Source of the DNA: Asterias rubens | Taxonomy: Eukaryota | Direction of reading: 5' to 3' | NCBI RefSeq assembly: GCF_902459465.1 | Contig: NC_047073.1 | Location: 10,292,001 to 10,356,000, forward strand | Length of the DNA: 64,000 bases | In this document: positions 1-64,000 of the stretch, piece after piece | Layout of the letters: each line of letters opens with the position of its first letter | How positions within the stretch are numbered: position 1 is the stretch's first letter | The notes under the pieces: model-generated | The model's database searches: none | The model's input: only the letters and a program-made list of their open reading frames with translations | Told to the model about the DNA's origin: nothing | Translations under genes and position numbers: made by a program

Positions 1-810
1 GAGTAAGCCAGTGAAAGCCAGATACAATATGTGTGGTGTCTGACCATTTGTTGCAACGTGAACAGTGTAAAGTACCTCAGTTGGGGTCCAGCAAACGAAG
101 AACATAACTCCGGCGAGCAGCATAGTTTCTACAACATTCTTCTTAGCCTTGCCCATAATACCATGACGTTGTCGGCGTGGGTTGACGGTAGCGTTACCAG
201 CCAGTTTGCGTCGAAGTGTGGTAAAAATCCGCACGTACGAAAATGACATCAGACATACCGGTATGAGATATTCGATAAGTAATGCAACGGTTGCTTCAAC
301 AGCCTGGGGAGCGGTTTCCAGCTGCACAAACTCACACTTTCCGTTGTGGACATGTTTCAGAAGAGCGAAATGAAGTCCGTATAGAAGTCCAATGGCCCAC
401 GCGGCAACCATCAACACTCTAACTCTGTAAAGTGAGCAGGCGTTGCGGTGCTTCACCGGCCAGCACGTTGCCATGAAACGCTCCATGGATATCAAGACGA
501 GATTGTACGTCGACGCCACATTGATACCCCAGATGAAAACATCAGCGTGGATAAAACGGCAGTAGAACCCGCCAAGGAAATTCTGGTCCACTTTTGTTAC
601 CCAATCGTCATGGGGAATAACCACACGGAGCAAGAGGAACACCGCGGCGGCATTGAAGTCAATGACAGACTGGTGACGAATGAGTCGGTTTGTGAAGGAA
701 CCAAACTTTTTTCGTCTCACTGTCATTACAAAAATCACTGCCCCATTTCCTATGAATGCCAAAGCTGCAATAATCGAGTTGATGACGATTAAAACATCGC
801 TGTTCGCCAT
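1..810 (-). CDS. Class A (rhodopsin-like) GPCR, 5' part (TM1 to start of TM7), truncated by window edge; galanin/allatostatin-receptor-like orphan
   Basis: Hand translation from ATG at 810 is open for 270 codons to position 1: MANSDVLIVINSIIAALAFIGNGAVIF...HQSVID...FYCRF...STYNLVLISMERF...AAW...EYLIP...FFVCWTP. It has the TM1 GN, TM3 Cys and ERF, TM4 W, TM5 P and TM6 CWxP hallmarks. An in-frame TAA lies upstream of the ATG. Confidence 0.93.
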   Translation of the reverse strand, partial: MANSDVLIVINSIIAALAFIGNGAVIFVMTVRRKKFGSFTNRLIRHQSVIDFNAAAVFLLLRVVIPHDDWVTKVDQNFLGGFYCRFIHADVFIWGINVASTYNLVLISMERFMATCWPVKHRNACSLYRVRVLMVAAWAIGLLYGLHFALLKHVHNGKCEFVQLETAPQAVEATVALLIEYLIPVCLMSFSYVRIFTTLRRKLAGNATVNPRRQRHGIMGKAKKNVVETMLLAGVMFFVCWTPTEVLYTVHVATNGQTPHILYLAFTGLL

Positions 811-1443
811 GTTTGTCTCTAATTCCAGATAGACACTCACCGACTGTTATTGCACGAGGGACACAACATACAATGATGCGCGTTTAGGTGAATATCTTTT
901 ATAACCTATAACTTGAAACAAATTGAAAAATCAAACACGCGTGCCTTTCACTACTAGGTCACAAAGTCAGCCTCCAAAGATGAAAATGGGTTTTATGCAG
1001 TCAATGTCACGCCTTTCAAGGCAGGCAAGTGGCGCTTGCGCTGTTAATGTTCACGGTGTATGAAATGGTTCACCCGAGAGCACGTGAGCCTGCGCTGTAC
1101 ATTTTACTAATGCAGTGTTTTTGGTCCCGTGCTGATAATTCACAATATTCTTATTTTTGATCAGTTTTTTCTAGTTCTTGACTCGCGACAAATTAACAAC
1201 AATGTAGGATTTATCAACTTACTGTTCATGTTTGTCGTTGTAAAAGCAGTTACACTTTAAGCCGCCATAATCTCTATTTCATTATACGACAGATGGTTAT
1301 TGAACTCGCATCAGTCTTCAATGAAACAATGAGCCAATAATGCATACCACAATGTCGCCTTAATTTATTTGAAGATTAGTGTAAAGTTCGGTTGGACTAT
1401 TGTACATTTGTACTGGTTAAAAGATTCGTTGTCCAGTAAAGAG

Positions 1444-1815
1444 TTAAAAGAACATGTTGCCTTGGATCGGACGAGTTGGTCTATAAAAAGCGTTTGAAAC
1501 CGTTTGTTATAATGCGTTGCTTAGAAAGATGCTTTAAAAGCAGAATATAATGATTCACACAAGTATCACTCAAAATTGCACGGTTTTCATTTTCTGTCGC
1601 GAACTAACACGGTCGGCCATTTATGGGAGTCAATTTTTTGACTCCAATAAATGGCCGACCATGTTTAGTCGACGAGGTAAAACGAAAATCACGCAATTTC
1701 GAGGCATATTGTGTAGATCATTGTATTCTACTTTTACATCTTTCTAACCATGTCGATTTTATAACAAACGGTTGAACGCCAAGGACCTCGACCGATCCAA
1801 GGCAAGTTCCTTTAA
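1444..1815. mobile_element. Foldback TTAA-flanked (Kolobok-type) MITE family B
   Basis: TIR AAC..TTGCCTTGGATCGG.CGAG; central hairpin GGTCGGCCATTTATGGGAGTCAA...TTGACTCC.ATAAATGGCCGACC. Confidence 0.8.
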
Positions 1816-1879
1816 AACACAAAGAGGCAGGCGCCTGACGCCTAAATTACTACTTGTTGAGTTTGGTTCAGTCACTGAC

Positions 1880-2210
1880 CACCTTTGGGTATTGTCAAAT
1901 ACCAGTATTCTCACTTGGTGCATCACAACATAATTATGCGAAAAATAATAAATCTGTGAAAATTTTGACTTGGTCATCGAAGTTGGCAAAAAATAATTAA
2001 AGCAAAAACACCCCTGTTTCACAAGTGTGTGTTCTTTCGGATCCGAAAAAGGCTTCATACCTGAAGTCTTTAATCTCCAAAAGTTCGTTATTTCAGAGGG
2101 AGCCGTTTCTCACAATATTTTATATTATCGACAGCACTCCATTGCTAGCTTGGTACCAAGTATAAGTTTTGACTGCTAACAATTTGAGTAATAACCATCA
2201 GTACAGTGTA
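1880..2210 (+). mobile_element. Degraded MITE A copy
   Basis: TTCTCACTTGGTG...TCAGAGGGAGCCGTTTCTCACAAT internal motifs. Confidence 0.6.
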
Positions 2211-3659
2211 CATGTCCGATTGATCAGCTTATTTATTCATTTAAATTTAATCTAAACACATACACAGTATACACCTACAATCATGGCTGAACTTTTTTGC
2301 AACGTACACGTATTTCTTACTGTGGCTTTCTTGAACGGCGTCCTCTTTCGTTTTGGTCCCCGGTTGAATCGGTAGCAATGTTTAGTTGGGGTCGTGTGTG
2401 AAACCTGGGGTGCTGCGCGTGCGCCTTTAGTTGCTAACAGTCCCATGATGCATTTGATGCGGTTATTTTTTGGTTAATCAACAACACACACGCACGCACA
2501 TGGGGATGACACGACAGTTACGTTGGCAAGAAAACTTCAAATCATTACGTCTTTCTTCTAAGGTCTAGGCAGCAGGTAATAACACATAATTTATTGCCAC
2601 TGTAACTTAATGTAGTGTAGGCTACGAAGTGTCCTTTCTGAAAACTTGAGTGGAAGTGTACTGTGAAAGTGAGTGTTTTTGTAAATTTCAACACGTGTGG
2701 ATATTAAAAGTATTATCTGTCATATTATTATTATTATAATGTGGTCAAAATTAATGGCCACCAACTAACAAGCACCAGTCTGAGTCGTGTAGGGGCCCTG
2801 CAGTTCTTCATTTAATTACGGAGAAACGAGTGTAGTCTGGTCTGACTGATTATGGCGGTAGAAATGGATCACTTTCCGCACGTATCCACCAATTTATATA
2901 ATGTAATTTGTCTGCCTGGTGAATAGCCCCACTTGTGTGGCACAAGTGGGGCTACTATTAGTTACTAATATTAAATAATACTATCCTTGGCCACACAAGT
3001 GGGGCTACCTGGTGAAATATCCATATAAACATAAGTAACATAATATAACAATTTATATTATATAAGCATGATTGATGAGACGGAACTAATCTATTCATTG
3101 TTCAGTAGTAGTAGCTGGTACACTATACATTTTTCTTTATTTCCTGGCAGCCATCAGGAGGAGGGTTACGTTTCGCAACTATAGTAGGGCTATACATAGG
3201 TTGGACAAAAAAAACCAAATGTTTTCTTTGTTTTTAACACAGCAATACTATTACTATAGTCTTGAAACATAAGAAATGGCCTAACCAAGATTTCTCACAG
3301 TGGAGCATTTGGCATTGTATTATTCCTTAGCCAGGTGAATTGGGTAAATTTAATACAAAAAAAGGGTGTTGTGGTGGCCAAACATTTTAAACAGGTTTTC
3401 TCTTGAGAATAAATCACTCAGTTATAAATGTTATGCTTGGAATGCTTTGTTTAATAACTAAAAAGAAAAACAGATCTGCGTCAATACTCAATTACTAATT
3501 AAAGCACCAATGTACTTTATTCTTGAAAGAGGGCAAGGTGCTATTCCTTTATACACCCACACCTCTTAGACAGGGGGAAATTTAGGCTTACACAAAAGCC
3601 TACTTTTACTAGGCAATTCAAGGTGCAATAGGCAACTTGGGAACAGTGCTAATGGCCAC

Positions 3660-3867
3660 GGGCTCAATTTCATAAAGCCTGTGTAAGCACCAAAAAAAAA
3701 AAAGCTAAACACAGAAAAGCATTGCTTAGCAAAAAACTGCAGAAACAGGTTACCCGTCAAAATACCACAAAATTGTGACTGTTAAACTAAAAGTGCATGC
3801 TTAGTGAAGAAATTTGTCCACTTGTCAAGCAGTATTTTCTATGGAACAGCTTTATGAAATTTGGCCC
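3660..3867. mobile_element. GGGCCC-type MITE relative
   Basis: GGGCTCAATTTCATAAAGC...GCTTTATGAAATTTGGCCC. Confidence 0.62.
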
Positions 3868-3890
3868 TATTGCTGTATGAGGTATGGTAT

Positions 3891-4036
3891 CTGCAGCCGA
3901 TTTCACGAAACGCTAGGAACTCGTACTAACTTAGGATTAATCTTAAGGTCTGCTTGCTACAGTGCAGGGTTGGGACTCGTCCTAAGTCCTAAGATTAATC
4001 TTAAGTTAGGAAGAGTTTGGTGAAATCGACGGCAGG
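3891..4036. mobile_element. Small palindromic MITE
   Basis: Imperfect TIR CTGCAGCCGATTTCACGAAAC / GTTTGGTGAAATCGACGGCAG with internal TTAGGATTAATCTTAAG symmetry. Confidence 0.6.
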
Positions 4037-5092
4037 CCTATTTAAGACAATACAAATACAGTAGAAGTCAATTAATTGGTCATAGACTAGTCAACAGACA
4101 TTACACTTTAAAGAGCGACAAAGTAAATTATGTTCAAGATGACAAAGCTGTCATTTTGCAAATAGCACTTCTTTTATTGGAAGTCGTAAAGAATAAAGAA
4201 AATGTTTAAAGGGGCACAGGGGCAGCAGAGGCAATGACATCCATGTAGGCCTGGTAATAGCCAATAAACTTTGAACCTTTCTAAAACTGTTTGGACAAGT
4301 CTTGAATAGTAAACAATTGAAAAAGTTCAAGTTCTACATTGTTCGTTACAAAAATGGATTTCCAGAAAGTGATTAAATGCTCAGTCAGATGGGCAGAGTT
4401 TTTTTAGTTTTATCAAACAAGTTAAACATTCTTAGGTAATACAAATTGATATTAAGATAAGAACTATAGTGGAATAATTGTGATTCCGTCTTACTTACTA
4501 GACACAATGAAACTATCATTTCAACATAAGCCTGTAACCAAACAATTGAAATCTTTGCAGATTTCAATTGGTGATGTTTTATTTTTTAGGCCCAATTTTA
4601 AAAGCTGCTACAGTGTTAAGTGCATAAGATTTGCTATTTCTGTAGTCTGAAAGACTCGTACTTAAGTCAGTACGCACACAACAAAACTTGCTCAAAAATA
4701 TCTTGCTTATATAGCAGAAACTGGCAACACTCCAAAGTATCTTTCAATCATGTTTTTGTCACAGGTACCCATCTACTTTCTTGCTTGCCTTGGAATATAT
4801 ATTGCTAAGCACCAATTCTTTTCGAAGATTTGAAATTAATTTGAATGAAAATGGTCATTTGTGAGCGCTAAATGTTGCTTAACCATAGTAGCACCTTATT
4901 TATGTAGGGAACCCAAGTGCGCCCTCATTGTTCATAATGTAGAAAATTAACTCTGGGGTTGCGACCTGTATATTCACTCTCTTTTTCTTTGGTAGCTTAC
5001 CAACTCATTTGAGGTTTTGCCCGAGACTTGATGACAGAACATTTAAAAAAATATTAAAAACGATTTAAAAAGATTTGACTAGGGCCTAGTTT

Positions 5093-5108
5093 ACATTTAT
5101 TTTTATTT
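5093..5108 (-). promoter_or_regulatory. Candidate polyadenylation signals of gene B
   Basis: Minus strand GAAATAAAAATAAATG contains two AATAAA hexamers about 115-130 nt after the stop at 5223. Confidence 0.4.
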
Positions 5109-5222
5109 CTCATGATGATATATGGAAATAAACGTTGCTTTGAAATAAGTTCGAATTGAAACGGTTGGATAAATAGAAAAGTCTGTTGTTTTAAAAGCAG
5201 ATCAACAAGACCAATCAAATGA

Positions 5223-5407
5223 CTAAGGCCTTGCTTCACAGCTAACTCCATCCTCCAGCAGGCGCCCTCCTTTTTCACAAAGGCAGTACTCTCCATCCCA
5301 GTCCAGAAGGCTGCCCGGAGGGCATGCACAGATATAGTCCGTCAGTCTTGAGGGGGAGGGAAGGCAGATATGGGAACAGCGATGATTCAAACATCGGTTA
5401 GGGACTT
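5223..5407 (-). CDS. Gene B exon 43: 8-Cys EGF reading through a GC (ex-GT) donor to stop (SCEARP*); probable terminal exon
   Basis: [63 protein letters not shown]. The donor position (5233-34) is GC where paralogous exons have GT. Confidence 0.85.
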
Positions 5408-8400
5408 CTGTAAAAAAGAAAACACCAAAGAAACATGTAGGAATTATTGTTTTAGATATGAAAGGGAGCGAAGGCACCGGGTCTGAAGAACATGTGAACA
5501 AAGTATGTTATACCATGCCTGATAGGGGGCAGAAGGTATCACCCAGCCCCCCCCCCCCCTCAAAAAAAAAAAAAAACAAAGAAGAAGAAAAAGAAAGAAG
5601 AAAAAAAAGAAAGAAAGAAAAAAAGGAAAAACAATTTGTTTACTTTTAAACAAACTATCTTACCTTTGTTGTTCAGAATTACCCCTCCCTAAAATCTTTT
5701 AAAGAATTCCTGAGTTTCCAATTGCACAATGAAGATACAGTAGGAAGGGGTTGGGTGGGGGGGGGGGTACATTATGCCTAATATCAACAACCAATGAAGT
5801 TTTACCAAAGGTGGAAAAGTCCTAGTGCACTGTACTAGTAGTAGACTTATAAGAGTCTAGTGTAGTACAGTGTAGTGGTGCAAACTACCAGGCCTGATAA
5901 TTCACGGAGACAACATTGTCTCTGAGTCCATGCCCCCATGGTCATTGCCTTGGTGCCCTTGAAATGCTCCAGTTGCAGTTTACAATTTCCTCATAGGGTG
6001 CCCTTTACCAAGGAGAAAATGCCTTGGCGCTCTTTAAAAGAATGAAGCTTACAGGCCTGAACTACACACTATCTTGGTTTACTAAGAAAGGACAATCTTA
6101 ACCTTGCTTACCTCCAATTTCGGATTGATGTTCAATTGAAGTCATGTAGTATGCCTGAAGGTCTAGTGGAATTGTGTCCAGTATTTCTCCGGTAAACTTG
6201 TTGGCAATACTGACTGCATCTGTCCTCCAGTCATTCCAGATCACAAAGTGCTGTGAAGATCAGAAAAGCTTAGACTTACAAAGTATTTATATTTTAATAT
6301 TTGAAAAGAAGCGTGATCAAATCTGTAAAAAGACTTGAATGCAGAATGCTCTATCATAGAGATTAAGAGAGGGTTGTTTGTTCCTCCATGGCCATTAATA
6401 AGCGCACCAAGTGTGTATATTTTCTACTCTTAAGTTACACCATCTATGAAGGTGGCAATTTGATGGATAATTTTGATTGCAGCGAGATGTTGTGGTCCTT
6501 TTGTTATCATTATCAAGGTGTATGGTTATCAATTGATATTTTCTCTTAGCTCAAAAAAAACTTTGAAGAATTTGATTTTGAAGCCATAGTGATTGCCCAA
6601 AGCTATCAATTTGGAAAAGGCCTTACTTTTTATTTTATTTTAACAACAATAATTTGTTATTCTCTCAATACCTGGTGAACAGCGATACTGAAGGGATGTT
6701 GTACTTGGAGGCTGTCCTGAATCAGAATGCGTCGTCCGTCACCATAAAAGCCAACATATTCCACTGTGTCCAGCCTACTATCCACCCAGTACACCCGTCT
6801 AGCTTGGAAATCTAGCGTCAGACCGTTAACCCAACCAAGGTTAGTGTGTACCAGTTTAGTAGGACGGGAACCATCTAAACCTGCCTTGCCAATCATTGGG
6901 TTCTCTCCCCAGTCAGTCCAGTACAAAAAGCTGTTCAGAAAATCATCAGGTTATGATTACAAAGATGGTATAACTTGAAATATTTTATTGTTATTTTAGA
7001 GCACTTTTATATGGGTACTTTTTGTTCAACACAAAACATAAACGTCGACTTAACAGATTTACGTTTAACTTTCAGGGTTTCAAGATAATGATTGTAGAAA
7101 GCTTTCCTTAAAATATTCCTCATTTTGTCTCCATATTCCTTCATTCACTGTGAGTAGGGATTCATGTCATACCTAAACACTTCACATACAAAGGATACCA
7201 ACCCCTTTAAAATGTTGAGAAAAAATGACAGAATGTTTCCAAACTGATAACATACGCTTCTTTTGGGTCCACTGCAAGACCTCGAGGCTTGTCCAAATTC
7301 TTCAGGATTTTCGTTAACAAGAACTGGCCATTGTTACTTATAACATCAATGGACGCAGGTTGTTCTGTGTTCACGCAGTAGAGGTTCTTGTGTATCCAGT
7401 CATACGCTAACCCCTCGTGGTTGGCTCCTTGGGGTACCAGGGTCCGGTTGGTCACTATAACTGGCTGACCAGTGTGTACAGTGATCGAATACCTGAAAAG
7501 GCAGAAAAATGTAATCTACATAAAAACAATTTGTTTTCTAGGTACCACCAGGTGAACAATAGACCAATTCATTAAGCTCCGCCCCATTGCGTACTGACCA
7601 ATCACAACCCATTGCCCCACCAAAAGTGCAACATAAAGTCAGACGTGTGCTTGTATGCTTGGCGCGCGCGGCAGAGTGGCGTTGGAGAGGCTCACGTGTT
7701 CTTGCTCACAAGTACGCCCTGGGCGGAACCTAATGGATCGGTCTATTTCACCCAGCACTCCGAGCAAAATACATTGTGCTGCCCAGCACAGATTTCCCCC
7801 AGCACAGCACAGATTTGCACTTTAGCAATGATGGTCCCCATATCTAACCATGATTAATTTGGTTGAACAGCTTGCCCTTGGTGGACTAAATTAGATTTAG
7901 AGCATGACGGCTCAAAGTGTTTGCTGCACAGCGCTGGAAAAGACGTCGGACTGGACCACTTTGCAAACTGACCCCATCTTTAGTTGTTTTGCTGCATATT
8001 GCTGGAAAAATGCAAGAAAAAACCTTTTTCGAACATACAAACTCAAGACTAGGACTTGAATGTACTTGCACGTACGTGTGTTCGATGTTCGATCGAGGCA
8101 AAGTCTGCCTCGATTTACGTCACAAAAGGGGTAGGCGGAGTCACCCCCACACAACTTAAAAAAAAATTTTATTACATAAAAATCATTAAAAACAATTACT
8201 AAAAAAATTATTTTATTGTTCAGAAACATAATATACTCTCATGTTTGAAGAAAAAAAATTCTATTTCCAGGTGACTTTAAATGTCTTCTTCCTATCAAGC
8301 CAAACCCAGTACATCTCAATGAAACCCAATTTAACCCTGTCTGGGTGATCATTCAAAAGTGACGATTTTTTAACCCTGTCTGGGTGATCATTCAAAAGTG

Positions 8401-11400
8401 ACGGTTTTTTTCACTATCGAATTTAAATTTACCAAAATAAAATTGAAGAAGTAAGAGGTTTAATACTTTACCTTTCTATTGTATCTTGTGTTATATCACC
8501 GACAAACAGTCTGCCATCTTCACCATAGGCTACACCAATGATGTTATTCCAAGGGCCTTGCACATGTGCAACCTCTAAAAGGAGTGTATCAATCTCCAGA
8601 AGTCGACGTCTGGCAGATAACAACAACTGATCAGAATAAAGAAATTGAGAAATTGGGAGAGACTTAATAATAATAATAATAAAAACAACAAAGTCTTACA
8701 AAGTGCACAAATCCACCAAAGGTGTTCAAGGCGCTGTAACAAAGGAAAAAGAGACTTCACATAGAGTTCAGAATTATTACAAAAGAATACTTATAAGAAG
8801 GTTTTAGCATTCAAGGAGGAACAGAGGGGGCAACAACGTTGAAAAATAGAAGCTAAGATTGGCAGATTGGTTTTTGATATCACTGATCGCAACAATATAC
8901 GGAACCTACTTGGCTCAAAGCAGCAGTTAAGGCAGCTTCGCAACATTTCGGGGACGCTGGTAAGAAATCATTAACCACCCATACTGTAGCCCAAGGAATC
9001 CACCTGGGCTTGCACCTGGGACTACCAAGAAGCAAGGAGGGACCCCCATTTTCTTTTGAAGTCAAATAGTACACCACAAAGGAATCTGGTTAGTTGGTAC
9101 ATGTATATATTTATCAATTTTGGGTGAGTAAAGAAAAAATTTACAAATGCACGATTTGAACCTGCAACTTCTGGATGTTTCTCTTTAGATAAAAGATGTA
9201 AACCAACAACATAATAACTTAAACATAATAAATACTTAAACAACAATTACCTTGGGTGGTGTTGGGTATTCGAACTCACATGTTCGATTGTCTTGCTGAA
9301 GAGCATAACTGTCAGGGCAAATACACTCCACTCCTGCTTGCAAATTAATACAAGTTACTCCAGGGCATGGATCAGGTTGTGTTGTACCGCACCGATCTGG
9401 AACATTCTCTGTAGGGGTAGGTAGACAGAAGGGTTTTGAGAGGGTTACAATGATAGGGGGGGGTGGGGTTGGAGAAGCAGTACAGTACATTGACAGACAA
9501 TGGTGGCAGCCTGTTGACTCCGGGCAACCTCGGTAGTCTAGTTGGTAAGACACTGCTCTGGAATTGCAAGGGTCGTGGGTTCGAATCCCACCCGAGTAAT
9601 ATGCCTGTGATTTTTTACAGGACTCGGGGAAAGTACTGAGTAGACAGTGCTAACACACATTGGTGTACGGGTAAAAACCAAAAGTAATATTCTTTATCCC
9701 CGATGCAAATTATACTCTTGACTCTTGTATGATTCTTCACATTTGTATAAAAAAGAACAAAGGGATGGCAGCCTGTTGATTCTCTTATGTCACATTTGAA
9801 TAGACAAAGAACAAAGGGATATTAAGAGTATGAACTCCAGTACCTTATGTCCCCTTTGAACTGATGCATAGCACAGTAAGTGCATTTTACTGTGAAAGCT
9901 GTACAATGAAATGTTCTGGTGGGTATTCACGCCAGCCGTTTAACTTGCAGCCAAAGATTAACTAGGTTAAGTGGTTTCCTTAAGTTAGAAAAGACTGAGG
10001 TAAATCAATAGATTGTAAAAAAGGACAAAAGGTTGGAATCTACTGTGCAAATAATTATCACGTACCACATCCCATTTCGTCTTCATACTCAAGACAGTCC
10101 CCTGTAACGCCATCACACCGCTGCCGTTTATGTATGCATTTGCCATCATTACACTGGAAACCCCAGTCACCGCATGCACCATCACAGTCGTCTTCGTCAG
10201 ACCCATCTTTACAATGCTGGTGTCTGTCACAGGTTTGGGAGAGCAAGATGCATTCTCTGCTCTCACGGCACTGGAAATCTCTACGGCCGCATTCTGGTTG
10301 AGGCTGGAACAAACGAAATTTTGAGCAATACGAACAATGATACATTTTGTTGTTGAAACACTTCATGTCTTTATACTCTTGAATATTAGGTAAAAAATTA
10401 GATTTTTTGCTCTGTGCTCATTTAGTTATATAAGAATTTCAACATTATTGACATTTAGGTTGGTATTTAAAAGCACAAAAAATCAGCTGAGCTTGAAAAT
10501 ATTATGCCTCAAGCGAAAAACTGGCAACCATAAAAAATATCATTCAATTCACATTATTTGTCATAGTTGCCTATCTTTCTCTGTGAAAGTGCTTTTGTGA
10601 AAATGGTCATAATGTGATCCCGTTAAATGTAGCTCAACTGAAGCACCTAAATCGCAAGCTCACGTAAGTTTTGCTCAGGACTTGATGCAAATTATTTAAA
10701 GGTTCCATTGAAATAGCACTCCTTAATTGTTCAAACAAATGAACAATGTCAAACCTTGGTGCTACCACCATGGTCAAACAAGGAATGTCAAAAGTATATT
10801 AAGTTTCAAAAAGTTGGACAATACCCAAATGTATTTGGTAAACAGGCAGATCAATGAGACCAATTGAACAACTAACTCTGCATTACCTCACAGCTGATTC
10901 CATCTTCCAGCAGGCGCCGTCCATTTTCACAGAGGCAGGTCTGTTTGGTCTGGTCCAGGCGAGTCTCCATAGGGCATGCACATATATAGTCGGTCGGTTT
11001 TGAAGGGGAGGGAAGGCAAATATGGGAACAGCCATGATTCAAACATCGCTTTGGGATTTCTGTGAAAAAACAAACCCAAGAAAGAACAAAGAGGAAATGG
11101 GCAGGAATTGTGGGTTTAGATATGAAAGGGAGGGAAGTAACAGTCTGAAGAAGCTGTAAGCAAAGCTTTATATTTCATGTCCGATATGATTGGGCAGAGA
11201 GTATTCCCCCCCCCCCCACCCTCCATGTTAGTTTCCATAGTCTTGTCATCATCATATATCATCATCATCCTTCGTCCTTGGACGGAATAGTAGAAGTAGC
11301 CTAGATGAAGTGGTGCCAGCTTGCTTTATCCTTCATGAGTTGTTGGGTCTCCCTTAGACTGAGATAAGTGTCTCTGGTGATGGTGTCTGGATGGGTAGCT

Positions 11401-14400
11401 CATTTTCGTCCTGCCGCGGTTTGGATGATCACCAGAAGGATTCCAGACGACCAGGTGCGATATAGGTTGATCGGCTGTACATAAACAGTGAACAGCAAAC
11501 TGAAGACGTCTCTGCATAACTGTCTCGGATAGTGGCGGTAGATTGCCGTATACCTCGCTGTTTGTAATATTGTCCCGCCAGCGGATGTTAAAAATTCTAC
11601 GCAGCAGTTGGGTGTAGCAGCCGTTTATACAATCATTCATCTTTTGGGTTGTTGTCCATGTCTCGGATCCATATAGCAGGATGCTTCCAACGCAGGCCCT
11701 GAAGAACTTGATTTTAGTAGCTCTGTCAAGATCAGACTTTTATATCTTATCTGATTTGTTACATGCTGACCAGGCTTGCGCTTTCCTGCATTTGAAATCT
11801 TGGAATGTGTCAGGTAGTGATGAGCCGAGGTATTTGAAATGTGAAACGATTTCAAGTTTTGCACCATCAAGAGTCTAACCAACTATTTTCCCTCCTCTAC
11901 TATACAGAATTTCCCTGTAAAATCCCCGAATGAATTCCTGAGACTCCAAGCATACTTGTATGAAGAGACAATAAGGGGGAGTGGGCATCTACCAGGCCCC
12001 ATATCGAGAACCAAATGAAATTTTACTAAAGGTGGAAAAGTCCTACACAGTAGGCCTAGGTAGTAGACCTTAAAAAAGTGGTTTAGTGTAACATACTGTG
12101 GTTTAAAAAAAACTACAAGCTTGTGTGGCCATTGGTATTGCTATGGTGTTACTGTGAGCCAGGGATTCATCTTGGTGTCCTAAGAAAAAGAAAAAAACTA
12201 GCCTTGCATACCTTCATTCTCGTATTGATGCTCCATTACAGACATAAAATATGTCTGGCCGTCTAGCGGAATTGAGTTAAGTATTTCTCCAGTAAACTTG
12301 TTGGCGATGGTTACTTCGTTTGGCCCCCAGTCATTCCAGAATACAAGGTGCTGTGAAGATCAAAATAATTTCAATTTACAATGTTATTGGTTTTTTGTTG
12401 ATTGTAAAACAATGTCACATCTATCTTGATCAAAAGATGTTAGGCATGTTGGAATGCTCTGTCGTAGCGATAAAGATAAGGTTGTTCATTGGAATGCACA
12501 GCACACCAGGCACATAAGTTTTCATTCCTACACAATCTAAAATGGTGGCAGGACTGGTAAAATGCAAGATCTATAGAAAAAGGTTTGCTGAAAACTTGTG
12601 ATTGCAGAGAGATGTTGTGGTCCCTTTGTCATCTTTATCATAGTATGGTTATTTATACTTTTATCTATAACAAAAATACAGAGCAAAGCTTGAGAGAATA
12701 ATTGTGTCTGTTCCACCTAAATGTTATGTGCATTTTGCAACACGCAAGAAATAACGTCCCACCAAGGTTGGAGCAATATAGGTGCCTTGCTAAAGTACAC
12801 AGTAGTACTGTTCTCCCATCAAATGCTTCTTCTGCCCGGCTAAGTGTTCATCTTACTTAATGTCAAGTGCCTTGCTAAAGGTCAGGTGCCAGCCTCTCAA
12901 AGTCAAGTGCCATGCTCAAAGTCAGGTGCCATGCTCAAAGTCAAGTGCCATGCTCAAAGTCAAGTGCCATGCTCAAAGTCAAGTGCCTTGCTTAGGTTTA
13001 GCTCAAAGTCAAGTGCCTCCCTCATGGTCGAGTTCCTTGCTTAAAGACACTGGATACTATTTGTAATTGTCAAAGACAAGTCTTCTCACTTGGTGTATCT
13101 CAACATATGCATTAAATAACAAATCTGTGAAAATTTGTGCTCAATTGGTCATTGAAGTTGCGCGATAATAGTGAAAGAAAAAACACCATGGTCACACCAA
13201 ATTGTGTGCTTTCAGATGCTTGACTTTGAGACCTCTAAATCTAATTCTGAGGTCTAAAATTCGTGGAAAATTACTTCTTTCTCGAAAACTACGTTACTTC
13301 AGAGGGAGCCGTTTCTCAGAATGTATTATACTATCAACCTCGCCCCATTACTAGTCACCAAGTAAGGTTTTATGCTGATAATTATTTTGAGTTATTAGCA
13401 ATAGTGTCAACTGCCTTTAAAGTAAAGTGCATTGTTCAAAGTCAAGTGCCGTGCATGGTCAGGTATTGCTCAAGGTCATGCTCGTAGCGCAAAGTTCCTA
13501 GCTCAAATTGCCTAGCTCAAAGTGCCAAGCTCAAAGTCAAGTGCCGTGCTTAAAGTCAGGTACCTTGCCAAAAGTCAAGTGCCTTGCTAAGGAATTAGCT
13601 CAAGGCCAAGTGCCTCGCTCATGCATGGTCAGGTGCTGATGAAGGTCAAAATCCTTGCTCAAAAAAGTACCTGGCTCATGGTCAAGTGCCTTACCTAAAG
13701 TTTAAGTGCCTTGCCAAAGCCATCAATTTGGAAAAAGGACAACCTATTGTGTTTATATAAAATTCATTGTTGTTTTCTCATTACCTGGTAAACAGCTATA
13801 CCGAAGGGATGCCATACTTTGGGGCTGTCTTGAATCAGAATGTGTCGTCCGTCACCATCGAACCCAACATATTCCACTGTGTCCAGTCTACTGTCCACCC
13901 AGTACACACGTCTAGCTTGGAAATCTAGCGTCAGTCCATTTGGCCATCCAAGGTCAGTGTGTACCAGTTTAGTAGGATTGGAACCATCTAAACCTGCTTT
14001 GCCAATCATCGGGTTGCTTCCCCAGCCAGTCCAGTACAAATATCTGGTCAGAAAATCATCAGTCATTACAAAGATGGTACAACTTCATATTTATTTCGTA
14101 CATCTTTATAGAGAACTGGCCTCTGGAAAAAAATAATTGTAGCCCACACTTGAAGTGGCATTCAGGCCTTGTGTGTCTGACAACTTGCATAAAAAATAAA
14201 ATAAAAAACCCATCTGAGAGCACTGAAAATGATGATAGAAAATAACAGAATCTTTCCAAACTGATAACATACACTTCTCTGGGGTCAACTGCAAGACCTC
14301 GTGGCTTGTCCAAATTCTTCACCACTTTCGCTGACGGGAACTGGCCATTGTTGCTGGTAACATCAATGGACGCAGGTTCCATTGTGTTTACCCAGTAGAG

Positions 14401-17400
14401 ATTCTTGTTGACCCAGTCATACGCCAACCCCTCACTGTCGTTGGCTCGCCCAGATACCAGGGTCTGGTTGGTCGCTACAACTGGCACGCGAAAACGTCCT
14501 CCAGTGGTGTCGTACCTGGAGGCACGAAAATGCGTACAAAAGCTATTTTAATAAGTAATACAAATAATAATGCGCCCTTTATCTAGTTTACAAGACCCTA
14601 CTCCGAGGCACCAAACAAACAAACAACTGAAAATTAGTTGCCCCATGATAGCCCAGCACAGCTAGTCACACTTATTCATGGCAGTTTCCTCTAATCAAAA
14701 TTTCATACCACATGTAGCATCCAAATTTAATCTTGCAAATCCAAATTTTACTTGGTTCTCCTGTCAAACTAGCCTGTGCGTCAGCAAAGGTCCAGTGATG
14801 CCAACTTGCTTGCAGTTCCATCTTCCAGGTTGAAAGCTTACAGGGATAGATGTTTCTCAGTTGCTTCCCCCCCCCCCCTTTGGAACGGCTTGCCTTTAAC
14901 CCTTTGCCCCACCAAAAGTGCAACATAAAGTCAGACGTGTGCGTGTATGCTTGGCGCGCGCGGCAGAGTGGCGTTGGAGAGGCTCACGTGTTCTTGCTCA
15001 CAAGTACGCCTTGGGCGGAACCTAATGGATCGGTCTATTTCACCCAGCACTCCGAGCAAAATACATTGTGCTGCCCAGCACAGATTTCCCCCAGCACAGC
15101 ACAGATTTGCACTTTAGCAATGATGGTCCCCATATCTAACCATGATTAATTTGGTTGAACAGCTTGCCCTTGGTGGACTAAATTAGATTTAGAGCATGAC
15201 GGCTAAAAGTGTTTGCTGCACAGCGCTGGAAAAGACGTCGGACTGGACCACTTTGCAAACTGACCCCATCTTTAGTTGTTTTGCTGCAGATTGCTGGAAA
15301 AATGCAAGAAAAAACCTTTTTCGAACATACAAACTCAAGACTAGGACTTGAATGTACTTGCACGTACGTGTGTTCAATGTTCGATCGAGGGAAAGTCTGC
15401 CTCGATTTACGTCACAAAAGGGGTAGGCGGAGTCACCCCCCACACAACTTTAAAAAATGTTTTATTACATAAAAATCATTAAAAACAATTCCTAAAAAAA
15501 TTATTTTATTGTTCAGAAACATAATATACTCTCATGTTTGAAGAAAAAAAATTATATTTCCAGGTGACTTTAAATGTCTTCTTCCTATCAAGCCAAACCC
15601 AGTACATCTCAATGAAACCCAATTTAACCCTGTCTGGGTGATCATTCAAAAGTGACGATTTTTTAACCCTGTCTGGGTGATCATTCAAAAGTGACGGTTT
15701 TTTTCACTATCGAATTTAAATTTACCAAAATAAAATTAAAGAAGTAAGAGGTTTAATACTTTACCTTTCTATTGTATCTTGTGTTATATCACCGACAAAC
15801 AGTCTGCCATCTTCACCATAGGCTACACCAATGATGTTATTCCAAGGGCCTTGCACATGTGCAACCTCTAAAAGGAGTGTATCAATCTCCAGAAGTCGAC
15901 GTCTGGCAGATAACAACAACTGATCAGAATAAAGAAATTGAGAAATTGGGAGAGACTTAATAATAATAATAATAAAAACAACAAAGTCTTACAAAGTGCA
16001 CAAATCCACCAAAGGTGTTCAAGGCGCTGTAACAAAGGAAAAAGAGACTTCACATAGAGTTCAGAATTATTACAAAAGAATACTTATAAGAAAGTTTTAG
16101 CATTCAAGGAGGAACAGAGGGGGCAACAACGTTGAAAAAATAGAAGCTAAGATTGGCAGATTGGTTTTTGATATCACTGATCGCAACAATATACGGAACC
16201 TACTTGGCTCAAAGCAGCAGTTAAGGCAGCTTCGCAACATTTCGGGGACGCTGGTAAGAAATCATTAACCACCATACTGTAGCCCAAGGAATCCACCTGG
16301 GCTTGCACCTGGGACTACCAAGAAGCAAGGAGGGACCCCCATTTTCTTTTGAAGTCAAATAGTACACCACAAAGGAATCTGGTTAGTTGGTACATGTATA
16401 TATTTATCAATTTTGGGTGAGTAAAGAAAAAATTTACAAATGCACGATTTGAACCTGCAACTTCTGGATGTTTCTCTTTAGATAAAAGATGTAAACCAAC
16501 AACATAATAACTTAAACATAATAAATACTTAAACAACAATTACCTTGGGTGGTGTTGGGTATTCGAACTCACATGTTCGATTGTCTTGCTGAAGAGCATA
16601 ACTGTCAGGGCAAATACACTCCACTCCTGCTTGCAAATTAATACAAGTTACTCCAGGGCATGGATCAGGTTGTGTTGTACCGCACCGATCTGGAACATTC
16701 TCTGTAGGGGTAGGTAGACAGAAGGGTTTTGAGAGGGTTACAATGATAGGGGGGGGGGGGGGTGGGGTTGGAGAAGCAGTACAGTACATTGACAGACAAT
16801 GGTGGCAGCCTGTTGACTCCGGGCAACCTCGGTAGTCTAGTTGGTAAGACACTGCTCTGGAATTGCAAGGGTCGTGGGTTCGAATCCCACTCGAGTAATA
16901 TGCCTGTGATTTTTCACAGGACTTGGAGAAAAGTACTGAGTAGACAGTGCTAACACACATTGGTGTACGGGTAAAAACCAAAATTAATATTCTTTATCCC
17001 CGATGCAAATTATACTCTTGACTCTTGTATGATTCTTCACATTTGTATAAAAAAGAACAAAGGGATGGCAGCCTGTTGATTCTCTTATGTCACATTTGAA
17101 TAGACAAAGAACAAAGGGATATTAAGAGTATGAACTCCAGTACCTTATGTCCCCTTTGAGCTGATGCATAGCACAGTAAGTGCATTTTACCGTGAAAGCT
17201 GTACAATGAAATGTTCTGGTGGGTATTCACGCCAGCCGTTTGACTTGCAGCAAAATATTAACTAGGTTAAGTGGTTTCCTTAAGTTAGGAAAGACTGAGG
17301 TAAATCAATAGATTGTAATTAAGGACAAAAGGTTGGAATCTACTGTGCAAATAATTATCACGTACCACATCCCATTTCGTCTTCATACTCAAGACAGTCC

Positions 17401-20400
17401 CCTGTAACGCCATCACACCGCTGCCGTTTATGTATGCATTTGCCATCATTACACTGGAAACCCCAGTCACCGCATCCACCATCACAGTCGTCTTCGTCAG
17501 ACCCATCTTTACAATGCTGGTGTCTGTCACAGGTTTGGGAGAGCAAGATGCATTCTCTGATCTCACGGCACTGGAAATCTCTATGGCCGCATTCTGGTTG
17601 AGGCTGGAACAAACAAAATTTTGAGCAATACGAACAATGATACATTTTGTTGTTGAAACACTTCATGTCTTTATACTCTTGAATATTAGGTTAAAAATTA
17701 GATTTTTTGCTCTGTGCTCATTTAGTTATATAAGAATTTCAAGATTATTGACATTTAGGTTGGTATTTAAAAGCACAAAAAATCAGCTGAGCTTGAAAAT
17801 ATTATGCCTCAAGCTAAAAATTGGCAACCATAAAAAATATCATTCAATTCACATTATTTGTCATAGTTGCCTATCTTTCTCTGTGAAAGTGCTTTTGTGA
17901 AAATGGTCATAATGTGATCCCGTTAAATGTAGCTCAACTGAAGCACCTAAATCGCAAGCTCACGTAAGTTTTGCTCAGGACTTGATGCAAATTATTTAAA
18001 GGTTCCATTGAAATAGCACTCCTTAATTGTTCAAACAAATGAACAATGTCAAACCTTGGAGCTACCACCATGGTCAAACAAGGAATGTCAAAAGTATATT
18101 TAGTTTCAAAAAGTTGGACAATACCCAAATGTATTTGGTAAACAGGCAGATCATGAGACCAATTGAACAACTAACTCTTCATTACCTCACAGCTGATTCC
18201 ATCTTCCAGCAGGCGCCGTCCATTTTCACAGAGGCAGGTCTGTTTGGTCTGGTCCAGGCGAGTCTCCATAGGGCATGCACATATATAGTCGGTCGGTTTT
18301 GAAGGGGAGGGAAGGCAAATATGGGAACAGCCATGATTCAAACATCGCTTTGGGATTTCTGTGAAAAAACAAACCCAAGAAAGAACAAAGAGGAAATGGG
18401 CAGGAATTGTGGGTTTAGATATGAAAGGGAGGGAAGTAACAGTCTGAAGAAGCTGTAAGCAAAGCTTTATATTTCATGTCCGATATGATTGGGCAGAGAG
18501 TATTCCCCCCCACCCTCCATGTTAGTGTCCATAGTCTTGTCATCATCATATATCATCATCATCCTTCGTCCTTGGACGGAATAGTAGAAGTAGCTTAGAT
18601 GAAGTGGTGCCAGCTTGCTTTATCCTTCATGAGTTGTTGGGTCTCCCTTAGACTGAGATAAGTGTCTCTGGTGATGGTGTCTGGATGGGTAGCTCATTTT
18701 CGTCCTGCCGCGGTTTGGATGATCGCCAGAAGGATTCCAGACGACCAGGTGCGATATAGGTTGATCGGCTGTACATAAACAGTGAACAGCAAACTGAAGA
18801 CGTCTCTGCATAACTGTCTCGGATAGTGGCGGTAGCTTGCCGTATACCTCGCTGTTTGTAATATTGTCCCGCCAGCGGATGTTAAAAATTCTACGCAGCA
18901 GTTGGGTGTAGCAGCCGTTTATACAATCATTCATCTTTTGGGTTGTTGTCCATGTCTCGGATCCATATAGCAGGATGCTTCCAACGCAGGCCCTGAAGAA
19001 CTTGATTTTAGTAGCTCTGTCAAGATCAGACTTTTATATCTTATCTAATTTGTTACATGCTGACCAGGCTTGCGCTTTCCTGCATTTGAAATCTTGGAAT
19101 GTGTCAGGTAGTGATGAGCCGAGGTATTTGAAATGTGAAACGATTTCAAGTTTTGCACCATCAAGAGTCTAACCAACTATTTTCCCTCCTCTACTATACA
19201 GAATTTCCCTGTAAAATCCCCGAATGAATTCCTGAGACTCCAAGCATACTTGTATGAAGAGACAATAAGGGGGAGTGGGCATCTACCAGGCCCCATATCG
19301 AGAACCAAATGAAATTTTACTGAAGGTGGAAAAGTCCTACACAGTAGGCCTAGGTAGTAGACCTTAAAAAAGTGGTTTAGTGTAACATACTGTGGTTTAA
19401 AAAAAACTACAAGCTTGTGTGGCCATTGGTATTGCTATGGTGTTACTGTGAGCCAGGGATTCATCTTGGTGTCCTAAGAAAAAGAAAAAAACTAGCCTTG
19501 CATACCTTCAATCTCGTATTGATGCTCCATTACAGACATAAAATATGCCTGGCCGTCTAGCGGAATTGAGTTAAGTATTTCTCCAGTAAACTTGTTGGCG
19601 ATGGTTACTTCGTTTGTCCCCCAGTCATTCCAGAATACAAGGTGCTGTGAAGATCAAAATAATTTCAATTTACAATGTTATTGGTTTTTTGTTGATTGTA
19701 AAACAATGTCACATCTATCTTGATCAAAAGATGTTAGGCATGTTGGAATGCTCTGTCGTAGCGATAAAGATAAGGTTGTTCATTGGAATGCACAGCACAC
19801 CAGGCACATAAGTTTTCATTCCTACACAATCTAAAATGGTGGCAGGACTGGTAAAATGCAAGATCTATAGAAAAAGGTTTGCTGAAAACTTGTGATTGCA
19901 GAGAGATGTTGTGGTCCCTTTGTCATCTTTATCATAGTATGGTTATTTATACTTTTATCTATAACAAAAATACAGAGCAAAGCTTGAGAGAATAATTGTG
20001 TCTGTTCCACCTAAATGTTATGTGCATTTTGCAACACGCAGGAAAAATAACGTCCCACCAAGGTTGGAGCAATATAGGTGCCTTGCTAAAGTACACAGTA
20101 GTACTGTACTCCCATCAAATGCTTCTTCTGCCCGGTTAAGTGTTCATCTTACTTAATGTCAAGTGCCTTGCTAAAGGTCAGGTGCCAGCCTCTCAAAGTC
20201 AAGTGCCATGCTCAAAGTCAGGTGCCATGCTCAAAGTCAAGTGCCATGCTCAAAGTCAAGTGCCATGCTCAAAGTCAAGTGCCTTGCTTAGGTTTAGCTC
20301 AAAGTCAAGTGCCTCCCTCATGGTCAAGTTCCTTGCTTAAAGACACTGGACACTATTTGTAATTGTCAAAGACAAGTCTTCTCACTTGGTGTATCTCAAC

Positions 20401-23400
20401 ATATGCATTAAATAACAAATCTGTGAAAATTTGTGCTCAATTGGTCGTTGAAGTTGCGCGATAATAGTGAAAGAAAAAACACCATGGTCACACCAAATTG
20501 TGTGCTTTCAGATGCTTGTCTTTGAGACCTCTAAATCTAATTCTGAGGTCTAAAATTCGTGGAAAATTACTTCTTTCTCGAAAACTACGTTACTTCAGAG
20601 GGAGCCGTTTCTCAGAATGTATTATACTATCAACCTCGCCCCATTACTAGTCACCAAGTAAGGTTTTATGCTGATAATTATTTTGAGTTATTAGCAATAG
20701 TGTCAACTGCCTTTAAAGTAAAGTGCATTGTTCAAAGTCAAGTGCCGTGCATGGTCAGGTATTGCTCAAGGTCATGCTCGTAGCGCAAAGTTCCTAGCTC
20801 AAATTGCCTAGCTCAAAGTGCCAAGCTCAAAGTCAAGTGCCGTGCTTAAAGTCAGGTACCTTGCCAAAAGTCAAGTGCCTTGCTAAGGAATTAGCTCAAG
20901 GCCAAGTGCCTCGCTCATGCATGGTCAGGTGCTGCTCAAGGTCAAAATCCTTGCTCAAAAAAGTACCTGGCTCATGGTCAAGTGCCTTACCTAAAGTTTA
21001 AGTGCCTTGCCAAAGCCATCAATTTGGAAAAAGGACAACCTATTGTGTTTATATAAAATTCATTGTTGTTTTCTCATTACCTGGTAAACAGCTATACCGA
21101 AGGGATGCCGTACTTTGGGGCTGTCTTGAATCAGAATGTGTCGTCCGTCACCATCGAACCCAACATATTCCACTGTGTCCAGTCTACTGTCCACCCAGTA
21201 CACCCGTCTAGCTTGGAAATCTAGCGTCAGTCCATTTGGCCATCCAAGGTCAGTGTGTACCAGTTTAGTAGGATTGGAACCATCTAAACCTGCTTTGCCA
21301 ATCATCGGGTCGCTTCCCCAGCCAGTCCAGTACAAATATCTGGTCAGAAAATCATCAGTCATTACAAAGATGGTACAACTTCATATTTATTTCGTACATC
21401 TTTATAGAGAACTGGCCTCTGGAAAAAAATAATTGTAGCCCACACTTGAAGTGGCATTCAGGCCTTGTGTGTCTGACAACTTGCATAAAAAATAAAATAA
21501 AAAAAGAAAATAAAAAACCCATCAGAGAGCACTGAAAATGATGATAGAAAATAACAGAATCTTTCCAAACTGATAACATACACTTCTCTGGGGTCAACTG
21601 CAAGACCTCGTGGCTTGTCCAAATTCTTCACCACTTTCGCTGATGGGAACTGGCCATTGTTGCTGGTAACATCAATGGACGCAGGTTCCATTGTGTTTAC
21701 CCAGTAGAGATTCTTGTTGACCCAGTCATACGCCAACCCCTCACTGTCGTTGGCTCGCCCAGATACCAGGGTCTGATTGGTCGCTACAACTGGCAAGCGA
21801 AAACGTCCTCCAGTGGTGTCGTACCTGGAGGCACGAAAATGCGTACAAAAGCTATTTTAATAAGTAATACAAATAATAATGCGCCCTTTATATAGTTTAT
21901 AAGACCCTTCTCCGAGGCACCAAACAAACAAACAACTGAAAATTAGTTGCCCCATGATAGCTCAGCACAGCTAGTCACACTTATTCATGGCAGTTTCCTC
22001 TAATCAAAATTTCATACCACATGTAGCATCCAAATTTAATCTTGCAAATCCAAATTTTACTTGGTTCTCCTGTCAAACTAGCCTGTGCGTCAGCAAAGGT
22101 CCAGTGATGCCAACTTGCTTGCAGTTCAATCTTCCAGGTTGAAAGCTTACAGGGATAGATGTTTCTCAGTTGCTTCCCCCCCCCCTTTGGAACGGCTTGC
22201 CTTTAACCCTTAGATCACAATTTTTTCATTTTTTCTGACATTTCTTCATTCAAATCCAATCTCAAAACCTACCTCATAATTTTCCCTCAGTCGTATTTTG
22301 CAGTGACTAGTTTTGTCTAGAAACCAGCGCTTTATAAGATTTATTATTATTTTTTCTTATTAGAACCCAATTTAACATTTCAAATCTCAATTTAACCCAG
22401 TTGTTACCCAAATAATTGTTCATATCCCTTTATACTTCAAACCCAGTTAACCTCTCAGACAATTGAATAAAATCATGTTCAAAACCCAATGCAACCCTCT
22501 GTCCTCCTTCAAGTCCAGCTCTATCTCAGTGTATCCCATTCCTATTCACGTTTAAAGACGGCATTTAATTGTCAGTCAATTCGTCATATATCTCATTTTA
22601 AGTAACCTAACACATCCAAGTCCAGACCATTTAAACTTATGTAGATCGACTCAAACAAGGATATTTTCATTCAGTGTTTTTCCACTGCCCTAATACATTT
22701 TACCAGAAAAAAGAGGTTTTATACTTTACCTGTATATTGTTTCTTGTAAGTTATCACCGACAAATAGTATGTCATCGATTTCACCATAGGTTACACTAAT
22801 GGCGTTAGTCCAAGGGCCCTGCACATCAGCAAACTCCAAAAGCAATGTATCGATCTCCAGAAGTCGATGCCTGGCAGCTAACAACAACTGATCAGTATAA
22901 AGAAATTGAGACACTTTACAAAGAGTTCAGTTGTAGAAAAGGATCATTCCTTGGAATATAAAAGTATTTAAGAAAGGAACTGAAAGGTCAAGAAGTTCAA
23001 ATGATAAAAGCTAAGATGTGTAGATTGTTTTTGGGGGTATAACTGGTCTAAACTACATGCTGAACCAACTTTGCTCAAAATGAGCAGATATGGCAGTATG
23101 GCAATATCTTTGTTTGGGGACACTGGTCAAAATTCAAGCCTGTATTTAATACAATTCACTGCATTGGAAGCAACAGAAGGGATTACAATTTTCTTAGTAA
23201 CTGCAAGGGAAACTGACTGTGGGTGAACCAAGAGCAGGATTTGAACCTCCATCTCCAGGATATTTTTCTTGAGATAAAAGATCTAAAACAAAATAATAGC
23301 CTTTTATTCATGTAGAAGTAATAAATACTCAAACTGCAATTACCTTGGGTGGTGTTGGGTATGCGAACTCACATGTTCGCTTGTCTTGCTGGAGAGCATA

Positions 23401-26400
23401 TCTGTCAGGGCAAATACACTCCACTCCTGCTTGCAAATTAATACAAGTCACTCCAGGGCAAGGATCAGGCTGTGTTGTACCGCACCGATCTAGAACATTC
23501 TCTGTAGGAGTAGGTAGACAGACAGGTTTGGAGAGGGTTACAACGATAAAGGGGGGAAAATTTGCACTTTACGTGTGTGTTCCGAAAACTTGTGCCAATG
23601 CAAGGTTTTTTTTTCAAGCTTTTGTCAAGCTTCTGGAATCATCGTTTTCCTTTGAAAGTCTCAGCGACACAATGGAACACTGTCTTGACAAAGCACATAC
23701 AACAATGTTCTCATAAGGAGCGTCAAGACTTGCTGAGTGTCCCCTGAGATAATATGAGTAGGCACTCGCATAAACCACAGCACCTTGGGTGCTAAGTCAT
23801 TGCCAATAATCTGCCATGGTATGCCAGAGCTGAGTACAGCAACAGACAATGGTGGCAGCCTGTGGACTCTTATATCTCACAGAGAAGGAATAAAGGGATA
23901 TAACGAGCATAAACTCCAGTACATGATAGCAACAAACGAATATAACTAAGTGGATCCTTAAGTTAAGAAAGACTGAGGTAAATACATAGATTGTAAAAGA
24001 AGGCCAAAAGGTTGGAATCTACTGTGCAAGTAATTATCACATACCACATCCCATTTCGTCTTCATACTCAAGACAGTCCCCTGTAACGCCATCACACCGC
24101 TGGTGTTTATGTATGCATTTGCCATCGTTACACTGGAAACCCCAGTCACCGCATCCACCATCACAGTCGTCTTCATCAGACCCATCTTTACAATGCTTGT
24201 GTCTGTCACAGGTTTGGGAGAGCAATATGCATTCTCCACTCTCACGGCATTGGAAATCTCTACGTCTGCATCCTGTTTGAGGCTGGAAAAAAAAAAAAAT
24301 CTGGTTTGATTACCCGGGATTTGGGTTGAATTGGCCGTGAGTCCAGATAAATGTGACCGGGATCAGCTAGGATTCCGGTTGAATTAACCGTGATTCCGAT
24401 GGATTTATCGGGATTCCGGTTGGATTAACCAGGATTCCAGTTGGGTTAACTGGGATTCTGGTTGGATTAACAGGGATTCTGGTTGGAATTAACGGGATTC
24501 CGGTTGAATTAACCAGGATTCTGGTTGAAATAACCCAGATTCCATCCCATTGCATTTTTCCAAATCCGATCAAAATCCCGCCGAGATTCCCACTATCCGG
24601 GAATCCGCCCGGATCCCGCAGGGTTTCCGCAAAATTCTCTCGCAAGTTTTTCCTGGTGCGATCCGGCAAAATCTCACCGGAAATCCGTTACAATTTTTCT
24701 AAAGGGCAAACAAATCAACAAGACCAATTAAATGACTAAATACAAGTCTTCATTACTTCACAGCTGATTCCATCTTTAAGTAGGCGCCCTCCTTTTTCAC
24801 AGAGGCAGTACTTTCCATTCCAATCCAGAAGACTGCCCGGGGGGCATGCACAGATATAGTCGCTCAGTTTTGAGGGGGAGGGAAGGCAGATATGGGAACA
24901 GCCATGATTCAAACATCGGTTAGGGATTTCTGTAAAAAATGAACGAGAGAAAACAAAGAGGAAATATGCAGGAATGGTGGGTTTAGATATTAAAGGGAGG
25001 TACCAGTCTGAAGAAGAAGTTTCCATAGTCTAACAAACTATTTCCCTCATATTTATACACAGAATTTCCCCGTAAAATCCCCTAAAGAATTCCTGAGATG
25101 TAAAGCATACAATGAAGAGACAATTAGGGGGAGTGGGTATATATGCCCCATATCGTGCACCAAATGAAATATTCACTGAAATATTCGCGGAAAAGTCCTA
25201 CACAGTAAGCCCACTAGTAGACCGTATAAAAGTCTAGTAAGTAGTACAGTATACACTGTGGTGTTTTAGAAACTCCAAGCCTGTGTGGCCATTGGTAATT
25301 AATGCTTTGGTGAGATTCACCTTGGTGTCCTACAGACAAATACAAAAACCCAGCCTTGGGCATGCATACCTCCAATCTCGGAATGTTCCTTAACAGACAA
25401 AAAGAATGGCTGGACGTCTAGCGGAATTGAGTGCAGTATTTCTCCAGTAAACTTGTTGGCAATGCTTACTTTGTTCAACCTCCATTCATTCCAGAATACC
25501 AGGTGCTGTGAAAATCAGAATAACTTAGAGACACTTATCTTTTGTAGCTTGCAAAAACAACTTGTATCTATCTTAATTTAAGTTGTTAAAAGGCTTAATG
25601 CATATGATAACACTGGGTTAGAATCTAAGAGCAAGAAACAAGTTAGAATGCTCTGTCATAGCCTACAGAACAAGAGAGGGTTGTTCATTGGAAGTGTCAT
25701 GACCAGGGAACTTATGTCAGAATTAAGCAGCTTCAGCTGGAGGTACGACAGCTGGCTCCCTCATTAAAGGGTCTATCAATGTACTTTTTGTAGGACAAAA
25801 AACACAGTGGCTACAGATTTACACTAAACTTACACAGTTTGAAGATATTGATGGTAGAAAGCTTCCCTGAAAATATTACTCGCTGAGGTGCTATAGTTTT
25901 GAGAAATGAGTAAAACAATGTCATTAAAAAAAAATTCGTCTCGGTGATCATGAGACGAAAATTATTTTAGCATGTAAAAACGCATTTTCATGACATTGTT
26001 TTACTCATTTCTCAAAAACAACGGCACCTCAGCAACTAATATTTTAAGGTACGCTTTCTACTATCATTATCTTCAAATGGTGTAAGTTTAATGTAAATCT
26101 ATGGACATTGTGTTTTGTGTTACAAAAAGTACCCAAACCCTTTAACCGTGAAGAGTTTGGCTTTTGAAGCCACAGTGGTTGCCAAAGCCATCAATTAGAA
26201 AAAGACCAAACTAGATTTGTTTGACTGAACATTGATTGGTATTTTCTCATTACCTGGTGAACAGCAATACTGAAGGGGTGCTCCATATAAAGCGGCCTGT
26301 TCTGAATCAGAATACGTCTTCCGTCACCGTCGAACCCAACGTATTCCATTTTGTCCAGTTTACTATCCACCCAGTACACCCGTCTAGCTTGGAAATCGAG

Positions 26401-29400
26401 CGTCAGTCCATTTGGCCAGACAATGTCAGTGTGAACCAGTTTTATTGGATGGGAACCATCTAAACCTGCTTTGCCAATCATCGGGTTGCTTCCCCAGTCA
26501 GTCCAGTACAAATATCTGTCAGAAAATCATTAGTCAATACAAAGATGGTATAACTTCTCATTTACTTTGTACATCTTACATGTACAGCACTGGAAATGTT
26601 GGTATTACTTCATATTTATTTTGTACATCTTAGAGCAATGAAAATTTTGATAGAAAGTAACATAATGTTTCCAAACTGATAACATACGCTTCTTTTGGGT
26701 CCACTGCTAGACCTCTTGGTATTCCCAAATTCTTCAGGATTTTCTTTGACGGGAATTGGCCATTGTTACTGATAACTTCAATGGACGCAGGTTTTTTCTT
26801 GTTGACCCAGTACAGATTCTTGTTGACCCAGTCATACGCCAACCCCTCAGTGTCGTTTTCTGGCCTAGTAACCACGGTCCGGTTGGTCGCTATAATTGGC
26901 TGGCGAAAGGATCCTTCAGTGGTGTCGTACCTGAAAGAGGCAAAACGTGTACTTTACTGTCGGTCTTAAAGGCAGTGGACACTATTGGTAATTACTGAAT
27001 ATAATTATTAGCATAAAACCTTACTTGGTGACAAGTAATGGGGAGAGGTTGATGTTATAAAACATTGTGAGAAACGGCTCCCTCTAAAGTGACATAGTTT
27101 TCGAGAAAGAAGTAATTTTCCACAAATTTGATTTCAAGACCTCAGATTTAGAATTTGAGATCTCGAAATCAACCATCTAAACGCACAATACTTCGTGTGA
27201 TAAGGGTGTTTTTTCTTTCATTATTATCATGCAACTTCGACCACGAATTGAGCTCAAATTTTCACAGGTTTACTATTTTATGCATATGTTGAGATACACC
27301 AAGTGAGAAGACTGGTCTTTGACAATTACCAATAGTGTCCAGGGTCTTTAAATTTTGATTTTTGTGTGTGATGTGAAATGTTGAGTGATATTGTCCCCGT
27401 GGTTGCCTGTTATAAAGGAAAAAGTAAATTTTGTTGAACCAATGCAGCATTCTACAGCAGTTTGGGTGCTACAATACAGGAGGGTTACCTCCTCTGGTTG
27501 CATCCCCCCATTTGTACTTACTTAGTATTTATAACTTTATTTATTTACTTGTAACCAATATTCCTAGTACTTTTGTTGTTGTACAAATGGAAATAAAACA
27601 AACTACCAAACAAACAAACCAACAAATAAACAAATAAACTCATTCAATGTAATTGAAACCTACTCACACTTAAAGGGAAGGTACACGTTTGGTAATTACT
27701 CAAAACAAACAATAACTTAAAAACTGACTTGGTAACAAGCACTGGAGAGCTGTTGATAGTATAAATCATTGTGGGAAACAACTCTCTCTGAAGTAGCATA
27801 GTTTTTGAGAAAGGGGTAATTTCTCACTAAAACAATAAAAGACTTCTAGCTAGAAGTCTTTATTCTTTATCTGAAAGCACACAATTTCGTCCAACAAGGG
27901 TGTTTTTTCTTTCATCATTTTCTTGCAACTTCGATGACCAATTGAGCCCAAGTTTTCACAGGCTTGTTTTTTATGGTTTTAAGTTGAGATACACCAAGTG
28001 AGAAGACTGGTCTTTGACAATTACCAAACGCAAGGACATGCCTCGTCCATTCAATTCATTACATCCCATCTCAAGTTACCACTATCCCAGTCCGGCCTAT
28101 GTCAACCGCGACCACAAATCAAAGCTGTTTTGATCCAGCCGAACTCTACTTACTTCTAAACAATTCAATTCAATTCAATTCACTTTATTTCCAAATCCAA
28201 ACAAACTAACAAAACAATTTAGGAGTGAATAAAGAATTATGTTATGCAAGCAAATGGAATAATGATAATACATGAAGTAATACTATTATACAACATTTAC
28301 AAGCAAAGGCAAAATATAAACTACGGAAAACGAAACCTAAAACCAAAACAGCACAAGGCGATGGAGTGGGAGGGGGGCCCATAAAAAGCAAAGCTTGTCG
28401 AGTTATGGATCGACCCCCCTAACGAAAGCAATGAAGAAAAACCAAAACATCTCAATGAAACCCAATTTAACCCAGTCCAGCCCATCTCTCAAAACCATGT
28501 CTGTGTTTTTTTTCTCCAAACATTTAAATTTTACCAGAAGGAAGATATTTTGTACTCTACCTGTCTATTGTATCAACTTCGATATCACCGACAAACAGTG
28601 TACCATCGTCACCATACGATAAGCCGCGGAGGTTATTCCAAGGGCCCTGCACATCTTTAACCTCCAAATACAATGTATCAATCTCCAGAAGCAGGTGCTT
28701 GGCAGCTAACAACAACTGATCACAATAAAGAAAGTAGATATTGTTTGAAGCTTTGCATGGTGTGGAGACATAAGAAGAAACTATAAATAAATTGTAAACT
28801 TGCGGGTACAACCATGTGTAAATCTCTTAGGGTGAGCATTGGCTCTGAAAAGAGCCGGTTTGGCCTCAACGTTTCGACAGTGTACTCTGCTCGTCTTCTG
28901 CTCGTCTTCTTCTCCTGAAGACAAGCAGAGTATACTGTTTCGAAACATCGATACCCAACCAGCTGTTTTCAGAGCCAACACTCACCCTAAGAGATTTACA
29001 CATGGTTGTACCCGCAAGTTTACTATTTGTTTATAGTGTCTTCTTAACGAAAGTAAAGTAGACTTTAGTATAGTGCTATGCACACGGCAGCAATTTAACT
29101 GGGGTCCCTTGCTAAATTTTAACATGGTTGTAAACTGAAGCAATGTTTGACAAGATTTTGCATGAGAACTTGGACAGTACAATTGTTTTTTTTTTCGTCC
29201 TTTCACCTGAGGTACATCGTGTACAACCATGCTACAATTCAATTCAACCCTTGCTAAATTGCTCTCGTGTGAAAGGGGCTAAGGTCAGTAGTAGAAAAAG
29301 CACATTTTGATCCTTGCAAGAAAACAAATTGTTTGATGAGGAAGGGTCAAGGAGTTCAAAAGTAAGATGCTGAGATGGGCAGATTGATTTGGGGATATAA

Positions 29401-32400
29401 GTTGTCTTAAAGCCATTGGACACTTTCAGTAAATAGTATTGTCCAATGCCCACACTTCGTGTATCACAACTTATATATAAAATAACAAACCTGTGAAAAT
29501 TTAGGCTCAATTGGTCATCGGAGTCGGGAGAAAATAACGGGAAACCCACCCTTGTGTACGCATGTTTCGCTGTGTCATGACATGTGTTTAAAATAAATCC
29601 GTAATTCTCGATATCGAGAATTGATATTGTTTCAATGTTTTCTCAAAAAGTAAAACATTTCATGGAATAATATTTCAAGAGAAGTCTTTCACCATTACCT
29701 TCTGTAAACCCTGTAAGTTATTTGTAAATCTGTGAACTTTTAATTTTGTTTCTGTTCCGAAAGTGCGCAATGGCTTTAACGACCTACTGAGCAGATTGAT
29801 TATTGGTTATAGACAGTCTCATTAAAAAATAATCAGGCTTTGCTCAAATCAGCAGATATGGCAGTGTGGCAATATCTTTGTTCAGGGATGATGGTAAACA
29901 ATCGTACACTCCTGTAGCCGATTTCAAGTCCACTTTTGTAGCGTTTATGGAGTAAGTTGCACCATAAACGTTGCACAAGTGGACTTTACGCAGTTGCGTA
30001 AAGTTTTGTGAAATCAGCTGCAGCAGTATATAGAATGCAATCTTGTAAGGAATCGTGCCTGGGTTACAATTAACAACCTGGGAAGCAACAGAAGGGATCG
30101 CCATTTTCTTAGTAACCGCAACGGAACCTCTGGAGTGTGGCCGGGTACATCAGTTTTGAGTGAATAAAGAGCAGAATGTTTCTCTGTAAAAACAACAAAG
30201 TCTCTCATTTAAAATTAATTTATACTAAAACGGCCATTACCTTGGGTGATGTTGGGTAAGCAAACTGACATGTTCGATTGTCTTGCTGAAGAGCATAACT
30301 GTAAGGGCAAACACACTGTAGTCCTGCTTGCAAATTGACGCAAGTCACTCCTGGGCAGGGGTCAGGTTCTGTTGTACCGCACCGATCAGGAACATTCTCT
30401 GTACAGTTGAGTCATTGAGTGATTTTAGAGAGAGTTACAGCGATGTCGTGGACAAAATTTAAGCAAACTTTAGATACATTTATTTTATCATAATCGACTT
30501 TAACTACTTTACGATTGCATTCCCAAAAAAATTCTGTGCCAAGAAAGGTGTTAATGTTCTGAAATTTGTTAACTTCTTGTGTAAAAAAAATGAAACCCTT
30601 ACCAATGAAAAAGGAAAGCACTTGTGAGAAAATATTACGAGTCACTCTCCCTGAATCACAGAACCTTGGCTGTTGGCCATGGCTGATAATCTGGCATGGT
30701 ATGCTAGATCTCAGAACATTGGGCTTGCCTCTTAAAGGAACACGTTGCCTTGGATCAGAAGAGTTGGTCTTTGAAAAGCGTTTGTAACCTTTTGTTATAA
30801 AATGCACATGATTAGAAAGGTATTTTTAAAGTAGGTTATAATGATCCTTTTCTTTTACCTCATCGACTAACATGGTCGGCCATTTATGGGAGTCAAATTT
30901 TTGACTCCCATAAATGGCCGACCGTGTTAGTTTGCAAAGTAAAAGGAAAATCACGCAATTTCGAGGTAAATTTGTGTGGATCATTGTATTCTACTTTTAA
31001 AACATCTTTCTAACCATATGCATTTTATAACAAATGATTAGAAACGCTTTTCAAAGACCAACTCGACGTGTTTCTTTAAACTGAGTAACAGTGAGAGACA
31101 ATGGTGGCAGCCTGTTGATTTGTTTATGTATAACAGAGAATCAGAGAATCAGAGATTACACAACATTTTCCAGAAAACAGATATTGGGTGAGTTCGATTA
31201 GCTTCCCCGGGTCAACCCCAGTCTCCCCCGGTACGTTCAAATAGATTTAAATCATTCCAGGGGCTCACACCCGGGTCAGCCCCCAGTGCCCTGCTTGTGG
31301 AACGGGTCACTTGGGTCTGGCCCGAGGTGCATGATGTCACCACGAGAGGGCCAGTGTGATTGTTCGATTAGCTCTTGTCAGGGGCTCACCCGAAGTCGAC
31401 ACGGGGAAGCTAATCGAACCCACCCATTAAGAGCATGAATCCAGTACCTTCTCTCCCATTTGAAATGATGCATAGCATGCAGGATAAGTGCATGCCAGTG
31501 AATGACACATGTTAATTTATTTTTTGCCATCTGACTAACATTGACAAAATTTATTTAGGAGACATACGTCTTTTGGCGATAGTTATTTTTTTTAACTTTT
31601 ATGCTCTCCTGGGCACCCCACTGTTGTTTTACTTTGTTTTCTTAAATGTTTTTAATGTATGTACATGTGCTTGTAAATGTGATTGCCCGAATAAATATTA
31701 TTATATTATTAAATTATGAAGACTATAGTGGTTTCCCAAATGTAAGCAAGCCAAGGTAAATGGATAGATTGTGAAAAAGTGCAAAAGGCTGGAATCTACT
31801 TTGAACGTTTTTATAACGTACCACATCCAATTTCATCTTCATACTCGGGACAATCCCCTGTTTCCCCATCACAGCGTTGCCGTTTAGGTATGCAGTGGCC
31901 ATTATTACACTGATAACCCCAGTCACCGCATCCACCATCACAGTCGTCTTCATCAGACCCATCTTTACAATGCTGGCGTCCGTCGCATGCTGCGGAGAGC
32001 AAGATGCATTGTCCGCTCTCACGGCACTGGAACGCTCTACGACCACATTCTGATTGAGCCTGGAACAAAAATTCAGCAATACTTTTCTATAAGCTGATAA
32101 GCAATGAGTGTCCATTTATTACATTTCTGATGTTCCTCGACTTCAACCAAAAGTTTGAACTGATTCGTTGAGGTCTACACTCTTAGCCCAATTTTGTTAT
32201 GCATTGCCTGGGCCCAATTTCATAGAGCTACTTTAAAGCAGTAGCTAAGCATATTAAAATTATGCTAAGCAGAATAAGGTAACTGGACCATTTGTGACTG
32301 TGTCCTGCTTATTTTTGATATGCAGGAAATTGTTAACAATATTATGTGCAAACTTGGCTCCAGCTGTAGAGAGGACTGTGCTTTTTTCAATAGCAGAGTC

Positions 32401-35400
32401 TTTCTCAAAGGCTCTGCTCGAATGCTCTGCTAAGGTCGGAAAACGCAGGCCACTTACTTTTTTCCAAGCATTTTTACTATAAGTCCTTTTGGTTGGTAAG
32501 CAGTTTGCAACAGCTAAATACTATGTGTTTTCAAATACAAAAGTAATCAAATAAACAAAACATGTAGCCTACTAACAAGACAAGACAAAACAAGTCAAAA
32601 CATGTAGCCTACTAATCACACAGTTAAGACAATTTCTTTTTTTTTAAATTCTTATTTTAACAGGAAGACATCTACTCAATAATATAGTCTAACCTTGCAA
32701 CTAATCTCATCTGGTTGTAAAAGACTTCCGTCCTGGCAGACACAAGTGGAGTTATTGCTTCCAGTGAGGCGAGCCTTGTCTCCCGGACAGGAGCATCTAA
32801 ACCCAGCAGGATCCACTGATCTTGGGACCTCGAGGCAGATATGGGAGCAGATGTGTCCGGCTTCTTCACAGGCATTCGGCGCTAAAAGAAATTGTGAATG
32901 GTAAGTTTCAATGTTGTCGAAGTTGAAAGGAGTTTGGGTTCTATAAATGATGTCGTAATGATCTTTTCATTTCATTTCAGATGTCAACATCAATCAATAC
33001 ATTGTGATAATATTGTTCAGAAAACATATATTCATAAATACCTCAGACAGTTTCGCTATTCCTATTGGTGGAGAGCGCGTCACTTGAGTGTGTATAAACC
33101 TTTGTTTATGACCAATAAAAAGTGTTAATTCATGGGCATGACACGCGACCATGCACCTGTTCTTATAAGACAGTTTTCATTCCTATTGGTCAAGAGCAAC
33201 GGCTGCAACAGTTGTGCCACATCACGCGATACACGCGACGCGCACAGCATTCCCCTATAAGGAGTTGTTTACCCAAGGGCGGCGGCGGGCTTTACCATTT
33301 CATAGCTGGAGGGGTGTTTAGAAATCATTTAACAATTATAATTTTTGCATTTATTTTACTTTTTGACCAAAAAGTTATGATGTTTTTGACAAAAAAGGTA
33401 TTTATGAATGGGAATCAAAGTGTGTTGAATCGGTTTTCAACTTGTGGTTTAAACCCGCCGAGGCCTGGATCTTTATTAATTTACCTCGACTTCGTCTTCG
33501 GATTAAACCAGTAGTTGAAAACCTCTTCACCACACATTGATTCCCATAATAACTTGTACAAATGAAAACTTGATTCAGTTTATGAACAATAAATAGGTAA
33601 TAGTTTGACATTGACATGTAGGAAAAAGGAGAAGCAAATGCCTTTTTGTTCCCCTTCCCTAAAGACGAAGACAAAAATTAATAAACAAATAAGTACACAC
33701 AAAAAAAGGGACATGGACATTATGCATGAGTGAGACTGGGCAATAGATAAACAAATTAGGTGTATTCAAATAAAAGAGATATTAAAGGAACATTACAGAA
33801 TTGGTTTTGCTAGCAAAAAAGCTGCTGGCATTGTAAGCACTTTATGTAATCCACCATATACATAAACTTCGATAGTCTAGGTAACCTCTGTAGTCTAGTT
33901 GGTAAGACACTGCTCTAGAATTGCAAGGGTCGTGGGTTCGAATCCCACCCGAGTAAATATGCCTGTGATATTTTTTTCACATGACTCGGGGGGAAAGTAC
34001 TGAATATCACTGCTAACACACATCGGTGTATGGGTAAAAAAACAAAAAAGTGAATATTCTTTATCGATGATGCAAACTTAACATCTATTAAATTCTGGGC
34101 CAGTTGGTCTTGTGTTTTTTTCACCAAATTCGAGCTCTGCTTAGCAATTGATCGATCCAGTAGGCTCCGCCCACAACGCACGTGTGAGCAAAAACACGTG
34201 GGGCTCTCCAATGCCTTTCTGCACAACTCTGCCGTGCGCGCCAACAATACGCGCAAGCATGTCGGACCTTAGTGTCGGACCTTCGTTGCGTTGTGATTGG
34301 TCAATACGCAATGGGGCGGAGCTTAATGGATCGGTCTATTCTTGTATTCATACCTTCACACCTGACTCCATCCTTCATGAGCAATCCTCTATTCTCACAT
34401 AGGCAGCTTTCTCCATCGGATGCAAGCGTCGTACCCGTTGGGCAGGCACATACAAACCCCTGTTGGTTACTCAGGGACCTCAAGCATAGATGGGAACATG
34501 GATTACCAGCGCTTTCACAGACATTAGTTAACTCTGTGCGAGAATAAAGAGACAAATAATAATTTACAAATATTTGAAGCCAAATTTTAAAACACTCTAA
34601 AAACTAGAATTTCGTTTTTCTTTGTACATACCTGAATCAATGCAAATTTACCCTGTCAGTTTCCCTTGTGGTTTATTATTTGATCTAATAAATGGTCTTG
34701 CTTTTTGTAAGACACAAAACACAATATATTCACAGATTTACATTCAACTCGCATGGTTTGAAGATAAAGATGGTAGAAAGCTTCCCTTAAAATAGGAAAA
34801 CTGAGGTGCTGGAGTTTTTGAGGAATGAGCAAACCAAGTCATAAAAACATTTTTTTGTCTCAGTGAGACAAAAATTATTTAAGCATGTAAAACGTATTTA
34901 CCTGACATTGTTTCACTCATTTCTCAAAAACTACAGCACCTCCAAGTAATATTTGAAGGGAACCCTTCAACTATCATTATCTTCAAACTGTGTGAGCTTA
35001 ATGTAAATCTGCGGAAATTGTGTTTTGTGGCCTAAAAAAGTACCCCAATCCTTTAAATGAAAGTCTCATCCCTTTCGGTGATCTCCTTAAGGGGAACAAG
35101 ATGTTGGTAGAGCCCGGCCTGTTGATCAGAAGGTCGTTGGTTCAAAATCTTGCTCTAGTAAATAATTCCCCAAATCACTCATAAAACTTGATGATCATCT
35201 CTTCTCCTAAACTTCAGTGAATGTCAAAATAACAAACTTCAAAATCAAGGTTTGAGTCAAGACGTACCTGAAAGCGGAATCTGTTGGTCCATCAATGCCA
35301 AACCATTTGGATCAGTTATGTCGTCTAAAATGTCCTCCATTCGTTCTCCATTGTATTTATTTGCAGTTGACACTGCGTCAGTCTCCCAGTCAGTCCAGTA

Positions 35401-38400
35401 CACATTGTCCTAGGCAGGGGAAACAATGTGTTTTTATAAAAATGCGCACCATGTTTCTTAGGCTCATCCTACTGCTTCCCTAGGGTAGTATCGTTAACTT
35501 TGGTGTGATTCCTGGCTAAACGACAGTCAAAGTTGTATGGCTTTTGACCGGCACACCTGAACTGAACCCTGACTGGCCCAGATAGCCCAGTTGGTCGGCC
35601 TAGAGACGGCACGTTAATTGGGAGGTCGTTGGTCTAGTAAAATTTCCATTGTTTTTTTTATCAACAAAAAATACTATAAATACTAATAATGTAAGTTTTT
35701 GTGCAGCTGGATTCGAACCTGTAACCTTTGGCTTGCAAGTGGTCTTTATCCTAGAATTCTGATTATATACCTGATGTACGATGATATCAAAAGGATGGCT
35801 TATAGTTGTGTCGAGGATAACATGTCGATTATTCCCATCAATATCTGACGACTCGATTCGACGCAGCTTAGCATCTATCCAGAAGATTCGTTGCTCATCA
35901 TAGTCGAGAGCTATACCATTAGGCCATATGATATCTTCAGTTACTATGGTAACCACACCTTGACCATCGAGACCAGCTCGTCCAATGTGGGGTGTTGAAC
36001 CCCAGTCTGTCCAAAACATGTACCTGAAGGAGTAAAAACAGGGTATTTTTACAGCTAATTCAGGAAAAGACAAATGATAGTCCCTATGGTTTGGTATGAC
36101 TTGCATTATGCGTTGACTTAATGATTTGGTTATATTAATAACAATGATAATATTAATATTGGCTTCAAAAGTGGCTTCAACATTCAGTATTTTTCCTGCA
36201 AGGTATGTTGGACTACGTTTAAACTATGAGACCACCTCCTCTTATAGCACCGTGTAAAGTTTAACAAGGTGTTGTTAAGCAGCCAATCAAACTAGGAGCA
36301 CCAGGTCGAACCCGGCCGGCCACCTTCTCTTTACGATCAGTGCACTGGCATATTTTACTTGTGTTAAACAATACACAGGACCGACGGCTGTATGTCCCAT
36401 CCGAAGGACAAAGCATCATAGTTAAAATTGTTTTGTTTAAGGACACAGGTGTCAGGACTGGAACTCCAACCAGCACTCAGATGATCAGAAACACCAGGGC
36501 CCATTTTGATAGAGCTGCTGAGCACCAAAATTTGCTTAGCATGAAATGTCTTCTTTTATCAAAACAGGATTACCAACCAAATTTATATTTGTTGCATATT
36601 GCTTGTTATACTGGTATTAAGCTGTTGTTTTGCTTATTTTATCCTGAAAATCCTGTTGGAATTCGGTGGGTAATCCTGTTTTTATCAAGGCAAAAATTTC
36701 ATGCGTAGCAAAGTTTTGTGCTTAGCAGCTCTATGAAATTGGGCCCTGATCTTGAGTGCCGTACTCTTAACTGCTACTATGACACACCACAGCAGTATAA
36801 CCAATAAAACTGGTTTCTTTAGATGGGTCAGGAGTTTGCAGGATGGCATGCACCAACTATTACCCTTCAGCTGGATCCACCACAATTCCTCGAGGTTCTT
36901 TAAGATTCTCATTGATGAGCGTCTTCTTGAAACTGCCGTCCCATCTAGCAACATTGATGGTACCATCACCTGTGTCAGTCCAGTAGAGGTTTCGGTAGAC
37001 CCAGTCGTATGCTACGCCGTTCGATATGGTATCTGTAACAACTACTTGGGTGTGGACTGATGAGCCATCAGAGAAGCTGAGTCTGCACCACAAATCAAAG
37101 ATGAGATGATTTATAACAACCATGGCTCAATGCCACAAAGCTCCAACATGAGTTTCTCAAATCATCACAGTGATTTTTGTTGTGTTTTCACATAAAATTT
37201 TGTAAGCAATGAGAAGTTCAATCTTTGCTCTTTGTGAAATCGGCCCCAGATATTTCCGAATTCATTGTAAGATTAAAAAGCTTTGCATGGTGAGAGAACA
37301 ATGTTGGAATGAAGGTGTTTGTACAGTAGTGACACTATGTACTTATATCTCCATGAACCATAGGTTTAACAACTTTAGAGTCTCAAGATTTTCAGTTTTT
37401 TTTAGGAGTGACCAAAGTGTTGACCGAATGATTTTTGAAGCTTTGCAAAGTGTGGAAATTAAGATGTAACTATAAGCAGTAAACTTTTAGTTTCAACCAT
37501 GTTAAAATCTCTTTTGGGAGGAGTGTTGTTTGTGCATGGCTTCAACTCTACTTGAGTGAGCAGCCTCATCAGATGTCCAGAATTCTCCCGAAGATGATCA
37601 GAGAGTCTGTTTGAAACGTCAAAACCACACCGTCTCTTTTCAGAGCCAACACTCCTCCCACAAGGAATTTTACAAAATGGTTGTACGTTGACTATTTGTA
37701 GTTAATAGTTGTGACTGTTTTATTTTATTGAATGCAACCTTGTCGAGCTGAGAAAAGTCTTTGAGGCAATTTCTAAAGATCTTTGATGAGTGTTGGCGCT
37801 AAGTCACATATTATGGACGAAAAAATGAACATTGAAAATGACCTGCTTATGTTTTCAGTTCCGACATCAGTCAAATAAACAGCATCCATAATAGGGTCGT
37901 AGCTAATGGCAACAGCTGTATTCAGCCCCCGTGCTACAAGCTCCGTTGTCGCAGAGAAAACGTTCAGTTTTCTGAGTGTGGTACGGTCTACTAGAAGGAG
38001 CTTAGGTGGTGCTGGGTATGAAAAAACACAGGTCCGGTTGTCAAGGTCGACATTATATGACATATGGGGGCTATTGATAGAAAAAGGGGGCATAGCTAAT
38101 TCCATGACTCCATTTTTAACCAATCAGATTAGAGGATTCTATGCATGAGGTATGAATAATAGTTATTATAAACTTCTGGTAATGAAACCAATAATAGCTT
38201 ACATTCTTAAATATTTATGTAATTTTTATATCGTAATTTTATCATGTGATTTTTCTGTTTACTTTTAACATGTTAGTTTGTTCGCAGGGCCCAAATGGAA
38301 ACCAGTCTTTTTTTTTTACTGATTTGGCTCACCCAGGGTCAATAAAGGAAATAAATAAATAAATAAATAAATAGCTCATAAGTGAATGTAATTATTGTAG

Positions 38401-41400
38401 TTCACAAGCCTGAGAAAACCTGTAAACAGGGTGCACGCTATGTAAAAGATGTTTTCTTGGCACTATACCAATACTAGTATACACGACCTAGAGCTTCATG
38501 TCCCATCCGGAGGAAAAACAATACTTGTTTAAGTGTTTTTCTGAAGGACAAGTGTTCAGAACGGGACTCAAACCCACATCAAAAGCTCACTGGTGCTCTG
38601 TACTAACTTCCCACGACACACCACAAACCTTTATCAAACTATCACCAATACCAGAGTACTATCACTACGTAACTGCAAAAGCAAAAAACATAGATACTGA
38701 TAATCGATATGCTAAATTAGCAGGCAGACTAATTTTTCCCCAATGTTCACATCCTCTCTTAGTGGACACTCTCCTGACGATGACTAGAGCAAGCTAGTAG
38801 AGACGTTGAGACCAATTCAAGAACTGACTCCGCGGTAGTACAGTTAATTACGATTCTATAAGCTAAAGTAGTCGTCCCAGCCTATTTCTATACCATCAAC
38901 AGTTCTTTTGAGAAGTCTCCCGAACACCCGAACAATCTACTCTGCGGTTGTAGAATGAAGCATGAAGAACAAACTCTACCTGGCAAAGTAGATACACACA
39001 TGGTGTTACCGCAAACCAAATATATATGGACTGATGCGCTTCTACTTTACTCACCATGGTCACAGTAATAGCCCTTGGGGACACTGATGCACTGTCTACT
39101 TCCACAACCTCCATTGTCATCACTACATGCCTCTGTAAAAAAAAAGGAGACCCAAAAAGTTACACCAGGACTGCGTTTTAAGCTGGTGAGCATTGCAAAC
39201 TTTGGCAGCTTTGCATTCAAATTTTGATTTCAAGAATAAAAAAGGAGACCCAAAAAGTTACATCAAGGCTGCGTTTTAAGATGGTGAGCATTGCAAACTT
39301 TGGCTGCTTTGCATTCAAATTTTGATTACAAGAATAAAAAAGGAGACCCCAAAAATTACATCAGGGGTGTGTTTCATGCAGGTGAGCATTGCAAACTTTG
39401 GGCATCAGTTGCATTTGCAAATAATGAATGTATGAATAATTTTTGTGTTTATATGCCAGTCCATCGAAGACTCTCGGCACTACCCTTTTTGTACTCCAGA
39501 GTGGAACGAAGCAAGTATATAAGAAGTGCCTTGGTTGAGGACAAAAGGATTCAAACCAACATTCTGTAAATAACAGAACTGCGATTCACTGTCGAAGACT
39601 GCTCAGCCTTGACCCTAAACACCAGTGGTTTTCCTTTTACTTTGCAGCTAAAAGGGTTGCATTTTGTGGAGTAAAAAATTTGACTCCACAAATTGGCTTG
39701 CAGTGTTATTTCATGACATATAAGGCAATTTCGAGGCATATTAGTGTGGATCATTATATTTTACTTTTTAAAGGCAGTGGACACTACTGGTAACTTCTCA
39801 AAATAATTATCATCATAAAACCTTTCTTGATTACAAGTAATGGGGAGAGGTTGATAGTAAAAAACATTGTGAGAAACAGCTCCCTCTGAAGTGACGTAGT
39901 TTTCGAGAAAGAAGTAATTTTCCCACGAACTTGATTTCGAGACCTCAAGTTTAGAATTTGAGGTCTCGAATTCAAGCATCAGAAAGCACACAACTTCGTG
40001 TGACAAGGGTGTTTTTTTCTTTCATTTCTATCTCGCAACTTCGACGACCGATTGAGCTCAAATTTTCACAGGTTTGTTATTTTATGCATATGTTGAGATA
40101 CACCAATTGTGAAGACCAATCTTTTACAATTACCAATAGTGTCCACTGTCTTTAAAACTACTTTACAATCATATGCATGTCATAACAAACACTTTTCAAA
40201 TACCAACTTGCCCACAGTCTGAAGCATTGTGCCCCTTTAACCACCAGGCCTCAATTTCAGGCTCGACTTAATGTTAGCACAGAATCAGCGCTTACGGAAG
40301 CAGGGAATTATGTGCTTACGGCAAGCATATTTCACGGGTTGGAGGCGAATTTTGGCTTCTGTGCGACTGTGTGGATACTCAACGGTACTAGGCTTTCTAT
40401 GCTTACAAGGCTGCGCAGAAATTTGGTCTCTTGCACGTCAAGTGGGGAATCGTGATCGTAAGCACAGAATTCAGCGGTGAGCAGCGGGCCCAGAACTTGA
40501 ATTTTATGCTCTCAACCACTCGGCCATATTACACCCTTTAGAATAGACACTGCAAACCTTTGAAATACCGCTTCTATCTTTGACCGAAAACAAAATCGAG
40601 GTCAATTTGTCTGTAGATACTTTACTTATCCACTAGTTTTGTTGTCATTTCCTGTCACCTAAAACTAACATTTTAATAATTTGGTTTTATCTGTAGTTTT
40701 CACTTACGAGCAGTGAACTCCGTTTCGTCTACATCTTGTCTCACCTAACATACATTTTACATTTATCGTTAAATCTCTACAACTTGTCTACATTTTTGTG
40801 TACTTCACACTACTTTTATCATCATTCCTGTTCACCTTTAAAATAACATTTTAGTCAAATTCTTATCATCTGCAGTCTTGACTTACGAGCAGTGCACTTG
40901 GTTTCGTCTTCACCGCCTTGACAGTCAGAAGTGCCATCACAAAGCTGAGAGGTCAAGATGCAAGTGGATTGATAAGGACACTGGAAACGGTTTTGCGCTG
41001 TACAGACACCAGAGCAGTCTTTCTCATCTGAGTTTCCAGGGCAGTCTTGAAAGCCGTTACAGCGAACTGAAGACGGCTGGCAGGATCCATCATCACAGGT
41101 AAACTCATCATCAGAACATGTTTGGTCTGTTATCCAAGGTGAAATAAAAATGTTACATAGGGTGCGTTCGATTAGCTTCCCTGGGTCGACCCCGATCTGC
41201 CCCAGTATGTTCAAATAGCTTTGACATCATTCCAGGGGTTAATTCGGGTCAGCCCCAAGTGCCCTGCTTGTGGAGTGGGTCACTTTGGGCTGGCCTGAGG
41301 TGCATGACATCACCATAAGAGGGTGATTGATCATTCGCTTAGCTCTTGTCAGGGGCCTGAATGAGCAACGCAGGGTCCACATAGGGAAGCTAATCGAACG

Positions 41401-44400
41401 CACCCAAAGTAATACTTGGTTTTTATAGATCACACACATCCTTAGTAGCTAGATCAAGACGCTTTACAACATTATTATCCCTTTTCATTGGGCATACTTG
41501 GACCATATTCTCAGACTGAGTTAATTCAAAACGATTTATCTTTGGCTTTATAATAGATCAAAGCAGATGCGACCCCATTACTCTAACATCCGGTTTATGC
41601 TTGTCTACTCATCGGTCACCCTGTGTTTACGTAAAGATCAGTGTGTTTTTTTAATTCTGTCCACACAACAGTGTTAACATATAAACCCGAAGTGGTCTAA
41701 AGATAAACCCCCTAGCTCAACGGTCTAACTTTTATTGGTTAAATCCGATTCAGTCTAGTACTGTCTACCGTTGTTTGGACACACCAAGTTGAACTAGATT
41801 GGGATGCACAAAGAGCAAAACCGACTTAAGTACCGTCACATCAAGAGTGCGTGTGAAATTGCTCATAAATTGTCAATAAATTGCACAATCAAGTTGTGTG
41901 AATGATTTTGCAACTGACATTGTGTGCCATAGAACCTGATACTACTGGTGTGTCTATACTTACTTTTCAATAGGAGACTTTTGGGACGCTTGGTGGCAGC
42001 AGACTTACCAGGTAAATTCCATTGTTCTTGGTAATGTGCGCACGCTCAGAGCTACGTGAACAATGGAAATTGACCTGGTAGGTCTGCTGCCAGCGTTCCA
42101 CAGTCTCCCATTAATTATAAAACCAGATAAAACTGACCTCCTGGGCAGGAAGCTTCATCCGAACCATCTTCACAGTCCGTGTCACCGTCACATTGCCACG
42201 TTTTGGTTATACATTGATCACTGCATTCAAATTCAGTCTCTGCATTACAGTTGAGTTCAACCCCTACATCTATGAACATCACATCAAATTTATTCAGTTT
42301 CTTATTGTATATTTGTCCGTACAAGTGTACCTGCTGAGTTTGTGACTAGTGTCATTTGAGATAGATAGAAAAACTGAACTGCAACTATGATACAACATTT
42401 AAAAAAAAAGTTAAAAGGACATCATTAAGAGAACAACAATAGTATATACAATAATTATTATAAAATACGCAAGCAAAAAGGGGAATAAAAACATACAACA
42501 ACCACACACCTTTGACAAGACACACACCACACAAGTGTCAACATGCATGGTGCTATGTAAGTTTTGGTAGTGTGATTTTTATTCTTTTTTATTAGTATCA
42601 CATCTAATATGTGTATCTGTGAAAATTGCTTTGCACAAGTTGGGTGAATGATTTTGCAATCGATAATGTGGGACATAGAACCTGATGCTACCGTTGTGTC
42701 ATTTTAGTAGGTCCCCAACAGATATGCAGCTAATCTTGATTGTGAAATATGTAAATGCACACCTTGCTTGCATTCTTACACTACTGGTTGTCAACATGAG
42801 GGAATATCACGCCTTTTTGTTTTGGGGCTGATGTGATTGCATGACTTGTAGGTGTTTGTGAAACCAGTGATATTTACTAGTCTTGATTGATCAATTCATT
42901 TTTGTATGTTGGTGTGTAATGCACTGGTAGATTTCTCCAACTGAGGGTGTTCGTTCTTAATTGTTGTAAAGCCTGATACTACTTGTGTGTCTGCACTTGC
43001 TTTCCAATTAAAGGCAGTGGACACTGTTGGTAATTACTCAAAATAATTATCAGCATAAAACCTTACTTGGTTACGAGTCATGGGGAGAGGTTGATAGTAT
43101 AAAACATTGTGGGAAACGGCTCCCTCTGAAGTGTCGTAGTTTTCAAGAAAGAAGTAATTTTCCGCGAATTGGATTTCGAGACCTCAGAATTAGACTTGAG
43201 GTCGGAAAAACAAGCATCTGAAAGCACACAACTTCGTGTGACAGGGGTGTTTTTTCTTTCATAGGTATATCTAGCAACTTTGACGACCAATTGAGCTCAA
43301 ATTTTCACAGGTATGTTATTTTATGCATATGTTGAGATACACAAAGTGAGAATGTTGGTCTTTGACAATTACCGACAGTGTCCAGTGTCTTAAAACTATA
43401 AAACCAGATAGAACGTACCTGAACAGGTAGCTTCATCCGAACCATCATTGCAGTCTTCATCACCATCACAATGCCAGCGTTTAGGTATACATTGATTGTC
43501 ACTGCATTTGAATTCAGTCTCTGAACAGCTGAGCTCCAATTCTGCAATTGTAAATCCCACATCAAAATATTATGTGCAAGTTTTCAAAAATAGCTGTGCT
43601 ATTCTCTCACTCAGTATATAGCTGCCTTTCTTGAGCTATGACCCTGCTCCTCAGTTGGTTTTCTCCTCAACACTCACTGAGATGGAAAGCTCTTCAACCT
43701 GTCCCGCCTGTCAGTGAGCCAAACAGTTTGTGTGCTAGCTCCCACTCTTTTATCTCTCTCTATCTAGCTGCCTTTCTTGAGCTCTGACCCTGATGATCCT
43801 CAGTTGGTGTTTTCCTCAACACTCTCTCAGACAGAAAGCTGTTCAACCTGTCTGGCCTGTCAGGGAGCCAAACAGTTTGTGCGCTGGCTCCCACTCTGTT
43901 ATCTCTCTTTCTATCTAGCTGCCCTTCTTGAGCTGTGATCCTGATCCTCAGTTGGTGTTCTACTCCACAACACTCTCTCAGATTCAAAGCTGTTCAACCT
44001 GTCTCACCTGTCAGGGAGCCAAACAGTCTGTGCGCTGGCTCCCACTCTTTTATCTCTCTCTATATCTAGCTGCCTTTCTTGAGCTGTGATCCTGATCCTC
44101 AGTTGGTGTTCTACTCCTCAACACTCTCTCAGATTCAAAGCTCTTCAACCTGTCTCGCCTGTCAGGGAGCCAAACAGTTTGTGCGCTGGCTCCCACTCTT
44201 TTATCTCTCTCTATATCTAGCTGCCTTTCTTGAGCTCTGACCCTGATCCTCAGTTGGTGTTCTACTCCTCAACACTCTCTCAGATTCAAAGCTTCCCTGG
44301 GTCGACCCCGATCTGCCCCAGTATGTTCAAATAGCTTTGACATCATTCCAGGGGCTAATTCGGGTCAGCCCCAAGTGCCCTGCTTGTGGAGTGGGTCACT

Positions 44401-47400
44401 TTGGGCTGGCCTGAGGTGCATGACATCACCATGAGAGGGTGATTGATCATTCGCTTAGCTCTTGTCAGGGGCTCAAATGAGCAACGCAGGGTCCACATAG
44501 GGAAGCTAATCGAACGCACCCAAAGTAATACTTGGTTTTTATAGATCACACACATCCTTAGTAGCTAGATCAAGACGCTTTACAACATTATTATCCCTTT
44601 TCATTGGGCATACTTGGACCATATTCTCAGACTGAGTTAATTCAAAACGATTTATCTTTGGCTTTATAATAGATCAAAGCAGATGCGACCCCATTACTCT
44701 AACATCCGGTTTATGCTTGTCTACTCATTGGTCACCCTGTGTTTACGTAAAGATCAGTGTTTTTTTTAAATTCTGTCCACACAACAGTGTTAACATATAA
44801 ACCCGAAGTGGTCTAAAGATAAACCCCCTAGCTCGACGGTCTAACTTTTATGGGTTAAATCCGGTTCAGTCTAGTACTGTCTACCGTTGTTCGGACACAC
44901 CAAGTTGAACTAGATTGGGATGCACAAAGAGCAAAACCGACTTAAGTACCGTCACATCAAGAGTGCGTGTGAAATTGCTCATAAATTGTCAATAAATTGC
45001 ACAATCAAGTTGTGTGAATGATTTTGCAACTGACATTGTGTGCCATAGAATCTGATACTACTGGTTTGTCTATACTTACTTTTTAATAGGAGACTTTTTG
45101 GACGCTTGGTGGCAGCAGACTTACCAGGTAAATTCCATTGTTCTTGGTAATGTGCGCATGCTCAGAGCTACGTGAACAATGGAAATTGACCTGGTAGGTC
45201 TGCTGCCAGCGTTCCACAGTCTCCCATTAATTATAAAACCAGATAAAACTGACCTCCTGGGCAGGAAGCTTCATCCGAACCATCTTCACAGTCCGTGTCA
45301 CCGTCACATTGCCACGTTTTGGTTATACATTGATCACTGCATTCAAATTCAGTCTCTGCATTACAGTTGAGTTCAACCCCTACATCTATGAACATCACAT
45401 CAAATTTATTCAGTTTCTTATTGTATATTTGTCCGTACAAGTGTACCTGCTGAGTTTGTGACTAGTGTCATTTGAGATAGATAGAAAAACTGAACTGCAA
45501 CTATGATACAACATTTAAAAAAAAAGTTAAAAGGACATCATTAAGAGAACAACAATAGTATATACAATAATTATTATAAAATACGCAAGCAAAAAGGGGA
45601 ATAAAAACATACAACAACCACACACCTTTGACAAGACACACACCACACAAGTGTCAACATGCATGGTGCTATGTAAGTTTTGGTAGTGTGATTTTTATTC
45701 TTTTTTATTAGTATCACATCTAATATGTGTATCTGTGAAAATTGCTTTGCACAAGTTGGGTGAATGATTTTGCAATCGATAATGTGGGACATAGAACCTG
45801 ATGCTACCGTTGTGTCATTTTAGTAGGTCCCCAACAGATATGCAGCTAATCTTGATTGTGAAATATGTAAATGCACACCTTGCTTGCATTCTTACACTAC
45901 TGGTTGTCAAAATGAGGGAATATCACGCCTTTTTGTTTTGGGGCTGATGTGATTGCATGACTTGTAGGTGTTTGTGAAACCAGTGATATTTACTAGTCTT
46001 GATTGATCAATTCATTTTTGTATGTTGGTGTGTAATGCACTGGTAGATTTCTCCAACTGAGGGTGTTCGTTCTTAATTGTTGTAAAGCCTGATACTACTT
46101 GTGTGTCTGCACTTGCTTTCCAATTAAAGGCAGTGGACACTGTTGGTAATTACTCAAAATAATTATCAGCATAAAACCTTACTTGGTTACGAGTCATGGG
46201 GAGAGGTTGATAGTATAAAACATTGTGGGAAACGGCTCCCTCTGAAGTGACGTAGTTTTCGAGAAAGAAGTAATTTTCCACGAATTGGATTTCGAGACCT
46301 CAGAATTAGATTTGAGGTCGGAAAAACAAGCATCTGAAAGCACACAACTTCGTGTGACAGGGGTGTTTTTTCTTTCATAGGTATATCTAGCAACTTTGAC
46401 GACCAATTGAGCTCAAATTTTCACAGGTATGTTATTTTATGCATATGTTGAGATACACAAAGTGAGAATGTTGGTCTTTGACAATTACCGACAGTGTCCA
46501 GTGTCTTAAAACTATAAAACCAGATAGAACATACCTGAACAGGTAGCTTCATCCGAACCATCATTGCAGTCTTCATCACCATCACAATGCCAGTGTTTAG
46601 GTATACAGTGATTGTCACTGCATTTGAATTCAGTCTCTGAACAGCTGAGCTCCAATTCTGCAATTGCAAATCCCACATCAAAATATTATGTGCAAGTTTT
46701 CAAAAATCGCTGTGCTATTCTCTCACTCAGTATATAGCTGCCTTTCTTGAGCTATGACCCTGCTCCTCAGTTGGTTTTCTCCTCAACACTCACTGAGATG
46801 GAAAGCTCTTCAACCTGTCCCGCCTGTCAGTGAGCCAAACAGTTTGTGTGCTAGCTCCCACTCTTTTATCTCTCTCTATCTAGCTGCCTTTCTTGAGCTC
46901 TAACCCTGATGATCCTCAGTTGGTGTTTTCCTCAACACTCTCTCAGACAGAAAGCTGTTCAACCTGTCTGGCCTGTCAGGGAGCCAAACAGTTTGTGCGC
47001 TGGCTCCCACTCTGTTATCTCTCTTTCTATCTAGCTGCCCTTCTTGAGCTGTGATCCTGATCCTCAGTTGGTGTTCTACTCCACAACACTCTCTCAGATT
47101 CAAAGCTGTTCAACCTGTCTCACCTGTCAGGGAGCGAAACAGTTTGTGCGCTGGCTCCCACTCTTTTATCTCTCTCTATATCTAGCTGCCTTTCTTGAGC
47201 TCTGACCCTGATCCTCAGTTGGTGTTCTACTCCTCAACACTCTCTCAGATTCAAAGCTCTTCAACCTGTCTCGCCTGTCAGGGAGCCAAACAGTTTGTGC
47301 GCTGGCTCCCACTCTTTTATCTCTCTTTCTATCTAGCTGCCCTTCTTGAGCTCTGACCCTGATCCTCAGTTGGTGTTCTACTCCTCAACACTCTCTCAGA

Positions 47401-49138
47401 TTCAAAGCTCTTCAACCTGTCTCGCCTGTCAGGGAGCCAAACAGTTTGTGCGCTGGCTCCCACTCTTTTATCTCTCTCTATCTAGCTGCCTTTCTTGAGC
47501 TGTGACCCTGATGATCCTCAGTTGGTGTTTTCCTCAACACTCTCTCAGACAGAAAGCTCTTCAACCTGTCTGGCCTGTCAGGGAGCCAAACAGTATTTTT
47601 TGCAGGCTCCTGCTCTACTCTCTTTCTATCTAGCTGCCTTTCTTGAGCTGTGACCCTGATCCTCAGTTGGTGTTTTCTTCAATACTCTCTCAGACAGAAA
47701 GCTCTTCAACCTGTCTGGCCTGTCAGGGAGCCAAACAGTATTTTGTGCAGGCTCCTGCTCTACTCTCTTTCTATATAGCTGCTTTTCTTGAGCTCTGACC
47801 CTGATCCTCAGTTAGGGTTTTCCTCAACACTCTCAGACAGAAAGCTCTTCAACCGAGCTGTCTTTCCTGTCTGGGAGCCAAACAGGATCATGTGCCTTCT
47901 CCTGCTCTATTCTTATTGTATGGGAAAATAGCTGAGGATAACTCGATCATACCCTGCACGTAGCAGGTGCAGTTTCGCCACCACTCACCAACATAGACCG
48001 ATTCCCCACATGTGAAAATGCTGAAAGTCATGCTCTAACTAGAATGACCCACATATGCATCTGTTTTTTGTTTCAGTAATGTTGTGTAGAATTTTTGATA
48101 CTTCAAATCTTGGATTGTTAATTTTGTTTGTTCCAAAGGAGAGAAATGGCATACATACTAATACTTTTGTATTTTACATTTTACATCAAATTGCACTTTT
48201 AATACTTCAGGAATTCTTTTTAATGAGGTACATGTTTACAAACAGATTGAATGTTGTTTAGATTTTTTACTCCTAATGTTATAATTGTGTTTCTAATTTT
48301 TTAGTCTTTCCATTACTCATGCAATGTTCAGCAGCCTAGAGCATGTCAACATGATTAAAGGCAGTGGACACTACTGGTAATTGTGCATAAAATAACAAAC
48401 CTGTGAAAATTTGAGCTCAATCGGTCATCGAAGTTGCGAGATAATAATGAAAGAAAAATAACCCTTGTCACACAAAGTTGTGTGCATTTAGATGGTTGAT
48501 TTCGAGACCTCAAGTTCTAAATCTGAGGTCTCGAAATCAAATTCGTGGAAAATTACTTCTTTATCGAAAACTATGGCACTTCAGAGGGAGCTGTTTCTCA
48601 CAATGTTTTATACCATCAACCTCTCCCCATTAATCGTCACCAAGAAAAGTTATGCCAATAATTATTTTGAGTAATTACCAATAGTGTCCACTGCCTTTAA
48701 GGTGCTATATAAGTGTTGGTATCATTATTACTATTACTTGTTTTTTCAATTAAATATAAAATTGAAGTGTCGTGGCCGAGCGGTTAAGAGCACCGAATTC
48801 AAACTCTGGTGTTTCTGATCAGCAGAGTGTGGGTTTGAATCCCCAGTCGTGACACTTGTGTCCTTAAGCAAGACACTTAACCATTGTTTCGTCCTTCGGA
48901 TAGGACGTAAAGCCATTGGTCTCTTGTGTTGTGTAATGCATGTAAAAGAACCAAGTGCACCTATCGAAAAAAGAAGGGGTCCGCCCCGGTGTTCCTGGCT
49001 GTGGCTGCTATATGCGCAGTAGCACTCAGATTTCATCACTGCAATAACCTATCTTTCTGAAAGTTTGTATATATATCCAGCGCCTGAGTACCTTGTTTGG
49101 TAGATCTGTGCGCTATATAAGACTTCGATATTATTACG

Positions 49139-49206
<68 letters not shown>

Positions 49207-52200
49207 GAAAACTTACCTACACATGAAGCTTCATCTGAACCATCCTTACAATCCTCTTCTCCGTCACAACGCCATTGTTTGGGTATACATCCGTCGCTGC
49301 ATTCAAACTCAGTCTCTGCATCACAGTTGAGCTCAAGCCCTACATATTATTTATCACATGAAATTGTAACTGTGAAAATTTAAAGGCACTAGACACTATT
49401 GGTAATTGCTCAAAATAATTGTTAGCATACAGACTTACTTTGTAACAAGCAATGGAGAGCTGTCAAAAAACAAGAGCTTGAAACATTGTGAGAAATGGCT
49501 CTGTATGCAATAACGTATTAATTTTCCGTTAAAATACTTGAATTTGATTTCGAAGACTCAGAACTATAGATTTTGAGGTCCAGAAATCAAGCATCTGAAA
49601 GCACAGGGTGTTTTTTCTTCCATTATTACCTTGCAACTTCGATGACCACAATTTCGATGACCAATTGAGTTCAAATTTTTACAGGTTTTGTTGTTTTATG
49701 CATAATGTTGAGATACACCAAGTGAGAAGACTGGTCTTTAAAAAATACAAAAAGTGTCCAGTGTCTTTAAATGCTTCACGCACAATTAATTCATATTGAA
49801 TCTGTGGCAAAATTATTTCCAAAACATATATTTTTTGTTGTTGATTATTTTACTAACTACATGTAAGCAACACAGAGAATGGGGATATTAACACAACAAA
49901 ACAGAGGTTTTATAAGCTGAAAAAAACCCCGGCATGTCAGTAATTCAAAACTGTTTTCATATGTTCTCTTTCTTAACAATAATAATCAACTACAGCATTA
50001 TAAAGGCGTACTTTACTGAGAAACATTGAAAGCACCGGTCAGGATCAGAAGTTAAAGATTAAGATAAAGTATTGTCAAGATGTTGGAAAGCAAGCATGAA
50101 CAAGTGTGGTTTAAGTTTCTGCTGGAAGAAAGTGATGTTGTGTATTTATAGGGCCCAATGTCATGGAGTTGCTTAAGCAGAAAATATATTGCTTAATGTT
50201 TTGCTAAGCAGAAATGAGCAGAATACCACTCACAAATTGTACATGTTAGTTTTTTCCTAGGCCTAAGCAGCTCTATAAAATTGGGCAATGCTTTCATGTG
50301 GACATTCCAGATCACAGTTACATGTCTAAATTGCAGGGATGCACTTTGACACATGCTCAATGGTTGCACGCTCTCACATGCTACACAGTAAAATCCACTA
50401 TGCAAAAAATACACAAAATATACCCCAGTGGCCACTATTTTTTATATCAAACATTGGACATGGTAGTTTGGCTCACTGGTATTTCCATGAAGTGTTAACA
50501 ATTTCAACATGTGGCCTCCTAACCTTCACAGCTACTTTCGTCTGAAGAATCTGTACAATCTTGTTGACCATCACATTGCCAAGATGCCGGGAGGCACTGT
50601 CCGTCTGATCCGCACCTAAACTCAGTATCTTTATCACAAGCTTTGCGGTACAAAGGATAAATGGGATTTGAGGCAATGCATGCATGGTGATACATAAATG
50701 TATATTTGGATTACCACAAACCCTACAAGTCGGACTTCAGACAAAAAGTGATTAGAAAATTGTTCCTAATGGTCATCTAATGGTCATCAGTAGTGGTCAT
50801 TTTATGAATATTTACAAAACAAATTATCTCCCACATTCTCAGTCGAATTGCAGTCTTTAAGCCATGGTTTAGTGCCGTATTGGCTAAGGGAAGTATTTAG
50901 GCCAATGGTCAGCAGAAAATCAAAACAAGTTGCTTTTTTACACTTTATAGACAGTCATAAAATTAGGCCAATGATCATCCTAGTGGTCAGCTGTGATTTT
51001 CACAAAAAAATTAAAGAATGCAAGTATTTTCAAAATCGAGTCCTATATTTCGGGTGAAACAGTTTTTGGACATTGGTCACCTTGCATGGTCACTCGGTCA
51101 GCAGTGATCATTTTATGTAAAAAACAATGCCATACATTTTTATACTTTTTACTTAATTTTATAGGGCTGACATTCATGATTTGTGAAACTCTTCACTAAA
51201 AAAATACAAAAGTGTCATCACACAAGTCCCTTTTGTTCACTAAAATGTGTTCCTTCCGACCAACCACTGCATTGTGTACACTAAATATTACTGCAATGGG
51301 TGTTTCAAAGTAATTTTATTTATTTTTTGCGAAGTCTAATTGATTCGCTGCCTCAAATAAAAACCAAGAAAATTCAATAACTGCACTCACATTAAAATTG
51401 TATGCCAAGCCAATGCTTGAGGAAAACGTAGCATGTACTGCATTTTAAAGTTAAAAACCATGTCATCTTTTTTTTGTTTTACTGCAATTACATGGGGGTG
51501 GGATGGGGGAGGGAATGAGGCATGCTAATCAAACTAACAATTGATGATTTCTTAAAGCACAGCTTATATTTTCCGGCCTGATGTTGTAAAAAAAAAAATC
51601 ATACAGATGACAGTAAATAAGTTCCCAAACTATAACAGCAGTTTATCTTGTAAACGTTTAGGTCTTCTTAAAAATAAGTTTTGCAAGTTTTGCAAAAGAA
51701 AATCTTACACTTCCCCAAGTATAGTAAAACTATGATTGATGTGACTACTTGAAAGCACAGCATGGACATAAATTACTCAAAATAATTGTTTGCATAAAAA
51801 CTTAGGACAATGGAAAGTTGTTGATAGAATAAAACATTGTGAGAATCGGCTCCCTCTGAAGTGACGTAGTTTTGAGAAAGAAGTAATTTGAATTTGATTT
51901 TGAGACCTCAGAATTAGAATTTGAGGTCCCCGAAATCAAGCATCTGAAGTCACACAACTTGTGTGACCTCCATGGTGTGACAAGGGTGTTTTTTCCCCCA
52001 TTATTATCTTGCAACATCGATGACCAAAATGAGCTCAAATTTACTGGTTTGTTATTTTCTGCATATGTTCAGATGCACCAAGTGAGAAGACTGGTCTTTG
52101 ACAGTTACCAATAGTGTACAAAATGTAATGCATAGCCACAGTCAGAAAATGTACTTACCATTTGCTTTGCAAAGAAAGGAAAACAACAGAAGTACCATAA

Positions 52201-52255
52201 AATGTAGAGCCATCTTCACAGAGGTGGCTCTATCCACTCTATCAAACCACCACAT
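5223..52255 (-). CDS. Gene B span: multi-exon LDL-receptor-family (LRP-like) protein, about 2,600 aa, apparently lacking a TM/cytoplasmic tail
   Basis: 43 exons with AG/GT boundaries and matching phases throughout except at exon 10 (see findings). Domains are signal peptide, 16 LDLa, EGF repeats and 5 YWTD propellers. Confidence 0.85.
5889..6059. mobile_element. CAGGCCTG-ended small element
   Basis: CAGGCCTG at both ends, AACTAC direct repeat on both flanks; absent from the homologous intron near 12115. Confidence 0.55.
6112..6250 (-). CDS. Gene B exon 42 (module 4): propeller last blade
   Basis: [46 protein letters not shown]; 139 nt. Confidence 0.87.
6672..6930 (-). CDS. Gene B exon 41 (module 4): propeller
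   Basis: [20 protein letters not shown]...[10 protein letters not shown]...HPFSIAVHQ; 259 nt. Confidence 0.93.
7256..7492 (-). CDS. Gene B exon 40 (module 4): propeller
   Basis: [41 protein letters not shown]...[10 protein letters not shown]; 237 nt, phase 2-2. Confidence 0.92.
7559..7746. mobile_element. ATAGACC-ended MITE
   Basis: TIR ATAGACC(A/G)AT(T/C)CATTA.G.TCCGCCC; truncated copy at 14904-15040, inverted relative at 34146-34340. Confidence 0.72.
8330..8404. repeat. 39-bp direct duplication (also at about 15622-15697)
   Basis: TTTAACCCTGTCTGGGTGATCATTCAAAAGTGACG twice. Confidence 0.8.
8472..8626 (-). CDS. Gene B exon 39 (module 4): propeller start
   Basis: Appears identical to exon 32; 155 nt. 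Confidence 0.88.
9251..9408 (-). CDS. Gene B exon 38 (module 4): EGF
   Basis: Appears identical to exon 31; 158 nt. Confidence 0.9.
9521..9717 (+). mobile_element. tRNA-derived SINE-like element
   Basis: A-box TAGTCTAGTTGG, B-box GGTTCGAATCC, non-tRNA tail, TTGACTC direct repeats either side; absent from homologous introns near 23850 and 31100. Confidence 0.75.
10066..10303 (-). CDS. Gene B exon 37 (module 4): 2 LDLa
   Basis: [18 protein letters not shown]...EYEDEMGC; 238 nt. Confidence 0.92.
10887..11059 (-). CDS. Gene B exon 36 (module 3): 8-Cys EGF
   Basis: Appears identical to exon 29; 173 nt. Confidence 0.9.
11244..11871 (-). mobile_element. 5'-truncated RTE-clade non-LTR retrotransposon fragment (RT C-terminus) with (GAT)n tail
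   Basis: Translates [12 protein letters not shown]...[13 protein letters not shown]...[17 protein letters not shown]...RRLQFAVHC...RGRTK with one in-frame stop; AGTCT direct repeats at 11239-43 and 11872-76. Confidence 0.88.
12212..12350 (-). CDS. Gene B exon 35 (module 3): propeller last blade
   Basis: [24 protein letters not shown]...; 139 nt. Confidence 0.87.
12856..13720. repeat. 19-bp minisatellite (AAAGTCAAGTGCCATGCTC) split by a MITE
   Basis: Tandem units either side of 13041-13420; duplicated at 20152-21016. Confidence 0.85.
13041..13420 (+). mobile_element. Kolobok/T2-type MITE family A (about 385 bp)
   Basis: TTAA flanks; AG(G/A)CA(G/C)TGGACACTATTGGTAATT-type TIRs; many copies in window. 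Confidence 0.85.
13785..14043 (-). CDS. Gene B exon 34 (module 3): propeller
   Basis: [20 protein letters not shown]...; 259 nt. Confidence 0.92.
14273..14515 (-). CDS. Gene B exon 33 (module 3): propeller
   Basis: Near-identical to exon 26; 243 nt, phase 2-2. Confidence 0.92.
15765..15919 (-). CDS. Gene B exon 32 (module 3): propeller start
   Basis: [52 protein letters not shown]; 155 nt. Confidence 0.88.
16544..16701 (-). CDS. Gene B exon 31 (module 3): EGF
   Basis: [53 protein letters not shown]; 158 nt. Confidence 0.9.
16820..17017 (+). mobile_element. tRNA-derived SINE-like element (duplicated copy)
   Basis: Same as 9521-9717. Confidence 0.75.
17366..17603 (-). CDS. Gene B exon 30 (module 3): 2 LDLa
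   Basis: [18 protein letters not shown]...EYEDEMGC; 238 nt. Confidence 0.92.
18186..18358 (-). CDS. Gene B exon 29 (module 2): 8-Cys EGF
   Basis: [57 protein letters not shown]; 173 nt. Confidence 0.9.
18538..19165 (-). mobile_element. Second copy of the RTE fragment (inside the 7.3-kb duplication)
   Basis: Same 628 bp and AGTCT TSD. Confidence 0.88.
19506..19644 (-). CDS. Gene B exon 28 (module 2): propeller last blade
   Basis: [46 protein letters not shown]; 139 nt. Confidence 0.87.
20337..20716 (+). mobile_element. Kolobok-type MITE A (duplicated copy)
   Basis: As 13041-13420. Confidence 0.85.
21081..21339 (-). CDS. Gene B exon 27 (module 2): propeller
   Basis: [20 protein letters not shown]...[10 protein letters not shown]...HPFGIAVYQ; 259 nt. 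Confidence 0.92.
21582..21824 (-). CDS. Gene B exon 26 (module 2): propeller
   Basis: [25 protein letters not shown]...[10 protein letters not shown]; 243 nt. Confidence 0.92.
22730..22887 (-). CDS. Gene B exon 25 (module 2): propeller start
   Basis: [53 protein letters not shown]; 158 nt, phase 0-2. Confidence 0.88.
23344..23501 (-). CDS. Gene B exon 24 (module 2): EGF
   Basis: [53 protein letters not shown]; 158 nt. Confidence 0.9.
24045..24282 (-). CDS. Gene B exon 23 (module 2): 2 LDLa
   Basis: [18 protein letters not shown]...EYEDEMGC; 238 nt, phase 0-1. Confidence 0.92.
24310..24540. repeat. About 21-bp minisatellite (GGATTCCGGTTGAATTAACCG-like)
   Basis: About 10 degenerate tandem units next to the exon 23 acceptor. 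Confidence 0.8.
24757..24929 (-). CDS. Gene B exon 22 (module 1): 8-Cys EGF
   Basis: [57 protein letters not shown]; 173 nt, phase 1-0. Confidence 0.9.
25370..25505 (-). CDS. Gene B exon 21 (module 1): propeller last blade
   Basis: [45 protein letters not shown]; 136 nt, phase 0-1. Confidence 0.85.
25764..26145. mobile_element. TTAA-flanked MITE family C
   Basis: TTAAAGGG...CCCTTTAA ends, long internal inverted symmetry; related copy at about 34690-35056. Confidence 0.75.
26254..26515 (-). CDS. Gene B exon 20 (module 1): propeller
   Basis: [20 protein letters not shown]...[22 protein letters not shown]...HPFSIAVHQ; 262 nt, phase 2-0. Confidence 0.93.
26688..26930 (-). CDS. Gene B exon 19 (module 1): propeller
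   Basis: [16 protein letters not shown]...[15 protein letters not shown]; 243 nt, phase 2-2. Confidence 0.92.
26966..27351 (-). mobile_element. Kolobok-type MITE A
   Basis: TTAA-AGGCAGTGGACACT...AGTGTCCAGGGTCT-TTAA. Confidence 0.85.
27670..28030 (-). mobile_element. Kolobok-type MITE A-related subfamily, one end truncated
   Basis: TTAAAGGGAAGGTACACGTTTGGTAATT start; internal homology to family A. Confidence 0.7.
28561..28715 (-). CDS. Gene B exon 18 (module 1): propeller start
   Basis: [52 protein letters not shown]; 155 nt, phase 0-2. Confidence 0.88.
28794..29023. mobile_element. Inverted pair of Penelope-like element terminal remnants
   Basis: Long inverted repeat containing CTGAAGA...CGAAAC motifs typical of PLE pseudo-LTRs; related fragments at 37580-37690 and 38770-38850. 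Confidence 0.55.
29407..29779 (+). mobile_element. TTAA-flanked MITE related to family A (AGCCATTG termini)
   Basis: TTAAAGCCATTG...CAATGGCTTTAA. Confidence 0.75.
30241..30398 (-). CDS. Gene B exon 17 (module 1): EGF
   Basis: [53 protein letters not shown]; 158 nt, phase 1-0. Confidence 0.9.
30732..31079. mobile_element. Foldback MITE family B
   Basis: Homologous to 1444-1815; perfect 23-bp central inverted repeat; TTAA flanks. Confidence 0.8.
31186..31425. mobile_element. GGGTG(A/C)GTTCGATTAGCTTCCC-ended MITE
   Basis: TIRs of about 22 bp, ATT on both flanks; relatives at 41160-41405 and truncated 44290-44521. Confidence 0.75.
31822..32059 (-). CDS. Gene B exon 16 (module 1): 2 LDLa
   Basis: [18 protein letters not shown]...[24 protein letters not shown]...EYEDEIGC; 238 nt, phase 0-1. 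Confidence 0.93.
32694..32881 (-). CDS. Gene B exon 15: EGF-like (8 Cys)
   Basis: [62 protein letters not shown]; 188 nt, phase 1-0. Confidence 0.88.
33880..34080 (+). mobile_element. tRNA-derived SINE-like element, same family
   Basis: Homologous head and tail to 9521-9717 at an independent site. Confidence 0.72.
34354..34533 (-). CDS. Gene B exon 14: EGF-like (8 Cys)
   Basis: [58 protein letters not shown]; 180 nt, phase 1-1. Confidence 0.9.
34690..35056. mobile_element. MITE family C copy
   Basis: Homologous to 25764-26145. Confidence 0.7.
35268..35409 (-). CDS. Gene B exon 13: last blade of propeller 1
   Basis: [47 protein letters not shown]; 142 nt, phase 0-1. Confidence 0.9.
35771..36023 (-). 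CDS. Gene B exon 12: YWTD propeller 1
   Basis: [20 protein letters not shown]...[21 protein letters not shown]...HPFDIIVHQ; 253 nt, phase 2-0. Confidence 0.93.
36240..36496 (-). mobile_element. Degraded copy of the 48766 SINE family
   Basis: Reverse complement matches CTGGTGTTTCTGATCA...GACAC.TGTGTCCTTAA...GTCCTTCGGAT; interrupted by a MITE at 36497. Confidence 0.6.
36497..36746. mobile_element. GGGCCCAATTTCATAGAGCTGCT-ended MITE (Harbinger-like, tentative)
   Basis: TIRs at both ends; related copies at 3660-3867, 50151-50286, 57249-57447, 61031-61256. Confidence 0.7.
36864..37082 (-). CDS. Gene B exon 11: YWTD propeller 1
   Basis: [53 protein letters not shown]; 219 nt, phase 2-2. Confidence 0.93.
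37843..38070 (-). CDS. Gene B exon 10: EGF C-terminal half and start of YWTD propeller 1 (probable 1-bp deletion near 38057)
   Basis: [32 protein letters not shown]...[25 protein letters not shown]. The best acceptor (38071-72) is out of phase with exon 9 by one base. An alternative in-phase AG lies at 38096-97. Confidence 0.8.
39055..39132 (-). CDS. Gene B exon 9: N-terminal half of an EGF-like domain
   Basis: [26 protein letters not shown]; TTTTTTTTACAG acceptor, GTGAGT donor, 78 nt, phase 1-1. Confidence 0.85.
39140..39410. repeat. About 98-bp tandem repeat, about 2.7 units
   Basis: AAAAAGGAGACCCAAAAA.TTACA.CAGG...GGTGAGCATTGCAAACTTTGG repeated. Confidence 0.8.
39768..40155 (-). mobile_element. 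Kolobok-type MITE A nested in a foldback MITE remnant
   Basis: TTAA both sides; flanks join to the sequence seen uninterrupted at 30955-31065. Confidence 0.85.
40887..41126 (-). CDS. Gene B exon 8: two LDLa repeats
   Basis: [80 protein letters not shown]; 240 nt, phase 1-1. Confidence 0.93.
41160..41405. mobile_element. Same GGGTG-ended MITE family
   Basis: Perfect 22-bp TIR GGGTGCGTTCGATTAGCTTCCC. Confidence 0.78.
42138..42263 (-). CDS. Gene B exon 7: LDLa (duplicate of exon 5)
   Basis: Appears identical to exon 5, offset by 3116 bp. Confidence 0.88.
43008..43393 (-). mobile_element. Kolobok-type MITE A
   Basis: TIRs and TTAA flanks. Confidence 0.85.
43419..43541 (-). CDS. Gene B exon 6: LDLa (duplicate of exon 4)
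   Basis: Exon 4 copy offset by 3116 bp with two substitutions; AG/GT intact. Confidence 0.88.
43610..44293. repeat. About 150-bp CT-rich tandem satellite (about 4.5 units)
   Basis: Unit CTAGCTGCCTTTCTTGAGCT.TGACCCTGATCCTCAGTTGG...CAGGGAGCCAAACAGTTTGTG. Confidence 0.92.
45254..45379 (-). CDS. Gene B exon 5: LDLa
   Basis: [41 protein letters not shown]; 126 nt, phase 1-1. Confidence 0.9.
46124..46509 (-). mobile_element. Kolobok-type MITE A (duplicated copy)
   Basis: 43008-43393 plus 3116. Confidence 0.85.
46535..46657 (-). CDS. Gene B exon 4: LDLa
   Basis: [40 protein letters not shown]; 123 nt, phase 1-1. Confidence 0.92.
46726..47910. repeat. About 150-bp tandem satellite (about 8 units)
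   Basis: Same unit, diverging toward the right end. Confidence 0.92.
48355..48700 (+). mobile_element. Kolobok-type MITE A (internal deletion)
   Basis: TTAAAGGCAGTGGACACT...AGTGTCCACTGCCTTTAA. Confidence 0.85.
48766..49206 (+). mobile_element. tRNA-derived SINE with GCGCTATATAAG 3' end and (TAT)n tail
   Basis: A-box GTGGCCGAGCGGTTAA, B-box GGTTTGAATCC, tail ending in about 25 TAT repeats. Confidence 0.75.
49130..49206. repeat. (TAT)n microsatellite (SINE tail)
   Basis: About 25 TAT units. Confidence 0.95.
49217..49339 (-). CDS. Gene B exon 3: LDLa
   Basis: [40 protein letters not shown]; 123 nt, phase 1-1, GTAAGT donor. Confidence 0.92.
49380..49770 (-). mobile_element. Kolobok-type MITE A
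   Basis: TIRs and TTAA flanks, diverged. Confidence 0.8.
50524..50640 (-). CDS. Gene B exon 2: LDLa
   Basis: [38 protein letters not shown]; 117 nt, phase 1-1. Confidence 0.92.
51750..52118 (-). mobile_element. Kolobok-type MITE A, degraded ends
   Basis: Internal homology to family A. Confidence 0.7.
52159..52213 (-). CDS. Gene B exon 1: signal peptide
   Basis: [19 protein letters not shown] followed by GTAAGT donor, phase 1. An in-frame upstream ATG at 52255 adds [14 protein letters not shown]. Confidence 0.8.
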
Positions 52256-52285
52256 CCTGCTCAGCTTATCACAACCACTGTACTG

Positions 52286-52323
52286 GAAATGATGGAGGTC
52301 TGTAGTCTCTGATTGTTTATATA
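52286..52323 (-). promoter_or_regulatory. Candidate TATA box and initiator of gene B
   Basis: TATATAAA at 52323-52316 and Inr-like TCATTTC (A at 52290) about 33 nt downstream, just upstream of the signal-peptide ATGs. Confidence 0.45.
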
Positions 52324-52754
52324 GGAACAGTTTCTTACCCCCCATGGGAGGTCACAGCTTTTCAGATTACAGGATGCAACCCTGGGGGAATAAATCAAGG
52401 GTACACAGTATGTACAAGGACAGTGGGGTTTCTAAACTGTGATTTTATTTCCAGTAGGCCCTAGCATGGACCACATTGACCAAAAACTTATTCTGGATCT
52501 GTGGTGTGCATGGTTGAGGCATGGGGAATTTAGCTACCTCCATGATTGAGGGAAACGTTTTCTACCTCCAAGGATATCTCATGGCACTATATACAGTGTG
52601 GGAAAAGATGTCCTTAGAAAAACTGTAACACTAGGGTCCTAATTTCAGTTTCTGATAAGCAAAACTAAATAAGATACCAAACACATGGTGTATGAGGATC
52701 ACTAGTTTGGCTGGTTACACGATTCTGGTAAGCATAATTTTGGTTGTGTTGTTG

Positions 52755-53140
52755 TTAAAGGCAGTGGACACTATTGGTAATTGTCAAAGACTAGCCTTCA
52801 CAGTTGGTGTATCTCAACACATGCATAAAACAACAAACCTGTGAAAACTTAAGCTCAATCGATCATCGAAGTTGCGAGATAATAATGAAAGAAAAATAAC
52901 CCTTGTCACACAAAGTTGTGTGCGTTGAGATGGTTGATTTCGAGACCTCAAGTTCTAAATCTGAGGTCTTGAAATCAAATCCGTGGAAAACTACTTCTTT
53001 CTCGAAAACTATGGCACTTCAGAGGGAGCCGTTTCTCACAACGTTCTATACCATCAACCTCTCCCCATTACTCGTCACGAAGAAAGGTTTTATGCCAATA
53101 ATAATTTCAAGTAATTACCATTAGTGTCCACTGCCTTTAA
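52755..53140 (+). mobile_element. Kolobok-type MITE A
   Basis: Near-perfect TIRs and TTAA flanks. Confidence 0.88.
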
Positions 53141-53296
53141 GCTCATTGTTGTGTTTAAAAGCAGCTCTATTTGAAATCAATTGATGTATGAAGGTGTTTT
53201 TTTTTGCTAGGGCAGTCTTGTAGTTTTGGCAGTGATAGATGAACTACAGAAATTGTTACCTTGACAAAAGTTTTTGTTCCATTAATCCCCTTGTTC

Positions 53297-53450
53297 ATAG
53301 ACCTTATCGCAAATACCAATGCGCAAGCGCAGACTGTTGAATGAGGTGCATTGTGGGATATACATGGATCAAATTTGGATACCAGCTAGACCACAATGCA
53401 CCTAATTCCAAGCTTTACGCGCGCCCCCCGGTATTTGCGAAAAGGTCTAT
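53297..53450. mobile_element. ATAGACC-ended MITE, different subfamily
   Basis: ATAGACCTTATCGCAAATACC...GGTATTTGCGAAAAGGTCTAT. Confidence 0.65.
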
Positions 53451-55201
53451 GACCCTGCTGTCCAAGATTCAATTGATTAGCTTTAAGGGCTGGTCGTCTG
53501 CACTGCATATAGAGGTTTTACTCATCTCTTTTATGGTCTAAGATCGGATAGCACGCCTTTGCATGGAGATAATGGAGCCAGTTTTACCTACATAGTCTTT
53601 GGTACCATTGCCCATAGAGCAAGGAACAGTTCCTTGCTCTATGCACATGCCTACCATGGTGTTACTGAAGATACAAACCGTTGTTTGTTTGGGACGAATC
53701 TCTCTGCCCTATGCTATGCTCTGCCCATAAACAACCCATTCCACACTCGGAGGTTCGATCTGTATCCTTCCTGTTTACGTTCAGTAAACACACCCACCAG
53801 TTTGGTGCCCTGTACCACCTGGTACAAAACAACTTTCTCTTTGTCAAGGTCTGTCTAAATATTGGGGTCAGATTCAACCTTCCCCCCCAAAAAAAAAAAA
53901 GTAAATCACTTAATTTAATTACCACAGTCTGTACCAGGCTGTGCAACCAAAGACCCACACACTACTGTGCTTCTATGGGACACATACCTGTTGGGCATCC
54001 TCAGCACAGACATGGGTATCGCCTCTCATACCCTCAAAAACATAATTGAAAGTCGGAGTTGATTTTTGAATCATTCCTTTTACCATATTTTACAGACACA
54101 ATGCATATTATGCTTATTTATCTTCAAGGTTGTTCTATAATAATGGAAATTTGACTGCCAAGTGGTTTTTCTGGGAGAATATTCTGGGAGCAATATTTTC
54201 AAAGAGGCATATTAAAAGTGGTTTAGTTTTGCATTCGTTTTTCTGCTGTATTATGTTTTTGATAGACCATTATATTGAGTATTCTGGCACGCACAATAAT
54301 GAGAAAGTTGACATTTTGTGTCATAATTTCCACATAAATCCAATAATTATGAAAGTAAAAGCTGGACAAGTTTTGAGAGATGTGCCCTCTTTCATCATTT
54401 CAAAAGTTGATAAGAATTAGACAGTGCAATCTCCATAAAATATATTATTTACCGATTTCTTCCATTAGGCTGTGTACAAATCGTGCCTTCAGGAAGTCCA
54501 TGCTCTGGGGCTCTTTTGTAAACATGCGATGTCACAGGTCACAGCGTCTATATTTTGTTAAGAATAAAAAGTGATATATTTGGGGGCTTAAAAATTGACA
54601 CACTTTTACAAAACCACATTACTTTGAAATGACATGTGTCTCTACATGCTTTACTATCAAAAGTTGTTGTAGGTGTGGCAGAGGTGGAAAACCCATTGTA
54701 TATAATCAACATAGTTCATTCATGGTTTAAGTTAATTGCCTTTCCTGTTTACATTTCCCTCTTAAGCTGTTTTACAGCAACCCCGGTTTTTATAATTTTC
54801 TTAGCAGCCTTTTGTAACTTGTTTGTATACAGTCACTGTTCCTTTTGTTTGCATCTCCTCGCGTCTTTTCCCTACCCAACTTGGTTTTGCTCATTAGTTT
54901 TGTTCAAGAGAGTACCCCAACAGTAAGTCTGTTTATTGGTATTATTAATTTATTTTTTAAGTGGTCAATTTTTCCCAGTTATATAGGAATCTAACCAAGA
55001 GTTGTTATTGCCATAAGTTTTAAGATTGATACCAAGTGTACATTCCCTTTAAGTCTTTGGACCTAACAATCAAGGACTGAATTTTCTTGTCTGTACTGGC
55101 CACAAATAGCCCAGCAATACACAGGGGATCCGAAGCTTCCAAAAAAGCACAACCATGACCTGGTGACATTAGGTGAATTTGGTAAATACAGACGTGCTGT
55201 T

Positions 55202-55574
55202 TTAAAGCCAGTGGACACTATTGGTAAATGTCAAAGACCAGTCTTGTCACTTGCTGTATCTCAACATATGCATAAAAGAACAAACCTGTGAAAATTTGAG
55301 CTCGATTGGTTGTCGGAGTTGCGAGATAATAATGAAAGAAAAACCACCCTTGTCACACTTTCAGATGCTTGATTTCGAGACCTCAAATTCTAAACTTGAG
55401 GTCTTGAAATCAAATTCGTGGAAAATTACTTCTTTCTCGAAAACTACACCACTTCAGAGGGAGCCGTTTCTCACAATGTTTTATTCTACCAACCTCTCCC
55501 CATTACTCGTTACCAAGTAGGTTTTATGCTAATAATTATTTTGAGTAATTACCAATAGTGTCCACTGCCTTTAA
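55202..55574 (+). mobile_element. Kolobok-type MITE A
   Basis: TIRs and TTAA flanks. Confidence 0.85.
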
Positions 55575-56838
55575 AGAACAAAAAAATTACTTTTAGAATT
55601 AATCACTGTATTTATCCGGATCATAAATTATGTTGACGACCAGATACTTTGTTTTTAATAAAGTTTTTGTTTTGTTTTGTGTTCCATTGAGAATCAACAT
55701 ATTATACTTTATCAAATTAATTTATACAATCATTTATACTTGGCAAGGGGCAATTTGGGTGCACTTAACCTCTTGCTCAATTTTCATTTCTCCCCATAAC
55801 TTGTTTTTGCAATTTGTTGTTCATGTTTGTGCTTAAACACATCATTCAGCAACACACCCCATATCATCATTGGTATGTGTACAAAACAACTACCATGCAA
55901 ATGAAGGCTTCAATGGAGGCTTTGCCACTGAATATTCATGTAACTTTTGGCCAATCACAGTTTGTGTTGGGCAGCCAAGCCAATCAGGAGCATTGTGGGC
56001 GTGTGTTTCATGGCATGGTAAAACATAGCTAATCAACCAATCAAGGGAGGCAAGATTGGATCGGTTTAGAATGTGTCACTCAGTCCACGGAGGTAGAACA
56101 GTCCAACAACTAAAAGGTGTCTATTGTTCTTTTATCTGAGTCCGGCTATAATGATCGTACATGCAAATTCGTATTTAGTTATAATACAAAAAAAGTAGAA
56201 ATTAATTTACAGTTTTTTTACAGTAATTGTTTCTTTGTTTATTCTTCTTTCCTTTAAGAAATCAGTATTATTCTCAACTGAGTAAAAATATTCTTGGTTT
56301 TAATAGTACAATCATTCCCTTCAAACAAAATTTGACAACAAAAATATCTTCAGAGCATTATGTTATTTCAGAACACACAAACAATCAGTTTAGCAGTTGG
56401 TATAATTATAAAACTATATGAACATTTGCTTTATTCATTTTGTGTTTCAAATTTTGGCAAAAATTAGTAGTAAACTAGTAGGCAAACTAGTAGTATGTAA
56501 ATAACTTGCAAAGAGTAAGCAAAAATATGTTAGCAGAAATTGGGAAGGCAACCAGGGGTAGTAATGTGAAGCGCTTTGGGAAGGCAACCTTATTGGGAAG
56601 GCAACCCATTCTTGGTGCCTTTTAGTTCACATTTGTTTGTCACTGGTGCTCATCTAACTGTCTGCTCGGAATATAAATTATGAAGCAAAATCTTCTTCTA
56701 TCATAGCTTGATGAAAATGGTAATTTGAGAGATAATTTGTAAGTATTTGCTTGGACCCAATTTTTATAGAGCTGCTTAAGTACAGCAAATTATGCTTATG
56801 CGTATTTTGGATAGTATAACCTTATTCTGCTTATCTAC

Positions 56839-57215
56839 TTAAGGGCACTGAACATCTTTGGTAATTGTCAAAGACCACTTGGCGTATCTCAACATATGCA
56901 TACATACAACAACAAAACTGTGAAGATTTTAACTAAATTTAACGTTGAAGTTGCGTGAGAATAATGGCAGAAAAAACACCCTTGTCGCACAAATGTGTGT
57001 TTTCAGATGCTTGAATTTGAGACCTCAGCTTAGCTGATGAGGTCTCAAATTCAATTAAAGTTTTTTAGTGAGAAATTGCTTCTTTCTAAAAAGCTACGTT
57101 TCTTCAGAGGGAGCAATTTCTCACAATGTTTTACACTACCAACAGCTCTCCATTGCTCGTTACCAAGTCAGTTTTTACACTAACAACTATTTTGATAATA
57201 ATCGATAGTGTCCAG
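56839..57215 (+). mobile_element. Kolobok-type MITE A, diverged
   Basis: Internal homology to family A; left TTAA. Confidence 0.7.
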
Positions 57216-57523
57216 TCCCCAAGCTGCTCTCTGAAATTGGGTCCAGCTGAGCCCAAATTCATAGAGCTGCTTAAACAGCAAATTGTTTTACAGTTTTCTG
57301 CTAAGCAAAAATACGCAGGATACCAGTCACAGATGGTAATTGTGGAATGGTATTTTGGCTGGTTACCTTATTCTGGTGTGCATGATTTTGTTTTGCATTG
57401 CTACTGTTTGTGCTTAAATGAAAAAGCAGCTCTATAAAATTGGGCCCTGGAATTTATTGAAAGAACATAGTTCCATAAAAATACCCCCTCAATAAAACAA
57501 AAAGTAAACTATTTCATTTAGGT

Positions 57524-57709
57524 TTACGGCACTTGGCATTGATAAGTCCCTTCTTGAGTCGGGCTCGGATTCTCTTCTATGCCTTTAGGGATACATTCCA
57601 CTGCATTCTGAGTGATCGTACACTGAAGATCAAAGTCATTACCAACTCCTTGTTTGGCTAAGAACCGCGTCGTTAATCCACTCACTTGAAGGGGTAACGG
57701 TTTTGGATC
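57524..57709 (-). CDS. Gene A candidate terminal exon
   Basis: Phase-0 acceptor (TAATTCAG), then DPKPLPLQVSGLTTRFLAKQGVGNDFDLQCTITQNAVECIPKGIEENPSPTQEGTYQCQVP*. An internal CAA|GTGAGT donor could instead make it a 24-nt micro-exon. Confidence 0.45.
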   Translation of the reverse strand, partial: DPKPLPLQVSGLTTRFLAKQGVGNDFDLQCTITQNAVECIPKGIEENPSPTQEGTYQCQVP

Positions 57710-60700
57710 CTGAATTAGATAATAGAAAGATAGATAAAACTTTGTTATCCCTCCAACTGGGGAAATAAAAATGGCCTTGGCAAAGAACTGTGTGCAGATA
57801 CAATACAAACGATCAGTAACGGAAGGATAACAATTTTAAACATGCATACAATACACACACATTTAGAGAAATCAATAGTTAAAACAGCATGAATTTGGTA
57901 ATTAGGGACTAGATTCAGCAACACAACAGCTCATCGCTCCAACCACTCATTGTATCAACTCCCGGACCAAATAATAATAATAATGAACGGCACTTATATA
58001 GCGCTTCACACAACAGTCCCGAAGCGCTTTACAAAAAATTAATGAGTAAACAGGTAGCATCGTGTTCTGATCCTTCCTTGCAAAGAACATTTTCGTCTGA
58101 AGTTGGTGTGGAATTTTGCATAGCTGTTTGGATCGCTACGCAGCTCACAGGGCTGTGTACACTCCCCAGGGAGGGAACTGAGAAAGATCAAAGAAATTTT
58201 ATTGACCCAGCGACCAGGGCACCATTATAAAGCACATTGATACGTTATTGTTAAATGCGCTACATAAGAACTAGTTCTTATTATTATTTGGTGATCTGAC
58301 AAGTAATGGCGCCCTTGAATGGCATTTACTTTGTCAGATACTGTGCGCTCTATAAGTGCTGTATACTATTTTGATTTTTTCAAAAGTTGGATAAATGTAA
58401 CACCAACAAATCTTTGGCTATGAAGTCTTTCATTACCTCACAGCTGACTCCATCCTCCAGCAGGCGCCCTCCATTTTCACAGAGGCAGGTCCGTTTGGTC
58501 CAATCCAGAAGGCTGCCCTGAGGGCATGCACAGATATAGTCCGTCAGTTTTGAGGGGGAGGGAAGGCAGATATGGGAGCAGGTACTATTCAGACATCGGT
58601 TAGGGATAACTGTAAATAAAATAAAACCCACAGTATTGGTCAGTTTAGAAATGAAAGCAAGGGAATTGACACTATAGATATTAAAAGCTATAAACGAAAT
58701 TTTACTAAGGACTAAGAGTACTGCACTTGTAAACCTTTTTAAGAGTCCAGTAGTACAGTATAGTAATAGCATGGTGGGAAATTTACAAATCAAATTCATG
58801 GAAAATTACTTCTTTCTCGGAAACTACGTTACTTCAGAGGGAGCCGTTTCTCCCAATGTTTTATACTATCAACAGCTCTCCATTACTCGGTACCAAGACA
58901 GTTTTTATGCTAAAAATTATTTTGAATAATTACCAATAGTGTCCACTGCCTTTAATTGAATAAGAGTACATGAAATGTTGAGTTTTAGTCTGAGAAACAT
59001 TTGCCAAACATTCTCGCATTAGACAATATTATATCTATTAAGTGTTTGTTCAAATAAACAAGGTTTATATTTATGTTAAATTGTGAAGAAAGTTTGTTTG
59101 CAGTCTGATTTTGGGTTTTGTCCAGTAAAAGTGTTCAGCTACAAGCCCTCTTTAGGGTACCCTCTTTAGGGTATTCAAGCGAAACTCTCAATGTCTCCAT
59201 AATTGTTCAATAGAGTCTCCATGATTGCAAAATGCAAAAAAAGTAGGCTTATCCTAGTGTCACTGACACTGTCATCTTGGTATCTTCCATAAACAATGTT
59301 TTAAAACCTTACGTACCTCCAAACTCGGACCGGTGTTCAATTGCTGACATAAATAAAGGTCTAGTGTCTAACTGAATAGAATCCAGTATCTCTCCAGTAA
59401 ACTTGTTGGCGATGGTAACTTCTTTTGAATTCCAGTCGCCCCAGAACACCATGTGCTGTAAAGATCAAGAAATATCTTGGAATTACAAGTTTCTTTTTTT
59501 TTTTAGGCATACATTTTGTTGTATCTTGATCGAGGTTGTATTGGACCTAAAATGAATATAATCATTCATAATACTCTTCATACTTTAGTGTGTTTTCTGG
59601 TTTGTTTAAATCTGAAAATGTTGAATTAAAGGCAGTGGACACTATTGGTAATTACTCAAAATAATTATTATCATAGAACCTTTCTTGATTACGAGGTAAT
59701 GGGGAGAGGTTGATAGTATAAAACATTGTGAGAAACAGCTCCCGAAGTAACATAGTTTTCGAGAAAGAAGCAATTTTCCACGAATTTGATTTCTAGACCT
59801 CAGGTTTAGAATTTGAGGTTTCAAAATCAAGCATCTGAAAGCACACAACTTCGTGTGACCATGGTGCAACAAGCGTGTTTTTTTCTGTCATTAATATCTC
59901 GCAACTTCGACGACCGATTGAGCTCAAATTTTCACAGGTTTGTTATTTTATGCATTATGTTAAAACACCAAGCGAGAAGACTGGTCTTTGACAATTACCA
60001 ATAGTGTCCAGTGTCTTTAATGAGTCCTGAAAAGTCTACTAATATAAAACCTACACATAATAATGTTCGTGTAGGTCAGTCAATTGTACTCAATACAATT
60101 TTCCTACTTTTTTTCCCAAGGACCAACTATCATGCTGGTATAATGTCACTGGGCTTCATTCGCCCACATATGGATCTCAGGGCTCTCGCTTTTTGTAAAA
60201 ATAGCTCACTGGGCCTTGTGAACTCTGCAATATACTCGCCCCCCAGGACAGTTTAGAAGCCCAGGTTTTAAAGATAAATTGACATGAATATTTCTTTCTG
60301 ATGTATTAATGCAGGAAGCAATCACAACTAGCATAATGGTCAAATTAAGTAACATTCACACACTCAAAAAAAAACTTTCTGAAAAGCACCGGAGAAGGCT
60401 AAATTAAAATCTGTCTATTCTCATGTGAACTCAAGTTTCTAAATGATTGAAAACAATTATATGAATTTCAGCAAAAATCACTTGTTGCCGTTTTATCAGG
60501 GGAGACCCCTGATCTAATATCTCATCATCATTGATCGCAATGTGATGTCTGGCATTTACTGTAACATGTACTCCTTATTATCAAAACCTTTTATTCTCTC
60601 TTTACCTGGTGAAGAGCGATACCAAAAGGGTGCTGTACTTTCGGGTTGTTCTGAATCAGAATGCGTCGTCCGTCACCGTCGAACCCAGCGTATTCCATTC

Positions 60701-63700
60701 TGTCCAGTTTACTATCCACCCAGTAAACCCGTCTAGCTTGGAAATCTAGCGTCAGTCCATTAGGCCATCCAATGTTAGTGTATACCAGTTTTAGAGGCTG
60801 AGAACCATCTAAACCTGCTTTGCCGATCATTGCATTGTCTCCCCAGTCAGTCCAGTACAGGTACCTGAGCAATAAGAGTAAAAAAGAGACAGTACAGTTT
60901 TAGGCACTGGACACTATTGGTCATTACTCAGAATAGTTGTTAGCATAAAAAAACTTAATTGTAACAAGTAATGGAGAGCTGTTGATAGTACAACAAATTG
61001 TGAGAAACATAGTAACATAGTTTTTTCATAGAGCCCAATTTCACAAAAATTTGCTTAGCATGAAATTTCTTCCTTGATAAAAACAGGATTACCAACAAAA
61101 TTTCCATTTGTTGCATATTTCTTGTTACTGGTATTCAGCTGTTATTTGCTTATCCTAAAAATCACTTGGAAATTTGGTTGGTAGTCCTGTTATTATCAAG
61201 GAAGAAATTTCATGCTAAGCAAATTTTGTGCTGAGCAGCTCTATGAAATTGGGCCCAGGTCAGCACTCGTACTCAACAAAATTGTCCCTCTTCTTTTCCA
61301 GGTTGAAATATCAAACCTGCACAAATTGTTTTTAAAGTTCAAGAATGTTTCCAAACTGATAAAACATACCCCTCTTTTGGGTCCACTGCGAGATCTCGTG
61401 GCTTGTCCAAATTCTTCAGGATTTTCGTTGATGGGAACTGGCCATTGTTACTGACAACATCAATGGACGCAGGTTGTTCTGTGTTCACCCAGTAGAGGTT
61501 TTTACTGACCCAGTCATATGCTAGCCCCTCGGAGGTGTTGGCTATTCCAGAAATCACGGTCCGGTCCGTTGCTAAAAGTGTCTGACCAACATTTCCTCCA
61601 CTAGTGAAATACCTAAAAGAAGCAATGAGAAACAAAAATGGTTTAAAAGTTGGAATGGGTTCTTTGCCTGGTAGCACAGTCCATACCAGTCATACTCAGT
61701 TCCACTCTAATAACCAGATCATATGTAGCAACCCATTTTAACCTTTCCCATCCCCCTTAAACCTTCTCCTGTCAGCATCAGTCCAACTTAACTAATCTAA
61801 GTTTAACAACAAACTTCAATATGTGGCGTAAATGGCCAAGTGGTCTAGTTCAACGGACCTAAGCTGCTTTGGTTCGAATCTCGGTCATGACACTTGAGCA
61901 AGGCATTTGACCATAATTGCTTCTTAAAAAGTTGGGAAGATAGTGCACTCTGCTCTACCAACCAGGCTCCTAGTGGATGATACACAAACCTACATCCTTA
62001 AAGACTGTAAAGGGTAAACCCTGGTTAGCCCCAGTAGTATAGGTGGCAACGTGTGAGTTGGGCGATATTTAATTAAAAATTGTTTTAACAAGAAAACTCA
62101 TCACATTCAAATTTAATCTACTGCTTTGCCAGTCCAGCCCGTTTAAACCTAATTAAACCCAAATCTACTCCATAAAAAAAGTTTCTTCTATCTATTAACC
62201 CTATTTTTATTATTATTATTATTATTATTATTACTCATCAAAGATTTCTGTTTTGTTGCGTTGTTTATTTTGTGACATTAATTATCCACACCTACATAAT
62301 AATATAATTTAAATTAACCTGTATTTGAATTGTCTTCGTAACTGCCATCATTAAATAGATGTTTATTGACGTGAATTGTAGCCCAGCCCATATAAACCCA
62401 TTTTACCATGGTAAAGTAAAGAGAATCCAGATTTCTCACTGTACCTGTCGATTGTATCAAGCGCAATATCACCAACAAACATTGCATCTTCCCCACCATA
62501 GGTTATACCAACGACGTCATTCCACCGACCCTGCACATCGTCAAATTGTAACCTCGATGTATCAACCTCCAGAACCTTCAACTGAGCAGCTACCAACAAC
62601 TAATCATCAAGAAGAAATTTAGAGAGACTTATTATAGAGGTCAGGCATGATATTCTTCCTACTTAAAGACACTGGACACCTTTAGTAATTGTCAAAGACC
62701 AATCTTCTCACTAGGTATATCTCAACATTATGCACAAAATAACAAACCTGTGAAAATTTGAACTCAATTGGTCATCAAAGTTGCAAGATAATAATGTAAG
62801 AAAAAACACCCTTGTCACACGAAGTTGTGCTTTCAGATGCTTGATTTGGGGACCTCAAAATCTAATCATAAGGTCTCGAAATCAAATTCAAATATTTTAG
62901 TGGAAAATAACTTCTTTCTCGAAAACTGCGTTACTCCAGAGGGAGCCGTTTCTCACAATGTTTGATACTAACAACAGTTCTCCCTTGCTTGTTACCAAGT
63001 AAGTTTTTATGCTAACAATTTTTTTGAGTAATTACCAATAGTGTCCAGTGCCTTTAAGTCTGATTTCTGAATTTTGGACCCTCAGCAAATAGCAAAATTG
63101 CGAAGAAGAACAGGAGAACACATTGAAAAAGAAGTTGGAAGTCGAGGAGTAACACGGCTAAAAAGGATGTTTGGGGAAGATTGAATATGGGATTGGGTAG
63201 ATGATTGGTTGGTTAAAATATGGAAACATTTTTTGGGGTTGTACAAAGAAGAATTGCCTAGAGCAGGAATTGAACCAGCAACCTGAGGATTAAAATTCCA
63301 GCGCCCTACAAACTGATCAGTGGAGCCATAGCCCTAAATGTTGGCGGTCTTCCTGATTTGTCAATGTATCTTTGTTCAGGGGTGCCAGTCGAAAGCCATA
63401 TAACCGTTAACTGCCGTGTAGCCAGGGATCACATAAATATTGTATGCTACAACATGGGAGTGGCAGCCAGGGGATCACCTTAAGGGGGATGTAACTTTTT
63501 ATTTCAGATATCAAACAATGTACAACAAGGGAAACTGACTGTGCAAATTTTTAAATGATTTGGGGTTGTACAAAGAATTACCCCATGTTTCAAAACCCTT
63601 GTGGTTTATTATTTCAAAAACATGGAAGACCGGCAATTACCTTGGGTGGTGTTGGGAATGCGTGTCGACATGTTCGATTGTCTGGTAGAAGAACGTAATT

Positions 63701-63798
63701 ATCAGGGCAAATACACTGTAGTCCTGCCAGCAAGCTGAGACATTGTACCCCAGGGCATGGGTCAGGTTGTGTTGTACCACACCAATCTGGAACATTCT
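57524..63798 (-). CDS. Gene A span (3' part, continues beyond window): paralogous LRP-like gene
   Basis: Six exons homologous to the gene B module, with the same phases and sizes, plus a unique phase-0 exon ending in TAA. Confidence 0.82.
58437..58609 (-). CDS. Gene A exon: 8-Cys EGF
   Basis: [57 protein letters not shown]; 173 nt, GT donor. Confidence 0.9.
58792..58955 (+). mobile_element. Kolobok-type MITE A, 3' half
   Basis: Ends AGTGTCCACTGCCTTTAA. Confidence 0.75.
59317..59455 (-). CDS. Gene A exon: propeller last blade
   Basis: [46 protein letters not shown]; 139 nt. Confidence 0.87.
59626..60020 (-). mobile_element. Kolobok-type MITE A
   Basis: TIRs and TTAA flanks. Confidence 0.85.
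60606..60864 (-). CDS. Gene A exon: propeller
   Basis: [20 protein letters not shown]...[10 protein letters not shown]...HPFGIALHQ; 259 nt. Confidence 0.93.
61031..61256. mobile_element. Same GGGCCC-ended MITE family
   Basis: Homologous to 36497-36746. Confidence 0.68.
61370..61612 (-). CDS. Gene A exon: propeller
   Basis: [25 protein letters not shown]...PRDLAVDPKEG; 243 nt. Confidence 0.92.
61822..61960 (+). mobile_element. Degraded tRNA-derived SINE fragment
   Basis: TGGCCAAGTGG A-box-like and GGTTCGAATCTC B-box-like motifs followed by GACACTTGAGCAAGGCA. Confidence 0.45.
62445..62599 (-). CDS. Gene A exon: propeller start
   Basis: LLVAAQLKVLEVDTSRLQFDDVQGRWNDVVGITYGGEDAMFVGDIALDTIDR; 155 nt. 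Confidence 0.88.
62663..63057 (+). mobile_element. Kolobok-type MITE A
   Basis: TIRs and TTAA flanks. Confidence 0.85.
63641..63798 (-). CDS. Gene A exon: EGF
   Basis: [53 protein letters not shown]; 158 nt, phase 1-0. Confidence 0.9.
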
Positions 63799-64000
63799 CT
63801 GTAGGGGAGACAGATATTGGTCATTGGGTTGAGTTTGGTAGGTTATAAGACAATGTAGGGGGAAACTTAAAGAAAACTTTGTATCACAAGTTGCTTTAAT
63901 AGTTTGGATAGAAAATGGCTGCTAATTGATCTGAGCAAACTGAAGAGTGCTTTCTATTCTTTTTACAAACTTTATAAGCTCCTTATTGTGTTTTTTCTAC

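Follow-up and report, generated by a model that had tools for sequence, protein, structure and literature searches.

Relatives of the LDL receptor are textbook endocytic and signalling receptors, and soluble forms normally come about as side products of receptor shedding or of splicing. The locus described here lies on the minus strand of a 64,000-nt stretch of Asterias rubens DNA (the window, which is gap-free, with zero N), where a very long LRP-like gene stops directly after its last EGF module. Does this gene encode a membrane receptor whose anchor has been overlooked, a truncated copy on its way to decay, or an extracellular protein in its own right? A sequence-only reading had favoured the last answer, which holds wherever sequence can test it; what that reading had missed is an automatic RefSeq model that already exists, namely XP_033636919.1 (P0274, LRP2-like isoform X1), whose 2,594 aa match the exons of the window residue for residue (100% identity). 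The gene comprises 43 exons over ~47 kb (52255-5223; Table 1), each of its 42 introns has one unique GT-AG solution, and its coding sequence measures 7,785 nt with the stop codon counted in. RefSeq lists four A. rubens isoforms (X1-X4), of which X2 and X3 lack one LDLa exon each and X4 joins 23344 to 15919, so that one cassette length is missing. The RefSeq and A. amurensis gene models compared throughout are automatic predictions, and the A. amurensis locus range as reported extends from ATG to stop codon only, with the UTRs outside. We confirm that the focal gene is a real, intact A. rubens gene, previously present as an automatic 'LRP2-like' model, and we consider it likely that it encodes a protein of the LDL-receptor superfamily consisting of the ectodomain alone, a soluble or matrix-bound extracellular binder; the gene is the derived, tail-less copy in a family seen only in starfish.

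Table 1. Coordinates of the focal gene and of its neighbourhood in the window
Feature	Positions	Strand	Remarks
Coding exon 1	52159..52255	-	Start codon 52255; 14-residue N-terminal extension, then predicted signal peptide; donor AATG|GTAAGT, phase 1
LDLa 1-8, seven exons (40887..50640)	50640-50524, 49339-49217, 46657-46535, 45385-45254, 43541-43419, 42269-42138, 41126-40887	-	Exon 41126-40887 carries two LDLa modules; all introns of the block phase 1
Half EGF	39132-39055	-	First exon of the seven-exon block 32694..39132
Propeller 1	38011-37843, 37082-36864, 36023-35771, 35409-35268	-	Pfam Ldl_recept_b
Two EGF exons after propeller 1	34533-34354, 32881-32694	-	Pfam FXa_inhibition/EGF
Cassette 1 (24757..32059)	2xLDLa 32059-31822, EGF 30398-30241, propeller 28715-28561, 26930-26688, 26515-26254, 25505-25370, EGF 24929-24757	-	
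Cassette 2 (18186..24282)	24282-24045, 23501-23344, 22887-22730, 21824-21582, 21339-21081, 19644-19506, 18358-18186	-	
Cassette 3 (10887..17603)	17603-17366, 16701-16544, 15919-15765, 14515-14273, 14043-13785, 12350-12212, 11059-10887	-	
Cassette 4 and stop (5223..10303)	10303-10066, 9408-9251, 8626-8472, 7492-7256, 6930-6672, 6250-6112, 5407-5223	-	TAG at 5225-5223
Putative short 3' UTR	5096..5222	-	Tandem polyadenylation signal AATAAAAATAAA at 5107-5096
Intergenic DNA, focal gene to GPCR	847..5095	-	Without TM or NPxY exon candidate
Paralog 3' end (XP_033636923.1)	57527..63799	-	Last cassette without LDLa exon, and tail exon
Paralog last cassette	63799-63641, 62599-62441, 61608-61366, 60860-60606, 59455-59318, 58610-58437	-	Without LDLa exon
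Paralog tail exon	57709-57527	-	Stop 57526-57524; AATAAA at 57458

From its N terminus, the protein is laid out as a signal peptide, eight LDLa modules, a half EGF, a propeller, two EGF modules and four seven-exon cassettes, each made of two LDLa modules, one EGF, four propeller exons and a further EGF; the totals are 16 LDLa modules, five YWTD propellers and about 11 EGF modules. Pfam recovered 16 Ldl_recept_a stretches (E 2.6e-121), 14 class-B (YWTD, Ldl_recept_b) stretches and five strong EGF stretches in the full protein, with five full-length propeller envelopes of ~260 aa each. On single exon ORFs, Ldl_recept_a, Ldl_recept_b and EGF/FXa_inhibition were found at the positions that the sequence-only reading had given, and every ORF of the N-terminal LDLa block scored with Ldl_recept_a at E 1e-10 to 1e-16. 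The signal-peptide exon, the eight LDLa modules and the four [2 LDLa-EGF-propeller-EGF] cassettes of that reading are thus matched by Pfam and by the exact RefSeq mapping. Its 'EGF-YWTD-EGF-EGF' segment stands for the propeller and the two later EGFs but not for the first EGF, which is a four-cysteine half module; the second half is still present immediately before the acceptor at 38011, in a frame unreachable from the phase-1 donor. The signal peptide is predicted from its hydrophobic core, with small residues at -3 and -1, and the N-terminal extension that precedes it is homologous to that of the upstream paralog (MLWIDSRAAAKLSLYLALLVAFHKAN). All 16 LDLa modules carry six cysteines and an acidic cluster of the D-x-S-D-E type (in each cassette, the second module has E-Y-E-D-E instead). 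Two features of the LDL-receptor superfamily are present: LDLa modules with six cysteines and an acidic calcium cage, and an EGF-flanked, six-bladed YWTD propeller. Two others were not found, namely a transmembrane (TM) segment after the last EGF and a cytoplasmic tail with NPxY.

The lack of an anchor was examined with a heuristic Kyte-Doolittle scan (19-mer and 20-residue windows) in which true LRP4 TM segments, taken as reference, score 3.3-3.7. Between the stop and the next gene (5225-847), none of the 18 ORFs of at least 40 aa contains a TM-grade stretch or an NPxY motif (maximum 19-mer value 1.95), and several of them are broken by stops in A. amurensis. The 20-residue scan, run in all frames with no length cut-off, returned one borderline T-rich stretch at ~3753-3680 (maximum 2.36); its ORF is shorter than 40 aa, NPxY is absent nearby and the score lies under those of the LRP4 TM segments. 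The earlier statement that the 4.4 kb before the GPCR hold no TM exon or NPxY is upheld by both scans. Beyond the signal peptide, neither a TM segment nor NPxY was detected in the four A. rubens isoforms and the three A. amurensis orthologs, all of which share one C-terminal end and stop, and both NPxY and a cytoplasmic tail are absent from P0274, P0153, P0001 and P0156. It is true that the core members of the LDLR family are established membrane receptors, and that GAA|GCAAGG at the end of the last exon resembles a GC donor, in principle usable though weak. An ordinary type-I membrane LRP, with TM and cytoplasmic exons overlooked beyond the GPCR or reached via the GC site at 5234, nevertheless seems to us very improbable, given the empty downstream interval, the same-strand, intronless-looking GPCR that comes next, the stop shared by every model and the polyadenylation signal just past it that both Asterias species have kept. 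The four nearest relatives, moreover, are TM-free and have a conserved alternative C-terminus; in the upstream paralog and in the Acanthaster and Patiria homologs, the heuristic scan did not find a TM segment. Two further approaches were set aside. Sequence conservation is powerless to reveal overlooked exons of the 3' flank, the two Asterias species being 90-95% identical everywhere, introns too, and a missing TM segment makes no argument from rarity, as 135 of the 253 long LRP-like models fetched are without a strong hydrophobic segment and many of these may be partial.

The preferred reading of an ectodomain-only protein is consistent with the way in which the gene ends. The EGF exon of the three internal cassettes and of the paralog ends in GAG|GTAATG (TGTGAG|GTAATG); cassette 4 has TGTGAA GCA AGG CCT TAG at this place, and the A. 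amurensis ortholog GAA GCA AGC CCT TAG. Past the stop, homology to the intron behind the EGF exon of the internal cassettes continues for ~30 nt (to about 5195), further than against the paralog, where it ends at the exon end. The tandem signal AATAAAAATAAA stands 116 nt after the stop and is fully conserved in A. amurensis. These alignments show that the focal stop arose by read-through into a former intron after loss of the donor: the donor GT has become GC, translation continues for three codons (A-R-P) to the stop, with the tandem AATAAA 116 nt on, and the 3' end of the gene lies ~30 nt inside the former intron following a cassette's EGF exon. In the paralog, GAG|GTAATG is retained, and a phase-0 splice joins the EGF exon to a 61-codon tail exon that encodes the end of a ~62-aa tail. 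This tail (62 aa, three Cys, in a separate last exon, with the pattern PLPLxVxGLT...FDxxC...C.P+G...G.Y.C) is found in the paralog, A. amurensis, Acanthaster and Patiria, that is, in three genera, with the stop position within two codons. Among 287 fetched proteins, a local HMM of the tail matches only known family members; the tail has no Pfam family, and a search with the paralog tail against an index that needs exact 5-residue words returned the paralog itself as the sole match. Downstream of the focal gene, no remnant of the tail exon was detected by tblastn (E up to 5) or blastn (7-base words), and at the DNA level the 3' flank is not homologous to either the last intron or the tail exon of the paralog. 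The abrupt end is a derived state in which the conserved tail exon has been lost, and the focal gene is a tail-less derivative. The stop right after the last EGF had been read correctly before, as the RefSeq model and the same end in A. amurensis attest; the derived loss behind it had been missed.

The paralog, XP_033636923.1, is the upstream neighbour, a protein of 1,980 aa named 'LRP1-like'. Cassette exons thus lie at 63799-57527 as well, a correction to the sequence-only reading. They were considered as 5' exons of the focal gene and rejected: their last donor is in phase 0 against a phase-1 acceptor at the first LDLa exon, and they match a different RefSeq protein exactly, one that has a tail exon, a stop and an AATAAA of its own. 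The order of paralog, gene and GPCR is the same in A. amurensis, where the gene also has four cassettes. We define the family as A. rubens XP_033636919-23, A. amurensis XP_071799210-14, Acanthaster XP_022087296 and Patiria XP_038048391-93. Identity to the focal cassette is 94% in A. amurensis, 70% in the paralog and 53-54% in Acanthaster and Patiria, and at most 33% in all other fetched proteins. With the family the focal gene shares a cassette of at least 50% identity, propellers within the family clade, a predicted signal peptide and, by the heuristic scan, the lack of a TM segment; the conserved tail it does not share. In a quick LG+G4 propeller tree, in which the program flagged long branches, the 24 propellers of the family fall together in a single clade (SH-aLRT 100), separate from LRP4, LRP1, LRP2 and VgR. 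Each of propellers P1-P4 of LRP4 unites the frog, acorn worm and starfish LRP4, whereas the focal propellers have no one-to-one counterpart in LRP4, of which Asterias has a separate ortholog with a TM segment (P0225). The older layout of the family would have had four propellers, to judge from Acanthaster and Patiria. The earlier proposal of a lineage-specific family gains from this clade and from the gap between 53-94% and at most 33% identity, and the phylogeny check that it had called for placed the propellers outside LRP4, LRP1, LRP2 and VgR, with no LRP4 orthology. These comparisons support a family that is lineage-specific and seen only in starfish.

The cassettes themselves turn over. 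The intron phases of each are 0/1/0/2/2/0/1, and as both ends of the repeat unit are in phase 0, unequal crossing-over adds or removes whole cassettes in frame. The four focal cassette propellers form a clade of their own, with the paralog's only cassette propeller as its sister, and cassette content is unequal between the two Asterias species, in line with the growth by cassette duplication that had been proposed; cassette number has changed within the genus. Two tandem duplications stand out: 7606-14904 is 98.6% identical to 14898-22211 (7.3 kb), and 41174-44293 is 98.9% identical to 44290-47409 (3.1 kb). Near-identical tandem copies, absent in this form from A. amurensis, therefore account for one cassette out of four and for two N-terminal LDLa modules out of eight. 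LDLa exons 4-5 and 6-7 lie inside the 98.9% duplication; cassette 2 below 22211 is copy 'a' of the 7.3-kb duplication, exon 22887-22730 being unique; and cassette 3 is wholly made of the two 98.6% copies, has no one-to-one A. amurensis ortholog and differs from the diverged cassette 3 of that species, whose ortholog has seven LDLa modules in its N-terminal block. The repeat count given by the sequence-only reading agrees with the assembly, and the near-identical copies beneath part of it had escaped notice. It is possible, if doubtful, that the count is partly an artefact of two haplotypes assembled side by side, the true gene having three cassettes and six LDLa modules. The divergence of 1.1-1.4% lies within the usual allelic range of echinoderms, neither duplication occurs in this form in A. 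amurensis, the A. rubens unit combines, as a chimera, parts that correspond to cassette 2 and to cassette 3/4 of A. amurensis, and the shorter isoforms X3 and X4 skip duplicated exons. Against this, the junctions are free of N gaps, both duplications preserve the reading frame, a minisatellite differs in copy number between the copies (4.5 vs 7.8 units), the independently assembled A. amurensis gene also has four cassettes, and the collapsed gene would not equal isoform X4. Such an artefact touches the size of the protein and not its nature.

A protein without anchor and tail might also be a product in decay. Between A. rubens and A. amurensis, the focal gene has a dN/dS of 0.36 (bootstrap 0.30-0.46; 2,096 codons), which shows purifying selection, and its 2,594-codon ORF is intact in both species. 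It evolves faster than the paralog (omega 0.20), with 91.7% amino-acid identity between the species compared with 96.0%. The faster evolution, the loss of the tail and the degenerate first EGF could reflect relaxed constraint, and we have considered a 3'-truncated tandem duplicate that is becoming a pseudogene, with little or no transcription and no function of its own. Besides the lost tail exon, the half EGF, the rest of which lies out of frame, and the higher omega and lower identity than in the paralog, this view can cite a proteome of coelomocytes and coelomic epithelium of A. rubens (PMC13409769): in the portion of its protein listing considered here, which goes from XP_033636909 straight to XP_033636996, XP_033636919 to XP_033636923 do not appear. 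We nonetheless regard a pseudogene as unlikely, because the 7,785-nt ORF, its 43 exons and every splice site are intact in two species, omega is well under 1 even at the upper bootstrap bound of 0.46, the cysteine frameworks of all 16 LDLa modules are complete and RefSeq predicts four isoforms. When the C-terminal 107 residues were used to look for short spliced fragments, the sole match was a genomic ORF from the window. The short ENA proteins that fall into the same clusters were considered as cDNA and dismissed, since they read into introns and are of genomic DNA origin. A literature search with 11 accession numbers or UniProt ids gave no papers, and the sea-star footprint catalogue PMC9382459 holds nothing on LDL or YWTD.

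Among known systems, LRP4 (MEGF7) is the nearest in outline, with an N-terminal block of eight LDLa modules followed by several YWTD propeller-EGF units; the older four-propeller layout of the starfish family resembles it, and a Patiria member is auto-named 'LRP4-like'. LRP4, however, has a TM segment and a cytoplasmic tail and has no LDLa pairs between its propellers. LRP1 and LRP2 (megalin) have eight propellers, 31-36 LDLa modules, a TM segment and NPxY motifs. They provide the best-scoring solved structures, many database matches and the RefSeq names 'LRP2-like' and 'LRP1-like', because LDLa clusters alternate with EGF-propeller-EGF units, but their identity to the focal protein is only 26-31%. 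A separate A. rubens 'LRP2-like' protein of 4,550 aa, XP_033629411.1, is given as a cell-membrane protein in PMC13409769. With the LDL receptor and VLDLR the likeness is in the unit: in comparisons with solved structures, the 455-aa cassette can be aligned over its whole length with LDLR residues 257-694 (last LDLa, EGF, propeller, EGF) and is colinear with LRP2 residues 1313-1738, matches to LRP4 and LRP6 being colinear as well. LDLR, however, has one such unit with a TM segment and NPxY, whereas the starfish unit stands four in tandem, and the starfish cassette has one EGF before the propeller as opposed to two in LDLR.

Anchor-free relatives of these modules exist. Nidogen is a secreted matrix protein with a YWTD propeller and EGF modules; the structure match (1npe) is weak, and nidogen has one propeller, no LDLa and otherwise different domains, so that no specific relationship is indicated. 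Soluble LDLR-family ectodomains (sLRP1 and soluble ApoER2/VLDLR, from shedding or splicing) reportedly act as anchor-free extracellular competitors or carriers; these come from genes for membrane receptors, whereas no listed isoform of the focal gene has an anchor. SFE1, SFE9 and proteoliaisin are secreted, LDLa-rich proteins of the sea-urchin fertilization envelope in which YWTD propellers are not known, and there were no sea-urchin proteins among the close matches to the focal cassette or protein. The abalone 'LRP4-like' models (Haliotis asinina XP_067677199.1 and H. rubra XP_046556918.1), with a predicted signal peptide, eight LDLa modules and five propeller-EGF units, likewise end right past the last EGF with no TM segment in two species, but they are models alone, have 27% identity only and have no LDLa pairs between propellers; they are probably an independent case.

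Because it has a signal peptide and neither an anchor nor a cytoplasmic tail, the focal protein is predicted to be exported as a soluble or matrix-bound glycoprotein. To judge from its modules, the acidic LDLa pockets and the propeller faces would allow multivalent, calcium-dependent ligand binding, and its role may be that of an extracellular trap, carrier or matrix component and not of an endocytic receptor. We tentatively suggest a broader picture in which starfish evolved a secreted multi-propeller family of their own, not derived one-to-one from LRP1, 2, 4, 5 or 6, whose members might serve as calcium-dependent ligand traps or as matrix or egg-coat components; the Asterias copy would have become tail-less through intron read-through, with its cassette number shifting by unequal crossing-over, and would be fast-evolving in the manner of recognition proteins of immunity and reproduction. 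The automatic names 'LRP2-like', 'LRP1-like' and 'LRP4-like' mislead proteomic and expression work on starfish, in which these proteins are sorted as membrane receptors. The locus offers a clean example of a new C-terminus gained from a former intron once a splice donor was lost, and of an in-frame change in domain number through a phase-symmetric multi-exon repeat. More generally, an ectodomain-only family that is under selection across distant starfish orders (Asterias versus Patiria and Acanthaster) and variable in cassette number would show that the LDLa-propeller toolkit has been reused as an extracellular binder.

The focal gene lies on the minus strand at 52255-5223, in a 64,000-base window of Asterias rubens DNA that contains no N bases. 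A search with one propeller exon (26254-26517, minus) retrieved a 2,138-aa protein whose two ends are identical to the model drawn from the sequence alone, and the cluster around it includes the isoforms X1 (XP_033636919.1, 2,594 aa), X2 (2,555 aa) and X3 (2,550 aa) together with three A. amurensis orthologs of 2,510-2,554 aa. Forty-three minus-strand exon blocks, from 52255 to 5226, match isoform X1 at 100% identity; each of the 42 introns has a single GT-AG solution that reproduces this protein, and the exons sum to 7,785 nt, or 2,594 codons plus the stop. Pfam finds 16 LDLa modules, 14 class-B YWTD repeats and EGF modules in the whole protein, and exon-by-exon searches agree. On this mapping and the Pfam results, the sequence-only reading (a signal-peptide exon, eight LDLa, EGF-propeller-EGF-EGF, then four copies of a seven-exon cassette of two LDLa, EGF, four propeller exons and EGF) is correct to the exon; only the EGF before propeller 1, although rightly placed, is not a full module but a 4-Cys half (39055-39132, minus). 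Its second half survives just 5' of the acceptor at 38011 (38020-38070, minus), where splicing from the phase-1 donor would leave it out of frame, and is intact in the tandem neighbour upstream, which retains the complete EGF at this position. All 16 LDLa keep their six Cys and acidic clusters, and a single cassette, of 455 aa, can be aligned over its full length to LDLR residues 257-694 and to an LRP2 stretch. At ~7380-7400 (minus), in the second propeller exon of cassette 4, the sequence is NLYCVNT where the other cassettes have a conserved NLYWVNT; this adds a Cys to a YWTD-type blade and makes the Cys total of the mature protein odd (173).

The DNA between the stop and the neighbouring GPCR gene encodes no membrane anchor. 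No ORF of at least 40 aa there has a transmembrane-grade hydrophobic stretch or an NPxY motif, and the top Kyte-Doolittle score in the interval is 1.95, compared with 3.3-3.7 in real LRP4 transmembrane segments. Scanning ORFs of any length with a 20-residue window gave one borderline T-rich stretch (~3753-3680, maximum 2.36), in a short ORF without NPxY, and several of the longer ORFs are interrupted by stops in A. amurensis. These scans bear out the earlier statement that no transmembrane or NPxY exon precedes the GPCR. The latter is a rhodopsin-type gene (Pfam 7tm_1, E 2.8e-25; 1-810, minus) of intronless appearance that begins with MANSDVL at 810 and exits the window; its syntenic counterpart in A. 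amurensis encodes 330 aa.

Cassette-type exons also occur upstream of the signal-peptide exon, at 63799-57527. They were considered as part of the focal gene and rejected, since they coincide exactly with the final seven coding exons of a separate protein, the paralog XP_033636923.1 ('LRP1-like', 1,980 aa), whose last EGF exon has a phase-0 donor that cannot join the phase-1 acceptor of the first LDLa exon at 50640. This paralog (53% overall identity), Acanthaster XP_022087296.1 and Patiria XP_038048391-93 (45%) are the relatives nearest to the focal protein, with all others at 35% or below. Transmembrane segments are absent from all of them, and an NPxY-type match occurs only once, as NPKY at residue 419 in the extracellular portion of the Patiria X2 model; signal-peptide-like N-termini are present in Patiria X1 and in the Asterias and Acanthaster proteins. 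The relatives have in common a C-terminal tail of ~62 residues with three Cys and a PLPLxVxGLT motif, whose stop position agrees within two codons across the three genera, and which stands at the C-termini of the proteins P0154, P0155, P0288 and P0283. Pfam holds no family for it, and among the proteins fetched it was not found beyond four starfish genes. Its odd number of Cys could permit covalent pairing with another chain or partner. The conservation of this alternative C-terminus across such distant starfish (Asterias, Patiria and Acanthaster) is the strongest evidence available that the absence of an anchor is real rather than a gap in the models.

The end of the focal gene itself has a different origin. 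In its three internal cassettes and in the paralog, the EGF exon ends in TGT GAG|GTAATG, a phase-0 donor, whereas the last cassette reads TGT GAA GCA AGG CCT TAG; the GT has become GC and the frame closes three codons on. A tandem AATAAAAATAAA lies 116 nt 3' of the stop, and A. amurensis has the identical GC, the identical stop (protein end ...CEASP) and the identical polyA signal. Homology between paralog and focal DNA ends within 4 nt of the EGF-exon end, whereas that between the internal cassettes and the focal 3' end continues for ~30 nt more, into their intron toward the next LDLa exon. The gene thus ends in what was once an internal intron, and its three extra C-terminal residues are read-through. 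No trace of a tail-exon remnant was found in the focal gene, which is a tail-less derivative of the family.

Local HMMs (A, LDLa; P, propeller; e, EGF) give the layouts 8A-P-e-e-[AA-e-P-e]x4 for the focal gene, 15A-[e-P-e]x2-[AA-e-P-e]-tail for the paralog, 13A-[e-P-e]x2-[AA-e-P-e]x2-tail for Acanthaster, 8A-[e-P-e]x2-[AA-e-P-e]x2-tail for Patiria, and 8A-e-e-[P-e]x4 followed by a transmembrane segment for LRP4. In a tree of 55 propellers (a quick LG+G4 search, with a program warning of long branches), all 24 family propellers form one clade with an SH-aLRT of 100, apart from which LRP4 propellers 1-4 each unite frog, acorn-worm and starfish orthologs. This clade, with only starfish members among the fetched proteins, agrees with the lineage-specific family proposed from the sequence. 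Since Asterias carries a normal, membrane-spanning LRP4 ortholog of its own (P0225), and A. rubens a distinct 'LRP2-like' protein of 4,550 aa that is listed as a cell-membrane protein, the focal gene is neither LRP4 nor LRP2, despite the automatic names. A similar anchor-free build is found in LRP4-like models of two abalones (Haliotis asinina XP_067677199.1 and H. rubra XP_046556918.1), which have a signal peptide, eight LDLa and five propellers and end directly after the last EGF without a transmembrane segment; in contrast, bivalve 'LRP4-like' proteins (P0184, P0185, P0191 and P0193), with five propellers and one or two LDLa after propeller 1, do have the segment. Soluble ectodomains of the LDLR family that arise by shedding or splicing are well known.

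Cassette number has changed within the genus. Family propellers fall into three types in the tree, of which Patiria and Acanthaster each have two copies of the cassette type, the Asterias paralog has one and the focal gene has four. These four group together in a clade whose sister is the paralog copy; the expansion thus took place within the Asterias lineage and postdates the gene duplication, which upholds the proposed growth by cassette duplication. The repeat count includes very young copies: a 7.3-kb pair at 98.6% identity, each spanning one cassette period (second propeller exon of one cassette through first propeller exon of the following one), and a 3.1-kb pair at 98.9% covering two LDLa exons. 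The cassette is phase 0 at both ends and the 7.3-kb period phase 2 at both ends, so gain or loss of either unit preserves the frame. In the two near-identical A. rubens units, the propeller part matches A. amurensis cassette 2 and the remainder cassette 3/4, and nothing in A. rubens corresponds to A. amurensis cassette 3; the difference fits the loss of one period and the gain of another by unequal crossing-over. Alternatively, the near-identical copies could be two haplotypes placed side by side, the true gene having three cassettes. Against this, the window sequence is free of gaps, and minisatellite length differs between the copies; however, the 1.1-1.4% divergence of the copies is also seen between echinoderm alleles. 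We consider this explanation plausible, though less likely than genuine duplication.

Several other elements lie in the introns and intergenic DNA (see the table). An interspersed repeat of ~390 bp occurs in >15 copies, in both orientations and at 70-93% identity, and the A. amurensis locus contains it too. The tRNA-Ser(GGA)-like sequences may be real tRNA genes or heads of tRNA-derived repeats. A 137-aa intronic ORF without a Pfam match looks by eye like the C-terminal part of a non-LTR retrotransposon ORF2. In the A. amurensis ortholog, the first intron is ~8 kb long (~1.5 kb in A. rubens), and a 195-aa gene without a Pfam match is called inside it on the opposite strand (13284-14675, minus, of locus sequence L001).

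Positions of the paralog tail exon, duplicated segments and other elements in the window
Feature	Position	Strand	Remark
Paralog tail exon	57709-57527	minus	separate last exon; own AATAAA at 57458
7.3-kb copies	7606-14904, 14898-22211		
3.1-kb copies	41174-44293, 44290-47409		
151-bp minisatellite	43615-44293		4.5 copies; inside a 3.1-kb copy
151-bp minisatellite	46731-47885		7.8 copies; inside a 3.1-kb copy
~390-bp repeat copies	13041-13420, 20337-20716, 26966-27352, 39768-40155, 43008-43394, 46124-46510, 48384-48700, 52755-53140, 55202-55574, 59626-60020, 62663-63057, and others		introns and intergenic
98-bp array	39140-39401		
63-bp array	24369-24543		
tRNA-Ser(GGA)-like (ARAGORN)	9527-9599, 16826-16898	plus	LDLa-to-EGF exon intron, cassettes 3 and 4
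tRNA-Ser(GGA)-like, third copy	near 33900-34077		degenerate
137-aa ORF	11329-11739, 18623-19033	minus	intron preceding last EGF exon, cassettes 2 and 3
AAT/ATT-type microsatellite	49052-49216		long; intron after LDLa exon 2; translates to N or I runs

Between A. rubens and A. amurensis, the focal gene has a dS of 0.085, near the 5-10% intron divergence, and a dN/dS of 0.36 (bootstrap 0.30-0.46; 2,096 orthologous codons), a value of purifying selection. The paralog has an omega of 0.20 (333 codons) and an interspecies amino-acid identity of 96.0%, compared with 91.7% for the focal gene, which is under weaker constraint than its neighbour.

The focal sequence is already known as an automatic RefSeq model, and no papers citing the focal-gene accessions were found. 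In the literature searched, four features appear undescribed: an anchor-free multi-propeller LDLR-like family, confined to starfish among the fetched proteins; its own conserved tail; the abrupt end of the focal gene by read-through of a lost donor; and the within-genus turnover of cassette number. XP_033636919 to XP_033636923 are absent among the entries listed for the coelomocyte and coelomic-epithelium proteome (PMC13409769), and the sea-star footprint catalogue (PMC9382459) makes no mention of LDL-type domains. None of the results indicates a particular tissue for the protein.

As for function, from the established roles of such modules in LDLR, LRP and nidogen and from the intact state of every LDLa, we infer that the focal protein would be secreted and that its LDLa acidic pockets and propeller faces would bind ligands in a multivalent, calcium-dependent manner. 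Such a protein may act outside the cell as a trap, a carrier, or a matrix or egg-coat component.
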